IMG/VR virus record: IMGVR_UViG_3300047440_000231
Span: 1-45,618 of that record
Length of the DNA stretch: 45,618 nt
From: a virus
Reading direction: 5' to 3' (one strand)
Shown: positions 1 through 45,618 of the stretch, in pieces
Position numbering within the stretch: position 1 is the stretch's first letter
Layout: every line of letters starts with the position of its first letter
Translations under genes and position numbers: made by a program
Notes under the pieces: model-generated
Told to the model about the DNA's origin: nothing
Seen by the model: only the letters and a program-made list of their open reading frames with translations
Database searches by the model: none

Positions 1-127
1 GTTCACGGCCGGCCGAATGCCGCTGATCATCACCGAGGGCGAACTCGACGCGATGACGGCGATCCAGTGCGGGTTCCCCCTCGCGGTCTCGGTGCCCGAC
101 GGCGCGCCGCCGCCGCTCAATGCCGCG
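1..127. repeat. Terminal direct repeat, copy 1 (identical to 45492..45618)
   Basis: Bases 1-127 match 45492-45618 base for base (read directly). This implies a 45,491-bp circular or permuted unit. 127 nt is also a common assembler k-mer length. Confidence 0.95.
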
Positions 128-1231
128 CCCGCCGGGCTCGTGACCAGCGACGCCGACGGCAAATTCAAGTTCTGCTGGAACAACCGCGAGCTGATCGCCG
201 GGCAGGCCAAGCGATTCATCCTCGCGGTCGACAACGACCCGGCCGGTCAGCGCCTTGCCGACGAGCTGGTGCGGCGCCTGCTGCCATCGCGCTGCCTGTT
301 CGTCGAATACCCTGATGGCTGCAAAGACCTCAACGACGTGCTGGTCAACCACGGTGCGAGCGCGGTCGCCGCGACCCTCAACGCCGCCAAGCCCTATCCG
401 GTCAAGGGCATCTATCGGTTTTCCGAGTACCCGGAGCGGCCCGATCTCGAAACCTTCTCGACCGGATGGCCGATCCTCGATCGGAACTTCCGGCTGTTTC
501 CCGGGGAATTCTGCGTCATCACCGGGATCCCGAGCCATGGCAAATCGACCTTCGTACTCAACCTGTTGTGCAACGTCGCCCGGATCCATGGCTGGCGATC
601 GGCGATCTTCTCGCCAGAAATGCCCGCAGTGCCGTTTGTGCGCTCCCGCCTGCGCGCGATCTACGGCGACTATCGGGATCCGATCGCGGTCTCGGCCTTC
701 CTCGAGGACCGGTTCGTGTTCATCGATGCGGATCCGCACCAAAGCGGCGAAGAGGCCGATTTCACCCTCGAATGGATGCTCGACCGTGCCACCGACGCCG
801 TGATGCGCGACGGCGTGCGCGTGCTGGTGATCGATCCGTGGAACGAGATGGAGCACGCGAGGCGGCAAGGCGAAAGCCTCACCGAGTACATTGGCCGCGC
901 CATCAAGGAGATCAAGCGATTTGCCAAGTTACGCCAAGTCGTCGTGATCATCGTGGCCCATCCGACCAAGGATGTGTGGCGCGAAGGCAAGTCGAGAACA
1001 CCGTCGCTCTACGATATCGAAGGTTCGGCCCACTGGTTCAACAAGGCTGATCATGGACTCGTCATCGAACGTGCGCCGGACAAGGAAGGAATTACCAACA
1101 TTCACATCGCCAAGTCTCGATTTGGCGAAGCAGGAGAACGGGGAATGGTCAAGATGAGCTATTTCAGCCATGCCTACCGATACGAGCAGCTCGACAGCCC
1201 GGCCGACCCGCAGACGGGGTGCCCGGCATGA
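1..1231 (+). CDS. Primase-helicase (Toprim + DnaB/T7 gp4-like NTPase), 3' part of the gene that starts at 45226 and crosses the junction
   Basis: Same frame as track ORF 17..1231. Toprim acidic motifs IITEGELDAM and ILAVDNDPAG; Walker A GIPSHGKST; Walker B VLVIDPWNE; TGA at 1229-1231. Confidence 0.85.
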   Translation, partial: FTAGRMPLIITEGELDAMTAIQCGFPLAVSVPDGAPPPLNAAPAGLVTSDADGKFKFCWNNRELIAGQAKRFILAVDNDPAGQRLADELVRRLLPSRCLFVEYPDGCKDLNDVLVNHGASAVAATLNAAKPYPVKGIYRFSEYPERPDLETFSTGWPILDRNFRLFPGEFCVITGIPSHGKSTFVLNLLCNVARIHGWRSAIFSPEMPAVPFVRSRLRAIYGDYRDPIAVSAFLEDRFVFIDADPHQSGEEADFTLEWMLDRATDAVMRDGVRVLVIDPWNEMEHARRQGESLTEYIGRAIKEIKRFAKLRQVVVIIVAHPTKDVWREGKSRTPSLYDIEGSAHWFNKADHGLVIERAPDKEGITNIHIAKSRFGEAGERGMVKMSYFSHAYRYEQLDSPADPQTGCPA

Positions 1232-1425
1232 GCGAGCCAAACGAGACGCCAGCCAAAAAGGGCATATGGGCCGATTTCAGGGAATTGCCGTTCCGCGCCC
1301 GCATGATCATCGTGGGCGGCATCGCGGTGTATGCCGGCTCCGGCCTGCAATGGGGACCGACTGGCATGCTGATCGCCGGCGGCGTATGGCTGACGGCCGT
1401 TGGCCTGCTGGAGGACGACGCATGA
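1228..1425 (+). CDS. Small membrane protein (two predicted TM helices)
   Basis: 65 aa. ATG overlaps the helicase stop (ATGA). Hydrophobic stretches MIIVGGIAVYAGSGL and MLIAGGVWLTAVGLL. Track ORF 1219 begins at an upstream GTG. Confidence 0.55.
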   Translation: MSEPNETPAKKGIWADFRELPFRARMIIVGGIAVYAGSGLQWGPTGMLIAGGVWLTAVGLLEDDA

Positions 1426-1517
1426 GCGTCCTCGGCTCGATGATATTCGGCGGCTTTTGCGGGCTCGCGCTCCTTGGCCTGATGTGGTGGCTGTCCGGCC
1501 GGTATTTGCCACGATGA
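1422..1517 (+). CDS. Micro membrane protein (31 aa, one TM)
   Basis: MSVLGSMIFGGFCGLALLGLMWWLSGRYLPR. ATGA overlaps at both ends. Lies inside the longer track ORF 1170..1517. Confidence 0.45.
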   Translation: MSVLGSMIFGGFCGLALLGLMWWLSGRYLPR

Positions 1518-1651
1518 CCCGCCCTCACGCGCTCGCATGGGCTTGGCTGCTCAGCCTCGTGGCCGTCGCCGGGATCATGCTCAACCTGGCGGCCTGCTCC
1601 AGCACCAGGCTCGACCGCAACTGCCCGCCGCCGATCGGGTGCCCGAAATGA
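1514..1651 (+). CDS. Small putative lipoprotein (45 aa)
   Basis: Signal peptide plus lipobox L-A-A-C (..IMLNLAAC). The mature peptide is an 18-aa Cys/Pro-rich sequence, CSSTRLDRNCPPPIGCPK. ATGA overlaps at both ends. Confidence 0.5.
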   Translation: MTRPHALAWAWLLSLVAVAGIMLNLAACSSTRLDRNCPPPIGCPK

Positions 1652-1824
1652 GCGAGGATGCCACCCGGCCAAGCCGGCTCAAGCTCCTGGCGCGGTACTG
1701 CCAGTTTTGTGCCGAGGAGCTTCGGACGGGCGTCCATGTCGACAATCATGAGGCACGACTCGCAGAAATGCGCAAAACGCACCCAGTGCCATCTGTGGGC
1801 GATTGCGGGGCATCCCAGCGATGA
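1648..1824 (+). CDS. Hypothetical protein (58 aa)
   Basis: ATGA overlaps with both neighbours. Internal Met of track ORF 1537..1824. Confidence 0.45.
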   Translation: MSEDATRPSRLKLLARYCQFCAEELRTGVHVDNHEARLAEMRKTHPVPSVGDCGASQR

Positions 1825-2378
1825 CCGAGCCCCGTCGCAAGCGGATCGCGACCGTCGGCGATGCCGAGGAGATGCAGCGGGCGTTGAGCCTGCGGGCGGC
1901 GATGATGGGGCGGTCGCGGGAGCAATTGGACGCCATTGCGGGGTTACCGGACGGTAACGCGGCGGCGTTGCTGTGTGTCCCGCCGCAGAAGCGCATGAGC
2001 GTCGAGACGATGTTCTGGCTGGCGTCCGCGCTGGGGATGGCGGTGGTGTTCGTGGAAGATCCGAAGGCGATGGAGCGGCTGGAGCGGCATCCGCGGTGCC
2101 AGCAGAAGTACGCGCGCAAGGGCAATCATTGGCGGAATGCTAAGGCACTCAGCATCATAGCGGAAATGGCACAAAAGAACGGCAAATTGGGCGCGGACGC
2201 ACGAATGGTCAAAATGTCGCCAGAGCAGAGATCAAGGGTGGCGCGCAAGGGTGCTAAGGCGCGCTGGCGCAAACCCTCGCGGCTTGCAGCCGGGTCAAAA
2301 GCCGTGCCACGCGGGGCGGCACCGGGCATTCGCCATGGGCGATCCGAATGCACTGACGGATCGAAAGTTCCACTGTGA
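1821..2378 (+). CDS. Putative DNA-binding regulator
   Basis: Start at Met7 of track ORF 1803..2378 (ATGA overlap). HTH-like SREQLDAIAGLPDGNAAALL; basic tail MSPEQRSRVARKGAKARWRK. The last ~40 codons overlap the convergent gene 2254..2448. Confidence 0.55.
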   Translation: MTEPRRKRIATVGDAEEMQRALSLRAAMMGRSREQLDAIAGLPDGNAAALLCVPPQKRMSVETMFWLASALGMAVVFVEDPKAMERLERHPRCQQKYARKGNHWRNAKALSIIAEMAQKNGKLGADARMVKMSPEQRSRVARKGAKARWRKPSRLAAGSKAVPRGAAPGIRHGRSECTDGSKVPL

Positions 2379-2448
2379 GGGAGGTTGCCTGGCTGGCTGG
2401 TGTGAGGCCAAGGGCGCGCAGGGCTGCGAGGTAAGTTTCGGTATTCAT
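2254..2448 (-). CDS. Small HTH-type protein
   Basis: MNTETYLAALRALGLTP...CPVPPRVARLL resembles short phage HTH proteins. Alternative start at ATG 2484. Confidence 0.45.
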   Translation of the reverse strand: MNTETYLAALRALGLTPASQATSLTVELSIRQCIRIAHGECPVPPRVARLLTRLQAARVCASAP

Positions 2449-2498
2449 GTGCGTATTCCCGTTCGGGGTGTCTTCGGCCCGCATGGGGCCACATGAAA

Positions 2499-2526
2499 GG
2501 GCCGCAGGGCGCTAACCCTGCGGCCC
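2499..2526 (-). terminator. GC-rich hairpin between minus-strand genes
   Basis: Perfect 11-bp inverted repeat GGGCCGCAGGG-N6-CCCTGCGGCCC. Followed only by TTTC on the minus strand, so there is no long U tract. Confidence 0.35.
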
Positions 2527-2534
2527 GCTTCGTG

Positions 2535-2735
2535 TCAGCCGTCGAGTGTGACGCGCTGGGCGAGATCCGCTGAGATTTGGCCGTCACGCGCCAGCATGTC
2601 GATGAAGTCGACGAATTCGCATCGGATGTAGGTCGCGTTCTTGCCCTTGCGGTAGTCGGAGCGCTGATGCGGCTGGAATCCCTGCCAGAATGCGGCGCGG
2701 ATCTGCGATTGCGTCGTCATGGTGTAGCGGGTCAT
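2535..2735 (-). CDS. Hypothetical protein (66 aa)
   Basis: ORF track. ATGA overlap with the upstream gene 2732..3061. Confidence 0.6.
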   Translation of the reverse strand: MTRYTMTTQSQIRAAFWQGFQPHQRSDYRKGKNATYIRCEFVDFIDMLARDGQISADLAQRVTLDG

Positions 2736-3061
2736 GACGCCACCTGCTCATTAGCGACCGCATCGCAGGCCGCCGCCTTGAGCAGACACACGCCGCCTGC
2801 CATGCTGTAGAAGTCGCCGCGCTCTTTGAGCACCTCGCGCACCTTGCGGCCGTTGTACATCATGAGGCCTGCGGCTCGCGCGTCCCACCAATCGAGCGGA
2901 ATGTTGTTCATGTGCTCGTCGGTCTCAAGCGCTTTGCGAAACCGCGCGATATCCTTTGGGTCGGTGAAGGCGACGCCGCAAGCCTTAGCGATCTCAAGAT
3001 AATAGACGTGGTGCAGATCGCCGCTGCTTGCCATGTACTGCTCGCGTGTGGTGATTGTCAT
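2732..3061 (-). CDS. Hypothetical protein (109 aa)
   Basis: ORF track. Natural-looking composition. Confidence 0.65.
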   Translation of the reverse strand: MTITTREQYMASSGDLHHVYYLEIAKACGVAFTDPKDIARFRKALETDEHMNNIPLDWWDARAAGLMMYNGRKVREVLKERGDFYSMAGGVCLLKAAACDAVANEQVAS

Positions 3062-3386
3062 TGTGCTGTGTCCTCGGTTCGCCCAGGGCCATCCCGGGCA
3101 TGGATGTCATATGCCATATGTCAGGTGGTGTTGTCACATCACGATTTCGTGAACAATAGGATCAATGGGTTAGCAAAATAGTTGCAGCCACCGTTCCGTA
3201 TAGCGGAACAACCGGATTGACGAACAGGCGAAAAAATGGGACGCGCGTGCGAGGTGCATCGCGAGCCATGCATCGCGTGCAGCAACCCAAGCAAGGACCA
3301 GCACATGGGCGGAACTGTCCGGCCACCGTGGGTCCACACAAACGCATCACGCAACGTCGCCAAGCGCGCCAGATGGGCCGCCATCC

Positions 3387-3860
3387 TCAAACAACGAGCG
3401 TCTTGCGCCGGCCATTCTTCACCTCCGAAATCGTCGATTGCGAAACCCCAAGCTCCTTCGCCAACTCCTTCGGCACATAGCCGCCAGCCCGAATGCGCCT
3501 CACCTGCTCATCCGTCAGCTTCCGAATACGCCTGATCCGCGTCGCCCACACAGGCACGCGATCAAGCTTGCGACCCTTCGCAACCGCATCACGGTGATTG
3601 TCCAAATCAGTGCCAAGGAATAAGTGCTTGGGATTGCAACACAAAGGCGTGTCGCACTCGTGCAAAACGTCAAGACCAGCGGGGATTGGTCCATTGTGGA
3701 CGATGTAACTCATCCGGTGCGCGAGCGAGATAACTCCACCGGAATGTGTGAATTGCCCGTACCCACCCGACTGCACGTAGCCTGTCCATAGCCAGCATTT
3801 GGTGTGCTTGTCTTGCTCGGTGCGGCGACGGAAGAACTCAGGGCTCGGCTTGTTAACCAT
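3387..3860 (-). CDS. HNH endonuclease with C-terminal HTH (homing-endonuclease-like)
   Basis: CWLWTGYVQSGGYGQF..AHRMSY..HECDTPLCCNPKHLFLGTDLDN is an HNH_3-type signature. C-terminal KELAKELGVSQSTISEVKNGR looks like an HTH. Start trimmed to Met21, which has an AGGA SD and lies downstream of the promoter at 3903-3931. Confidence 0.8.
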   Translation of the reverse strand: MVNKPSPEFFRRRTEQDKHTKCWLWTGYVQSGGYGQFTHSGGVISLAHRMSYIVHNGPIPAGLDVLHECDTPLCCNPKHLFLGTDLDNHRDAVAKGRKLDRVPVWATRIRRIRKLTDEQVRRIRAGGYVPKELAKELGVSQSTISEVKNGRRKTLVV

Positions 3861-3902
3861 GGCATGTCCTTGATGTTGCACATGAATTGCTCTAGTGCCC
3901 GC

Positions 3903-3931
3903 ATTATGCGAAATCAGCATTGATATTGCAA
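3903..3931 (-). promoter_or_regulatory. Sigma70-like promoter for the HNH gene (TTGCAA-N17-CATAAT)
   Basis: On the minus strand, -35 TTGCAA is at 3931-3926 and -10 CATAAT at 3908-3903, with a 17-nt spacer, in an AT-rich patch. Confidence 0.5.
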
Positions 3932-3954
3932 GAGAATTATGGAGATGCTACATA
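3926..3954 (+). promoter_or_regulatory. Sigma70-like promoter facing terS (TTGCAA-N17-TACATA)
   Basis: Uses the same palindromic -35 hexamer (3926-3931) on the plus strand, with a 17-nt spacer and -10 TACATA at 3949-3954. Confidence 0.4.
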
Positions 3955-4031
3955 CCATATGTTACGCGAATGGGTTCCGCGCGCTGTCTGGCATGTGACG
4001 CGCTGGCCACGATCGGCCTCACGAAATGACC

Positions 4032-4053
4032 GGGGGAGGGTGGGGGTGGGGGG
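4032..4053 (+). other. G-quadruplex-forming motif
   Basis: GGGGG-A-GGG-T-GGGGG-T-GGGGGG: four G-runs separated by 1-nt loops, in the terS upstream region. Confidence 0.6.
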
Positions 4054-4195
4054 CGCTGAGATCGGACGGGCTGTGGCCGACCTGTTCCCCCTATCACGCG
4101 CTTTCCCCCCACGATTTGACCGGCCTGTGGATTTTGGGCGCGGCTCTGTGAGAAACTTGTTGCATTTATACCACACCGCGTGATAACGGCGTATC

Positions 4196-4747
4196 ATGAA
4201 TTTGGATGGCGTTGACCTTGGACCGGCCATGCAGGCTCTCAATGAGCGCGAGCGGCGGTTTGTGTTGGCGTTTGTGAACCAGGGCCGGCAATGGCGGGAC
4301 GGGAATTTCGAGCCGGATCAAGGGGCTGCGGCGCGGGCAGCGGGGTACGGCACGGTTGATTCGACGAACGAGTATTTCCGGGTACAGGGGCACCGTGTCG
4401 CACATAGGGCGGACGTCCAGGAGGCGATACTCGAGTTCTCGCGCAAGGACGTGAACATCGCGGCGGCAGTTATCGCGACGCCGGTGACGATCTCGATCGC
4501 GATGGATACGGATCTGCCTGCCAGGGATCGGCTTCGCGCTTGCGAGATGCTGTTCAACCGGGGTGGGATGCCGGCGCAGACGGAACACAAGGTTACCGTC
4601 GAGCATGTGGATGACAGCCGGATGCTCGAGTTCGTGGACCGGCTGGCGGCGGAACTTGGGGTTGACCGGACGCGGCTGATCGGGGCGGACATGGGGATGG
4701 GCAAGCAGATCGAGGGGAAAGCCATTGACCCAGCCGCTGACGAATGA
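4196..4747 (+). CDS. terS: Terminase small subunit
   Basis: ERERRFVLAFV...GAAARAAGYG...HRADVQEAI matches the Terminase_2-type N-terminal HTH pattern. Sits directly upstream of terL. Confidence 0.7.
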   Translation: MNLDGVDLGPAMQALNERERRFVLAFVNQGRQWRDGNFEPDQGAAARAAGYGTVDSTNEYFRVQGHRVAHRADVQEAILEFSRKDVNIAAAVIATPVTISIAMDTDLPARDRLRACEMLFNRGGMPAQTEHKVTVEHVDDSRMLEFVDRLAAELGVDRTRLIGADMGMGKQIEGKAIDPAADE

Positions 4748-6164
4748 CCAGCGCAAGGCGGCGCTGCGGTTTGTCCAGGAGCGCAAGAAGTTCCGGCGGT
4801 TCGGGTTTTTCGTGCCGCACCCCAAGCAGATGCAGCATTTGGAGCTTGGGGCGACCAAGCGAGAACGGCTGCTTATGGCAAATAACCGTGCTGGAAAAAC
4901 TGAAACCGGGGCGTTCGAGGCGGCCTGCCACCTGACCGGGGAGTACCCGGATGGCTGGCGCGGCCGTGTGTTCACGCAGCCGACCATTGGGTGGGTTGCG
5001 GGCGAGACCTCGTTGCTGGTGCGCGATGTGCAGCAGAAGAAGTTGTGCGGCGATCCTGGTGTCGAGTCGACGTTCGGCACCGGTATGATCCCGAAGGCAT
5101 CCTTCGTCGACAAGCCCTCGCTGGCGCGCGGCGTCACGGATGCCTACGACACGATCCAGGTCCGGCACAGGTCGGGCGGCGTGTCGATCGCGCGGTTCAA
5201 GTCCTATGAGCAGGGCCGGACCAAGTTCCAGGCCGAGGGCCTTGACTGGATCTGGTTCGACGAGGAGCCGCCGCTCGACATCTATGCGGAGGGAATAGCC
5301 CGCATCGGCGAGCGCGATGGCATCGGCTGGCTGACCTTCACGCCGCTCAAGGGCCGGTCCGACGTCGTGATCCGGTTCCTCGACGAGCCCTCGCCGGACC
5401 GTGGCATCACCACGATGACGCTCGAGGACTCGCTTCATATCCCGCCGAAGATCCGCAAGAAGATGGAGGCCGGCTACCTGCCGCACGAGCGCGAGGCGCG
5501 CGCCCGCGGCGTGCCGATGCTTGGCTCGGGGCGCATCTTCACCGTGACCGAGGAGTCGATCACGGAGCCCGCGATCGAGATCGTGCCGGCGTTCTGGAAG
5601 AAGCTATGGGGCATCGACTTCGGCATCGGCCACCCGTTCGGCGCCGTGCTCATGCTATGGGACGTCGACAACGACGTGATCCACCTCCACCACGCGATCC
5701 GCATCACCGATGCCCTGCCGATCCAGCATGCTGCTGCGATGAAACCGGTCGGTGCCGATGTCCCGGTCGCCTGGCCGCACGACGGCGGCGAGCGCCGCGA
5801 CGACGGCAAGCCGATGAGCGATCACTACAAGCGCCACGACCTCAAGATGCTGGACTCGCATGCGACCTGGCCGGATGGCGGCATATCGACCGAGGCAGGC
5901 ATCCTGGAGATGGATGACCGGATGCGCTCCGGCCGCTTCAAGGTCGCCGCGCATCTGTCGGAATGGTTTGAGGAATTTCGGTTCTACCACCGCAAGGATG
6001 GCAAGATCGTCAAGATCAAGGACGACCTGATGTCGGCGACCCGGATCGCGGTGATGTCGAAACGCCACGGTCGCGCGGTCACGCTCGGCGGCCTGCGGAC
6101 CAAGCGCCTGGCCGGCATGATCCCCGCCGCCGGCATCGACTTCGACGTCTGGGCCGGGGCATAG
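4725..6164 (+). CDS. terL: Terminase large subunit
   Basis: Walker A NNRAGKTE; Walker B LDWIWFDEEP; nuclease-domain motif WGIDFGIGHPF. The track start is a TTG that overlaps the terS end. Confidence 0.9.
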   Translation: MTQPLTNDQRKAALRFVQERKKFRRFGFFVPHPKQMQHLELGATKRERLLMANNRAGKTETGAFEAACHLTGEYPDGWRGRVFTQPTIGWVAGETSLLVRDVQQKKLCGDPGVESTFGTGMIPKASFVDKPSLARGVTDAYDTIQVRHRSGGVSIARFKSYEQGRTKFQAEGLDWIWFDEEPPLDIYAEGIARIGERDGIGWLTFTPLKGRSDVVIRFLDEPSPDRGITTMTLEDSLHIPPKIRKKMEAGYLPHEREARARGVPMLGSGRIFTVTEESITEPAIEIVPAFWKKLWGIDFGIGHPFGAVLMLWDVDNDVIHLHHAIRITDALPIQHAAAMKPVGADVPVAWPHDGGERRDDGKPMSDHYKRHDLKMLDSHATWPDGGISTEAGILEMDDRMRSGRFKVAAHLSEWFEEFRFYHRKDGKIVKIKDDLMSATRIAVMSKRHGRAVTLGGLRTKRLAGMIPAAGIDFDVWAGA

Positions 6165-6173
6165 GAGAGAGAC

Positions 6174-6353
6174 ATGGGCGATATCATCCCGTTCAAGCCG
6201 AGGCCAGGGCCGGAGCTGAACTACGGCTGCTCGCCAGCGATGCTCGTTCTGTCGGACCTCAAGACATGGAACGCTTTCCAGTTGGCCGAGCGCGCCGCGG
6301 CCATTCGCGAGATCATGGCGGACCCGCTCCCCAAAGATACGTTGCCGGCCTGA
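6174..6353 (+). CDS. Hypothetical protein (59 aa, below the ORF-track cutoff)
   Basis: ATG at 6174 follows SD AGGAGAGA. Translation MGDIIPFKPRPGPELNYGCSPAML...PKDTLPA; TGA at 6351-6353. Confidence 0.5.
   Translation: MGDIIPFKPRPGPELNYGCSPAMLVLSDLKTWNAFQLAERAAAIREIMADPLPKDTLPA
6337..6347 (+). promoter_or_regulatory. Conserved 11-mer ATACGTTGCCG, copy 1
   Basis: Exact 11-mer overlapping the last codons of 6174..6353. Followed by the hairpin GTGCCGC-N13-GCGGCAC (6376-6402). Confidence 0.5.
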
Positions 6354-6468
6354 CCCCTCCCGGCGCACCGTCAGCGTGCCGCATGACGCATCCACGCGGC
6401 ACACAACCCCACCTGGGCTGGGCCGGCGCGAAGAGGCAGCCGGCCCGCCCTCCTTTGACGGAGCCGAT

Positions 6469-6660
6469 ATGGCGCTGCCAAGCCTGACAGGTTCCGCCAC
6501 CGCCGACCTCGGCATGGGTGACATGTTGCAGAGCCAGGCGGCCGGCGAAACCGAGGAAATGCGCAAGAAGCGCATGGCCGAGATGCAGGCGCAGAAGATG
6601 ATGGGCGCCGCGGGCTCCCCGGCGGCGCAGATGCTGCTGGGTGGAGGGCCTGTCCGATGA
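6469..6660 (+). CDS. Hypothetical protein (63 aa)
   Basis: Internal Met of track ORF 6376..6660, with SD GACGGAG. ATGA overlap with the next gene. Confidence 0.5.
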   Translation: MALPSLTGSATADLGMGDMLQSQAAGETEEMRKKRMAEMQAQKMMGAAGSPAAQMLLGGGPVR

Positions 6661-7031
6661 TCGGACGTCGAGGCGTCATTCAGGGTGGAGCAGCAGTTGC
6701 CATAGCCGCAGCTACTGTTCAGATCAGCGATGCCCTTGCCGACAAATATGTGTGGTGGGAGTGCAGTCAGTTTTCTCGCGATCAATATCCGGATGACTGG
6801 CGACAGTGGCCGGAGGACAATCAAAAACTTGCGCGGCGTGTTGTCGAACGATGGCTGGCGCGCATCCCTGGCGCTAAGATTGTCGAGGATATCTCACTCT
6901 GCGTAGGGCCGGATCATCCGCGTTATCCTGACCAGTCGCTGCAGCCTGAGCATTTCAAGGGCGGTTTTCATCTGGTGCGGCAGGTCCGACTTGACCGAGC
7001 GATACCGGAATATGATGACCCCGGATACTGA
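6657..7031 (+). CDS. Small exported protein with twin-arginine-type signal
   Basis: N-terminus MIGRRGVIQGGAAVAIAAATVQISDALA. G+C looks lower than in neighbouring genes (by eye). Confidence 0.6.
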   Translation: MIGRRGVIQGGAAVAIAAATVQISDALADKYVWWECSQFSRDQYPDDWRQWPEDNQKLARRVVERWLARIPGAKIVEDISLCVGPDHPRYPDQSLQPEHFKGGFHLVRQVRLDRAIPEYDDPGY

Positions 7032-7500
7032 AGCCGCCCACGAGCTGATCCGCCACTCACGAGATCTCCGCGACATGTGGCAGGGCCGCGTGCTCGCACA
7101 CGCCAAGGGCAACAACCTCCTCGCCGTCACCTCGATGCTCGCACACGCGTTCGACGACGCGATGGGCATCATGCTGCGCGTGGTCAAGCCGAAGTGCTGG
7201 GACGTCGAGCGACAGAGCCTGCGCGCGCCGTTCCTGTGCTCGATCGCCAAGATCGATAAGCGATCTCATGTGGTCGCCGATGTGATCGATAACGACGGCA
7301 CCAAGCTCAAGGACGTCGTGGTCTATCGATCGACCGCGCATTTTCAGGGCGAGATGCGCCGCGTCGCCGATGTCGCGCGGCTCACCGACGGAGAGCGCCA
7401 CGAGTTCTTCATCGTCGCCAAGAGCTGGATCGCCGCCGATCGAAGGCTCGATCCCAACATGAACCCGGCGGACCCAGATGCCCGACGACTCGTCAATTAA
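7012..7500 (+). CDS. Hypothetical protein
   Basis: First ATG (Met8) of track ORF 6991..7500, whose listed start is a TTG. Confidence 0.6.
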   Translation: MMTPDTEAAHELIRHSRDLRDMWQGRVLAHAKGNNLLAVTSMLAHAFDDAMGIMLRVVKPKCWDVERQSLRAPFLCSIAKIDKRSHVVADVIDNDGTKLKDVVVYRSTAHFQGEMRRVADVARLTDGERHEFFIVAKSWIAADRRLDPNMNPADPDARRLVN

Positions 7501-7672
7501 GATCCCGCCCGGCCTCATGAAGGTCGAGGTCTTTGCCGACTCGATCGGCGTATGGCGGCGTGAGACATGGGACGTGACAGTCAAGTATTGTCCGCTCATC
7601 GTCTATGACGTTGCGACTATGACGAAGGACGAAAAGGCGTATCAGGTCGAGCGACTGGTCAGGATTTCCTGA
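7478..7672 (+). CDS. Hypothetical protein (64 aa)
   Basis: ORF track. Its stop overlaps the portal start (TGATG). Confidence 0.5.
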   Translation: MPDDSSIKIPPGLMKVEVFADSIGVWRRETWDVTVKYCPLIVYDVATMTKDEKAYQVERLVRIS

Positions 7673-9453
7673 TGGCCGAGCAACTCGCCGTCGACATGAA
7701 AATACCTGATGGCGGCGCGCTCCGCATGCCGGATACGCGCGAGACCGAGCTGGTCAATCAGTTGATCCGCGAGTTCTCGCAATACACCGTGTGGCGCAAC
7801 ACCACCGGGCTCCATTGTGAAGAGATCGCAGAGATCGCGCTGCCGACGTCACGTAACACGTTCTTCTACGGCAACTTCAACTGGCCGGGGCAAAAGAAGA
7901 CCCAGCAGCAGGTCGACGCCACCGCGGCGCTGGCGCTGCATCGGTTCTGCGCCATCGCCGACTCGCTGGTCACGCCGCGCAACTCGCCGTGGCATGGGCT
8001 CGAAGGCGACGACTACGTGATGAAAGACCGCGCCTCGCGGCTGTGGCTCGAGGACACGGTCAAGCTTCTGTTCAAGCAGCGCTATAAGTTCGAGGCTAAT
8101 TTCGCCGCGCAGAACTACAACAACTGGCAATCGCTCGGCGCGTTCGGCAACTCGACCATGTATATCGACAAGCTCGACACCCGCTGGCATCGCGGCACCC
8201 GCGGCCTGCGCTACAAGGCGATCCCGTTCGGCGAGACGTTCTATGGCGAGAACCACCAGGGCCGCGTCGACAAGATGTATCGCTGGTTCAAGCTCACCGC
8301 ACGGCAAGCCGTGCAGAAGTGGGGCTTGAGCAATCTGCCGGCCAACCTGCTCGCGCCGCTGATCTCCGAAAGCCAGTGGCCATACAACTTCCTGCACGTG
8401 GTCAAGCCGAGGAGCGACTACGATCCAGAGCGGCTCGACGTCAAGGCGCTGCCGTTCTGCTCGTACTATGTTTCGCTCGAAGGCCGCTGCCTGATGCCGT
8501 CGCCGGAGACCGGTCGCAAGGAAGGCGGCTATCGCGTCTTCCCGTTCGCGGTCTCGCGCTACGACCAGACGCCGAACGAGGTCTATGGCCGTGGCCCGGC
8601 GCATATCGTGTTGCCGGCGATGAAGACGCTCAATGCCGAGAAGGTCACGTTCTTGACGCAGGGACATCGCGCCGCATCGCCGGTGCTGCTCCTTGCCGAG
8701 GACGGCCTGATGGGCATGGACATGCGACCCGGCGCCAAGAACTACGGCGGCGTCACCTCGGACGGCAAGCTTCTCGTCCATACGCTACCGACCGGCGACA
8801 TCCAGATCAGCAAGGAGATGATGGCGCAGGAAGCCTCGATCATCGACGACGTCTTCCTGGTGTCGCTGTTCAAGGTGCTGACCGAGCATCCCGCGATGAC
8901 CGCGACCCAGGTGATCGAGCTGGTCAACGAGAAGGGCATGCTTGTCGCCCCGACGCTCGGCCGCCAGCACACCGAATATGTCGGCGGCATGGTGTGGCGC
9001 GAACTCGATCTGATGTCCGAGATGGGCATGCTCTCGCCGCCGCCGCCGCGGCTCGCCGAAGCGTTCCGCCAGCTCGGCCACGGCGCCTATGACGTGACCG
9101 ACACCTCGCCGCTCGCGCAGGCTGCCAAGGCCGGCAAGGCGGCCGGCTTCATGCGCTCGGTCGAGATGAGCCGCGAGATCGTCAACATCACGCAGGATCA
9201 GAGCTATCTCGATCCGTATGACTTCGACACCGCGACGCCCGAGATCGCCGCCATCAACGGCGTGCCGGAGCGCTGGATGGCCGATCCGCAGAAGATCGCA
9301 CAGAAGCGCCAGTCCCGCGCGCAGCAGATGGCCCGCCAGCAGGCCGCCCAAGAGGCGCCGGCCAAGGCCGCGATCATGAAGGCGCAGGCCGTGCAGGCCA
9401 AGTCCGGCCTGCCGACCCAGACGCAATTGCCGGCGATCCAGGGTGGCGCGTGA
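7672..9453 (+). CDS. Portal (head-to-tail connector, T7 gp8-like)
   Basis: 593 aa, positioned after the terminase. Has a VYGRGP motif (compare T7 gp8 SYGRSY) and a Gln/Ala-rich C-terminal tail. Confidence 0.8.
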   Translation: MAEQLAVDMKIPDGGALRMPDTRETELVNQLIREFSQYTVWRNTTGLHCEEIAEIALPTSRNTFFYGNFNWPGQKKTQQQVDATAALALHRFCAIADSLVTPRNSPWHGLEGDDYVMKDRASRLWLEDTVKLLFKQRYKFEANFAAQNYNNWQSLGAFGNSTMYIDKLDTRWHRGTRGLRYKAIPFGETFYGENHQGRVDKMYRWFKLTARQAVQKWGLSNLPANLLAPLISESQWPYNFLHVVKPRSDYDPERLDVKALPFCSYYVSLEGRCLMPSPETGRKEGGYRVFPFAVSRYDQTPNEVYGRGPAHIVLPAMKTLNAEKVTFLTQGHRAASPVLLLAEDGLMGMDMRPGAKNYGGVTSDGKLLVHTLPTGDIQISKEMMAQEASIIDDVFLVSLFKVLTEHPAMTATQVIELVNEKGMLVAPTLGRQHTEYVGGMVWRELDLMSEMGMLSPPPPRLAEAFRQLGHGAYDVTDTSPLAQAAKAGKAAGFMRSVEMSREIVNITQDQSYLDPYDFDTATPEIAAINGVPERWMADPQKIAQKRQSRAQQMARQQAAQEAPAKAAIMKAQAVQAKSGLPTQTQLPAIQGGA

Positions 9454-9725
9454 CCCCCGACGAGGCGCTGAAATATCAGTCTGAGAAGAAGGTCGCGTTC
9501 CAACTCGCATTCGGCGGCGCGCACGGCAAGGCGGTGCTCGCCGACCTCGCGCCGTTCTGCCGGGCCAAGGAACCCTGCGGCGTGCCTGGCGACCATGACA
9601 AGACCTGGGGCCTGATCGGCCGCAATGAGGTCTGGCTGCGGATCAATCAGTACCTCGAGCTGACGCCGGAACAGCTCGTGGCGATCAACACCCGGCAGAT
9701 CGAGACCACAGGAGACACTATATAA
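9450..9725 (+). CDS. Conserved phage protein (possibly Bbp19-like, from memory only)
   Basis: GTG start in a GTGA overlap with the portal stop. Motif GKAVLADLAPFCRAKEPCGVPGD. Confidence 0.5.
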   Translation: MTPDEALKYQSEKKVAFQLAFGGAHGKAVLADLAPFCRAKEPCGVPGDHDKTWGLIGRNEVWLRINQYLELTPEQLVAINTRQIETTGDTI

Positions 9726-10573
9726 TGTCTGACGTAGCAGCGGCTGCCGCCACCACGGCGACAACAGCCGCGACGACCGCAGCAGCCACAACGGCGGCCC
9801 CATGGCATGCCGGCGTCGAGCCCGAGATGCTTGGCCACTGGCAGAACAAGGGCTGGAAGACAGAAGACCCCAAGGAGATCGCGCTGGCCGCGACCAAGCA
9901 GGCCCGCGAGCTGGAGCGCCACTTCGGCGTCCCGGCCGATCAGCTTCTGCGGATGCCGAAGGCCGACGCCAAGCCGGAAGACTGGAAGGCATTCCACCAG
10001 CGCCTCGGCGCCCCGGCCGATCCCAAGGAATACGACCTCTCCGGCATCAAGTACGCGGGCGAGGATCTCGAACCCGCCTTCGTCGACTCGATGCGCGCCG
10101 CGCTCCACGCCGTCGGGGTTCCAAAGGACAAGGCCGCCGCGCTCATCGCTCCGGTGGTCTCGTACCTTGAGAACGCCGACAAGGCCGAGGCGACCGTCAC
10201 CGCCGGCAAGATCGCTGCCGAGAAGGCCGAGCTTGCCAAGGATTGGGGCGAGAAGTTCCAGTACAACCACCTCAAGGCCATGGAGGGCGCCGCCCGCCTC
10301 GGGATAACCCCAGAGGCGATCAAGGCGCTCGAAGGCCAGGTCGGCTACAAGGCCGTCATGGAGTCGATGCGCCGGGTCGGCGTCGGCACCACCGAAGACT
10401 CGTTCGTCGAGGGTTCCGCACCTGGCGGCCCCGGCGTCACCACCGCGACCGGCGCGCAGGCCCGCATGGCCGAGCTGATCGCCGACACTGCATGGGGCAA
10501 GCGCTTCACCGCAGGCGACGCCACAGCCAAAGCCGAGTGGGAAGCCCTCACCCGCATGATGTCACCGGAATAG
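9725..10573 (+). CDS. Scaffolding protein (positional call)
   Basis: Lies between portal and capsid. Ala/Glu/Lys-rich and helical-looking, with an N-terminal Ala/Thr low-complexity run. Confidence 0.55.
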   Translation: MSDVAAAAATTATTAATTAAATTAAPWHAGVEPEMLGHWQNKGWKTEDPKEIALAATKQARELERHFGVPADQLLRMPKADAKPEDWKAFHQRLGAPADPKEYDLSGIKYAGEDLEPAFVDSMRAALHAVGVPKDKAAALIAPVVSYLENADKAEATVTAGKIAAEKAELAKDWGEKFQYNHLKAMEGAARLGITPEAIKALEGQVGYKAVMESMRRVGVGTTEDSFVEGSAPGGPGVTTATGAQARMAELIADTAWGKRFTAGDATAKAEWEALTRMMSPE

Positions 10574-10585
10574 GAGCCATATATA

Positions 10586-10909
10586 ATGAGTGAAGAAATG
10601 GAGCTTGGAACCGTGATCGCTGTTCATCCCCAGCAAGAGGCCAACATTCGTAAGCCCGCCAAGGCAAAGCGCGCCTACACCCGCAAGCCTGTAGCTGCTA
10701 CCCCGGCTCCGAAGAAGGACGAGTTCGAGGGCATCGACGACGCGACCTGCTGCGCGGCGTGTGACATCGATCGCTGCGTCATCACCGGCATCAACGTCTG
10801 CGGCCATCCGCGCAAGGGCGGTCTGCAGGCGCGGCAGATGATGGATCGCGCCGTGGTCGAGCGCTACGCGCGCGTCAAGAAGCGGCTCAAGCTCGAATCG
10901 CTCAAGTAG
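10586..10909 (+). CDS. Hypothetical Cys-rich protein
   Basis: ORF track. Motif CCAACDIDRCVITGINVCGHP. Confidence 0.6.
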   Translation: MSEEMELGTVIAVHPQQEANIRKPAKAKRAYTRKPVAATPAPKKDEFEGIDDATCCAACDIDRCVITGINVCGHPRKGGLQARQMMDRAVVERYARVKKRLKLESLK

Positions 10910-10918
10910 GAGGCGTCG

Positions 10919-11062
10919 ATGCCGTTGGACAAGTCGGGAAGCAAGAAGTCGGTCGGCAAGAACATCAAGGCCGAGATGAAGGCCGGCCGGCCGCAGAAAC
11001 AGGCAATCGCCATCGCGCTCAGCGTCCAGCGCCGCGCCGGGCGACACGTCAAGAAGAAGTAA
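10919..11062 (+). CDS. Small basic protein (47 aa, below the ORF-track cutoff)
   Basis: Strong SD AGGAGG 6 nt upstream. MPLDKSGSKKSVGKNIKAEMKAGRPQKQAIAIALSVQRRAGRHVKKK; the KQAIAIALS motif recurs in a widespread small-protein family (from memory). Confidence 0.55.
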   Translation: MPLDKSGSKKSVGKNIKAEMKAGRPQKQAIAIALSVQRRAGRHVKKK

Positions 11063-11072
11063 TACGTTGCCG
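11062..11072 (+). promoter_or_regulatory. Conserved 11-mer ATACGTTGCCG, copy 2
   Basis: Begins on the last base of the TAA at 11060-11062 and opens the 195-nt leader of the capsid gene. Confidence 0.5.
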
Positions 11073-11075
11073 AGG

Positions 11076-11108
11076 CCGAGGTGCCGGAACAGTCTCGTGG
11101 CACCTCGG
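11076..11108 (+). promoter_or_regulatory. Stem-loop in the capsid leader
   Basis: Perfect 10-bp stem CCGAGGTGCC-N13-GGCACCTCGG, 4 nt after motif copy 2. Confidence 0.5.
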
Positions 11109-11257
11109 AATACCGGAGCCCCGCAAGGCCAAGCACCGACCCGGGATGTTACGGCCCCCCATTGGACAAGGCCGAAAGTTTGATGGTCCCCACATGCACT
11201 CTGCATGGCTTGGGCAAGACCGCGGACGTTCGGACCTCACACCAACAGGCGGGAGCC

Positions 11258-12196
11258 ATGTCGGAAAATCTGCCCAAACTGTTCACCACGCAATTCTCCA
11301 CCGTGCTCATGGTCAAGCTGCAGCAGCGCCAGTCGAAGCTGCGCGGCCGTGTGCAGGAAGGCTTTCACGTCGGCAAGCAGGCGTCGCCGATCCAATACAT
11401 CGGCGCGATCCAGATGAAGCCGCCGGCCGGGCGCTATGCACCGATCGGCCGCCAGGACGTCGACTTCTCCCGGCGCTGGGTGTTCCCGGTCGACAAGGAC
11501 GCGAACCAGCTCATCGACACCTTCGATAAGCTCAAGACCGCGCTGGAGCCGACGTCGCAGTATTCCGATGTCGCCGCCGCCGCCGTCGCTCGCGAGTGGG
11601 ATGACCGCATCATCCAGTCGGCATTCGCGACCGCGCAGATCGGCACCGATGCCGGCTCGCTCGCTACCGAGACGTTCAACACCGGATCGACGGTGACGAG
11701 CGCGGGTTTCCAGATACCGTCGAACTTCAATGCTTCGGCCGCAGTCGGCGTCACGGTCTCGAAGATGATCGAGGCCAAGCGCGCGTTCCGCAAGCTGCAG
11801 GTCGACATGGATACCGAGTCATTCACCTGGATCACCAACAGCCAGGGCGAGAGCGATCTGCTCAATCAGGTGCAAGTCGTGTCGACCGAGTTTTCCGGCC
11901 AGTCGCGGCTGGAGGAGGGCAAGGTCACCCGCTTCCTCGGCTTCGACATCATCTACTCCGAGCGCCTGCAACAGTCGTCAGCCAACGTGCGGATGAACAT
12001 CCCGCTGGTGAAGTCCGGCGCCTATCTCGGCATCTGGAAGGACACCGAGAACGACGTCGACCGCCGCAAGGATCTCTCCGGCCTGCCGTACCAGATATAC
12101 ACCATGATGTCGTGCGGCGCGACGCGCCTCGAACCGGGCCGGCTCCTGCAGGTGCTGTGCGCCGACACATCGGCTGCGGCCGACGTGACCCCGTAA
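11258..12196 (+). CDS. Major capsid protein
   Basis: Start at Met60 of track ORF 11081..12196 (SD GGGAG). 312 aa, positioned after the scaffold, with composition typical of HK97-fold coat proteins. Confidence 0.8.
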   Translation: MSENLPKLFTTQFSTVLMVKLQQRQSKLRGRVQEGFHVGKQASPIQYIGAIQMKPPAGRYAPIGRQDVDFSRRWVFPVDKDANQLIDTFDKLKTALEPTSQYSDVAAAAVAREWDDRIIQSAFATAQIGTDAGSLATETFNTGSTVTSAGFQIPSNFNASAAVGVTVSKMIEAKRAFRKLQVDMDTESFTWITNSQGESDLLNQVQVVSTEFSGQSRLEEGKVTRFLGFDIIYSERLQQSSANVRMNIPLVKSGAYLGIWKDTENDVDRRKDLSGLPYQIYTMMSCGATRLEPGRLLQVLCADTSAAADVTP

Positions 12197-12209
12197 AGGA
12201 GCAAGCACT

Positions 12210-12743
12210 ATGGCACTCATCCACGTCAAATCGGCTTCCGTCACCAACCTCGACGCTTCTCCGGCCATCGCCAACTCGGCCGGCGAAGGCGCGGGCGCGG
12301 TCAAAAAGAGCATCACTGGCATCGCCACCGGAACGGCGTCGGCGAACATCGACTCGACGTTCCAGATGGTCCGCGTCCCGTCGAACTGCAAGATCAAGGG
12401 GCTGTACTTCCAGACCCAGGCGCAGGCCGTCGGCGTCACCGACGTCGGTCTCTACTATGCGACCGATGGCGAGGGCGGGCAGGCCACTTCTCTGCTCGTC
12501 GCCGCCGCGATCAACCGGGTGTTCTTCGCGACCTCGATCAACCTCAACACCACCACACCGCAGGACGTGCTGTGCAACCCGATCACCTCGGGCTACACGC
12601 CGGACAAGTGGAACATGCCGCTGTGGCAGGCCGCAGGCCTGACCTCAGATCCGGGCGGCTACTTCGACATCACGCTGTCGCTCACCACCGCGATCACCAC
12701 CGGCGGCGGCATCATGGTGCTCGAATGCAGCTACACGGACTGA
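12210..12743 (+). CDS. Hypothetical structural protein (possible capsid decoration/cement; positional guess)
   Basis: 177 aa, immediately after the capsid gene. Beta-rich, Thr/Ala/Gly-rich composition. Confidence 0.55.
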   Translation: MALIHVKSASVTNLDASPAIANSAGEGAGAVKKSITGIATGTASANIDSTFQMVRVPSNCKIKGLYFQTQAQAVGVTDVGLYYATDGEGGQATSLLVAAAINRVFFATSINLNTTTPQDVLCNPITSGYTPDKWNMPLWQAAGLTSDPGGYFDITLSLTTAITTGGGIMVLECSYTD

Positions 12744-12751
12744 GGTGAACG

Positions 12752-12970
12752 ATGGCAGACCACTTCGTCAGCATCAATCGCGGTCAGGAAGGCATCGCCT
12801 ATTCCGACTTCACGACCGGCGCCGGATCGAGCGGCGCACTGATCGAGCTTCGACTCGGTGACGCTTCCGGCTTCCGGGCGGTCGACATCCTCAAGGCGCT
12901 CGAGGCATTCGAGCGCTTTTTCCAGAACGCCCAGCAGGTCAACGCAGCGGGCTTCGTCGTCAACGGATAG
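12752..12970 (+). CDS. Hypothetical protein (72 aa)
   Basis: ORF track, with an SD-like GAGGTGA upstream. Confidence 0.6.
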   Translation: MADHFVSINRGQEGIAYSDFTTGAGSSGALIELRLGDASGFRAVDILKALEAFERFFQNAQQVNAAGFVVNG

Positions 12971-12978
12971 GGGGAGCC

Positions 12979-13242
12979 ATGGCCCTCGCAGCGGAAAGCG
13001 TCTTCATTGCCTCGGTCGCAGCGGCCGAGAGCACGCGGCAGACCACCAAGGCGGTGGCTGCCGTCGCCTATGGCTTTGTCGCGGCCAACCTCGCGACCTA
13101 TGTCGCGGCTCAGCTTGCCGCCGACGTCGCCTACACCACTGCGGTCAACTCGGCGCGCACCACGTCCGCGCTCAATCTCGGCACGGTCGGTTCTGTCGGG
13201 CCGATCCCCACGGTGTTCGCCTCGCTCACCGGCATGCTGTAG
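12979..13242 (+). CDS. Hypothetical Ala-rich protein (87 aa)
   Basis: ORF track. Shares the AESTRQ motif with 13687..13908. Confidence 0.55.
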   Translation: MALAAESVFIASVAAAESTRQTTKAVAAVAYGFVAANLATYVAAQLAADVAYTTAVNSARTTSALNLGTVGSVGPIPTVFASLTGML

Positions 13243-13249
13243 GCGCCAG

Positions 13250-13690
13250 ATGGCACGCATCGCCTACGGCGCGACGATCGGCCAGGAGCTTGCGGACGGA
13301 AGCTACGTCATCCACGCCGCGATGACGGCGACGGATACGACGCACATCGCATCGGCCGAGGCCGAGCTTGTCACCTTGACGACGAATATCGCGGCGGCCA
13401 AGGCGGCGATCACTGCCGTCGAGGCCGACGTTGCTGTGCTCGAGGCCGATGGGGCAAGCCCGACCCAGGCTCACGTCAATGCGCTGCGGGTGAAATGGGA
13501 CATTCTGAGCGCTGCCGTCACCGCGCTCGATGCTTCGCCGGTCTCAGGCCACATGACCGAGACGGATACGCTCGAAAAGCCTGACGTCGTTCTCGACCTC
13601 GACACGACGGCGGCAGACTGCGGAAACGCGATTCGCTCGGCGGTGCGCGCCATCATGAAGCGGGTCGACGGCACGGGGTTCGGGATATGA
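13250..13690 (+). CDS. Hypothetical Ala-rich, coiled-coil-like protein (146 aa)
   Basis: Internal Met (MARIAYGATIG) of track ORF 13007..13690. Confidence 0.55.
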   Translation: MARIAYGATIGQELADGSYVIHAAMTATDTTHIASAEAELVTLTTNIAAAKAAITAVEADVAVLEADGASPTQAHVNALRVKWDILSAAVTALDASPVSGHMTETDTLEKPDVVLDLDTTAADCGNAIRSAVRAIMKRVDGTGFGI

Positions 13691-13908
13691 GCCAGCAGAA
13701 GACCGGCAACGTCACGCATGACAACGCGGTCTCGGTGGCCGAAAGCACGCGCCAATCGGCAGCCAAGGCGACTGGGGCATCGCAGGCAACCGCGAAGGCG
13801 GCCGACATCGCCCACTATCGCGCGTGTCTCGCCTCGGCGATCGCCAACGGCATCGAGCGCGGCCAGTTCGCGACCGCCCTGCAGCAGCTCGGAACCGGCG
13901 GCGTCTGA
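13687..13908 (+). CDS. Hypothetical Ala-rich protein (73 aa)
   Basis: ORF track, with an ATGA overlap upstream. Carries the AESTRQ motif. Confidence 0.55.
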   Translation: MSQQKTGNVTHDNAVSVAESTRQSAAKATGASQATAKAADIAHYRACLASAIANGIERGQFATALQQLGTGGV

Positions 13909-14198
13909 TGACCTGGAACTCCTACGAGCGCAAGGCTTTTGCCAACATCTCGGCCACCCCGGCGCAGTTCACGCTGCGCGGCGGCCAATATGCGGTGACG
14001 GTCAACGCGACGTTCGGTGGCGGATCGATCACGCTGCAGAAGCTCTCGAATGATAGCACGACGTTGGTGACCTGCCTCACCGCGTTCACGGCCGCCGGCT
14101 ATGCGACGGTGAACTTGCCGAACGGCACCTACTCGCTCACCATCGCGACCGCGACTGGCGTCTACTGCGAGATCGCAGCCGTCGTGACCTCGATGTGA
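13908..14198 (+). CDS. Hypothetical protein (96 aa)
   Basis: Internal Met (MTWNSYERK) of track ORF 13824..14198. TGATG overlap with the upstream stop. Confidence 0.55.
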   Translation: MTWNSYERKAFANISATPAQFTLRGGQYAVTVNATFGGGSITLQKLSNDSTTLVTCLTAFTAAGYATVNLPNGTYSLTIATATGVYCEIAAVVTSM

Positions 14199-14246
14199 TA
14201 CGATGATAGCGATACAGATCATCATCATCGGCCTATGAGGCGCACC

Positions 14247-14348
14247 ATGAGTGCAGCAATCCAGCTCATCATCTTCGGCGGAACAAGCTCTGCATCCGGC
14301 TCGACCACGCCGACGACGCCGAGCGAACCAATCCCGGTCGTTCTCTAA
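14247..14348 (+). CDS. Possible micro-ORF (33 aa)
   Basis: MSAAIQLIIFGGTSSASGSTTPTTPSEPIPVVL, with a weak GAGG SD. Uncertain. Confidence 0.25.
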   Translation: MSAAIQLIIFGGTSSASGSTTPTTPSEPIPVVL

Positions 14349-14359
14349 CGGAGGCTTGA

Positions 14360-15013
14360 ATGCGCAAACTTTGGATCGCGCTGGCCGGGCTGTTCTGCCT
14401 GTACGGCGCGGGGACGGCGCTCGCCGATCTCACCTATACGCAAGGCGTCGGCACCACGCTGTTCGACTTCGCATGTTTCACGACCAAGCACTGCCCGGTG
14501 CATGTGAACATCACCTCGGCAGGCACCGAGAACTTCACCACCGCTGTGCCAGGCATGGTGGATGCTTCAACAGCATCGCAGTTGCATGCCGATCTCACGG
14601 CGGCCATACCGGCGCAGGCTAACCACACCACTAATATAGGCGCTGTCGATTCGATCAGCCAATATCCCGGTGGTGCTATTCCACTCACCGCGAGCGCGAC
14701 GGGAACGACAGGCGCAACAACAGCAACGCTCGCGGCGAGTGCGGGTGGTCTCAAGACTTACATCTGCTGGTACTCGATCCGCGCCAATGCGACGGGCGCC
14801 GTCACGGTCACCAATACTATCACCGGCCCTGTAACTGGCACGCTGTCCTCGCTCATGTGGGTGGCGCCGCTTGCCTCCGGCATCGGCATTGACGAGATGA
14901 TCTTTACCCCATGCATTCCATCCAGCGCGGCGAACACGGCGATCGCCGTCGTCTCTGGTGCTCCCGGTACTGGCGGGAATGTCACTGTGAAGGCCGGAGG
15001 CTATCAACTGTGA
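14360..15013 (+). CDS. Secreted protein of unknown function (Sec signal peptide)
   Basis: N-terminus MRKLWIALAGLFCLYGAGTALA|DL. Thr/Ala/Gly-rich body. Confidence 0.65.
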   Translation: MRKLWIALAGLFCLYGAGTALADLTYTQGVGTTLFDFACFTTKHCPVHVNITSAGTENFTTAVPGMVDASTASQLHADLTAAIPAQANHTTNIGAVDSISQYPGGAIPLTASATGTTGATTATLAASAGGLKTYICWYSIRANATGAVTVTNTITGPVTGTLSSLMWVAPLASGIGIDEMIFTPCIPSSAANTAIAVVSGAPGTGGNVTVKAGGYQL

Positions 15014-15954
15014 TCCGCCGTTTTTTCTGGCCGCTGTTGTTTGCAGCGCTGCTGGCGTGCGCGACGCCGGTCGTTGCGTTCTGGCAATCGCGGGACTCTG
15101 GCTACAATTTATCGTCGGGAGGTGCAGCCGCATTCAGCGGTCCAGGTGATGTCGTCAGCGGCGCCAAGGCGTGGTGGGGCTTGCGGGCCTATAGTCTTGC
15201 GCAGGCCGGCACGAAGGCCGCCAATGTCTGCAATTCCGGTGACGCAAACTGCGCGAATGTCAATACGCTCGCGAACGGAAATTTTGATGTAGCGACCGCG
15301 CAAGGCGCTCCGCTTAGTTGTGGTGGCGGCGGTGGAACCTGCACGATCAAAACGCTATACGACCAATCTGCGGCTCTGAGCTGCACAGGCTCGGTGGCCT
15401 GTGATTTGTCAAACGCGACTCCAGCAAGCCGACCGACATTGGTGTTTAACTGCCTCGGTTCATTGCCATGCATGGCGTTTTCCGGGACTCAATCCCTTTC
15501 GCAGACAATTACGTTTGCTGCGGCAAACGCTCAGCCTGTTACTCTCAGCGCCGTACAGATGCGAACCGGAAACTTTACCACGTCGCAAAGCACAAACGCA
15601 ACGACCAGCGTGAATGGTCCTGAACTGGGATTCGGTTCTTCCGCAAATACCGCAGCTATCTTTGCCGGCAGCACGGTTACTCTTGCGGCAACCGACAGCG
15701 CGGCTCACGCCATCCAAGGTTTATTTTCTGGTGCAAGCTCGATTATCAATGTTGATGGCGTAGACTCGACGCCAGGGAATGCTGGTGCACAAGGATTGCA
15801 ATTCGAGACGGAATTTGGTGGCGACGGATTTGGCGTGTCGATGGTTGGCCGCATGTTTGAGGGCGGAAATTGGTCAGTTGGTTTCACCGGAACACAGCGC
15901 ACAAATATGTGTCACAACCAATTCACCTATTGGGGCACAGCAACGTCGTGCTGA
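15010..15954 (+). CDS. Exported (possibly lipoprotein) protein; N-terminal part recalls a concanavalin-like/AbfB-type domain
   Basis: GTG start in a GTGA overlap. IRRFFWPLLFAALLAC is a signal/lipobox-like N-terminus. RAYSLAQAG...CTIKTLYDQS recalls the GH54 AbfB catalytic-domain pattern (from memory, weak). Confidence 0.55.
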   Translation: MIRRFFWPLLFAALLACATPVVAFWQSRDSGYNLSSGGAAAFSGPGDVVSGAKAWWGLRAYSLAQAGTKAANVCNSGDANCANVNTLANGNFDVATAQGAPLSCGGGGGTCTIKTLYDQSAALSCTGSVACDLSNATPASRPTLVFNCLGSLPCMAFSGTQSLSQTITFAAANAQPVTLSAVQMRTGNFTTSQSTNATTSVNGPELGFGSSANTAAIFAGSTVTLAATDSAAHAIQGLFSGASSIINVDGVDSTPGNAGAQGLQFETEFGGDGFGVSMVGRMFEGGNWSVGFTGTQRTNMCHNQFTYWGTATSC

Positions 15955-17495
15955 GATGCACAATCATCGCTCTTGCATGGCTCGCGCTTCTGTCAACTCC
16001 TACGGAAGCTTGGAGGCAGGGCCTCGCTACTCCAGTCGTTGATTCGACGTGGACATGTTTTCGTAGTGCCGCATCAGGAACATGTGGTGCCGCAACGGCC
16101 CACAATTTCAATGCTGCATGCGATGGCGTGACGGACGACAGTGCCGCCCTTGCAGCATGGACAGCATTCGGCGTTGCAGCAAATCCTGCGCTTGTGAAGC
16201 TCTATATCCCGCCTGGGTCAATCTGCCACTTCGCCGGACAAAATACGCTTACCTGGGACGTGAACGCGAGCGGGAGCGGAATTAACAATGCGATCATTGT
16301 GGCTTACGGTGCATCAATAGACATCGCTTATATTGGCGGTCAACAGTTTTTCCAGGACGCGACGCATAGCGCGCTGATTTCATCGGTCGGCGTCGGGGCA
16401 TCATCGCTATCAGTAATAGATGGAAATGTTGGACGCTTTGCGAATGGCGACTATATTAAAATAACTGGGGATTGTCTCGACAATGGCGGGGGCTTTCCGC
16501 CAACATTTCAGTTTTACGATTCGACGACGATATCAAATATCGTCAGCACGACGATCGCGCTCGCAAGTCCAACGACTTACGCATACAAATCGACGTGGCC
16601 GGTCTGCGGGCTTGGTGGAACCATGGGAAATGGCGGATCGGCAACGATCTTCAAAATCCCGCAAAACTGGAACACGCATCTTCAACTCTACGGCTTGACG
16701 ATCACAAATCCGACAGCCGCGCAGATCAATGTCAACCTTCGTCAAGCAGAATTCACTAGCGTCTCCGTTCTCAAGGGGACAATAGCACCAAGCGCCGTCG
16801 ACAGTTTCTTTGCGACTAACTCTCGGTTTGTCGATGGCGTCGAGTTAGACAAAGAAGCCGGCAACGTTCAATTCGCAAATAGTACGATCGGCCAGATAGC
16901 GAGCCAAGTTCCGTCTCCGAAAAACCTCATCGTCACCAATTCAATCGAAACATGCTCGTTCAACGGAATCCCTCTCAATGCGACGATCACTAACACGACT
17001 GTCCAGGCTGGAAGTTGTGACGGGCGCATAGGTGTCGGAACATCATTCTTTGGGCACGGCAACAGTCTTGTGGTCAGCGGAGGATCGTTTGCCGTTGCCG
17101 CGATGGAAACGACGGAATTTCCGGTATCCGATCTCACCTCCTATAGCAGCGGTACGTTTGTGGTCGCTAAGTCAGCGGGTTCGGTGCCAATCGGCGGATA
17201 TTTTCAGACGTTCGTTCCTGGATTTGAATACAAACTAAGCTTCCACAATGCCTTTCAAAGTTCATGTACGCCGCTCACGACATTCTTTGTGACCGACCTC
17301 CGCGAAGATGCCAGCAACTATTATGCCGATACCGCGACGTGGGTGCAGGCAGGAAGCTCGATTGCAACGCCAGCGACGCTGCCCAGTCTGAGTTGCGGCA
17401 CTACGCCGACGATCACACCCTATCCGGCACAGACCATCACGCAGAGCGGTACAGGCGGGTCGCCAAGCCTGACGATCTTCGCCCCTCCGCAATGA
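15948..17495 (+). CDS. Beta-helix (pectate-lyase-3-like) depolymerase/tailspike-like protein with N-terminal signal-like segment
   Basis: GTG start overlapping the upstream stop (GTGCTGA). N-terminus LRCTIIALAWLALLSTPTEA. CDGVTDDSAALAAW is the hallmark of the Pectate_lyase_3 N-terminal turn. G+C looks lower than in neighbours. Confidence 0.65.
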   Translation: MLRCTIIALAWLALLSTPTEAWRQGLATPVVDSTWTCFRSAASGTCGAATAHNFNAACDGVTDDSAALAAWTAFGVAANPALVKLYIPPGSICHFAGQNTLTWDVNASGSGINNAIIVAYGASIDIAYIGGQQFFQDATHSALISSVGVGASSLSVIDGNVGRFANGDYIKITGDCLDNGGGFPPTFQFYDSTTISNIVSTTIALASPTTYAYKSTWPVCGLGGTMGNGGSATIFKIPQNWNTHLQLYGLTITNPTAAQINVNLRQAEFTSVSVLKGTIAPSAVDSFFATNSRFVDGVELDKEAGNVQFANSTIGQIASQVPSPKNLIVTNSIETCSFNGIPLNATITNTTVQAGSCDGRIGVGTSFFGHGNSLVVSGGSFAVAAMETTEFPVSDLTSYSSGTFVVAKSAGSVPIGGYFQTFVPGFEYKLSFHNAFQSSCTPLTTFFVTDLREDASNYYADTATWVQAGSSIATPATLPSLSCGTTPTITPYPAQTITQSGTGGSPSLTIFAPPQ

Positions 17496-17518
17496 CGGAA
17501 CATCGGCAAATCCAGGGG

Positions 17519-17528
17519 TACGTTGCCG
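17519..17528 (+). promoter_or_regulatory. Conserved motif, copy 3 (GTACGTTGCCG; 10 of 11 bases)
   Basis: TACGTTGCCG lies 24 nt after the stop at 17495 and 30 nt before the ATG at 17558. Confidence 0.45.
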
Positions 17529-17557
17529 CCGCGGAACCTCGCTGAAAAGGTGCCAGA

Positions 17558-18862
17558 ATGACGGAATTTCTGACGCCCGTGGACATCGCCAATCGGGGGC
17601 TGCAGCACTGTGGCCAGACCAGAATCGATGCCACGCTGGGCTTCACCGAGCCATCGAAGGCGGCGGCGGAATGCGGGTCGAGCTACGGAAAGCTGCGCCG
17701 CGCCGAGCTGCAGCGTAACACCTGGCGGTTTGCAATCCGCCGCACCGTGCTGCGCGCGATTGATGCTACCACCATGCTGCTGCGTCCGGCGCTGTGGGCC
17801 TCGACCACCACGTACTTCGTCGGCTCGATCGTCATCGATCAGTTCGGAACGCTGTGGATCTCGCAGACCCGCGACAACCTCGGCAACGATCCGCTCAATT
17901 CTAGCGCATGGGCCGAATACTTCGGGCCGATGACGGTGAGCGCGGTCGACTCGACCACCAGCTATTTTGCCGGCGAGTTGGTCTACACGGCGCCCGGAGA
18001 TGGCACCAACCGGGTGTACCTGTCGCTGATCAATGGCAACACCGATGTTCCGGCGACCGCGACGGCGTGGAGCGCGACGGCGACCTACTTCCGCAATCAG
18101 GTCGTGACCAAGACCGCGACCGCCTACATGAGCCGGATCGACCTCAATCTCGGGCAAGATCCGGCCACGACCTTCGTCGCCGAGTGGGCATCTGTCACGA
18201 CCTATGGCGCGGCAGCCAAGGCGACCGGGACCGACGGCGTGATCTACTCCTCGATCGCTGGCGGCAACGTCGGGCATGACCCGATCTCCTCGCCCGCGTT
18301 CTGGACCAACACCGGCATCCTATCGCCGTGGGACACGACCTTCGTTGGTGGCGCGGGATCGCTCAACTGGCTGCAGATCGGTGGTGCAGAGTTTCCGATG
18401 GGCGTGACGCTCGCGCCGATCACTCCGCTCTATCCGATCAATTCCGGCCCGTCGATCCAATCGACGGCCAAGAACTTCTTCCGCCTGCCGGCCGGCTTCT
18501 TGCGCAAGGCTCCGGTCGATCCGAAGGCGGGCGCGATCTCCTACCTGGGGGCGTCATGGGGGCTGCCTTACGACGACTGGAATTTCGAGAATGCCTACAT
18601 CACCAGCGCGCAGTCGCAGCCGATCACGCTCGCATTCGTCGCCGATACGGTCGACGTCACGTCGTTCGACGACATGTTCTGCGAAGGGCTCGGCGCGCGC
18701 ATCGGCTTCGAGGTATGCGAGGCGCTGACGCAGTCGACATCGAAGAAATCATCGATCGCGCAGGAATACGATCGCTTCATGGGCGAGGCCCGCAAGGTCA
18801 ACGCGATCCTGATCGGCAGCGAGCAACCGCCCGTCGACGATTACATTTCATGTAGGGGTTAG
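17558..18862 (+). CDS. Tail tubular protein A / adaptor (T7 gp11-like) with inserted CBM5/12-like repeats
   Basis: Directly upstream of the gp12-like gene. Four ~45-aa repeats between W80 and W249 follow the pattern T-x-Y-x-x-G...Y-x-S...N-x-G-x-D-P...W. Confidence 0.6.
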   Translation: MTEFLTPVDIANRGLQHCGQTRIDATLGFTEPSKAAAECGSSYGKLRRAELQRNTWRFAIRRTVLRAIDATTMLLRPALWASTTTYFVGSIVIDQFGTLWISQTRDNLGNDPLNSSAWAEYFGPMTVSAVDSTTSYFAGELVYTAPGDGTNRVYLSLINGNTDVPATATAWSATATYFRNQVVTKTATAYMSRIDLNLGQDPATTFVAEWASVTTYGAAAKATGTDGVIYSSIAGGNVGHDPISSPAFWTNTGILSPWDTTFVGGAGSLNWLQIGGAEFPMGVTLAPITPLYPINSGPSIQSTAKNFFRLPAGFLRKAPVDPKAGAISYLGASWGLPYDDWNFENAYITSAQSQPITLAFVADTVDVTSFDDMFCEGLGARIGFEVCEALTQSTSKKSSIAQEYDRFMGEARKVNAILIGSEQPPVDDYISCRG

Positions 18863-18865
18863 CCG

Positions 18866-21448
18866 ATGCCATCCGCATCGGAAGTCCAGACCTCGTTCCT
18901 TGGTGGCGAGTGGGCTAAAACCGCGCAGGGGCGGTTCGATGATCCGGCCTATCTCACCGGGCTCGGCATCTGCCTCAACTGGATTCCAATCGAGAGCGGC
19001 GCTCTGACGCGGCGTCCCGGCACCGCATTCGCGCAGGCCACGCGCGGCGGTGTTGCTGGCCGGGTGATCGGCTTCAACTTTCAGCAGGCCGCTGCTTACA
19101 CGGTCGAGTTCACCGATAGCCATCTGCGGTTCCGCTCCGGCGCCACGCTGGTCACGACGAATGACAGCGTCGGCATCCTCGCGATCTCCGGTGCCAATCC
19201 TGCGGTGGTGCAGACGGCATCCGCAGTGACGTGGGCGAGCAGCGACCAGGCGTACTTTACGCTGCTCGGCAGCACCTCACCACTGCTGCAGAACCGCGTG
19301 TTCGTGCTCACCAAGATCGACACCACGCATTTCTCGCTCACCGACGGGATTACCGGCGCCACCATCGATGGCTCGACGCTCGGCTTCGTAGTGACGCCTG
19401 GCGCGCTGATCAATCGCGTACTCGATCTGTCCTCGCCCTACACGGCCGGCTCGTGGGCAACGGTGCGCCTAGTGCAAGCGGAGACCACCGCATACCTGCT
19501 CGACGGCACCGGCGTGAAGCAGCAGCAGATTCTCACCGCGACGCCGCCGGCCGGATCAGCCTTCGCCAGCTTCACGATTGCGACAGGCGCGCTGCGCGAT
19601 GGCCCATATCTCGACGTGCCGCCATTTGCTCCCGGCTCGACGCTGACGATCCAGGGCGATGGCAGCTTTTCCCTGACCTCCGGGATTTGGCCTGACTCGC
19701 GCCGAACGGGGCTGACCGCGAACGATATCGGCCGGCTGGTGCGGTTCTTCAATGAGCCGCCGGCATGGCCCGGCGCCGGACTTGTGACGGCCGGGGTGTT
19801 CTACACATTCAATCTGTCGGTCGACCCAGCACAGGCCACTTACTGGCTGTGCAACACCACCGCGGCGGCGACGTCTCCCGGAACCAACACGACCGACTGG
19901 ACGCCGCTGGCGCCGTCGCGCGCAGTCGGATGGATCGAGGCGATCATTGCGACTATCGTCACGCCGACACGATTCACCGTGTCATTCGTGACATCGATGA
20001 TCTACGGAACATCCGGCGTCATCATCAGGACATGGCGGCTTGGCGTCTACTCGAACGAGGTAGGCTGGCCGACGGTCGGAACCTATCATGAAGGCCGGCT
20101 GTGGCTTGGCGGCGCGATCCCAAATCGCTGGGATGCGTCGATGTCGAATAAGACCGGCATTTTCTCGCCGACCGATGTGTCGGGAGTGGTGGCGCAAAAC
20201 AACGGCATCTCGTACACGTTCTTGTCCGACAGCGTGAACCCGGCACTGTGGGCCAAGAGCGACGATCGCGGCATTATCGTCGGCACGCAGGAGGCTGAAT
20301 GGCTGATCTCGGCAACGACGCAAAATCTGCCATTGTCGCCGACCAACATCCAGGCGCATCCGGTGACGCACTACGGCAGTGCGCCAATCGAGCCGCGGAG
20401 AGCCGGTGGGACGCTGGTGTTCGTGCAGCGGTTTGCTCGCACGCTGCTCGAGTATTTTGCCGACGTGTTCTCGGGTCGTCTCAATGCGCCGAAGCTTACC
20501 CGCAACTCTCGTCATCTGACGCAGACGGCCCTACGCGAGCTTGCCTATCAGGCCGAGCTGACACCGACGATCTGGGCGCGGCGTGGCGATGGCGGCCTGG
20601 TCGGCTGGACCTACAAGCGCGAGAACCTGCTGTCGTCGCAGGGGCCGACCTTCATCGGTGGCCATCGGCACGCGCTCGGCTCCGGCCGTGTGGTCGAGAG
20701 CATCGCGGGTGGGCCTTCGATCGGCGGCAATCTCGACACGCTGACCATGGTGACCAACGATCCGGCGACCGGCATCCGGCATGTCGAGCTATTGACCGAC
20801 CTGTGGGAGGAAGGCAACGCGCCTACATCGGCGTGGTATCTCGATGATGCGATAGCGCCATCGTCCTATAGCTTCGATCTCAATGCGCAGACCGTGACGC
20901 TCAACGGCCTATGGCACCTCAATGGCAAGACGGTCTCGGTGTTCATGGGCGGCGTGGATGCGGGCGACGTCGCGGTGGCGGGCGGATCGGCTACGGTCAA
21001 GATCGACGGCACCGCGAACGACCTGCTCACGGTTGCCTACATCCAGCCGTTTCTCGCCAATCTGCCGGCAGTGGTCGGCTTCACCTACAACTCGGACGGA
21101 CAGGCGCTGCGGCCCGGACCGCAGAAGGACTCCGGCGCCGCGAATGGCCCGGCCTTCGCCAAGGTGCAGCGCACGCATCAGATCGGCGTTCTGGTGCAAG
21201 ACACGGCTGGCGGCGTTGGTGGACGCGGGCTTGGCTTCGACAGCTTCTTCGACAAGCTTCGGCCGGCACTATTCCGCACGCCGGATCAAAAGCTGATCCC
21301 CGAAAACGTGCTGTTCTCCGGCATCTATTGGGCGCCGATCGACAATCCGTATTCGTTCGACGAAGGTCAGGTGTGCTGGCGTATCAGCCGGCCGTATCCG
21401 GCGACGATCGCGGCGCTGGGCGGGTTCCAGGCGACGCAGGACAGGTGA
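18866..21448 (+). CDS. Tail tubular protein B / nozzle (T7 gp12-like)
   Basis: 860 aa. N-terminus SFLGGEW...LNWIPIESGALTRRPG parallels the gp12 N-terminus (GGISQQ...RPP). Gene order also fits. Confidence 0.7.
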   Translation: MPSASEVQTSFLGGEWAKTAQGRFDDPAYLTGLGICLNWIPIESGALTRRPGTAFAQATRGGVAGRVIGFNFQQAAAYTVEFTDSHLRFRSGATLVTTNDSVGILAISGANPAVVQTASAVTWASSDQAYFTLLGSTSPLLQNRVFVLTKIDTTHFSLTDGITGATIDGSTLGFVVTPGALINRVLDLSSPYTAGSWATVRLVQAETTAYLLDGTGVKQQQILTATPPAGSAFASFTIATGALRDGPYLDVPPFAPGSTLTIQGDGSFSLTSGIWPDSRRTGLTANDIGRLVRFFNEPPAWPGAGLVTAGVFYTFNLSVDPAQATYWLCNTTAAATSPGTNTTDWTPLAPSRAVGWIEAIIATIVTPTRFTVSFVTSMIYGTSGVIIRTWRLGVYSNEVGWPTVGTYHEGRLWLGGAIPNRWDASMSNKTGIFSPTDVSGVVAQNNGISYTFLSDSVNPALWAKSDDRGIIVGTQEAEWLISATTQNLPLSPTNIQAHPVTHYGSAPIEPRRAGGTLVFVQRFARTLLEYFADVFSGRLNAPKLTRNSRHLTQTALRELAYQAELTPTIWARRGDGGLVGWTYKRENLLSSQGPTFIGGHRHALGSGRVVESIAGGPSIGGNLDTLTMVTNDPATGIRHVELLTDLWEEGNAPTSAWYLDDAIAPSSYSFDLNAQTVTLNGLWHLNGKTVSVFMGGVDAGDVAVAGGSATVKIDGTANDLLTVAYIQPFLANLPAVVGFTYNSDGQALRPGPQKDSGAANGPAFAKVQRTHQIGVLVQDTAGGVGGRGLGFDSFFDKLRPALFRTPDQKLIPENVLFSGIYWAPIDNPYSFDEGQVCWRISRPYPATIAALGGFQATQDR

Positions 21449-21451
21449 TCC

Positions 21452-21934
21452 ATGGCAAGCGCTGACACATTCTCGGCAGCCTCCGGCGCGGTCAACGACC
21501 TGTTTGCGGGTTTTGCGGCCGGTTACAAGCAGAAGGGCGCTCTGATCGAGGAGGGCATGTATCGGTCGGCCGCCGGCTTTGCGCGCCAGAACGAGGAGTT
21601 CACCAAGGCATCGACCGACATCAAGCTCGCTCAGCAGGAGCGATCGAACTATCTCACGCTCGGTGGGCAGCAGGCGGACGTCGCTGGTGCCGGCTTTGCC
21701 GAGAGCGGATCGGCGCTCGACCTGTTGCGGGATAGCGCGAGCCAGGGCGCATTGACCAAGCAGGTCATGGGCTATCAGGGCCTGATTACCGAGGCCGGCT
21801 ATGAGCAGCAGGCGGCATCGTTCGATGCGCAGGCGAATGCCGCGAGCGTTGCGGCGAAGGCGGCCGGCGTTGCCCAGATCGGCGATTTCGTTTCGTCAGC
21901 GATCAAGGGCGTCACCGCGATAGCGACGCTATAG
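21452..21934 (+). CDS. Internal virion protein (gp14-like by position)
   Basis: 160 aa, Ala/Gly/Gln-rich, first of three genes after the nozzle gene. Confidence 0.5.
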   Translation: MASADTFSAASGAVNDLFAGFAAGYKQKGALIEEGMYRSAAGFARQNEEFTKASTDIKLAQQERSNYLTLGGQQADVAGAGFAESGSALDLLRDSASQGALTKQVMGYQGLITEAGYEQQAASFDAQANAASVAAKAAGVAQIGDFVSSAIKGVTAIATL

Positions 21935-21942
21935 GGATCACC

Positions 21943-23601
21943 ATGGTCATCCGCACGATTGACGCGCCCGCCCTCGGCTTTCAGCCGACCGAGACCGGCA
22001 TCGAATCGACTGCGCAGGGCGCTCGGCGGGTCGGCGCATTCTACAGCCAGACCGCAGAGGATTTCACCAATACCGGATCGCGGATTGCCGGCGCGGTGCG
22101 CGAGGCCGGCGACGTCTACGTCAAGCATCTCGACCACGAGCAGATCAGCGAGGGCGCCAAGGACTTCGCACAGCGCCAGCTCGACCTCACGCAGAAGTGG
22201 ACAGACATCGCCAAGGACCCGGCCGCGGCGAATGATCCTGCGGTGGCGCAGAAGTTTCGCGACGAGGTGCTTGAGCCATCGCTCGATGCGTTCAAGGGTA
22301 AGTTCACCACCCAGCGCGCGCAACAGTGGGCCGAGGAGCATGCCGACGCGCTGCGCAACCACATGTTCCAGAAGACGGCGGCGGATCAGTCGACGCTTGC
22401 GGGTGAGGCGGTCAAGACCAACATCGCCAAGGTCGCCAATTCGTCGGCTGCCACTGCGCGGCTCGATCCGTCATCACTCGACTTCCAGCTACAGACGGTT
22501 GAGAGCGCGCTCAAGGGCGTGGTCGAGTCGAGCCCGACGCTTAATGCCGAACAGGTAGCGAGGGTTTCCGGCGAGGTGCTGCAGAAGGCCAAGGAGGGCG
22601 TCGTCAAGTCGGCCGTGATCGGGATGATCGAAAAGAACCCGAACGTCGACCTGTCGAAGATCGAAAAGAAGTACAGCGACTTCATCTCGGGACCCGAGAT
22701 GCAGATGTTCCAGAAGGCCGCGCAGGTCCAGGCGCGCAAGGATGCCTTGCTGGAACGCCAGACACAATTGATCGCCAAGCAGCAGGCCGAGCTGAAAGCT
22801 CACGCCGACGCGAACAGGAATTTCTCCGACAACGTGACGATCGATCCACAAACTCATCGTCCGATCATCAAGCCGGAGTTCTTCAACGGCGCGCTCGACA
22901 TCGCCAAGAACAACCCCGACGCGCCGAACGCGCAGACCACCGCGCGCACGCAGCTTGATTGGGGCGAGCACCAGCAGAACCTCAAGGATGAGTCGCCGCG
23001 CACCGATCCTGCGGTCAAGCAGGACTTCGTCGATCGCATGTTCTCGACGGATCATCCGACCACCGAGATCGAGTTGATGCGGGCGAACGTCAATGGCCAG
23101 CTCAACCACAACGACTTCAACGCCATGCATCAGATGGTCAAGACGCTCGAGCAGGAGCCGCTCAAGGGGCCGATCTGGCACGACACCATGGAGGCAGTGA
23201 AGGCCGACCTGATGGTGAGCGGTATCAACCTGCCGGGCAAGGACGTCGCAGGGATCAAAAACTACGCTTCGTTTGCGCAGACTTTCGTTCAGCAGTACCT
23301 CGCCGCCGCACGCCAGCCGGGTGGAGTTCCGCCGAATGCGCTCGACCTCAAAGACCCGCAATCGATGATCTCGAAGGCGATGGCGCCGTTCAAGCGCACC
23401 GTTGCGCAGAAGATGCAGGACTACATGGCCGGCATCGGGGGCGCGCCTGGCGCGCCCGGCAACCTCACGGCGCCCGGCACAACGATCACCGGCGTCAAGG
23501 TCGAGAACCAGCCGGCGGTGCGCACCAAGGCTGAATACGACAAGCTGCCCTCCGGCTCGTCGTTCATCGATCAGAACGGCAAGACGTGGAGGAAGCCGTA
23601 A
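21943..23601 (+). CDS. Internal virion protein (gp15-like by position)
   Basis: 552 aa, helical-looking, second of the three genes. Confidence 0.5.
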   Translation: MVIRTIDAPALGFQPTETGIESTAQGARRVGAFYSQTAEDFTNTGSRIAGAVREAGDVYVKHLDHEQISEGAKDFAQRQLDLTQKWTDIAKDPAAANDPAVAQKFRDEVLEPSLDAFKGKFTTQRAQQWAEEHADALRNHMFQKTAADQSTLAGEAVKTNIAKVANSSAATARLDPSSLDFQLQTVESALKGVVESSPTLNAEQVARVSGEVLQKAKEGVVKSAVIGMIEKNPNVDLSKIEKKYSDFISGPEMQMFQKAAQVQARKDALLERQTQLIAKQQAELKAHADANRNFSDNVTIDPQTHRPIIKPEFFNGALDIAKNNPDAPNAQTTARTQLDWGEHQQNLKDESPRTDPAVKQDFVDRMFSTDHPTTEIELMRANVNGQLNHNDFNAMHQMVKTLEQEPLKGPIWHDTMEAVKADLMVSGINLPGKDVAGIKNYASFAQTFVQQYLAAARQPGGVPPNALDLKDPQSMISKAMAPFKRTVAQKMQDYMAGIGGAPGAPGNLTAPGTTITGVKVENQPAVRTKAEYDKLPSGSSFIDQNGKTWRKP

Positions 23602-26600
23602 TGGCCGGCCCGGAGGATTGGGGGGCGGTTGCAGCGGGCGAGCAGGATCAGGGTCCCGCGGCTTGGGGCGCGCAGCCGGCCGACGCGCCGCCACGCGCCG
23701 TCTCGGGACCGAGTTCTGCCATGGGTGGCGGCCTGCCGATCAGTGCGCAGCTCGCGCCCTACTTCGCGCCAGTGCTCAAGGCATTCGGCCAGGGCTTCCA
23801 AGAGGGTTTCGGGCCGGATCGCCTGAACCGCTACGGGCTCTCCGACGAGTCGGTCAAGTGGCTGTCGGATCACAAGATTTTTGGTGGCAAGGACGGCTTC
23901 GACAACCCGCTGCAGGCCGGAGCCGAGCTGCTGCTCAACGACATCGCGCTCGGCCCACTGCATGGCATCGACCAGTTGGCGCGCGGCATGTCGGGGATGT
24001 TCCGAGGCGCCCAGGCCGCGGTCGCGGAGACTGGCGAGCAGGTCGGCCAGCCGCTGCTCGGCCGCGAGCTTGCCGCGCTGCCCGAGGCATTCATGGGCAC
24101 GCCGCATCCGATGGGCATACCGAAGGCATTCCCGGTGCCTGAGGGGGCGGTTGCGAGCGAGGGTGCAGTCGCTGCCGCGGCGCATGCGAGCGAGCCTGTG
24201 GTCGGGGCGCCGCCGCTGGTGGCCCAGGCTGCCGACCTTGGGGTGATCGGCGAGCCCAAGCCAGTGATCGCGGACCTGCCGCCTGCAGAGGCCGCAGATG
24301 CCACAATCCCGCGCACCATGGCTGCCGAGCAGAAACCGGGCGAATCGATCAGCGAGCCTGCCGGCCCCGCCAACCCATGGCGCGATCGGTTCGAGCAGTT
24401 CGTCGGCAAGCTCGAGGCGCCGGGCGACGTCCAGCAGCTCATTCGTGAGGCGGCCGACCAGAACGGGGAGTTCCAGGCGGCGCGGCAGGGCGACATTCCG
24501 CTCTCCCACGTCGAGAGCATCGCGGAGGCGGCGGGCGTCAACCCGGAGGAGATCAACGCCAAGGGGCTCGGTCGGCTACTGCGCAATGATGGCGAGGTGC
24601 GGACCGCGATGCAGTTGATGCTGCAGGTCACCGACAACCTCAAGGCGGCCGCTCGAGAGGTCAAGGCCGACGGCTCGCCGGAGAGCCTGATCAAGCTGCA
24701 GGAAGCCGTGATGCGGCGCGATCTCGCGGTCGAGCAGGTCGTGGGCCTGCGCGCCGAATGGGGCCGGACCGGCAACGTGTTCCAGGAGTTCTTGCGCGAC
24801 GTGAAAGACCAGGAGGGGCTGACGGCCTTCCTCAAGGACAAGAAGGGCCGCACGCCAGGAGACCTCAAGGATCTCGCCGATGCGATCGACACCATGGACC
24901 CGGCGCAGACCGCGCGCTTCATGAACGATGCCCGGACGCCGACGTTCTGGGACAAGTTCATGTGGTATTGGGTTAATGCCCTGATCTCTGGGCCGGTGAC
25001 CCATGCCAAGTATGCCATCGCCAATGCGGGGTTTGGCGCCTACGAGGCCGCGGTGGTCACTCCGGTGGCCGCAGGGCTCGGCGCAGTGCGGCGTGGGCTT
25101 CTCGGCGGCCGGGAAGGGGTGTTCATTGGCGAGGCGCCAGCGCGGCTCTGGGGGCTCGTGGCGGGCACGCCTGACGCGCTGGTCGCTGCCGCCAAGGCCG
25201 CACGCACGGGGCTGCAAACCCCGCTGCCGGGCGAGGTGGCGCAAGGCATCCTGCCGTCGCAGAACAAGGGCCTGCCGTTCCAGCAGAAGCCGATCGGCGG
25301 GGTGGCCGGAACGGTGATCGGCATACCGTCGCGGGGCGCGGCCGGCATCCACAGCTTCTACAACTTCCTCGGCTACCGGGCATCGATGGAGGCGCAGGCA
25401 TACCGCACTGCGGCAAAGGAGGGGCTATCGGGCCAGGACTTCTGGGAGCGGCGCCAAGCGCTGATCGACCAGCCAACCAAGGAGATGATGGATGCCGGCA
25501 TCGAGGAAGGCTACCGGCTGACCTACATTTCCGAGCTTGGTCCGGCCGGCAAGAAAATCTCGGCCGCCCTCAAGGCGACCAAGGTCGGCCAGCTCCTGAT
25601 GCCGTTCACCCACATCCCGTTCAACATCCTGTCGCGGGCAGTCGAGAACACTCCGCTGTTCCCGCTCTCCTCGGAAGCGCGCGGGGATCTGTCGGGCGCG
25701 AACGGCATCGTCAAGCGCGACATGGCGACCGCCCGCATCGTCGCCGGGACCGCCGTCGGCATGTGGGCGATGAACCTGGTGCTCAATGACCGCATGACCG
25801 GGTTTGGACCTACCGACCCAAAGGAACGCGCTCAGTGGCTCGCGCTCGGCCACCAGCCCTATTCGATCCGCATCGGCGACCAGTGGCTCTCGGTCAATCG
25901 ATTCGGCTCGATCGGCACCATGCTCGGCATCTACGCCAACCTGTCCGAGATCATGCCACACATGCAGGCCGATTCGGAGGAGCTGACCAAGGGCCTCGCG
26001 CTCGCGGTCCACTCCACCGGCCGGCTGCTCGAGGACGAGACCGGCATGCAGGGCCTCGCCAACATCATGCAGGCGATCGACGAGCCCGATCGCAAGGGCG
26101 CGCGCGTGGTCGGAAACATCGCCGGGAGCTTCCTGCCGTTCAGTTCTGCCCTGCGGCAAATTGCCTCATCCATGGACCCGGAGATGCGCGAGACCAAAAC
26201 CGTGGTCGATGGCCTGCGCTACTACATCCCGTCGGTACGTCAGGGTCTCTTACCCAAACGCGACTGGACCGGCATGCCGATCGCCAATGCGGGTTACGGC
26301 GGCGACCTGCCGGTGCCGGGCGTGTCTTCGATCATTCAGCACCGCGCGGTCGGCACAGATCCCGTGGCGCTCGAGATGAAGACGCTTGACCTGCATCCGG
26401 CTCTACCGGTGCCACGCATCGGCGGCGTGCAGCTCCCGCCAAAGCTTGCCGACGAGTATTTCTCGACCGCCGGCCCGATGACGCACGTCGCACTCGACCG
26501 CATGGTGGCGCAACCCGGCTGGGAAAACCTGCCGCTATTCGTGCGCCAGCAGGCATTCGAGTCGACCATCAAGGCCATGCGCCAGTCGGCCGGCGCCATC

Positions 26601-26693
26601 ATGCAGGCCCGTCATCCCGAGATCATGCAACAAGGTGTGGACAACCGCGTCAACCGCATCGAGGGCGTCAAGCCAACCAAGCTCAAGGATTGA
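23601..26693 (+). CDS. Large internal virion/ejection protein (gp16-like by position)
   Basis: 1030 aa from the ATG at 23601 (SD GGAGGAA; TAATG overlap). No lytic transglycosylase motif recognised. Confidence 0.55.
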   Translation: MAGPEDWGAVAAGEQDQGPAAWGAQPADAPPRAVSGPSSAMGGGLPISAQLAPYFAPVLKAFGQGFQEGFGPDRLNRYGLSDESVKWLSDHKIFGGKDGFDNPLQAGAELLLNDIALGPLHGIDQLARGMSGMFRGAQAAVAETGEQVGQPLLGRELAALPEAFMGTPHPMGIPKAFPVPEGAVASEGAVAAAAHASEPVVGAPPLVAQAADLGVIGEPKPVIADLPPAEAADATIPRTMAAEQKPGESISEPAGPANPWRDRFEQFVGKLEAPGDVQQLIREAADQNGEFQAARQGDIPLSHVESIAEAAGVNPEEINAKGLGRLLRNDGEVRTAMQLMLQVTDNLKAAAREVKADGSPESLIKLQEAVMRRDLAVEQVVGLRAEWGRTGNVFQEFLRDVKDQEGLTAFLKDKKGRTPGDLKDLADAIDTMDPAQTARFMNDARTPTFWDKFMWYWVNALISGPVTHAKYAIANAGFGAYEAAVVTPVAAGLGAVRRGLLGGREGVFIGEAPARLWGLVAGTPDALVAAAKAARTGLQTPLPGEVAQGILPSQNKGLPFQQKPIGGVAGTVIGIPSRGAAGIHSFYNFLGYRASMEAQAYRTAAKEGLSGQDFWERRQALIDQPTKEMMDAGIEEGYRLTYISELGPAGKKISAALKATKVGQLLMPFTHIPFNILSRAVENTPLFPLSSEARGDLSGANGIVKRDMATARIVAGTAVGMWAMNLVLNDRMTGFGPTDPKERAQWLALGHQPYSIRIGDQWLSVNRFGSIGTMLGIYANLSEIMPHMQADSEELTKGLALAVHSTGRLLEDETGMQGLANIMQAIDEPDRKGARVVGNIAGSFLPFSSALRQIASSMDPEMRETKTVVDGLRYYIPSVRQGLLPKRDWTGMPIANAGYGGDLPVPGVSSIIQHRAVGTDPVALEMKTLDLHPALPVPRIGGVQLPPKLADEYFSTAGPMTHVALDRMVAQPGWENLPLFVRQQAFESTIKAMRQSAGAIMQARHPEIMQQGVDNRVNRIEGVKPTKLKD

Positions 26694-26697
26694 ACAA

Positions 26698-26904
26698 ATG
26701 TCAGAACTCGAAGCCGCGATACTGAAAATTCACCAAATCCTCGGCCCGCTACGCTGCGAAGAATTTCGCACGCCGGAGAAAATCATTGCGGTCGCCGCAG
26801 CAGTCGGCGAAGCCGATGCCGTCGCCTTGCAAGCACTCGCCGATGCAGGACTGATGCGCAGGATCTCGATTTCAGACGTTGGGCCGGCCAAGCTCAATGG
26901 TTGA
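26698..26904 (+). CDS. Hypothetical protein (68 aa)
   Basis: Internal Met (MSELEAAILK) of track ORF 26635..26904. Confidence 0.55.
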   Translation: MSELEAAILKIHQILGPLRCEEFRTPEKIIAVAAAVGEADAVALQALADAGLMRRISISDVGPAKLNG

Positions 26905-26905
26905 G

Positions 26906-26916
26906 ATACGTTGCCG
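26906..26916 (+). promoter_or_regulatory. Conserved 11-mer ATACGTTGCCG, copy 4
   Basis: Starts 2 nt after the TGA at 26902-26904 and opens a 510-nt non-coding region. Confidence 0.5.
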
Positions 26917-26967
26917 TGCGCGGCGGTGGCGCGCGTATTGAGCAAGTTCGGCAGGGCTGCGGGTGCC

Positions 26968-26981
26968 AGGACTATAGTCCT
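26968..26981. repeat. Perfect 14-bp palindrome AGGACTATAGTCCT
   Basis: Read directly. Nested inside a GGGTG...CACCC pairing. The half-site AGGACT recurs at 27057-27062. Confidence 0.6.
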
Positions 26982-27375
26982 ACTGAGTGCCCACCCTGTC
27001 GTGAAAATAGGTGCGCCGGCCACGTGCGACCGTGCCGGCGCTGATTGGGATGAGCTAGGACTTAAATCCCAACCGATTACGATAGGCATATAATCCTATC
27101 AGATCGTCCTGCCAAGCGCTTCCTAGCTGTCGCACGGGCCCGGCCGGCCACCGGGGATGACGCGCAGGAACTCACCGATCCGGCGGACGCGAGTCGACGC
27201 TTACGCCAAGAACTGAGCCACAATATACGGCATTGTAGCCTCTGCACCGGCGATGTAGATGCAGGCCGGCCGTCTGGCCCACGACACGGGTAGCTCAGGG
27301 ATATGCGCTAGAAGGTTCGGCGGCTCATCCGCATGGCTCTCTGTAGCCGGCCTTTGCGGTGGCGGTCCTATGCTC

Positions 27376-27386
27376 ATACGTTGCCG
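27376..27386 (+). promoter_or_regulatory. Conserved 11-mer ATACGTTGCCG, copy 5
   Basis: Lies 29 nt upstream of the ATG at 27415 and is followed by the tandem GATAGGGATAGGG (27401-27413). Confidence 0.5.
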
Positions 27387-27414
27387 GAGACCCTCCCCCC
27401 GATAGGGATAGGGC

Positions 27415-27972
27415 ATGGCAACCCCTCCGGTCGGTCAGAGCTGCCTTACGTGCAAGGCGCTGTTCCACGGCGGCTGCCATCGCGGGCCACCCCGGCAAGG
27501 CCATGGCGAGGTATCCCGCTGGCGGCCGGTGGCTGACACCGACTGGTGCCCAGGATGGGCTCCGGGGGTGAAGGACGTCACCGAGACCTGCAACAATTGC
27601 CCCCTGTGGATAATTGCGACCTGCCGGGCCAATCTGCCGGCGCAGACCACGGGCGACATCTCGCTCTGGCCGCCGACCGACCATGACGAATGGTGCATGG
27701 CCTGGGGCTTCATCGTCACCACGCCGCCGATCATTACCAAGGGCACATTCACCCTCGACGCGGCGGCCTCCACCGTCATCGTCGAGCCAAAGATCGCGCC
27801 GTTCTCACACATATCGCTCACGGCGATCAATTTTGGTGCGGCGGTGCTGCAGGGTTCGGCTGCTGGCATCTTCCCCAACACGCTCGTGATCGGTGTCGGG
27901 TTCACGGTGACGACCGGCAACAGCACGCCGGCTACCGGCAGCGAATCCTACATGTACGAAATCTTCAACTAG
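27415..27972 (+). CDS. Hypothetical protein with Cys-rich N-terminus (possible tail/fibre accessory)
   Basis: ORF track. CLTC...C...C..CNNC cluster followed by a beta-rich C-terminal half. Sits upstream of the tailspike. Confidence 0.6.
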   Translation: MATPPVGQSCLTCKALFHGGCHRGPPRQGHGEVSRWRPVADTDWCPGWAPGVKDVTETCNNCPLWIIATCRANLPAQTTGDISLWPPTDHDEWCMAWGFIVTTPPIITKGTFTLDAAASTVIVEPKIAPFSHISLTAINFGAAVLQGSAAGIFPNTLVIGVGFTVTTGNSTPATGSESYMYEIFN

Positions 27973-27982
27973 GAACGCCCTC

Positions 27983-29452
27983 ATGACCCGCATTCTCGCC
28001 GGCATCCTGCTCATCCTTTCCAGCGTCGCATCGGCCCAGCCGTTCCCGCAGACTATGCCGCCCGATTCCGTGGTCGGCCGCCTCGGACCGCCGACATCAG
28101 GGCCAGGCTCCGCGGTCACGATGGCGAGCCTGCAGGCGCGGCTGCTGGCCGGCGAGCGGCCGGTAGCGGATGCCAACTTCCTGATGGTCGCGACCGATCG
28201 GGTCATCGCCTACACGTCGATCTCGGCGGCGCGCACCGTGACGCTGCCATCTGCATCGCTGATCGCGGCCGGCACCCGCATCATGATCTTCGATCGCTCC
28301 GGCAGCGTGTCCGCGGTCAACACGATTTCGGTGGCGCCCTCCGGCGCGGATACGCTCAATGGCGCAGGCACGCCGCTGGTCGCCGTCCAGTCACCGCGCG
28401 GCATGGTCGAGGTCGAGACCGATGGCATCTCGAAATGGACGGCCTTGCAGCTCGGCGGCAGCGTCAGCTCGGTCTCCAACTCGGATGGATCGCTGACGGT
28501 CGCCCCGACAACCGGCGCCGTCGTCGGATCGATCAATCTCGGCCATGCGAACACGTGGACGGCTGTCCAGCAGTTCAACGCCGCCACCTATTTTCAGAGT
28601 GGCTCGCCATGGGCCGACGTCAAGGCATTCGGCGCACTCGGCAACAACTCGAACGATGACACCACCGCGATCCGCAATGCGATCACGCAGGTCGGCACCA
28701 CGGGCGGGGTCGTGAATTTCCCGCCCGGCGCCTACAAGATCACCGGCACGCTGACGATACCGAGCGGCGTCATTCTCCGCGGCATCAACATCACGGCGAC
28801 GTCGATCTTCGCGACCTCGGCCGATTTCACCGCGATTGCATACACCGCCAACGATAGCGGGTCCGGCCTTGAGCGCTTGAGCGTGTTCTGCATTCAGAGC
28901 CTCACGGCGACGACCCCGTGCGTCACGATCGGCGCGAATGCCTTCATCAACATGCACGACTTCCGCATCTGGGGCGGGCTGCATGGCATCCAGACTGCCG
29001 GCGCCGACGGCTATTACGAGAATGGCTATGTCTGTGGCTGGGCCACCGCGGGATACTGCATCTCGTCGACGGGCGCGAACTGGTACAGCCGCATGAAGCT
29101 CGACGGCATCAATGGCGGATCGAGTGCCGGCGCGTTTATCCAGGGCACGGTTGCGGCGCTTGCCGAGAACCACTTCTCGCTGACGGATTTCTCGGGATCG
29201 TTCACCAACAGCATCGTGATCACCGATGCCAACAGCCTTTCATTGACCGTGATCCAGGGCAGCGTTTTCTCCTCGCCGATCCTGATCGGTCAATCGAAGG
29301 CAACGATTCTGACCGGCAACGAAATCGGCAGCACCTCACTAGCCGCGAGCGGCGGGCCACTCATCATGGCCGGCAACTACGCTTTTAGCGCCACGACCGC
29401 CAGCGGGACGTCGGTGCGGACATGCGCGGGGAACGCCAACGTCACGTGCTGA
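27983..29452 (+). CDS. Tailspike/tail fibre with pectate-lyase-3-like beta-helix and N-terminal signal-like segment
   Basis: N-terminus MTRILAGILLILSSVASA|QP. VKAFGALGNNSNDDTTAIRNAI..GGVVNFPPGAYKITGTL is a Pectate_lyase_3 signature. PPDSVVGRLG is a fibre-type N-terminal motif. Confidence 0.7.
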   Translation: MTRILAGILLILSSVASAQPFPQTMPPDSVVGRLGPPTSGPGSAVTMASLQARLLAGERPVADANFLMVATDRVIAYTSISAARTVTLPSASLIAAGTRIMIFDRSGSVSAVNTISVAPSGADTLNGAGTPLVAVQSPRGMVEVETDGISKWTALQLGGSVSSVSNSDGSLTVAPTTGAVVGSINLGHANTWTAVQQFNAATYFQSGSPWADVKAFGALGNNSNDDTTAIRNAITQVGTTGGVVNFPPGAYKITGTLTIPSGVILRGINITATSIFATSADFTAIAYTANDSGSGLERLSVFCIQSLTATTPCVTIGANAFINMHDFRIWGGLHGIQTAGADGYYENGYVCGWATAGYCISSTGANWYSRMKLDGINGGSSAGAFIQGTVAALAENHFSLTDFSGSFTNSIVITDANSLSLTVIQGSVFSSPILIGQSKATILTGNEIGSTSLAASGGPLIMAGNYAFSATTASGTSVRTCAGNANVTC

Positions 29453-29462
29453 TACGTTGCCG
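29452..29462 (+). promoter_or_regulatory. Conserved 11-mer ATACGTTGCCG, copy 6
   Basis: Begins on the last base of the TGA at 29450-29452, upstream of the lysis cassette. Confidence 0.5.
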
Positions 29463-29490
29463 CAACCGCCGGTAAGCCCATGCTCCCAGC

Positions 29491-29568
29491 ATGAGAGCCT
29501 TCTGGATCGCCGCCGCAATTGCGCTCGCGCTTTACTGGTTGGCATACCTCTATCTCAACACAGCATAG
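29491..29568 (+). CDS. Possible TM micro-ORF (25 aa)
   Basis: MRAFWIAAAIALALYWLAYLYLNTA has a single hydrophobic helix. No clear SD. Directly upstream of the endolysin-like gene. Confidence 0.3.
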   Translation: MRAFWIAAAIALALYWLAYLYLNTA

Positions 29569-29577
29569 GAGCGCGGC

Positions 29578-30138
29578 ATGGATCTCTCCACGCTGACGGC
29601 TGCGAACGCGCGTCGCTGGGCTGCCATGAAGGTGCGGCCCGAGCTGGTAGCCATGGTCGATCAAGTCGCGCATCGCCTAGTCGCCGCGCAACCGCGCTAT
29701 CAGGTCGTCTCAGGGCAGACCAAGGTGCCGTGGGATGTGATCGCGGTCATCCACGAGCGCGAATCGTCGCAGAGCTGGAAGGCAAGCTTGGCGCAGGGCG
29801 ATCCGTGGAATCAGGTCTCGATCCATGTCCCGCGCGGCCGTGGCCCATTCCAGAGCTGGGAGGCCGCCGCCGCCGATGCGCTGGTGGTCTGCCCGCCGTT
29901 CGCCTCGCGCTGGACCGATTGGTCGGATGGCGGCCGGCTGACGCTGCTCGAGCAATACAACGGCCTCGGCTACTTCCACATGGGCATCCCATCGCCCTAT
30001 GTGTGGGCCTCGACCGATCAGTATTCGCACGGCAAGTACATCGCCGATGGCCATTTCGATCCGAACGCAGTCGACCATCAGCTCGGCTGTGCGGCGCTGC
30101 TTTCGCGCATGGCAGCGATCGGAGCGCCGGCAGCATGA
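29578..30138 (+). CDS. Putative endolysin (lysozyme-like/lytic-transglycosylase-like fold)
   Basis: IAVIHERESS (Glu-Ser catalytic-type motif) ... LLEQYNGLGY ... SPYVW. SD GGAG. First gene of an ATGA-coupled chain. Confidence 0.55.
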   Translation: MDLSTLTAANARRWAAMKVRPELVAMVDQVAHRLVAAQPRYQVVSGQTKVPWDVIAVIHERESSQSWKASLAQGDPWNQVSIHVPRGRGPFQSWEAAAADALVVCPPFASRWTDWSDGGRLTLLEQYNGLGYFHMGIPSPYVWASTDQYSHGKYIADGHFDPNAVDHQLGCAALLSRMAAIGAPAA

Positions 30139-30509
30139 CATGCGCCGTCATCGGGGATTCGATTGCGGTCGATGTCGGTCGCGCGATGCCACAGTGCGCG
30201 ATGAACGCTAAGATCGGCATCGGTTCTGCCGCGATCATCGGGCGAGTTGTGGCCGCGGATCTCACGGTGATCTCGGCCGGCAGCAATGATCCGCTCAATC
30301 CGGCGCTCGCGAGCAACCTTGAGAGCATGCGCAACCGATGCAAGGGACGGGTGATCTGGATACTGCCGATCCAGCCTCATGCGCGCAACGTGGTTGGCGG
30401 CGTTGCCGCACGTCATGGCGATGCGACCGTTAGCTTTGCTCCGGCCCGCGACAACGTGCATCCCCGTGTCGTTGGCCAGATCGTTACCGCCATCGGAGCC
30501 GCGCGATGA
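30135..30509 (+). CDS. SGNH/GDSL-type hydrolase (esterase)
   Basis: 124 aa with block I VIGDSIA, block III SAGSNDP and block V DNVHP. ATGA overlaps at both ends. This is the in-frame 3' part of the spurious track ORF 29457..30509. Confidence 0.6.
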   Translation: MTCAVIGDSIAVDVGRAMPQCAMNAKIGIGSAAIIGRVVAADLTVISAGSNDPLNPALASNLESMRNRCKGRVIWILPIQPHARNVVGGVAARHGDATVSFAPARDNVHPRVVGQIVTAIGAAR

Positions 30510-31213
30510 ACCACCGCGATCTCGCCGATCTCGTCTCGTGGCTTTACGGCTCGACGTCATATGAGCCGGAGGAGAGGACGGAAGGCGCGGCAATCATGGT
30601 GCGCCTGCTCGCCAAGTTTCCGACCCTCCGAGTTCTCTACGTCAGTAACCCTGATGCGATCGTCGTTTTTGCCATCGTCCGCATCGACAACAATCTGAAT
30701 GTCGTCTACCGCGGATCGTATACGGGACGGGACTGGATACTCGACGCGCTGGTCAAGGAGACGGACCCGAAAGGCCGGCCTTCGATCAAGCAGGTCCATA
30801 GCGGCTTCTACGGCGGCACCGTGGAGGCATCGGACATCGTGATGATGTTCTACAGAATCGGGGACCGGATCATCATCATAGGCCATTCGCTGGGCGCGAG
30901 CCGCGGCGGCATCGAGGCCGAGCATCTGGTGGCGATCGGCATCCTGCCGCACCTTGTTGTGCTATGGGCGCCGCCGGCCGCATTCAAGCCGTCCGATATG
31001 CCGGCGCCGAAATATCCGCTCATCATGTACCGCAACCTCGTCAACCACGAGGAAGACCCGGTGACCTATTCGACGGATATCGTCGGGTATGAGCACCGCG
31101 CACCGTGGGTTGACGTCTCGGCGCCTCCCGCCAATCCGAAATGGTGGGACCCCTTCGACCTTCACCACTTCGCGCTGTACGCGAGCGTCACACCCGCAAC
31201 GGAGATCCCATGA
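30506..31213 (+). CDS. Class 3 lipase-like alpha/beta hydrolase
   Basis: VVYRGSYTGRDW, VHSGFYGG, nucleophile elbow IIGHSLGASRG, and later EEDPVT and HH candidates for the Asp/His of the triad. No signal peptide. Confidence 0.7.
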   Translation: MNHRDLADLVSWLYGSTSYEPEERTEGAAIMVRLLAKFPTLRVLYVSNPDAIVVFAIVRIDNNLNVVYRGSYTGRDWILDALVKETDPKGRPSIKQVHSGFYGGTVEASDIVMMFYRIGDRIIIIGHSLGASRGGIEAEHLVAIGILPHLVVLWAPPAAFKPSDMPAPKYPLIMYRNLVNHEEDPVTYSTDIVGYEHRAPWVDVSAPPANPKWWDPFDLHHFALYASVTPATEIP

Positions 31214-31401
31214 CAGTCGCAGACGGAATCACAGCCTTGAGCCTGCTCGTCGCCGTCGAGATGGGCGTCGGTCACGGCACGATCGCGCTCACGAATGCCA
31301 TCCCGGAAGCCTGGGTGCCGCGTGTGCAGGCATGGTGCAACATCCTCGCGACCGTCGGCAGCCTGATGATCACCGCGCTCAGCCGCTACACGGGAGCCTG
31401 A
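31210..31401 (+). CDS. Holin-like small membrane protein (two TM)
   Basis: 63 aa from the internal Met (ATGA overlap). Hydrophobic stretches ITALSLLVAVEMGVGHGTIAL and ILATVGSLMITAL. Confidence 0.45.
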   Translation: MTVADGITALSLLVAVEMGVGHGTIALTNAIPEAWVPRVQAWCNILATVGSLMITALSRYTGA

Positions 31402-31402
31402 C

Positions 31403-32029
31403 ATGAGACACCACCGCATCATGGCCGCATGGCTAACTGGGTCGGCGCTGGCCGCCGTGGCGATCTTCCTGCTGGCGATGCCGGCGCAGGCGCAGGGGCC
31501 GCGCCCTCGCCCGACTGGCGACGCCGTGAAGGACATCAAGACCCTCATCGGCGGGCAGGGGCAGGGCAGCGACGAGGCCGCGCAAACCTCGACGGGCGGA
31601 ACGAAGTCAAGCGACAAGCTCGCCCAGATCCTCGCCAAGCCGTTCAACGACCTCGCCGACTTCATCAACAGCGACACCGCGGCGGCCGTCACACTCTCGA
31701 CCGCGATCCCCGAGCTGCAGGACGGCCACGGGCAGCAATGCTGGATGGCGATGGGCCAGTTCACCTCGGTACTCAAGGCGCATCCGATCCCGGTCACGCT
31801 GCACGCCGCGACCGACCTCGAAGCATTCCGGCTCGCCGCGATGGCCGCGAACAACCTGTGCCACAACTCGAGCTGCAACCAGATTTTCACCGACCTCGCC
31901 AACAGCATTCAGAAGGCCGCGCCGGTCAATCTCGGCATCCCGATCCCTAGCCTGTCGAGCCTATGCGCCTATGTTCCACAGGTGACGGTCATGCCGCCGG
32001 TGACGGCCGCCGCACCCAAGACCCCGTAG
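31403..32029 (+). CDS. Secreted protein of unknown function (Sec signal peptide)
   Basis: N-terminus MRHHRIMAAWLTGSALAAVAIFLLAMPAQA|QG. Four Cys in the mature part. Confidence 0.6.
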   Translation: MRHHRIMAAWLTGSALAAVAIFLLAMPAQAQGPRPRPTGDAVKDIKTLIGGQGQGSDEAAQTSTGGTKSSDKLAQILAKPFNDLADFINSDTAAAVTLSTAIPELQDGHGQQCWMAMGQFTSVLKAHPIPVTLHAATDLEAFRLAAMAANNLCHNSSCNQIFTDLANSIQKAAPVNLGIPIPSLSSLCAYVPQVTVMPPVTAAAPKTP

Positions 32030-32106
32030 TGTGAAGTACATCACACCTAGGTAACATACGATGGATGCGCGCTCGCGCGATCTAGGCTACAAAGATGAAC
32101 CGATAG

Positions 32107-32298
32107 ATGCACGGCCAGCGATCGGAAGACGACAAGGTTGTCGATGTCACTCTCGGGGATACCAAGCGCTGGGACGCGGCGGCTAATGTCGTGGAGAAGA
32201 GCACATTTCTTGCAAAGGCCATCGGCTGGGTAACCGGCGCTCTCGTGAGCGGGATGGGCCTGCTGTTACTGTTCAAGCAATTGTGGATGGGAAAATGA
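32107..32298 (+). CDS. Small C-terminally anchored membrane protein
   Basis: ORF track. C-terminal hydrophobic stretch WVTGALVSGMGLLLLF. Confidence 0.5.
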   Translation: MHGQRSEDDKVVDVTLGDTKRWDAAANVVEKSTFLAKAIGWVTGALVSGMGLLLLFKQLWMGK

Positions 32299-32807
32299 CC
32301 GACGAGCGGTTTCGTAAAATCTGTCACCTGTGCATCTGGCCGCCGGCCGCGATCGTACTGTTCGGCTTCGCGGTCTGGCTGTTCGTGATCGAGAACGATT
32401 CGCCGGTCCTGAGCTTCGGCGCCAAGGCGAACTTCTTCCTGACCCTCGATGGCGACACGCCGGCCACGACCATCCACCTCGACGACCAACCCAAGCTTGC
32501 TCTCACCAAGACGTCGTGGCTGCGCGCGTGCCCGAACTCCAAGAGCGAGCAGTTCCTACAGGTCGACGGCCATCACCGCATCGACGTCGCCGTGCACCCG
32601 ATCGCCTATCCGGGCGTGCTGGGTCCCGTGCCGGCCAAGTCGAGATGGATCGTCGGACCGAACGAGACCATGCGCTCGATGAGCTTCGGCCAGACCGGCA
32701 AGGCGGTGTTCTGGATCTCGGCCGTGTCGACCTGCGAATGGGGATGGTGGAGCAAGAAAGTGACGCCGGTCGAGACGTCGAAGTTCGAGTTCGACATCCT
32801 CCCGTGA
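32295..32807 (+). CDS. Membrane-anchored protein (N-terminal TM)
   Basis: ATG at Met5 (ATGA overlap). TM segment IWPPAAIVLFGFAVWLFVI followed by a ~130-aa soluble domain. Confidence 0.6.
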   Translation: MTDERFRKICHLCIWPPAAIVLFGFAVWLFVIENDSPVLSFGAKANFFLTLDGDTPATTIHLDDQPKLALTKTSWLRACPNSKSEQFLQVDGHHRIDVAVHPIAYPGVLGPVPAKSRWIVGPNETMRSMSFGQTGKAVFWISAVSTCEWGWWSKKVTPVETSKFEFDILP

Positions 32808-32811
32808 TGCC

Positions 32812-33123
32812 GTGCCCGCGCAACCCCTGCCATGGCAGTTTATCCTCGGGGCTGGCTCTCTGGCGCTCCTGAGCTTCGGATCGATCTGGACGATCTTCAA
32901 CGACAAGTTTGCAGAGGCCGAGCGCCGCGACGTTTCGATCAATCGTGAGATTTCTAACATCCATTCCGAGCTGCTGACGCGCCGGCATGAATTCGTACAG
33001 CAGGAGGAGTTCAAGGAGTTCGAGAAGCGCGTCGATCAATACATGGCGACGCCGTTCTTGACGCGGAATGAGTTCGATCGGTGGAGAGCCGAGCGGGACC
33101 GCGGGCTCAAGAAGCCGGACTAG
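32812..33123 (+). CDS. Type-II membrane protein with coiled-coil (i-spanin-like topology, weak)
   Basis: GTG start. TM segment FILGAGSLALLSFGSIWTIF followed by a charged helical region. The stop overlaps the convergent gene's stop (CTAG). Confidence 0.45.
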   Translation: MPAQPLPWQFILGAGSLALLSFGSIWTIFNDKFAEAERRDVSINREISNIHSELLTRRHEFVQQEEFKEFEKRVDQYMATPFLTRNEFDRWRAERDRGLKKPD

Positions 33124-33365
33124 TCTTGCGATTGCCCAACACTGCACCGCGGGCATGTTGCCGTGCGCGTCTTGCGGTGTATCTTCCACCCGACCGCGCG
33201 CGCATCTCTGGCGCACTCCGCAAATGTCTCGCCCGTGAACGTCTGTGGGAACGCATTGAACGCATGCCGCCAGTTTCGCTGATCGCAATACAAGTCGAGC
33301 GAATAGCACCCCGCATATTGCAGAGGCCCGTTGGCCGGCGAATCACCTAGCAGAGGTGCAATCAT
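33120..33365 (-). CDS. Hypothetical protein (81 aa)
   Basis: ORF track; ATG start; last gene of the minus-strand operon. Confidence 0.55.
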   Translation of the reverse strand: MIAPLLGDSPANGPLQYAGCYSLDLYCDQRNWRHAFNAFPQTFTGETFAECARDARAVGWKIHRKTRTATCPRCSVGQSQD

Positions 33366-33371
33366 CGCTTA

Positions 33372-33674
33372 TTAGTACCTTTCAGCCGTTCCGCGCTTCG
33401 TCCCTGATTGATCTCCGTCCTCGCCGATACAGTCGCGATCTGCATCCTGCTCAACGGCAGACACGCCCATCGCCGCCTGCATCATTTCCTTTGTAGCATG
33501 GCAGACACAGTGGCTATCGCCCATGTCGTCTAGGGCCTGGTCAAGCGCCGTCCGCAGCCGCTCGATCTCGTCGGCGGCCTCTTGCCAAAAGTTTCGTCCC
33601 GGCAAGCGGACAGACGCGGCATGTTCTGCCCCGAACTTTTTGGTAATAGATCCTATGTCAGCCCAATCGGTCAT
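33372..33674 (-). CDS. Hypothetical acidic protein
   Basis: First ATG (Met4) of track ORF 33372..33683, with SD GGTGGA. Confidence 0.55.
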   Translation of the reverse strand: MTDWADIGSITKKFGAEHAASVRLPGRNFWQEAADEIERLRTALDQALDDMGDSHCVCHATKEMMQAAMGVSAVEQDADRDCIGEDGDQSGTKRGTAERY

Positions 33675-33909
33675 GGTGTCCACCGTCTAGGTATCGTTGA
33701 CCGTCTCTCCGGCCTGTCACGACTACGGCTGGTTGCGGGCCTTCCTCTCAGTCGAGCCGCCTTCCAGTCTGTTACCCTGCCGACCTAGCTGGCCGTCGTT
33801 CACCGTGGCATATCGTGGGCAGTACACGTCCCAACACTAGCGGTTCTTCATGTTGGGCTTACCAGAGCCGGAACCCCGCGGTAGTATTCAATCCCTCGAT
33901 GTATGTGGA

Positions 33910-34158
33910 TTATCTCAGAAAGTGGGTAGCTATGCCGTGGCTAGATGGCGAAAACGCATAGGCGACAATCCATGGCTTCGGCTCAAACCGCGTGTCATGA
34001 ATCCACTCGACTTGATAATGCCAACCACGCAGCCCATTCTCATTGATGAGCCCCGTCATCATGCCGTCGCTTGGCCTTCTGTTCGGCCTGCGTTTTGCCA
34101 GACGCTTGCCGCGCTCTAGAAGGAGCTTCATTTTCTTTGATCGCAGTCGCTTCATCAT
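33910..34158 (-). CDS. Hypothetical protein (82 aa)
   Basis: ORF track. Lower G+C and a basic N-terminus. Moderate coding look. Confidence 0.4.
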   Translation of the reverse strand: MMKRLRSKKMKLLLERGKRLAKRRPNRRPSDGMMTGLINENGLRGWHYQVEWIHDTRFEPKPWIVAYAFSPSSHGIATHFLR

Positions 34159-34182
34159 GTCCTGACACTCGCCATCGTTGGA

Positions 34183-34392
34183 TCAGGACGTAAAGCCCTG
34201 CAGTTCCTTGTATGCTGCTATCATCGCCGGAAGATCACCCTCGATCATCGCTCTTGCAGCTCGGTCAAGAGAAGCGCGCATGAGCATAAGCGCGAATCCG
34301 CCGGCTGAGCCGATCAATTGATATTGCGGAATGAGTTCGTCGCGCACCCGAGCCATTTCTTTTGGGAGAGCATCGCCAAGCGTTTCCATCAT
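34183..34392 (-). CDS. Hypothetical protein
   Basis: ATG after a strong SD AAGGAG. The track ORF 34183..34407 starts at an upstream TTG. Confidence 0.55.
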   Translation of the reverse strand: MMETLGDALPKEMARVRDELIPQYQLIGSAGGFALMLMRASLDRAARAMIEGDLPAMIAAYKELQGFTS

Positions 34393-34425
34393 CTTCTCCT
34401 TGTCCAACGGCCTGCGAGAAGTGGA

Positions 34426-34551
34426 TTAGCGCTTCGCCATGCGACGCAGTGCAGTCGTGTAGCGCCGCCGCTCGACATTGGCGGGTGCGATCTGTTTGGC
34501 CCGGCGCTTGGCCTTGCGAGCGGGCTTCACGGGGTTGAGTTTGCGGATCAT
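34426..34551 (-). CDS. Small highly basic protein (41 aa)
   Basis: Internal Met (MIRKLNPVKPARKAKRRAK..). Third codon positions are mostly G/C. Confidence 0.4.
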   Translation of the reverse strand: MIRKLNPVKPARKAKRRAKQIAPANVERRRYTTALRRMAKR

Positions 34552-34570
34552 GGTGCGTGTCCAATGCTGT

Positions 34571-34849
34571 TCACTGTGTGACCTCGATAATGTTCTTGAC
34601 GACGCGCCAGCATTGCTCAGGCGCTTCAGCATTGGAGCGGTCGGCAGAGCGCTGTGCTGCAGCGCGGTTCTTATAGCCGGCGGCCGTCACACCGTTGGCC
34701 GACTCGATAGACCATTCGACACGGTCCTTGAGTTTCTCGCATCGCACGATCTTGATGCGTGCCGGGACGATGCTCTGCACAATCCAGTGATCCTTGCCTC
34801 GAAGCTCAAGACCGGCGTCACAGTGTTTGCAGCGGTCTACCGTGTTCAT
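34571..34849 (-). CDS. Hypothetical protein (92 aa) with CxxC
   Basis: Met11 start in an ATGA overlap with the upstream stop. Confidence 0.55.
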   Translation of the reverse strand: MNTVDRCKHCDAGLELRGKDHWIVQSIVPARIKIVRCEKLKDRVEWSIESANGVTAAGYKNRAAAQRSADRSNAEAPEQCWRVVKNIIEVTQ

Positions 34850-35082
34850 GTCGTTGGACCTTTCGGGATCGGCATCCAATGTGTCACAATTACTTTATTT
34901 GAAATTCGTCCATCCGAAGAAAACCACCCTCCCCGAGACCATGATCCTGGGTCAATCCAGTAAGCATCAGATATTCTATATGGTCCCCATGTTCGCGCCT
35001 TTGGATATTCCTCGTTAGGAACTACCCAAAGATCAATATCGATATCTTTTGGAGCGCTCGCAATTGGTTTCCATTCTTCCAT
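34846..35082 (-). CDS. DUF551-like protein
   Basis: MEEWKPIASAPKD....THWMPIPKGP pattern. SD GGGAG. Alternative GTG start at 35103. Confidence 0.5.
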   Translation of the reverse strand: MEEWKPIASAPKDIDIDLWVVPNEEYPKARTWGPYRISDAYWIDPGSWSRGGWFSSDGRISNKVIVTHWMPIPKGPTT

Positions 35083-35099
35083 CAAGGTATCTCCCGATG

Positions 35100-35423
35100 T
35101 CACGTCAGCGAACTACGCGCGCGCCGCAGTGCTCCACCAAAAGTGCGATCCTTCGGATATGAACCGCGATCGATGGCGATGTCATTGAAGACAGCGGGAA
35201 TAGCAACATTTGGTGCATCCCTGTGGTCGAAGTCGCGATCTCCCATTCTCACATCGTTATATCCCTGCGCAGTGAAATATTGCGCAAGGAGGCAATGCCC
35301 ATTGCAGGTATACCTGTACGAAACATCGGCAGGCTGGCTTTCCAGCCATGCGATCAGCGTCGCGAGCGCGAACGGATCAGCCTTCGTCTCAGCCTGCTTT
35401 TCCCACTTCGGATCGTAGAGCAT
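35100..35423 (-). CDS. Hypothetical protein (107 aa)
   Basis: ORF track; ATG start. Confidence 0.6.
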   Translation of the reverse strand: MLYDPKWEKQAETKADPFALATLIAWLESQPADVSYRYTCNGHCLLAQYFTAQGYNDVRMGDRDFDHRDAPNVAIPAVFNDIAIDRGSYPKDRTFGGALRRARSSLT

Positions 35424-35461
35424 TTCAGGTCTCCTGATTTACGGTTGTCGTGTGATTGGAC

Positions 35462-35809
35462 TCAGGCTGCCAAATCCGGCGCCTGCAAATGTGCGGCGCC
35501 CGTCGTGTCGATGACATAGACCGGGACGCCGCCTAGAGCCGTACTGTCCCACTTCGCGTGTGCCCCATCTCGAAATGGCGCATAGTCCATGATCTTTGGA
35601 CCCGAAGTCGTCACGAAGGTCCGGCAAATCTGCAAGACCAGTTCCGTCTTCTTCTTTGTGCGTCGGATATCATGCTCGCCAAGCGGCAAGACAAGCTCGT
35701 AGACGCACGTCCATCTGCAATCGTCGAGTAGGCCGACGCTACGCCGCTTCAATTCCTGAGCCGTTGGCTCCCGCCAGCGGAGTTGCAATCGAGGTGCGGG
35801 TAGAGTCAT
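35462..35809 (-). CDS. Hypothetical protein (115 aa)
   Basis: Met26 of the track ORF, preceded by SD GGAGAGGAAG. Confidence 0.55.
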   Translation of the reverse strand: MTLPAPRLQLRWREPTAQELKRRSVGLLDDCRWTCVYELVLPLGEHDIRRTKKKTELVLQICRTFVTTSGPKIMDYAPFRDGAHAKWDSTALGGVPVYVIDTTGAAHLQAPDLAA

Positions 35810-35831
35810 CTTCCTCTCCAGGGATACCGTG

Positions 35832-36446
35832 TCACTGCATCTTCGCAAGCTGCGTGGCGAGCATCCGGCATTCGTTTGCGACATAGGAAACGCTCTTATA
35901 GGTCTCCCCGTCGAAACCCATCATCTCGCGCACGCCGATGCTGCTCATCCGCGGGCAAATGTCGCCAGAATGAGCGCAGTCAAAACCGAACCACCAAACT
36001 CGATCCGGTTCGTTCGGCCCCGGAGTGTGGCAGATGAAGCGCGCGTGAGCGCGGATTGCCCATGCGTTGTAATCGTCCCAGCAGCCTTCCCACTCCTTTA
36101 GCGAACGAGCGGCATCGCCAACCGGATACTGAGCGGCCTCCTTAATGAGAGAGGGCTTGCGTTCGCGCCACTTCTCCCATTTTTCGCGGCTGATTTCCGT
36201 ACAGCCGCCGGCAAACGTGAGGCCGCCATGTGCCTCAACATCGCAATCGTCGTATCCCTTGCCGTGCAAGGCATGACCGGGCTGGACGCCGACATACCCA
36301 CAGAGTGCGCCGACCGGTCCGCGAACGATCAGGCACGGCAAGCCCGTTGCTTCGTCGGCCCATTGAATTTTGTCCGGCTCGGAATGCCATTCACCGGGCG
36401 CCCAACCCTGCTTACCGACGATATCCCGATATTCGATCCGTTCCAT
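35832..36446 (-). CDS. Hypothetical protein (204 aa)
   Basis: ORF track. Motifs LCGYVGV...HGGLTF and WWFGFDCAHSGD are seen in many phage proteins of unknown function (from memory). Confidence 0.65.
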   Translation of the reverse strand: MERIEYRDIVGKQGWAPGEWHSEPDKIQWADEATGLPCLIVRGPVGALCGYVGVQPGHALHGKGYDDCDVEAHGGLTFAGGCTEISREKWEKWRERKPSLIKEAAQYPVGDAARSLKEWEGCWDDYNAWAIRAHARFICHTPGPNEPDRVWWFGFDCAHSGDICPRMSSIGVREMMGFDGETYKSVSYVANECRMLATQLAKMQ

Positions 36447-36481
36447 GGTATCTCCTGATTTGCGGTTACTGTATATGCGGA

Positions 36482-36910
36482 CTAGGCGGCGTTGGTCGCC
36501 ATGTTCTCTGGGTGGAATGCCGAGACGAAATACGGGTAGTAATCGTCCGTATTATCAGTCCCAACTTCCAACACGACCTTTTGCGTCACCACATCGACCA
36601 TTTCGACCGTATCATTGACCGAATAGGTCTCATTCGCCTTCTTGCGGGCCACGACGCGAACGGCCGGGAAGATATTTTTCATCGGTTCCACCGCGTCGGA
36701 GAAAAGCTTGCCGAGGCTGCTGCGGTATCCATCGTCCGGGTCCTCGACCGCTGTGTAGGTCACGCCGTCGAGACGGAAACGGATCGCATTAGCATCTTCA
36801 AAATTGCTGCCGTAGGTATTGACGCGCTCGACGAACGTATCGACGGCATCAAGTGTGTGCTCGCCGAGCAAGCTATCGAGGGCGACTTCGGTCTGCGTTT
36901 CAGAGGTCAT
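36482..36910 (-). CDS. Acidic hypothetical protein (142 aa)
   Basis: Met15 of the track ORF. About 25 Asp/Glu versus 11 Lys/Arg, counted by eye. Confidence 0.6.
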   Translation of the reverse strand: MTSETQTEVALDSLLGEHTLDAVDTFVERVNTYGSNFEDANAIRFRLDGVTYTAVEDPDDGYRSSLGKLFSDAVEPMKNIFPAVRVVARKKANETYSVNDTVEMVDVVTQKVVLEVGTDNTDDYYPYFVSAFHPENMATNAA

Positions 36911-36941
36911 TTTCGTTTTCCCTTTGCCCAAGTATACGTCG

Positions 36942-37112
36942 TCACAGGACACCGTCGCCTTCGAGGCCGCTGCGAATGTAGTGCAGGATCTGTCCGTTGA
37001 CGCTTCTGGACTCCTTGAAAGCCTGCACCTGCAAAGCCTTCTTTTCGTCCTTCGTCATGTAGACGTGGGTCTCTTCGGTTCGGTCTTTCTGGCGGCGGGG
37101 TTTGCTTGTCAT
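36942..37112 (-). CDS. Ribbon-helix-helix (Arc/CopG-like) regulator (56 aa, below the ORF-track cutoff)
   Basis: MTSKPRRQKDRTEETHVYMTKDEKKALQVQAFKESRSVNGQILHYIRSGLEGDGVL. The beta-strand/helix/helix pattern is typical of RHH proteins. ATG lies 7 nt after a -10 box. Confidence 0.6.
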   Translation of the reverse strand: MTSKPRRQKDRTEETHVYMTKDEKKALQVQAFKESRSVNGQILHYIRSGLEGDGVL

Positions 37113-37118
37113 GACGCC

Positions 37119-37158
37119 TATGTACGCCTCCTAAAATAGGATGTCAAGTTCCTATTTT
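37119..37158 (-). promoter_or_regulatory. Sigma70-like promoter (TTGACA-N17-TACATA) embedded in a 9-bp inverted repeat operator
   Basis: On the minus strand, -35 is at 37147-37142 and -10 at 37124-37119. The perfect IR AAAATAGGA-N8-TCCTATTTT (37133-37158) brackets the -35. Confidence 0.55.
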
Positions 37159-37161
37159 CGG

Positions 37162-37181
37162 GTCTGCCGATAGAGAAAGAC
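37162..37181. repeat. Hairpin motif GTCTGCCGATAG..AAGAC, copy 1
   Basis: Shares the exact 12-mer GTCTGCCGATAG with 37403-37414. Stem GGTCT/AGACC. Confidence 0.5.
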
Positions 37182-37187
37182 CGCAGA

Positions 37188-37391
37188 TCAGGGGTCCCAA
37201 TTGCTGATTTCTTCGTAGACCGCCTCGAATGGCGATAGGCCGTCCGCCCACATTTCTCGCCAGCATTCATCGCCGGTGTTTAAAATCATTTCCCACGCTT
37301 CATCGTCGGACATTTGCGCCTGTTTTGAAAATTGCTGGACAAGCGCCACTTTCCACGGCTCGTATTCTAGAGCATTGCGAGTGTCTATCAT
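37188..37391 (-). CDS. Hypothetical acidic protein (67 aa)
   Basis: ORF track. SD AAGGAG. Confidence 0.6.
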   Translation of the reverse strand: MIDTRNALEYEPWKVALVQQFSKQAQMSDDEAWEMILNTGDECWREMWADGLSPFEAVYEEISNWDP

Positions 37392-37402
37392 GGTTGCTCC
37401 TT

Positions 37403-37420
37403 GTCTGCCGATAGGAAGAC
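37403..37420. repeat. Hairpin motif GTCTGCCGATAG..AAGAC, copy 2
   Basis: GTCTGCCGATAGGAAGAC, 11 nt upstream (minus sense) of the ATG at 37391. Confidence 0.5.
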
Positions 37421-37574
37421 AGTGGCTTAGCGGAAGGCGGGTCGGGCGCTATTCCGACTGCGAGTTGTGCCAGTGATAACCCTTGTGGGTCGCCCTGCCA
37501 GCTTCCCCTCGCACGCTGAGGGCCTTGCGATGCTGCGCGCGTGTCTGCTTTCCACGCCGCCGCCCTCCGCTAAG

Positions 37575-37596
37575 CCCCGGCCGCTTTGGGCCGGGG
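37575..37596. terminator. GC-rich hairpin (terminator-like)
   Basis: CCCCGGCC-N6-GGCCGGGG, followed by GGATTTGT on the plus strand. Lies in a 255-nt non-coding gap of the minus-strand operon. Confidence 0.35.
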
Positions 37597-37646
37597 GGAT
37601 TTGTCAGTCGCTGTGGATCGTTACCCAAAAAGCATCACACCCCTTT

Positions 37647-37835
37647 CTATTGATCCGCATTCAACTCTTTGAGTGCTCGCTTCTCGCCCTCTGGGGTATA
37701 AGGGAACGCGCGTCCCACCCAAAACACTTTCCCTGTCCGGTCACATGTTGCGCAATGCAATCGACCGCTCACCCCGCTTCCCCCACAACGAAAGCAACGG
37801 ATGACAACCATAGAATCTTCACAAGGTTTGGTCAT
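37647..37835 (-). CDS. Small zinc-ribbon protein (62 aa)
   Basis: CFRCGGSG...CATCDRTG (CxxCxGxG-type pairs). Confidence 0.55.
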   Translation of the reverse strand: MTKPCEDSMVVIRCFRCGGSGVSGRLHCATCDRTGKVFWVGRAFPYTPEGEKRALKELNADQ

Positions 37836-37859
37836 TTTTCCTTATCCACTGACGAAAGC

Positions 37860-38081
37860 TCATTCACCAACGATTTTTTCAAGATCGCCCGGCTTAGGCC
37901 ACTCGAAAGCATAAGCGCGGCCACGAAAAACCTCCCATGCGGCAAGTAGCCGGCCGCTAGTATACGGCTCGCAAACCGCGCGAACCATTTTTGTGTAGGT
38001 CGTTCCCTGTCTCTCGACGCGAATCTCTGTGCCGCAGTTTTGCGCGTACAAGCGGCGAATGGTGTGGATATAGAAAGGCAT
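37860..38081 (-). CDS. Hypothetical protein (73 aa)
   Basis: ORF track; ATG start. Confidence 0.55.
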   Translation of the reverse strand: MPFYIHTIRRLYAQNCGTEIRVERQGTTYTKMVRAVCEPYTSGRLLAAWEVFRGRAYAFEWPKPGDLEKIVGE

Positions 38082-38276
38082 TTATCGATCTCCTGACGAG
38101 TTCTGATTGGACCTTATGCATGAGCACGGCCCGCCACTAAGTTTGCAGGCGGCCATTTTGGCTTTGTACTTTCCCGCGCTCCACGCCGGCCCGCTTCCAT
38201 CATCGCAATCGCAATGGGGCAGATGCTCAAACGGAAGATTGCATGGGATTGGCTCTACATCGTCACGCATGCTCAT
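38082..38276 (-). CDS. Hypothetical Cys-rich protein
   Basis: Internal Met49 of the track ORF. Met51 (38270) has better spacing from the GGAG SD. Confidence 0.45.
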   Translation of the reverse strand: MSMRDDVEPIPCNLPFEHLPHCDCDDGSGPAWSAGKYKAKMAACKLSGGPCSCIRSNQNSSGDR

Positions 38277-38304
38277 TTCTCCGTTGACGGGCCATGTGTG
38301 GACA

Positions 38305-39003
38305 TCATTCAGCTTGTGCGAGATACCGAAGTTCTTTTTCCAGACGCCGCGCTGCAGTCTCACAATAGCGTTCTTCGAACTCAACGCCGATCGCGTGACG
38401 GCCCTCGATAGCTGCAGCAACTAGTGTGCTCCCACTTCCGGCGAATGGGTCGTAGACGATTTCGCCCATGATGCTACTGCTCTCGATAAGCTGGCGTAAG
38501 ATGTCGACTGGCTTTTCCGTGGGGTGGTGCTGAACGCGACCACTGATCGGACGCATGCTACGCACGATGCTGCCTTTGCGAAGCCGGGCCGAAAGGTTCC
38601 CATATCCCTTCTCACGGTTGGCTTTGCTCAGTTCATAGGTGGCGAAGGTAATGTTCTCATGCTGAGGACCCCACGGTTGGCTGAGATCGCCCATGCCGAT
38701 CGTGCCCTTATCCCAGATAATCTCCGCAGCCCCACAGAGGGGAAGCCTTGCGATGTCAAAGCGATTGCCGAAGATGTAGACGTGCCTTCCGCGCTTGAGC
38801 CCCTTAAGAACCTTCGTCAGCCGGTCGATTGTGCCGGCAATGTCATCATCGCCCTTAATGGTTCCCCACAGATCAGATTTTCCGCTCTTGAACTCCTGTC
38901 CATAAGGTGGATCGGTCACGAGAAGGTCACATGCGATATCAAAATCCGCGCAATCCCCCTTGTACAAGGTAACTCCGTTCATCTGAAAATATGGAGCGGT
39001 CAT
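38305..39003 (-). CDS. Beta-class N6-adenine/N4-cytosine DNA methyltransferase
   Basis: The DPPY motif (LLVTDPPYGQ) precedes the SAM-binding VYDPFAGSGST, which is the order typical of the N6_N4_Mtase family. TEKP motif present. Confidence 0.85.
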   Translation of the reverse strand: MTAPYFQMNGVTLYKGDCADFDIACDLLVTDPPYGQEFKSGKSDLWGTIKGDDDIAGTIDRLTKVLKGLKRGRHVYIFGNRFDIARLPLCGAAEIIWDKGTIGMGDLSQPWGPQHENITFATYELSKANREKGYGNLSARLRKGSIVRSMRPISGRVQHHPTEKPVDILRQLIESSSIMGEIVYDPFAGSGSTLVAAAIEGRHAIGVEFEERYCETAARRLEKELRYLAQAE

Positions 39004-39194
39004 GGAGATTCAACCACATCTGTTAGACATGTTGGATGGCAGAAAGCCGGGTGCTGCATTGCCTCTTGCTTCGATGAAAACCTGAGAGCCTCGTTAGGTG
39101 CTGCCGTTGTGAATGGGCCTATGGCGCACATGCCCGCTATCCACAGGTCTTTGCCATCATGCTGCTTGAAGTATTTGAGGCTATATTCGGTCAT
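39000..39194 (-). CDS. Hypothetical protein (64 aa)
   Basis: ORF track. ATGA overlaps at both ends. Confidence 0.55.
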   Translation of the reverse strand: MTEYSLKYFKQHDGKDLWIAGMCAIGPFTTAAPNEALRFSSKQEAMQHPAFCHPTCLTDVVESP

Positions 39195-39382
39195 TCTTCT
39201 CTCCCTCCCGCCGTCGCGCCCGGAATTTGCCCGGTCAAAAGTGCCATAATCATGCGCTCTCGCGCGCTATAATAGTGCTCCCGATATGATTTACTGCATG
39301 GAAATATCACATCATAATCACGATAGGCTATGAGCAAATCATCTACAAATTCAGTAGCCTGTTCTCGTGTTATTTCAGTCAT
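39191..39382 (-). CDS. Hypothetical protein (63 aa)
   Basis: Met16 of the track ORF. Confidence 0.5.
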   Translation of the reverse strand: MTEITREQATEFVDDLLIAYRDYDVIFPCSKSYREHYYSARERMIMALLTGQIPGATAGGREE

Positions 39383-39569
39383 TTTCCCTGTCCACTGACG
39401 CGCCCTGTGCAGCCTCGATACTGACAAGCATCCACGGCATGTGACGAAGCTTCATCCAGGTGAAGACGCTCACGCCTGGATACATCAGACTGTGGTCGAG
39501 ATGGCGAGACGACAAGGTGTGTCGTTCTTGCTTGATGCGGAACTCGGGAGCGATCAAGCGATCTGTCAC
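39375..39569 (-). CDS. Hypothetical protein (64 aa)
   Basis: ORF track; GTG start. Confidence 0.4.
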   Translation of the reverse strand: MTDRLIAPEFRIKQERHTLSSRHLDHSLMYPGVSVFTWMKLRHMPWMLVSIEAAQGASVDREND

Positions 39570-39765
39570 GGCTGCACCCTATTGTAGATGGGATTAGGCA
39601 TGATTTCGACACGATCGCAATTCGCGGGGAAAAGAAAACAACCATACTCGTCGGTCCGACCGTCCCGCCATTCGGTGCTCCAATCTCCAGCGAAAAGACG
39701 GTATCGGAACCTCTGCTCTCCGATCTTTTTGCGCTGCTCTGCCATTGCAGTGATCCCCTATCGGT

Positions 39766-39933
39766 TCACGCGAACCTATATCGACGCATTGTGCCGCATG
39801 TCTCGCACTTTTGCTGATATTCGGTGCCGCACGGCATTTTGCTACAACTCTCATCCCATATTCTTACAGTTGCATATGTCTCAAATTTGCAAGGTCCGGG
39901 ACACCATAACCATCGAATAAACCTTCTAAGCAT
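39766..39933 (-). CDS. Small Cys-rich protein (55 aa)
   Basis: Met20 of the track ORF (SD GAGGAG). MLRRFIRWLWCPGPC...CETCG. Confidence 0.4.
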   Translation of the reverse strand: MLRRFIRWLWCPGPCKFETYATVRIWDESCSKMPCGTEYQQKCETCGTMRRYRFA

Positions 39934-40056
39934 TGTCTGCTGATCTCCTCTATCTGCGATTTCGACGCGAATAAAACTTCCGCGGCTCAAACACGTAGCG
40001 CCAGCCGTAGGGCTTGAACCATCGAAGTATCTTGAAGCGACCCATCAGATCCCCCG

Positions 40057-40242
40057 TTAGATGTCCCACGTAACCGGTACGCACGCTGGCTCGAGATGCA
40101 GCACGCGCGCATCGGAGATGGTCGATGGGCTATGCAGCAGCGCCAGGCAGGCGCCGTGCGTAGGCATAAGCGTTGGCGGCATCAGGTCGCCCGGCGGCTG
40201 GAACGCGCCACAGGATGCGCAGAGCCAGATCAGTTTCCACAT
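40057..40242 (-). CDS. Hypothetical protein (61 aa)
   Basis: ORF track; ATG start; hydrophobic Cys-rich N-terminus. Weak call. Confidence 0.35.
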   Translation of the reverse strand: MWKLIWLCASCGAFQPPGDLMPPTLMPTHGACLALLHSPSTISDARVLHLEPACVPVTWDI

Positions 40243-40340
40243 CGCCCGTCTCGCCGGTCGACATAGACGAAATCCCCGCGGTAGCGCCAGAGCGCGACGG
40301 CGAAGGCGATCGGGCCGAGGAAGATGGTGGCGTGCATCAT
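40230..40340 (-). CDS. Possible TM micro-ORF (36 aa)
   Basis: [24 protein letters not shown]... ATGA overlap with the annealase stop. Confidence 0.35.
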
Positions 40341-41641
40341 GGCGTGCTCTCCTTTGCTGCGTCCACCGCCTTCGCCGCGGGCTTGTGGCGCCGGTCGAGT
40401 GCGCTCTTAAGCACCACCTGCATTTCCTTCGACATCAGCTTCCATGCCGCTTGCAGCGAGCCGACGCCAAGCTTCGCGGCGACCTCGAGCAAGTTGTCAG
40501 CCGCAGCTATCTGCTCGCTGTTGGGCTCCCTATCGTCCGCAGTCGGGCCGGCCGTGTCTTCCCTGGGAGGGGTGGTGACATCAGCCGGCCCGTCTGGCCT
40601 CGCATCGCCGGGGGCATCTCCATGGTTGGAGCGATGCGGGGAAGCTTCGAGATCGGGCGTGCGCTGCCATGCGCGGTAGTCGGCGACGAGCTGGCGCCAT
40701 TTGGCAGCGGCAAGCGTATGCGGATCAGCAAGGCGAGCGCGGCTACTCACGCCGCAAATCTGGCGCACGAAAACTGCGGCAAGCTCTGAATTTTCCTTGG
40801 GATTTTTCGTGAGCGTCATGCCGTGTATTTCGTGGAGAAAATTCCAAAACGCCTCCTTGCTGCACAGCGTTCCCGCCTGCGCTACCGGACCGAGCGCATC
40901 CCACTTGTCGCTCCACTCTGGCGGCATGTCGGCCTCGTCCTGCCACAGGATATGCGGCTCATCGAGCGGCGGCGGCTCGGGCCGCGTGCGTGCCGCCTCG
41001 ATCAGGCTGGCGCCGCGCCGTTCGCCCCATGCGTCGATGATCTCCTCGGCAGATCGATCGTCATCGCGTTTGGACGACGACATTTCGTCGGTCGTGTAGA
41101 GACCGGAAAGCTCCTGCGGAAACGCTTTGCGCAGCGCGAGCGCCTCGGCGCACTTCGCAATCATGACGTCGGCCATCCGCGCCCACATCATCGTCAGGTC
41201 GCCGCCCTTCTTGGTCTGCGCATAGGCGCGGAAGCGGGCGACGCCCCATGCAGGCTCCTTGAAGCCATTGCGCACCACGCCGACCTTGGCAGCGGCCGGC
41301 GGCTTGTCGGACGTCCACACGTCTTTCCATTCGCCGTCTTCGCCGCACCAGAACGGGCCGACTTGACCAGCGTATTCCTTGGTGCGGCTCGCCACGAGAC
41401 GGAAACCGTCGATCGACGTCTGAATGCCCATGACCTCGCGGTTCTGCTGGCCGTCCCATCGCTTGATCGCATAAATCTGGCGCGCAAACGGATCGAGGCC
41501 GGTGCGGTCGCATTGGTACATGAACAGCTTGAACTCGTCGTCGGTCGAGCCTTTGCAGATCGTCCGCTTGATCAGGTCGACCTGATCGTCGGTGAAGCGC
41601 GAGACCTGCTGCGCGGGGCGCGTCGCTGGGAGATTATGCAT
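40337..41641 (-). CDS. Bet/RecT-family single-strand annealing protein with a long C-terminal extension
   Basis: The N-terminal ~190 aa carry [26 protein letters not shown]...SIDGFRLVA...[24 protein letters not shown]. The remaining ~240 aa carry no signature I recognise. Confidence 0.8.
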
Positions 41642-41822
41642 GTGGCCACACCATCCTCAGGATCGGCCTCACGACGTAGGCCATGAACAGCACGAAGCCG
41701 GCGCACGTGAGCGCGAGCACGATGGCATGCGCGATGCGGAAGCGGACCTCGTGATAGGCCGGCCGAATGTGCGATAGCCCATAGTTGCGGGCGCTGAATA
41801 GCGGTAGTCTGCGCGGGATCAT
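41634..41822 (-). CDS. Small membrane protein (62 aa)
   Basis: TM segment [22 protein letters not shown] overlap upstream. Confidence 0.5.
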
Positions 41823-42328
41823 GTGTTTGCCTCGCTGAGTTGCGCGACGAGTTCGTCCGTCACGGCGGCGATCCGCTCATTGGTCGCGCGCAGGATTTCG
41901 ATGCGCTTGACGGCATGGCGCACAGTGGTCGGGTCGCGCCCGCCGAATACGGTCCCGGTGCGCGGATAGGACAGGCCGCCGTGGCGGATGCATAGCCACA
42001 TGCCGACATGGCGCGGTTCCAGGTACGGCCCATGGCGCGACTCGCCGATCAGCTCAGCGACCGAGAAGCTGTAGCGCACGGCGACCATCTTGCGGATCTG
42101 ATGGCCAATATTGTAGCCGGGCCGATAGCGGGGCAGCGGCATGGGCAATAGGCTCTGGTCGAGCGTGTCGGGGTCCGGCTCGGGCAGTGCGATGACGGGC
42201 TTCGGGGGCGGTGGTGCGGCGATCATCACGACAGGCGGCGGTGCCTTCATCATCCGCCGGCGCGCGATGACTGCGCGGCTGCTGGCGACGACGTCCTGGG
42301 CGGTGTGGCACTCGACCGGGAGGATCAT
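41819..42328 (-). CDS. DnaA C-terminal (domain IV) HTH-only protein
   Basis: Start at Met115 of track ORF 41819..42670 (ATGA overlap). RHVGMWLCIRHGGLSYPRTGTVFGGRDPTTVRHAVKRIE matches the Bac_DnaA_C pattern (R..AMYL...S...IG..FGGRDHTTV.HA..KI). Confidence 0.65.
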   Translation of the reverse strand: MILPVECHTAQDVVASSRAVIARRRMMKAPPPVVMIAAPPPPKPVIALPEPDPDTLDQSLLPMPLPRYRPGYNIGHQIRKMVAVRYSFSVAELIGESRHGPYLEPRHVGMWLCIRHGGLSYPRTGTVFGGRDPTTVRHAVKRIEILRATNERIAAVTDELVAQLSEANT

Positions 42329-42648
42329 GCGGCCCTCGGGATGCGGATGTTGCAGTGTTTTTCCACGAAAGTTTTGATGCGGCCACCGGGCCGCGTCTGA
42401 TCGTGATCGAAGTCCGCGTTGATGATGCGCGCGATCTGCTCGGCCACAGCTTCGGTGACGTTGCGCGACCAGCCCTCGTGCGGGTTCATCTCGACGATGT
42501 AGTGGATGCCGCTGATCTGGCCGGCGGCGATGTCGATGACCGTCTGCGGGAGCGACATGGCGTCGGTCACGGTGCGCTCGTTGATGATGTCGGTGTCGCC
42601 CGCGCGCGAGAACACGACGTAGAATGAGCGATCGAGATTGAGGGTCAT
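42325..42648 (-). CDS. Hypothetical protein (107 aa)
   Basis: Met47 of the track ORF. ATGA overlaps at both ends. Confidence 0.55.
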   Translation of the reverse strand: MTLNLDRSFYVVFSRAGDTDIINERTVTDAMSLPQTVIDIAAGQISGIHYIVEMNPHEGWSRNVTEAVAEQIARIINADFDHDQTRPGGRIKTFVEKHCNIRIPRAA

Positions 42649-42836
42649 GAGTTCCAGTCCTTGATGCCATCCGCGATCCAGTAGATCGTCAGCGGGATAG
42701 TGACGAGCCAGAAAAGCCCGAACCACGGGCTCAGATCCATGACGCATTTCACGATGAAACCGTCTGTCGCGAGAATTGCACCGCAAACCAGAATGATCAG
42801 GGTGCGCATATCATTCAGAGGACTAAAGCTGTTCAC
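42645..42836 (-). CDS. Small membrane protein
   Basis: GTG start in a GTGA overlap with the upstream stop (alternative ATG at 42809). Two hydrophobic helices. Confidence 0.5.
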   Translation of the reverse strand: MNSFSPLNDMRTLIILVCGAILATDGFIVKCVMDLSPWFGLFWLVTIPLTIYWIADGIKDWNS

Positions 42837-43189
42837 GACGCCACCTCCGCGCCGACAGTCTTCGCCGCCCACGCCTCGAACAGGTCGGCAAGCTCGTTTG
42901 CGCTCACGGGCTTGGCCTCGCCCAGCACCTCGGATGCAAACTGCTTCATCTCGGTGTAGGTCAGCCGGACCACCCAATGCGCGATCTGCTCGCGATCGGT
43001 GCGCGGCGGCTCCTCGGGTGCCTCCTGGTCGATGAACTCGCGCAGCTCACCGAGGTGCTGATCAGCCTGATCGAGCGCGGCTGGGAGCGATGAGGCCCGC
43101 GGCAGCCCGAGCCGGCCGCCGTGGAGATCGTGGATGGCGGCAATCTCGGCCGAGTGATTGCCCTTGGGCATATAGTCCTTGAACGCCAT
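42833..43189 (-). CDS. Hypothetical protein (118 aa), first gene of the leftward early operon
   Basis: Met112 of track ORF 42833..43522 (MAFKDYMPKG...). The upstream part of that ORF is Arg-rich and non-genic in appearance. Confidence 0.6.
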   Translation of the reverse strand: MAFKDYMPKGNHSAEIAAIHDLHGGRLGLPRASSLPAALDQADQHLGELREFIDQEAPEEPPRTDREQIAHWVVRLTYTEMKQFASEVLGEAKPVSANELADLFEAWAAKTVGAEVAS

Positions 43190-43234
43190 GGCTGGCCCCT
43201 TGCTTTTTGGTTCGACCTGTGCATACTGCGACGA
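43190..43234. promoter_or_regulatory. Divergent early control region
   Basis: Lies between the divergent starts at 43189 (-) and 43235 (+). Plus-strand TTGCTT (43200-05)-N16-CATACT (43222-27). A minus-strand TTGACA lies at 43252-43247, inside the RHH 5' end. Confidence 0.4.
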
Positions 43235-43417
43235 ATGCAAATGGATGTCAAGCGAACTCAGATGAAAAAAGACACCGCGATCACATTCCGCCTCGCGGCG
43301 CCGCTCAAGAAGGCACTCGCACGCGAAGCTCGGCAAGAGCGCCGCTCGCTGGCCTCTTACGTCGAGAAGATCCTGGCTGACCGGAAGAAAGAGTCCTCGG
43401 TCGAGGCGGGCGAATGA
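43235..43417 (+). CDS. Ribbon-helix-helix regulator
   Basis: KKDTAITFRLAAPLKKALAREARQERRSLASYVEKILA is an RHH pattern. ATG 43235 lies 8 nt after the -10 (leaderless geometry). The alternative ATG at 43262 has no SD. Confidence 0.6.
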   Translation: MQMDVKRTQMKKDTAITFRLAAPLKKALAREARQERRSLASYVEKILADRKKESSVEAGE

Positions 43418-43830
43418 GCGTGGCTCGAGCTTGGGCGCCGCCGGTGACGCAGGATAGACCCTTTGCCCTGCCGCTGTCCGAAAACGACATCCAGCGCGCC
43501 GTCTTCTCGCACCTGCGAACACGCGGGGCGCCCGGCATCGTGGCGTTCCACCCCAAGAACGGCGGCATCCACCAGCGCGGCCGGGCCCGGGGCATCAATT
43601 CGGGCCTCGGCGTGCTGACCGGGACGGCGGACGTGATCGTGATCGCGCCACCGGCGGGCCGGGTCTACGCGCTGGAACTCAAGGGACCCAAGGGCAAGCC
43701 CACAGTCGAGCAGCTATCGTTCCTGGACCGCGTGCGTGCGGCGGGTGGCGAGGCAGCCTGCATCGAAGGGCTCGACCAGGCGCTCGCTTGGCTTGAGGCA
43801 AGAGGCATCCTGAAAGGGACGGCGGCATGA
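43414..43830 (+). CDS. VRR-NUC domain nuclease
   Basis: PD-(D/E)xK core GTADVIVI...YALELKGPKGKPTVEQLSF, plus ENDIQRAVFSHLR. ATGA overlaps. Confidence 0.75.
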   Translation: MSVARAWAPPVTQDRPFALPLSENDIQRAVFSHLRTRGAPGIVAFHPKNGGIHQRGRARGINSGLGVLTGTADVIVIAPPAGRVYALELKGPKGKPTVEQLSFLDRVRAAGGEAACIEGLDQALAWLEARGILKGTAA

Positions 43831-44045
43831 TCCCCCGCCAGTACACCGACCTATCCCCGCCCAAGGCCGTGCCACCCGCACCGAACAGCCGGCCATGCGA
43901 CCTGATGGGGCTGACGAATGAGACATGCCGGTTTCCCATCACGGATGCCGCCCCACACCGGTTCTGCGGGGCGCCTGAGTGCGACAATGCGAACGGGGTA
44001 ATCTACTGCAGCCATCATTACCGATACGCCCGTGGCGCGCGCTAG
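43827..44045 (+). CDS. GcrA C-terminal-domain-like protein (72 aa)
   Basis: ETCRFPITDAAPHRFCGAPECDNANGVIYCSHHYRYA parallels the GcrA C-terminus (C-K-W-P-I-G...F-x-F-C-G...P-Y-C-x-x-H...A-Y). The N-terminal DNA-binding half is absent. Confidence 0.55.
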   Translation: MIPRQYTDLSPPKAVPPAPNSRPCDLMGLTNETCRFPITDAAPHRFCGAPECDNANGVIYCSHHYRYARGAR

Positions 44046-44062
44046 CCTGTTGCGAGGACACT

Positions 44063-44305
44063 ATGAAAAAACAGCGACAGCCGACCATGACCCTGAAAAA
44101 GGCGATGGATTGCATGCACCGCATCGGCACCTGCATGGTCAAGATGCGCGCCGCGGAGAGCCCGGACGGGTTTGCCTATTACCTCGTGCCCGGCGGGCGC
44201 GTGTCGACCGAGATCGCCGACAAGATCAAGGCGCGGCCGGATGTGAGCGCCGGGTCGGATGGGCTATTTCCGGGGCATGACCAGACATGGCGCATCATCG
44301 TGTGA
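44063..44305 (+). CDS. Hypothetical protein (80 aa)
   Basis: Met29 of the track ORF, with SD GAGGA. Confidence 0.55.
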   Translation: MKKQRQPTMTLKKAMDCMHRIGTCMVKMRAAESPDGFAYYLVPGGRVSTEIADKIKARPDVSAGSDGLFPGHDQTWRIIV

Positions 44306-44360
44306 ACCTGTTGCGTCCCCGCCGCCGATCGCGTAGATTGCCTGCGTCGGCTGATCCCCG

Positions 44361-44404
44361 ATACGTTTAGGGCTGGCCCACCCCTGGTCTCACACGGGGG
44401 TGGG
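44361..44404 (+). promoter_or_regulatory. Partial motif copy (GATACGTT) followed by an 8-bp GC hairpin
   Basis: ATACGTT at 44361-44367, then CCCACCCC-N12-GGGGTGGG (44377-44404). Lies in the gap before the replication genes. Confidence 0.35.
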
Positions 44405-44436
44405 CATAGTCCGCCCCTCTAGCCCGGTGAGACGGG

Positions 44437-45036
44437 ATGAAACTCACGCCCAAAAACTGGTCTGCATTTCAGCATTACCGCGACCGCAAGCCCGCGTGGA
44501 TCAAACTCCACCGCGGGCTTCTTGATGACTACGAGTTCGCATGCTTGCCGGTTGCTAGCAGAGCGCTAGCACCGATGCTCTGGCTACTCGCGAGTGAGTA
44601 CCAGGATGGGGCAATCGACGCCTCCGAGGCCGAAATCGCATTTCGCGCGCGCATGTCGGTCGCTGATCTCGTCTCTGCTCTAACCCCTCTGATTGATAAG
44701 GGCTTTTTCGTTGCTAGCAACATGCTAGCAGAGTGCAAGCATGTTGCTATCCCAGAGAGAGAGAAAGAGAGAGAGGGAGAGACAGAGAAACAAGAACAGA
44801 AGAAAGATGCTGCTCCGCAGCCTTCGAGCTTGGAAAAGCAGCTCTACGATCGAGGCAAGGCCGTGCTGGGAGGCACAGCCGGCGGACTCATCCGCAATCT
44901 GGTCAAAGCCAAGAATGGCGACGTCGCTTTGGCTCGAGCCGCAATCGAGACTGCATCGACCAAGCAGGATCCGCGCGAATACGTCTCACGCATCGTCGCT
45001 GGTCGCGACGAAAAACCGTACAGCCCGATCATATGA
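44437..45036 (+). CDS. Replication-initiator-like protein (O/DnaD-like role inferred)
   Basis: Sits upstream of the primase-helicase. The N-terminal KNWSAFQHYRDRKPAWIKLHRGLLDDYEF..LWLLAS resembles DUF1376-type phage replication proteins (from memory). Contains iteron-like repeats. Confidence 0.45.
   Translation: MKLTPKNWSAFQHYRDRKPAWIKLHRGLLDDYEFACLPVASRALAPMLWLLASEYQDGAIDASEAEIAFRARMSVADLVSALTPLIDKGFFVASNMLAECKHVAIPEREKEREGETEKQEQKKDAAPQPSSLEKQLYDRGKAVLGGTAGGLIRNLVKAKNGDVALARAAIETASTKQDPREYVSRIVAGRDEKPYSPII
44551..44733. repeat. Iteron-like repeats around GCTAGC
   Basis: GTTGCTAGCA occurs at 44551-60 and 44710-19. TGCTAGCAGAG occurs at 44553-63 and 44723-33. There are four GCTAGC palindromes within ~180 bp. 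Confidence 0.6.
44754..44807 (+). repeat. Polypurine (GA-rich) tract
   Basis: 29 uninterrupted purines (44754-44782), extended to ~54 nt with only three C. Encodes PEREKEREGETEKQEQKK. Confidence 0.7.
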
Positions 45037-45317
45037 AAACCGGTCTCGACATCCTGCGATCGCATCGCATCGAAGCTCCGGCCACCGTCGGACGCCACCT
45101 CGTCATCTGCCCTGAATGCTCTCACCTGCGTCGAAAGAAACGCGACCGCTGCCTGTCGGTCCTGGTCGACCATGACGGCGTGCGCTGGAACTGCCATCAC
45201 TGCGGTTGGCATGGAGGAGAATTCAATGAAAACGCTCGGCCCGATCGGACAGGCATTCCTCGAAACCCGCGGGATCGACCCCGAGCTGGCGGTGCGTTTA
45301 GGAATATATACAGCTAA
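45033..45317 (+). CDS. Primase-type zinc-ribbon ORF (stand-alone or frameshift partner of the primase-helicase)
   Basis: ICPECSH...WNCHHCGW is a CxxC...CxxC motif. ATGA overlap upstream. The last ~30 codons are Arg/Pro-rich and overlap 45226.. in another frame. Confidence 0.55.
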   Translation: MKTGLDILRSHRIEAPATVGRHLVICPECSHLRRKKRDRCLSVLVDHDGVRWNCHHCGWHGGEFNENARPDRTGIPRNPRDRPRAGGAFRNIYS

Positions 45318-45618
45318 ACGGGTCAGCTACGAGACGCTGCCGAGCGAATCCGGAGACGTCATCGCGTTCCCGTTCATCGAGGCGGACAAGACCGTGAACG
45401 TCAAATTTCGCGCCACCAAGGCCAAGGATTTCTGGCAGACCGCCGGTGGCCGCTGCACGTTCTGGAACGCCGAGGCGCTTCAGGATCCGGCGTTCACGGC
45501 CGGCCGAATGCCGCTGATCATCACCGAGGGCGAACTCGACGCGATGACGGCGATCCAGTGCGGGTTCCCCCTCGCGGTCTCGGTGCCCGACGGCGCGCCG
45601 CCGCCGCTCAATGCCGCG
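45226..45618 (+). CDS. Primase-helicase, 5' part (continues at position 128 of the unit, i.e. 1..1231)
   Basis: ATG 6 nt after SD GGAGGAG. MKTLGPIGQAFLETRGIDPELAVRLGIY.. leads into the Toprim domain. The whole gene is 1497 nt (498 aa) across the junction. Confidence 0.8.
   Translation, partial: MKTLGPIGQAFLETRGIDPELAVRLGIYTAKRVSYETLPSESGDVIAFPFIEADKTVNVKFRATKAKDFWQTAGGRCTFWNAEALQDPAFTAGRMPLIITEGELDAMTAIQCGFPLAVSVPDGAPPPLNAA
45492..45618. repeat. Terminal direct repeat, copy 2 (identical to 1..127)
   Basis: See copy 1. Confidence 0.95.

Follow-up and report, generated by a model that had tools for sequence, protein, structure and literature searches.

A repeated box at the late gene junctions of an uncultivated podovirus, a probable late promoter with an extended -35 element

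Copies of the box in the late region

We examined a window of 45,618 nucleotides (positions 1 to 45,618 of the IMG/VR virus record IMGVR_UViG_3300047440_000231), whose structural module is T7-like, with a portal, gp11/gp12-like proteins and internal virion proteins. The 11-mer ATACGTTGCCG was present in five exact copies (6337, 11062, 26906, 27376 and 29452), all on the plus strand, against 0.03 expected, and five copies were reached in 0/100 shuffled sequences. With up to one mismatch, the window scan recovered seven matches against 0.75 expected, the additional ones being GTACGTTGCCG at 17518 on the plus strand and ACACGTTGCCG at 24770 on the minus strand. An earlier note on this DNA had described the 11-mer as a repeat found on the plus strand only, which holds for the five exact copies and for GTACGTTGCCG; in the mismatch scan that the note had proposed, run here with up to one mismatch, the sole minus-strand match was the one at 24770, which lies within the gp16-like gene and is compatible with a chance match. 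The 8-mer core RTRYGTTG occurred seven times on both strands of the window (8.6 expected) and six of the seven were box sites; thus, the core is depleted outside the sites.

Two degenerate relatives that had been reported near 44360 and 33155 both exist. At 44361, ATACGTTTAGG lacks both the TTG and an in-register -10 hexamer and is thus probably no box site, and GCATGTTGCCGTGCGCG at 33153, with three mismatches to the 11-mer and TATCTT 16 bp further on, may be a weak seventh copy of the box.

The genes found 3' of the boxes (Table 1) were small head genes and the portal, the major capsid gene, the gp11/gp12-like tail tube genes with the internal virion proteins, the fibre/spike genes and the lysis cassette, in agreement with the capsid, gp11-like, fibre and lysis identities given before. 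The copies at 11062, 26906 and 29452 lie at or next to upstream stop codons, as the earlier note had also claimed, and the copy at 6337 sits in the final five codons of its small ORF. No ORF follows the box at 26906, which heads a 470-nt non-coding stretch; Rfam covariance models gave no match over the whole window at gathering score and none at E up to 1 in 26890-27430. In the lysis cassette, the ATG at 29491 opens a 25-aa membrane peptide (MRAFWIAAAIALALYWLAYLYLNTA; ORF to 29568) without a Shine-Dalgarno sequence, and an endolysin-like ORF (29578-30138) comes next.

Table 1. Box copies, associated elements and the candidate factor gene in the window
Feature	Positions	Strand	Description
c3, candidate trans-acting factor	1821-2378	+	XRE/HipB-like HTH, residues ~10-90; long basic C-terminal helices
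Box copy 1	6337-6347	+	Junction b, after terL and small ORF 6174-6353; -35 TTGCCG at 6342-6347
-10-like CACCGT	6366-6371	+	18-bp spacer; predicted start ~6378, at foot of hairpin 6376-6402
GC hairpin GTGCCGC..GCGGCAC	6376-6402	+	Predicted 5' end of junction-b transcript
Box copy 2	11062-11072	+	Junction c; on TAA of ORF 10919-11062; 196 nt 5' of major capsid ATG 11258
Hairpin CCGAGGTGCC..GGCACCTCGG	11076-11108	+	13-nt loop, holding -10-like CAGTCT
-10-like CAGTCT	11090-11095	+	In loop of hairpin 11076-11108; predicted start ~11102
Box copy 3, variant GTACGTTGCCG	17518-17528	+	Junction d, 5' of gp11-like tail gene
-10-like AAAGGT	17546-17551	+	17-bp spacer; predicted start 17558, A of gp11-like ATG
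Box copy 4	26906-26916	+	Junction e; 1 nt past TGA 26902-26904; weak -10 (CGTATT or TATTGA)
Box copy 5	27376-27386	+	Junction f; 5' of ORF 27415-27972 and fibre/spike gene 27983-29452
TAGGGA	27403-27408	+	16-bp spacer; predicted start at ATG 27415
Box copy 6	29452-29462	+	Junction g; on TGA of fibre gene; heads lysis cassette
-10-like CATGCT	29479-29484	+	16-bp spacer; predicted start 29491, A of ATG

A sister box in related phages

Exact ATACGTTGCCG was found in none of ~200 related contigs. The earlier note had held that absence of the motif from the junctions of relatives would speak against it; this absence is true for the literal 11-mer only, since the relatives have GTGCGTTG, a sister box, at these junctions (281 unique copies, nearly all on the gene strand). 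Copies on the gene strand numbered 154, against 10-16 expected, and those on the opposite strand 10. The sister box was detected before terS, after terL and before the capsid gene, the gp11-like gene and the fibre region; in particular, 60 relatives had it 183-320 nt 5' of the capsid gene and ~45 had it before the gp11-like gene, while the copy immediately 3' of terL is syntenic with the window copy at 6337. In two relatives (L076 and L087) the box preceded fibre-region ORFs, the ATG lying at +40 or +41, and in L087 two boxes separated by 420 nt occur in synteny with the junction at 26906. The minus-strand copies in relatives face minus-strand genes, with an ATG at ~+42 to +46 on that strand. 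The box was not found in the 8 kb of upstream early genes, which form polycistronic regions, and begins right after the c3 gene. An integrated prophage (L279), which includes an integrase, has the box at four late junctions, and we infer that its late promoters must be silent without an induced factor.

Box variants were uniform within each genome: the window has ATACG, L018 and L027 have GTACG, L190 has GTGTG and most relatives have GTGCG. GTGCG was found alongside capsid proteins with as much as 86% identity (up to 95% in partial matches), whereas the window has ATACG. Judged by sequence comparison, ATACGTTGCCG is this phage's own version of a box common to hundreds of uncultivated soil podoviruses.

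Two-part architecture, start codon spacing and hairpins

All six window copies end in TTGCCG (the -35 hexamer), followed by 16-18 bp and then by an xAxxxT hexamer (-10), which was recognised at four of the six sites (CACCGT, CAGTCT, AAAGGT and CATGCT); the site at 27376 has TAGGGA and the one at 26906 is weak. Among 132 unique sites in relatives, TTG was invariant and the -35 consensus was TTGCTG (TTGCYG), and the position matrix had a further block spanning +29 to +36 (A30 in 87 and T34 in 84 of the 132 sites). A30 and T34 were combined in 51% of the 281 unique relatives' sites, compared with 3.8% of random positions. A scan with the E. coli sigma-70 consensus (at least 9 of 12 matches) called 0 of the 6 window sites; this would be consistent with activator dependence or with a non-E. 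coli consensus.

The start codons followed the same geometry. An ATG, often lacking a Shine-Dalgarno sequence, was present at +40 to +43 in 47% of the 281 unique sites of relatives against a background of 6.3%; the histogram of ATG offsets had a sharp peak at these positions, and almost every such ATG begins an ORF of 40 codons or more. In the window, the seventh nucleotide past the hexamer end is exactly the first of an ATG at 17558, 27415 and 29491. Internal genes of the window have AGGAG-type Shine-Dalgarno sequences, whereas the promoter-proximal ATGs at 29491 and 4196 have none; in box-less distant relatives a Shine-Dalgarno sequence precedes the same gp11-like gene. Leaderless mRNAs are therefore predicted at 17558 and 29491, where the fit is clean, and probably at 27415.

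Three sites are the weak points of a promoter reading. The box at 26906 has no good -10. TAGGGA at 27403-27408 is ambiguous between a -10 and a Shine-Dalgarno sequence, resembling the Shine-Dalgarno-like sequence before gene 21943. At 6337, the CACCGT hexamer is identical in relative L001, and the GTG at 6376 (+40 of the box), which is ATC in relatives, is probably not a leaderless start; the conserved portion of the downstream ORF starts later.

The GC hairpins that the earlier note had placed at 6376-6402 and 11076-11108 are present. The first one, for which conservation was not seen in relatives, may act as a 5' stabiliser. Capsid sites of relatives often have a GC stem around a 6-nt CAnnTT loop; the stem sequence varies by phage, with compensatory changes between phages. 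Stems of 6 bp or more occurred at 29 of the 132 sites (10.5 expected), and hairpins were frequent only at the capsid junction.

A probable late promoter

We consider it likely that the box belongs to a late promoter used by a host holoenzyme of the sigma-70 family, with a lineage-specific extended -35 box and probably dependent on a phage activator. TTGCCG, the last six bases of ATACGTTGCCG, would serve as the -35 and the first five (ATACG; GTGCG in most relatives) as the lineage-specific extension, while the weak -10 would retain only the two bases that sigma-70-family factors need most (xAxxxT). Transcription would start ~7 nt past the -10 hexamer. At 17558, 29491 and probably 27415, the predicted start would then coincide with the first base of the start codon, so that these operons would begin leaderless; the promoters at 6337 and 11062 would be followed by a 5' UTR. 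Of the blocks into which the six boxes would partition the late region, the first would hold the small head genes with the portal and scaffold, and the next ones the capsid gene, the tail tube with the internal proteins, a non-coding RNA, the fibre and the lysis genes. A phage-encoded protein would read the extension for the host holoenzyme, in the manner of a class II activator or of a sigma-appropriation factor. Such a factor is suggested by the weak -10, by a box that is near-invariant within a genome (8-11 nt) yet variable between lineages, and by the scattered copies of temperate relatives, which would have to be silent.

The earlier note had offered a late promoter, an activator site or an RNA-processing signal. 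The promoter or activator part is favoured by the variant box at the junctions of relatives, the -10-like hexamer at a fixed distance, the orientation in the direction of the genes and the restriction to late genes; RNA processing is disfavoured, because the A/T pair and the leaderless ATG geometry would be predicted by a -10 and a start site and not by cleavage. The note's remark that no phage RNA polymerase is encoded agrees with our PHROGs and Pfam scan of the large ORFs, which detected none (the largest ORFs were gp12-like and gp16-like).

That an alternative sigma factor of the host (RpoH-like sigma-32 or another group 3/4 factor) reads the promoter by itself, with no phage factor and with box variants that reflect different hosts, appears unlikely. 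The layout also fits the sigma-32 type (TTG, ~14 bp, a C/G-rich run and CAT-n-T), and the RpoH and RpoD motifs of S. meliloti are hard to distinguish (PMC3616915), but conservation does not extend to the CCCC of the sigma-32 -10 (only GC-richness is seen at positions 26-28), T34 (-7) is more conserved than T33 and the -35 is TTGCYG, not TTGAAA. No early gene is common to all box-bearing phages, their early modules being mosaic, and c3 diverges independently of the box variants; however, an invariant 8-nt box that shifts in concert per phage lineage, as seen with the capsids above, fits a phage-borne reader more easily.

We give little credence to a signal that acts at the RNA level within one long late message, whether a site of endonuclease processing or an element for 3'/5' stability, with the hairpins as its structural part. 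The copies do lie exactly at stop codons or intercistronic junctions, and no canonical terminators were found between the late genes; however, cleavage at the box would leave ~30-nt leaders without Shine-Dalgarno sequences before many ATGs and would not explain why an A and a T are conserved 4 nt from each other and 7 nt 5' of the ATG, and the polycistronic early regions have no box. The two window hairpins and the compensatory stem changes at capsid junctions would suit such a signal, but hairpins are frequent at that junction only.

A strand-specific DNA site, such as a localised nick site (phages tf, phiKMV and T5), a primase site or a packaging signal, is highly improbable: the box is a short asymmetric consensus on one strand of the window, depleted elsewhere, which superficially resembles the nick consensus of tf, TACT/RTGMC (14 sites, all on the top strand; PMC3517423), and an HNH endonuclease gene lies at 3387-3920, but nicking requires neither a -10-like hexamer nor an ATG at constant spacing, opposite-strand copies in relatives face genes of that strand, the sites are strictly intergenic and only in the late region, and box-bearing relatives do not conserve the HNH gene.

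The candidate factor c3

The candidate reader c3 was present in 23 of 24 box-bearing loci and in 0 of 8 box-less ones, always just 5' of the first box. By sequence, c3 was assigned to no Pfam or PDB family, and sequence-profile searches gave weak matches only. The AF2 model, from an 81-sequence alignment, had pLDDT >90 over residues ~10-90, and Foldseek aligned it with HipB (4yg1_A; TMt 0.83, rmsd 2.2 A), with the five-helix HTH fold present. Box variants do not track c3, since one and the same box, GTGCGTTG, goes with c3 proteins only 25-40% identical, L190 (GTGTG) has a c3 that resembles those of GTGCG phages, and the c3 proteins nearest to the window's (L275 and L279) go with GTGCG. The co-occurrence of c3 and box may merely reflect shared ancestry. 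XRE-type HTH proteins are usually dimers on palindromes, and the box is asymmetric, unlike those palindromes. By position and co-occurrence, c3 is the best candidate activator for the box, with a putative link.

Comparison with known systems

Activator boxes that overlap or replace the -35 are known from T4 middle promoters (MotA box plus sigma-70 -10), from lambda pRE, pI and paQ with CII, and from the controller C proteins of restriction-modification systems. The late promoters proposed here would resemble these activator-dependent phage promoters in the conserved asymmetric box at -35, the weak -10 with -11A and -7T, the use of a host sigma-70-family polymerase without a phage RNA polymerase, and the control of a temporal gene class; the modelled c3 would share the XRE-type HTH fold of C proteins and cI/Cro-type regulators. 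The T4 MotA box is centred at -30, whereas the window box would span ~-41 to -31, reaching upstream from a TTG that occupies the canonical -35 position. A lambda CII-type promoter was rejected, as neither the TTGC-N6-TTGC repeat nor conservation at +16 to +19 was found; no MotA, AsiA or CII homologues were seen among the ORFs scanned.

The box is also like T7-group promoters in being a phage-specific repeat before late blocks, depleted elsewhere and with lineage-specific variants, next to a T7-like structural module. However, a T7-type promoter is a continuous ~20-bp block spanning the start, whereas here 8-11 nt are conserved together with a separate -10-like block, and a promoter of a T7-type single-subunit RNA polymerase was rejected, as no cognate polymerase gene was found. 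The virion RNA polymerase of phage N4 uses hairpin promoters, and the capsid junction is similar in holding its key element in the loop of a GC hairpin whose stem varies while complementarity is kept. Unlike N4, the loop of 6 nt (13 nt in the window) would be a sigma-70-type -10, no N4-like polymerase was found and the hairpin is present in one promoter class only.

The lambda cI message from PRM is a phage leaderless mRNA. In S. meliloti (Hyphomicrobiales), 171 leaderless AUG-initiated mRNAs have been documented, and the mapped leaderless starts were all AUG (PMC3616915). The messages predicted here would share with the leaderless mRNAs of Alphaproteobacteria and phages an ATG ~7 nt past the -10, the lack of a Shine-Dalgarno sequence and the use of AUG only. 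Compared with those known cases, a single promoter type would here give leaderless starts to a whole group of late operons across the family, namely those of terS, tail tube, fibre and lysis.

The box and its copies in the window

The 11-mer ATACGTTGCCG, hereafter the box and the proposed upstream half of a late promoter, was found in five exact copies, all on the plus strand, where 0.03 would be expected. The earlier note had described a repeated 11-mer confined to that strand, and this description stands, as does its account of the copy positions at stop codons, the downstream genes and two of the hairpins. Allowing one mismatch added the plus-strand copy at 17518 and the intragenic ACACGTTGCCG at 24770 (-), against a total expectation of 0.75. 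The 8-mer core RTRYGTTG occurs seven times on both strands (8.6 expected) and six of the seven occurrences are the sites, so the core is depleted everywhere else in the window. The box is a real feature, well above chance. A position matrix built from the relatives' sites missed the window's own variant and gave no extra convincing copies in the window. A degenerate copy with a good -10 was also seen at 33153, where the late region ends. It faces the converging early operon of the minus strand and may be either a seventh promoter, a weak one, or a promoter of antisense transcripts.

Features of the window and of related loci, with predicted promoter elements and starts
Feature	Position (strand)	-10-like element	Predicted start	Remarks
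Box	6337 (+)	CACCGT, 6366-6371	~6378	Foot of hairpin 6376-6402
Box	11062 (+)	CAGTCT, 11090-11095	~11102	-10-like element in loop of hairpin 11076-11108; ~155-nt 5' UTR to capsid ATG
Box, GTACGTTGCCG	17518 (+)	AAAGGT	17558	Start is the gp11-like ATG
Box	26906 (+)	weak	~26946	No ORF
Box	27376 (+)	TAGGGA	27415	ATG; ambiguous, TAGGGA also Shine-Dalgarno-like
Box	29452 (+)	CATGCT	29491	Start is the ATG of the first lysis-cassette peptide
Degenerate copy, GCATGTTGCCGTGCGCG	33153-33185 (+)	TATCTT, 33180-33185		16 bp between copy and -10
terS upstream element	4162-4198 (+)			TTGCAT-N18-TAACGG-N6-ATG
c3	1821-2378 (+)			XRE/HipB-like HTH protein
Small ORF	1525-1782 (-)			~40 bp from c3, divergent
terS	4196-4747
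terL	4725-6164
Portal	7672-9453
Scaffold-like gene	9725-10573
Major capsid	11258-12196
Low-GC segment	~14200-17500			ORFs 14911-15954 and 15870-17495
gp11-like	17558-18862
gp12-like	18866-21448
Internal virion proteins	21452-26693
Stretch between boxes	26917-27375			470 nt
Fibre or spike	27983-29452
Lysis cassette, first gene	29491			25-aa membrane peptide
Lysis cassette, endolysin-like ORF	29578-30138
DnaA-type HTH protein	41819-42670 (-)			283 aa
GcrA-like protein	43827-44045 (+)			72 aa
Terminal overlap	1-127 = 45492-45618			127 nt, exact
Divergent box pair, locus L137	792 (-)/856 (+)
Divergent box pair, locus L142	1083 (-)/1147 (+)
Divergent box pair, locus L143	4613 (-)/4678 (+)
Divergent box pair, locus L179	8581 (-)/8645 (+)
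Segment between two boxes, locus L087	19142-19555
Prophage L279	3169-20525

The box in related phages

Anchored on the capsid, gp12-like and terL proteins, our comparison drew about 200 related loci from IMG/VR, from JGI metagenomes and from a single genome collection. The primase/helicase, when used as an anchor for the relatives' early regions, led to unrelated phages, as the modules are mosaic, and the terS alignment was too divergent to serve for locus search. The literal 11-mer ATACGTTGCCG was found at a junction in none of these loci; they have a sister box, GTGCGTTG, at the junctions that the box occupies in the window. Among the first 71 loci, the gene strand had 154 occurrences of GTGCGTTG, where 10-16 would be expected, and the opposite strand had 10. 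In particular, the relatives' copies lie directly after terL, 183-320 nt upstream of the capsid gene and immediately ahead of the gp11-like gene. Beyond the internal virion genes, L087 has two copies ~420 nt apart and L076 has one, with a fibre-region ORF next; a further copy before terS is absent from the window. The box is essentially absent from early genes in loci reaching 10 kb upstream of terL, and begins 0.5-2 kb before terL.

Variant boxes were uniform within each genome, namely GTACGTTG in two loci (L018 and L027) and GTGTGTTG in another (L190). ATACG occurs 16 times in the relatives, never with a -10 in register, and a metagenome scan found no ATACG-variant relative. Since ATACGTTG was present at functional-looking sites only in the window, the window motif is a private variant of the family-wide box RTRYGTTG. 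Other-strand copies have their own ATG at ~+42 to +46 on that strand (positions counted from the box start), so orientation follows the gene and not the genome. Some copies form back-to-back divergent pairs ~64 nt apart, and in all four tabulated pairs the minus-strand member has downstream an ATG of its own that looks leaderless.

Proposed promoter architecture and predicted leaderless starts

With 132 unique sites of the relatives aligned by their boxes, a second conserved block emerged at +29 to +36, with A30 in 87 and T34 in 84 of the sites, together with C29, C35 and C36, and no conservation upstream of the box. The TTG at +6 to +8 and this second block can be read as a -35 hexamer (TTGCYG) and, 17 bp further on, a -10 (xAxxxT) that keeps the -11A and -7T. 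A30 and T34 occurred together in 51% of 281 unique sites, compared with 3.8% of random positions, while an ATG stood at +40 to +43 in 47% (6.3% at random); the histogram of ATG offsets peaks sharply at this distance, and real ORFs begin with these ATGs. Promoter-proximal start codons are without a Shine-Dalgarno, whereas internal genes of the window have AGGAG-like sequences; in distant box-less relatives a Shine-Dalgarno precedes the gp11-like gene. The simplest reading is a sigma-70-family promoter whose transcripts would start on the A of the AUG. In S. meliloti, a member of Hyphomicrobiales, 171 leaderless AUG-only transcripts are documented (PMC3616915). The GTG at +40 of box 6337 is not conserved (ATC in the relatives), so we do not call the message from that box leaderless.

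The earlier note had proposed a late promoter or activator site, with RNA processing as the alternative. The promoter reading is the one favoured by the two-part architecture, the ATG spacing, the shared junctions and the restriction to the late region, while a processing site would leave leaders without a Shine-Dalgarno and the A30/T34 pair unaccounted for, and we rejected it. A tf-type nick site (consensus TACT/RTGMC; PMC3517423) would leave the -10/ATG geometry and the gene-following orientation unexplained. An ECF/EcfG promoter (GGAAC-N16-17-CGTT) could borrow the CGTT of the box; GGAAC was found upstream of two copies only, at 19-20 nt. A sigma-54 (-24/-12) reading of TTGC fails for want of a GG 10-12 nt upstream, CII-type repeats are absent, and T7-type and N4-type promoters are without their polymerases; as the earlier note had stated, no phage RNA polymerase gene was found, here among the large window ORFs scanned. 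Judged by sequence comparison, the feature is most probably a late promoter, of a type that is familiar in general but belongs here to a phage group not yet studied. Its three more unusual traits would be leaderless late operons, a private concerted box variant in this genome and a -10 in the hairpin loop of the capsid promoter.

The window terS has no box. Its upstream element is without a Shine-Dalgarno and looks leaderless as well. In relatives a similar element, GTTGCATTTATGCCAC, precedes the terS box. This points to tandem promoters in the relatives, of which the window would have lost the box copy.

Hairpins and the stretch between two boxes

Folding across all sites was only slightly better than in shuffles. 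On either side of the -10, perfect stems of 6 bp or more numbered 29 (10.5 expected) and were concentrated at capsid junctions; the excess being modest and mostly there, we rejected the idea that all sites share the hairpin. The capsid-junction hairpin typically has an 8-9-bp GC stem and a 6-nt CAnnTT loop, and the stems differ among phages yet remain complementary (for instance GGGTGCGG/CCGCACCC, GGGCGCGG/CCGCGCCC, GGGCCGGG/CCCGGCCC). In strict register the paired fraction was 0.52, compared with 0.44 in shuffles (maximum 0.49). At the window capsid site a 10-bp stem encloses a 13-nt loop containing the hexamer. The capsid hairpin could expose the -10 as a cruciform, form the 3' end of the upstream transcript or act as its insulator, or offer a site for binding.

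No convincing ORF lies in the stretch between boxes 26906 and 27376. Positions 27005-27075 are 77-85% identical to a segment between two boxes of L087, and two hairpins there show compensatory changes between window and L087 (GCGCCGGCCACG..CGTGCCGGCGC vs GAGCCGGCCACG..CGTGCCGGCTC; TTGGG..CCCAA vs TTGGGG..CCCCAA). Rfam and tRNA scans gave no match, and a pattern search for the conserved hairpins returned a single contig, one that was already known. On these two examples, the stretch may encode a promoter-driven structured non-coding RNA.

Candidate readers of the box

A standard promoter scan with the E. coli consensus called none of the six window sites. The box is much more invariant than an ordinary -35 and changes in concert within lineages, and the predicted late promoters of the prophage L279 must be kept silent in the integrated state. 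Together these points lead us to infer that the phage encodes a positive factor.

The best candidate reader, though less likely than not to be the true one, is c3. Clustering of ORFs upstream of terL placed c3 in 23 of 24 box-bearing loci and in none of eight box-less loci. Its gene is always just upstream of the first box, and in some loci the two overlap in the final codons of c3; lambda Q holds the same position relative to its late promoter. By sequence c3 had no Pfam, PHROG or PDB match, and its more than 250 homologues are all labelled 'hypothetical'. An AF2 model from 81 sequences gave a confident five-helix HTH, with HipB, XRE and C-protein folds found by Foldseek (TM ~0.83); an earlier model from 3 sequences was unusable (pLDDT 49.6). 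However, the c3 sequence diverges widely while the box stays constant, shows no evident covariation with the box variants, and the co-occurrence could be phylogenetic. The c3 gene and its divergent small ORF resemble a regulatory switch, and GTGCGTTT lies near the c3 gene at 1782 on the minus strand.

The 72-aa GcrA-like protein matches the C-terminal part of Pfam GcrA (PF07750, E 1e-6), without the DNA-binding domain, and had no GcrA match in a phmmer search of PDB. The matched part overlaps the sigma-70-interacting domain, GcrA residues 108-173 (PMC5887438), and the protein could be a sigma-70-binding modulator. It has no close IMG/VR relatives, and a motif search returned similar small ORFs in only three box-bearing relatives (L141, L165 and L169), so it cannot be the general factor. 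The DnaA-type HTH protein (domain IV; PF08299, E 3e-15) adjoins RecT and is probably a replication initiator; it would be another monomeric reader of asymmetric sites, but it is not conserved in the relatives.

It is conceivable, although we think it improbable, that c3, with its basic helical tail, represents an unrecognised late-activator family that would work beside sigma region 4 or replace it, directing the host holoenzyme to leaderless late operons, while an extruded GC hairpin would present the capsid -10 in its loop. The capsid promoter would then be a structure-assisted sigma-70 promoter; its -10 in the loop recalls the N4 hairpin promoters, but here the host enzyme would use it.

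The phage group

The window contig is circular (unit 45,491 bp; GC content 61.9%) and belongs to a podovirus with a T7-like structural module. The primase/helicase gene spans the contig junction, and the minus strand carries RecT, a DNA methyltransferase and the DnaA-type HTH protein. Megablast of the region against GenBank phages gave no nucleotide-level match. The best protein matches, an uncultured Caudoviricetes record and Ralstonia phages, reach only 34-46% identity, so there is no annotated promoter to borrow. One relative is located within a Hyphomicrobiales MAG. L279 is integrated in a 3.3-Mb contig, with its integrase beside host asd and phaC, and carries GTGCGTTG at four late junctions (terS, post-terL, capsid and tail); the family thus has temperate members. 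The window ORFs that were scanned showed no integrase.

The six predicted late promoters and their starts provide a ready transcription map for a large, wholly uncultivated group of soil podoviruses and prophages, with Hyphomicrobiales as probable hosts, which have T7-like structural genes yet no phage polymerase and may express whole late operons from leaderless messages. The concerted variants GTGCG, GTACG, ATACG and GTGTG are a natural series on the co-evolution of promoter and reader, and they also indicate a candidate activator family without present annotation. In metagenomic phage contigs of this group, the two-part pattern could help to locate late regions and the starts of genes.

Finally, the two ORFs of the low-GC segment (52-56%, compared with ~63%) had no PHROG match and no counterpart in any relative; the segment, which separates the head-completion genes from the tail promoter, looks inserted.

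Follow-up and report, generated by a model that had tools for sequence, protein, structure and literature searches.

Lysis proteins related in position or fold

The part of the cassette that holds the genes described here is also where spanins (Rz/Rz1, T1 gp11) and the phiKT gp28 disruptin are encoded, and they deal with the same outer-membrane problem. Neither kind is an enzyme: spanins act through membrane fusion, and the disruptin is a cationic peptide. T6SS effectors of the Tle type are alpha/beta lipases that act from the periplasmic side to kill Gram-negative cells; unlike the phage lipase discussed below, they are large, multidomain proteins that pass from cell to cell and have partner immunity lipoproteins. 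The OatA C-domain and the O-acetylpeptidoglycan esterases (Ape) combine a minimal SGNH fold with a Ser/His/Asp set and a block III Asn, and Ape1 carries an extra carbohydrate-binding insert. Mycobacteriophage LysB, a cutinase-like mycolyl-arabinogalactan esterase of demonstrated function, is an alpha/beta-hydrolase serine esterase without a signal peptide, encoded between endolysin and holin in lysA-lysB-holin cassettes, and is thought to cut ester-linked outer-layer lipid once the wall has been breached (PMC5707550, PMC6139136). Its hosts are mycolata, in which the mycomembrane is covalently tied to the wall. In Wolbachia phage WO, whose host is alphaproteobacterial, a patatin-like phospholipase A2 encoded next to a small holin-like gene has been proposed for lysis, as an endolysin replacement in a host without detectable peptidoglycan (PMC9203015).

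The 45,618-nt viral sequence analysed here (IMG/VR record IMGVR_UViG_3300047440_000231; the window) encodes both an SGNH esterase and a class 3 lipase in its lysis cassette. Like LysB, the lipase is a predicted alpha/beta-hydrolase serine esterase that lacks a signal peptide and lies between endolysin and holin. However, it is a Lipase_3 protein with no detected sequence relationship to LysB, it would meet a proteobacterial LPS outer membrane, and its role is a prediction. Searches against Pfam and PHROG gave no cutinase or LysB match for the lipase, and the likeness is one of position and logic only. The WO enzyme is likewise not a Lipase_3 protein, and its role, like that of the phage lipase, is a proposal.

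The phage and its lysis cassette

We infer that the window represents a soil podophage of T7 architecture with a Bradyrhizobium-like, Gram-negative host. All relatives of its portal come from podophages of Proteobacteria, its sole DNA match is the endolysin of Bradyrhizobium phage ppBjS10J-1, and its G+C content is approximately 63%. The tailspike is of the pectate-lyase type. Bradyrhizobium lipid A contains at least two very-long-chain fatty acids, one of them hopanoid-linked, and in rhizobia such lipid A fatty acids make the outer membrane more rigid (PMC5613085).

The original prediction listed six ORFs in the cassette, whose coordinates and motifs were verified in the sequence; all genes described here between 29491 and 33123 are on the + strand. 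The five larger ORFs, spanning 29578-32029, are indeed chained by ATGA/TGAcATG junctions: three are ATGA overlaps (GCAGCATGACATG at 30135, CGCGATGAACC at 30506, and CCCATGACAG at 31210), and the fourth, at 31401/31403, is a 1-nt gap (GCCTGACATGAG). Each of the five has a GGAG ribosome site 6–14 nt on its 5' side. The SGNH and lipase genes are placed between the endolysin and holin genes with overlapping stop and start codons, and their status as integral, translationally coupled members of the lysis cassette is supported. The sixth, a hydrophobic micro-ORF of 25 codons (29491..29568), is present and has one TM-like stretch as described, but no Shine-Dalgarno sequence was found upstream and no homologue or family match was obtained, leaving it unsupported as a gene. 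In related cassettes, an unrelated small TM ORF often precedes the endolysin.

The endolysin (29578..30138) is a soluble, 186-aa protein with an invariant R61-E62 pair and an NGLGY motif. It has 2729 homologues, with the JGI name "lysozyme family protein". Pfam, NCBIfam, and PDB sequence searches returned no match to it. A ppBjS10J-1 "peptidoglycan-binding protein" that bears a PG_binding_1 domain shares 54% identity with it over the catalytic part of the ppBjS10J-1 protein.

The SGNH esterase

The next gene (30135..30509) encodes a minimal SGNH serine esterase of 124 aa (pI 10.1) without a signal peptide, containing GDS, GSND, and DxxH blocks. Across 50 homologues, G7 and D8 in block I, G49 and D52 in block III, and D106 and H109 in block V are invariant, and S9 (block I, the predicted nucleophile) and N51 (block III) are each at least 90% conserved. 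In the AF2 model (pLDDT 97.5, pTM 0.91), strands and helices alternate to form a three-layer alpha/beta/alpha flavodoxin-like fold. The best Foldseek match is the Staphylococcus aureus OatA C-domain (6vjp; E = 1.6e-4, TMq 0.75), followed by GDSL lipases, and the Foldseek probability is 1.00 for these PDB entries as well as for phage SGNH proteins in BFVD. Pfam and NCBIfam HMMs missed the protein; its profile matches 5ug1 best in the PDB (E = 1.4e-3), and both the 6vjp-led fold search and the profile search identify OatA peptidoglycan O-acetyltransferase C-domains as the nearest solved SGNH relatives. Conservation and the Foldseek result on the modelled structure agree on an SGNH fold with a Ser-Asp-His set, as had been predicted, and support its assignment as an intact serine esterase.

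Homologues more than 40% identical to the window protein by BLASTP directly adjoin a muramidase-type endolysin in every case examined. This neighbour belongs to the lysozyme family in the window and in the related cassette L002, is a pesticin/T4L-like enzyme joined through an ATGA overlap in L024, and is a 208-aa upstream ORF with a 4-nt overlap on contig P0019. Remoter homologues (37–45% identity to the window protein) occur outside lysis cassettes: in MW202640 one is the last gene of an early operon, in Methylocapsa an orphan homologue bears a signal peptide, and further ones lie among nucleotide-metabolism genes. The family is therefore not lysis-specific.

The SGNH protein, a putative O-acetyl esterase, most likely strips O-acetyl groups from peptidoglycan. 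The original prediction had raised O-acetyl-peptidoglycan as a secondary idea, and it provides the best fit for this protein in view of the OatA-like fold and profile, the adjacent muramidase, and O-acetylation in the host genus. Identity to the OatA C-domain is only 13–15%; the window protein is shorter (124 versus ~155 aa) and stands alone, lacking an AT3 membrane partner. OatA is an acetyltransferase and does not act by hydrolysis, which counts against the esterase role. In B. japonicum, which has a pat/ape cluster, O-acetylation of the peptidoglycan reaches 18.5%; O-acetyl groups on MurNAc block muramidases (PMC1199599).

The class 3 lipase

The lipase gene (30506..31213) encodes a Lipase_3-family esterase of 235 aa without a signal peptide, a predicted accessory lysis enzyme. 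It matches phrog_21992 (esterase/lipase; E = 3.2e-8) and Pfam Lipase_3 (PF01764; E = 3.2e-4), the latter at 21.0 bits against a gathering threshold of 22, and weakly a Tle1-like catalytic domain in Pfam (E = 0.13). A precomputed PF01764 match exists for 9 of 13 homologues. Within the family of 14 proteins, H127-S128-L129-G130, D184, and H220-H221 are invariant, with the catalytic His (H220/H221) assigned by conservation only. The family profile matches solved class 3 lipases with an E-value of 1.9e-10 over approximately 155 residues, aligning the GHSLG and Asp (D-x-V/P) motifs with those of 5xk2 and 5ch8. An alpha/beta-hydrolase fold is thus very likely from sequence, and the protein appears to be an intact serine esterase of the class 3 kind, as supported by its invariant residues and profile match; the predicted class 3 lipase with a GHSLGA elbow was therefore upheld.

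In the PDB, the profile scores best against true acylglycerol lipases (E = 1.9e-10 to 2e-7) and also matches feruloyl esterase A (2.4e-5). Because carbohydrate esterases, the latter among them, also belong to the Lipase_3 superfamily, a lipid substrate is not assured. The enzyme would probably act on an ester-linked lipid of the envelope once the holin has triggered. Among 185,579 species genomes, the only relatives are domains of 718–727-aa Pseudomonas proteins (24–31% identity to the phage lipase) encoded beside VgrG-like genes.

The split holin and the downstream membrane proteins

Downstream of the lipase are a two-TM, holin-like protein of 63 aa (31210..31401) and an exported protein of 208 aa (31403..32029) consisting of a signal peptide or anchor, a PRPRP linker, and an all-alpha domain. 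The exported protein has 198 representative clusters, most of 280–330 aa with the exported domain at the C-terminus; C113, C153, C158, and C188 are fully conserved and the alanines A28/A30 (AxA) almost so. Its AF2 model (pLDDT 79) places helices at 68–172 and has no fold match in the PDB. In L012, a 277-aa protein fuses the exported domain to a two-TM domain, and residues 11–62 of this protein are 54% identical to the 63-aa ORF. The partner of the exported domain in L004 is a holin domain of the Pam3-gp28 type (PF23987). The 63-aa ORF itself gives no HMM match to PF23987 at E <= 1, so it is a holin-like analogue rather than a member of that family. Two-TM ORFs of 62–67 aa in L002, L004, and L006 are its positional equivalents. 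Homology indicates that a protein which elsewhere joins a holin to an exported helical domain is here divided in two, the 63-aa ORF being its N-terminal half and the 208-aa ORF the remainder.

Three small membrane proteins follow. The first (32107..32298) is a conserved cassette neighbour of 63 aa with a C-terminal TM-like stretch at residues 38–56, 86% identical to the product of L004 2300-2491. The second (32283..32807) is a type-II membrane protein of 174 aa with an N-terminal TM at 18–36 and no family match; it is 97.6% identical to the product of L004 2488-3000. The third (32812..33123), of 103 aa, has an N-terminal TM at 10–28 and a charged C-terminal part, is weakly similar to L004 3005-3445 (E = 5.8e-5), and has the kind of architecture that closes cassettes L001, L006, L012, L024, and L055. 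Its i-spanin-like topology was overlooked in the original prediction.

The gene 32812-33123 neither contains nor adjoins an ORF with a signal peptide or lipobox. A lipobox scan of the whole window, in all frames and from all starts, detected no candidate o-spanin within 29–34 kb, and none was found in the related cassettes. The one credible lipoprotein ORF in the window (1514-1651; 45 aa with an 18-aa mature part) belongs to the replication module and has no type-II membrane protein alongside. Similarly, no ORF in the window pairs an N-terminal lipoprotein signal with a C-terminal TM, as in a T1 gp11-type u-spanin, and no cationic amphipathic, disruptin-like peptide was found here. The reported absence of a canonical Rz/Rz1 pair thus extends to the entire window.

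Distribution of the esterases among related cassettes

The lipase lies inside a lysis cassette in every context seen. Five further cassettes with members of its family retain this position while the endolysin varies among three unrelated types (lysozyme-family, GH108, and Rv2525c-like); a seventh cassette, L014, carries a second, distant Lipase_3 lineage. The window and L002 encode both enzymes, whereas L004, L006, L012, and L014 have the lipase but no SGNH gene. The close relative L055 has neither esterase. The lipase is present in only one of eight distinct IMG/VR cassettes bearing the exported domain, and the 14 lipase proteins compare with 198 exported-domain clusters and 2729 lysozyme-family matches; on this distribution, the lipase is apparently an optional add-on.

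Canonical spanins are also absent from lipase-less relatives whose cassettes otherwise match. Cassettes with and without a lipase have in common the TM and putative coiled-coil protein and the holin-linked exported protein. Because the lipase-less relatives also lack a canonical pair and all keep a small membrane-anchored protein of the putative coiled-coil type, the esterases are better viewed as accessories than as spanin substitutes.

Proposed role and alternatives

We propose that both esterases are add-on lysis enzymes, the SGNH protein acting on O-acetyl peptidoglycan and the lipase on envelope lipid, and not spanin stand-ins, a reading to which we give about an even chance. It is built on the genes, folds, catalytic residues, synteny, and spanin absence, from which we infer substrates, timing, and contribution to lysis. 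The two enzymes would be made in the cytoplasm, their translation coupled between that of the soluble endolysin and the split holin, and would reach the periplasm together with the endolysin upon holin triggering. The SGNH protein would then de-acetylate C6 of MurNAc, enabling the muramidase-type endolysin to cut O-acetylated peptidoglycan. As an optional accessory, the lipase may hydrolyse ester-linked envelope lipid, candidate substrates being outer-membrane phospholipid or the ester-bound very-long-chain acyl/hopanoid substituents of Bradyrhizobium lipid A, and could thereby hasten the collapse of the envelope or bring it to completion, in the manner of LysB in mycolata. The other parts of the cassette, which are the holin-linked exported helical protein and the TM/putative coiled-coil protein, are found unchanged in relatives without the esterases.

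A stronger possibility, which we consider unlikely, is that the lipase genuinely disrupts the outer membrane by enzymatic action and is needed for complete lysis. After holin triggering, it would de-acylate the ester-linked very-long-chain fatty acid or hopanoid substituents of Bradyrhizobium-type lipid A, or inner-leaflet phospholipid. If this is correct, it would be to phages of Gram-negative bacteria what LysB is to mycobacteriophages, adding a third outer-membrane route to those of spanins and disruptins, required where hosts have such reinforced outer membranes.

The original prediction placed the esterase and lipase where spanins would be expected, as enzymes that may jointly disrupt the outer membrane; on this reading they would functionally replace spanins or a disruptin. 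The window indeed has no canonical i-/o-spanin pair or u-spanin, both enzymes are translationally coupled within the cassette, LysB is a precedent for an esterase at the outer-layer step (PMC6139136, PMC5707550), and spanins cannot be recognised in approximately 13% of phages of Gram-negative hosts, which must therefore use other means (PMC6139136). However, spanin absence does not track lipase presence, only a small minority of such cassettes has a lipase, and the SGNH evidence indicates peptidoglycan rather than the outer membrane. The TM and putative coiled-coil protein together with a holin-linked exported or OMP-like protein, present in all cassettes, are better candidates for a shared outer-membrane step, and we regard replacement of spanins as improbable.

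It is also doubtful that the enzymes are cargo freed at lysis and acting extracellularly, by de-acetylating or de-acylating receptors on debris and vesicles or by modifying neighbouring cells. Trapping of progeny on debris and vesicles would be avoided in this way, and the NanS-p esterases, encoded beside Stx-phage lysis genes, have a non-lysis role and act on external substrates (PMC10462455). Phage SGNH domains are mostly found in tail fibres and spikes that de-acetylate surface polysaccharide (BFVD matches; PMC7556043), the remote SGNH homologues lie outside lysis cassettes, and the pectate-lyase-type tailspike implies a polysaccharide receptor. Nevertheless, both genes are internal, between endolysin and holin with overlapping codons, and not at the cassette edge with their own signals; the internal position of the lipase is constant while the endolysin type changes; and neither protein contains a virion-attachment or carbohydrate-binding domain.

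Finally, it is very unlikely that the "lipase" cleaves esters of carbohydrate or peptidoglycan instead of lipid and does the job of the SGNH protein in cassettes that lack it (L004, L006, and L012, with L014 showing the same combination), as the match to feruloyl esterase A, a carbohydrate esterase of Lipase_3 fold, might suggest, since the window and L002 hold both enzymes, which argues for distinct substrates, the top profile matches are to true acylglycerol lipases, and the Pseudomonas relatives beside VgrG-like genes, albeit of low identity, occur in a T6SS lipase-effector setting.

Lysis Cassette Genes and Host

The lysis cassette originally predicted behind the pectate-lyase-type tailspike gene, which ends at 29452, is present as described: a lysozyme-like ORF (29578-30138) is followed by an SGNH ORF (30135-30509), a class-3 lipase ORF (30506-31213), a 63-aa two-TM ORF (31210-31401), and an ORF for a 208-aa exported protein (31403-32029). 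The chain of ATGA overlaps said to join them holds at 30135, 30506, and 31210, but the fourth junction reads TGAcATG (31401/31403). Each of these five larger ORFs has a GGAG motif 6–14 nt upstream of its start; a 25-codon micro-ORF that had also been assigned to the cassette has neither this motif nor a homolog, and we treat it as unsupported. Long spurious ORFs are frequent at 63% G+C. We consider the cassette genes real because their homologs keep catalytic residues, and ORF length is not part of the argument.

The window, an entire metagenome contig of 45,618 bp, is organized like a T7-type podophage, with PHROG matches to a terminase, a head-tail connector, the major head protein, two tail proteins, and an internal virion protein. 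All portal relatives belong to podophages of Proteobacteria (Ralstonia, Stenotrophomonas, Pelagibacter, Burkholderia, and Liberibacter), and of 50,697 phage records only one matches the window at the DNA level, in the endolysin gene of Bradyrhizobium phage ppBjS10J-1 (69.5% identity). Together with a G+C content of ~63%, these observations point to a Gram-negative, Bradyrhizobium-like alphaproteobacterium as the probable host. A mycolata host, which would make the enzymes ordinary LysB analogs, was rejected because the relatives of the portal, the tail tube, and the endolysin all come from phages of Proteobacteria. No tRNA in the window points to a host, and a promoter and terminator scan returned counts at chance level.

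The tailspike starts with a Sec-signal-like sequence (27983-28050, + strand), MTRILAGILLILSSVASAQ..., followed by a conserved stretch, PPDSVVGRLGPP... The same kind of start is found on tail-fiber proteins in two related loci (L006 1761-2807 and 2804-4732; L055 2242-4107), which is unusual, as virion proteins are assembled in the cytoplasm.

The Predicted Endolysin and the SGNH Esterase

The lysozyme-like ORF has 2729 homologs, carrying the JGI name "lysozyme family protein," and R61-E62 and NGLGY are invariant in the family. Phage ppBjS10J-1 has this catalytic module joined to a PG_binding_1 domain. Searches of Pfam, NCBIfam, PHROG, and PDB sequences gave nothing useful, so the prediction that this protein is the endolysin is based on homolog naming, the PG_binding_1 fusion, and position.

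Across 50 homologs of the SGNH protein (30135-30509), the GDS, GSND, and DxxH motifs are kept, as is a Cys3/Cys21 pair. A fold search with its AF2 model (pLDDT 97.5) bears out the original assignment: the closest solved folds are the C-terminal peptidoglycan O-acetyltransferase domain of S. aureus OatA (E 1.6e-4, TMq 0.75) and then GDSL lipases. Searched against the PDB, the family profile retrieves 5ug1/5ufy (E 1.4e-3), deposited as "Acyltransferase," which we take to be the pneumococcal OatA C-domain. Viral matches comprise stand-alone SGNH domains and tail-fiber SGNH domains. A muramidase-type endolysin directly adjoins every examined homolog more than 40% identical to the window protein. 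The SGNH gene is found downstream of the lysozyme-family gene in the window and upstream of it in the related locus L002, and it overlaps the end of the gene for a pesticin/T4-lysozyme-like enzyme in L024 and a 208-aa ORF in the contig of homolog P0019. Remoter homologs, some with signal peptides, occur in other contexts.

The peptidoglycan of B. japonicum, a species with a pat/ape cluster, is 18.5% O-acetylated, and this modification inhibits lytic transglycosylases (PMC1199599); according to a later review, it also sterically blocks lysozymes (PMC9862828). The simplest reading of the SGNH protein is as a de-O-acetylase, which would remove O-acetyl groups from peptidoglycan and clear the path for the endolysin.

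The Class-3 Lipase

The window lipase (30506-31213) scores 21 bits, just below the Pfam cut-off of 22, and PF01764 is detected on 9 of its 13 homologs. The family profile matches solved class-3 lipases (1.9e-10) in an alignment that spans GHSLG and the Asp motif, and S128, D184, and H220/H221 are invariant. This family amounts to 14 proteins among 5.8 billion. By tblastn there is no match in the 50,697 records of isolated phages; with the distant homolog P0013 as the query, there are only weak partial matches to cyanophage class-3 lipases (E 9e-3 to 0.8). Only distant Lipase_3 relatives (24–31% identity) are found among 185,579 species genomes, at 30 loci (L025-L054), 27 of them in Pseudomonas. 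Two of the Pseudomonas loci were inspected; in both, the domain forms part of a 718–727-aa protein encoded beside genes for a VgrG-like protein and a lipoprotein, which is the setting of T6SS lipase effectors. We rejected these loci as homologous contexts.

Every recovered context of the lipase family is a lysis cassette. L002 encodes an SGNH protein, a lysozyme-family protein, the lipase, a 67-aa two-TM protein, a 135-aa protein, and a 221-aa exported protein; L004 encodes a lysozyme-family protein, the lipase, a 67-aa two-TM protein, and a holin::exported fusion. The lipase follows a GH108 endolysin in L006, where it precedes a 62-aa two-TM protein and an exported protein, and a lysozyme-family protein in L013. 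In L012, an Rv2525c-like glycosidase and proteins of 147 and 83 aa precede the lipase and a holin::exported fusion. The position of the lipase is internal and start/stop-overlapped throughout, even though the endolysin type changes three times, and no other evidence for a role in lysis is as strong. L014 holds a second, very distant Lipase_3 lineage, whose gene comes after that of the exported protein (order: glycosidase, two-TM protein, exported protein, Lipase_3). Only this adjacency was retained; an exported-domain::Lipase_3 fusion (P0305) was dropped as a Rosetta-stone link, since L014 5865-8050 has frameshifts in the endolysin and exported-protein genes and the fusion may be an assembly artifact.

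For the lipase, the role of an accessory envelope esterase fits best. In rhizobia, the outer membrane is stiffened by very-long-chain fatty acids on lipid A; the lipid A of Bradyrhizobium has at least two of them, one hopanoid-linked (PMC5613085). These groups are a plausible candidate substrate of the lipase.

Spanins and the Cassette Core

As originally noted, the cassette lacks an Rz/Rz1-type pair, and we detect no canonical spanin in the window: a lipobox scan of the whole window returns only 1514-1651, and nothing nested in or adjoining the ORF at 32812-33123, which has an i-spanin-like topology, could be a partner. The ORF at 1514-1651 (+ strand), the only credible lipoprotein candidate, has a 45-aa product that starts with a signal peptide ending in an LAAC lipobox; it is located in the replication module, downstream of the primase/helicase gene and beside a 68-aa two-TM ORF (1219-1425). 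Its mature part is a Cys- and Pro-rich 18 aa (CSSTRLDRNCPPPIGCPK), which seems too short for an o-spanin; the ORF could encode an exclusion lipoprotein or have arisen by chance.

The two esterases had been proposed as an enzymatic lysis step in place of spanins. That they are genuine esterases integrated in the cassette stands, but replacement is not supported: canonical spanins were found in relatives neither with nor without the lipase (for L014-L022, in a scan of only the + strand of the fetched flanks with a heuristic lipobox pattern), and of the IMG/VR cassettes that encode the exported domain, eight of them distinct, a single one has the lipase. Because of this frequency, and because L001 (ppBjS10J-1), L024, and L055 lack the lipase and retain a TM plus coiled-coil protein, gene content identifies the esterases as apparently optional additions to a common core encoded elsewhere in the cassette. 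This core may hold a noncanonical outer-membrane device.

L055, a close relative whose endolysin is 77% identical to that of the window, has neither esterase, and an OMP-like beta-barrel protein takes the place of the exported domain. This 219-aa signal-peptide protein (6017-6676) is encoded downstream of the holin, has a faint OMP beta-barrel match, and ends in ...YNF; a 113-aa TM plus coiled-coil protein (6707-7048) comes next. The two could form a noncanonical spanin pair in which the OMP would be the outer partner; Kongari et al. reportedly speculated on such pairs.

The 63-aa and 208-aa ORFs (31210-32029) are two halves of one functional unit. Their counterparts in L012 are joined as a single 277-aa protein, the 208-aa homolog in L004 is joined to a Pam3-gp28-type holin domain (PF23987), and the exported domain is C-terminal in most of 198 representative clusters (280–330 aa). 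The domain is modeled as entirely alpha-helical (pLDDT 79), with its helices at 68-172; four Cys are invariant, and Foldseek returned no significant PDB match for the 208-aa protein. An AxA motif (A28, A30) ahead of the domain is nearly invariant in the family alignment (A4), including proteins fused behind holin TM segments, which suggests an internal signal-peptidase cut that would free the domain into the periplasm. The domain is a widespread, uncharacterized, holin-linked exported component, and it may be the true common outer-membrane factor of these phages.

Relation to Known Lysis Systems

To our knowledge, enzymatic accessory lysis factors are established for the mycolata only, and full-text literature searches found no lipase or esterase lysis step described for phages of Gram-negative hosts. 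Among the nearest literature items are LysB of the mycolata (PMC5707550) and the hypothesized patatin cassette of phage WO (PMC9203015); NanS-p esterases adjoining Stx-phage lysis genes (PMC10462455) are a non-lysis precedent. About 13% of phages of Gram-negative hosts lack spanins and must use other routes through the outer membrane (PMC6139136).

If our reading is correct, a lipase and an O-acetyl esterase in cassettes of soil alphaproteobacterial phages would carry the accessory-enzyme principle over to LPS-bearing bacteria. The lysis genes of a phage would then be tied to the envelope of its host, here to O-acetylation of the peptidoglycan and to reinforcement of lipid A by very-long-chain fatty acids and hopanoid. 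Both proteins are small, at 124 and 235 aa, and could potentiate endolysins against lysozyme-resistant walls.

Other Cassette Genes

A 174-aa type-II membrane protein (32283-32807) is 97.6% identical to its counterpart in L004 (2488-3000). Since the adjoining 63-aa ORF (32107-32298) is 86% identical and the lipase 54%, these values suggest that the two ORFs are a recently exchanged module.

Upstream of the endolysin, four related loci have a gene for a protein of ~125–185 aa that is secreted or membrane-anchored and contains paired Cys (CC..D, e.g., GLCCSFADG; L055 4627-5001, L006 5041-5481, L017 2854-3234, and L016 2919-3476). This protein has no counterpart in the window. Also absent from the window is a signal-peptide protein at the cassette end in L012 (8777-9217), L020 (6915-7442), and L024 (7557-8297); two of these three are alike C-terminally (47% identity over 81 residues, E 1.6e-15). 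No family search detects a CHAP/NlpC peptidase in these proteins, and the L012 protein has no Pfam match. By eye, their C-terminal part looks like a peptidase of this type (...WCGW...VVVWxHHVG...), and the end protein might act as an additional, exported hydrolase of the wall.
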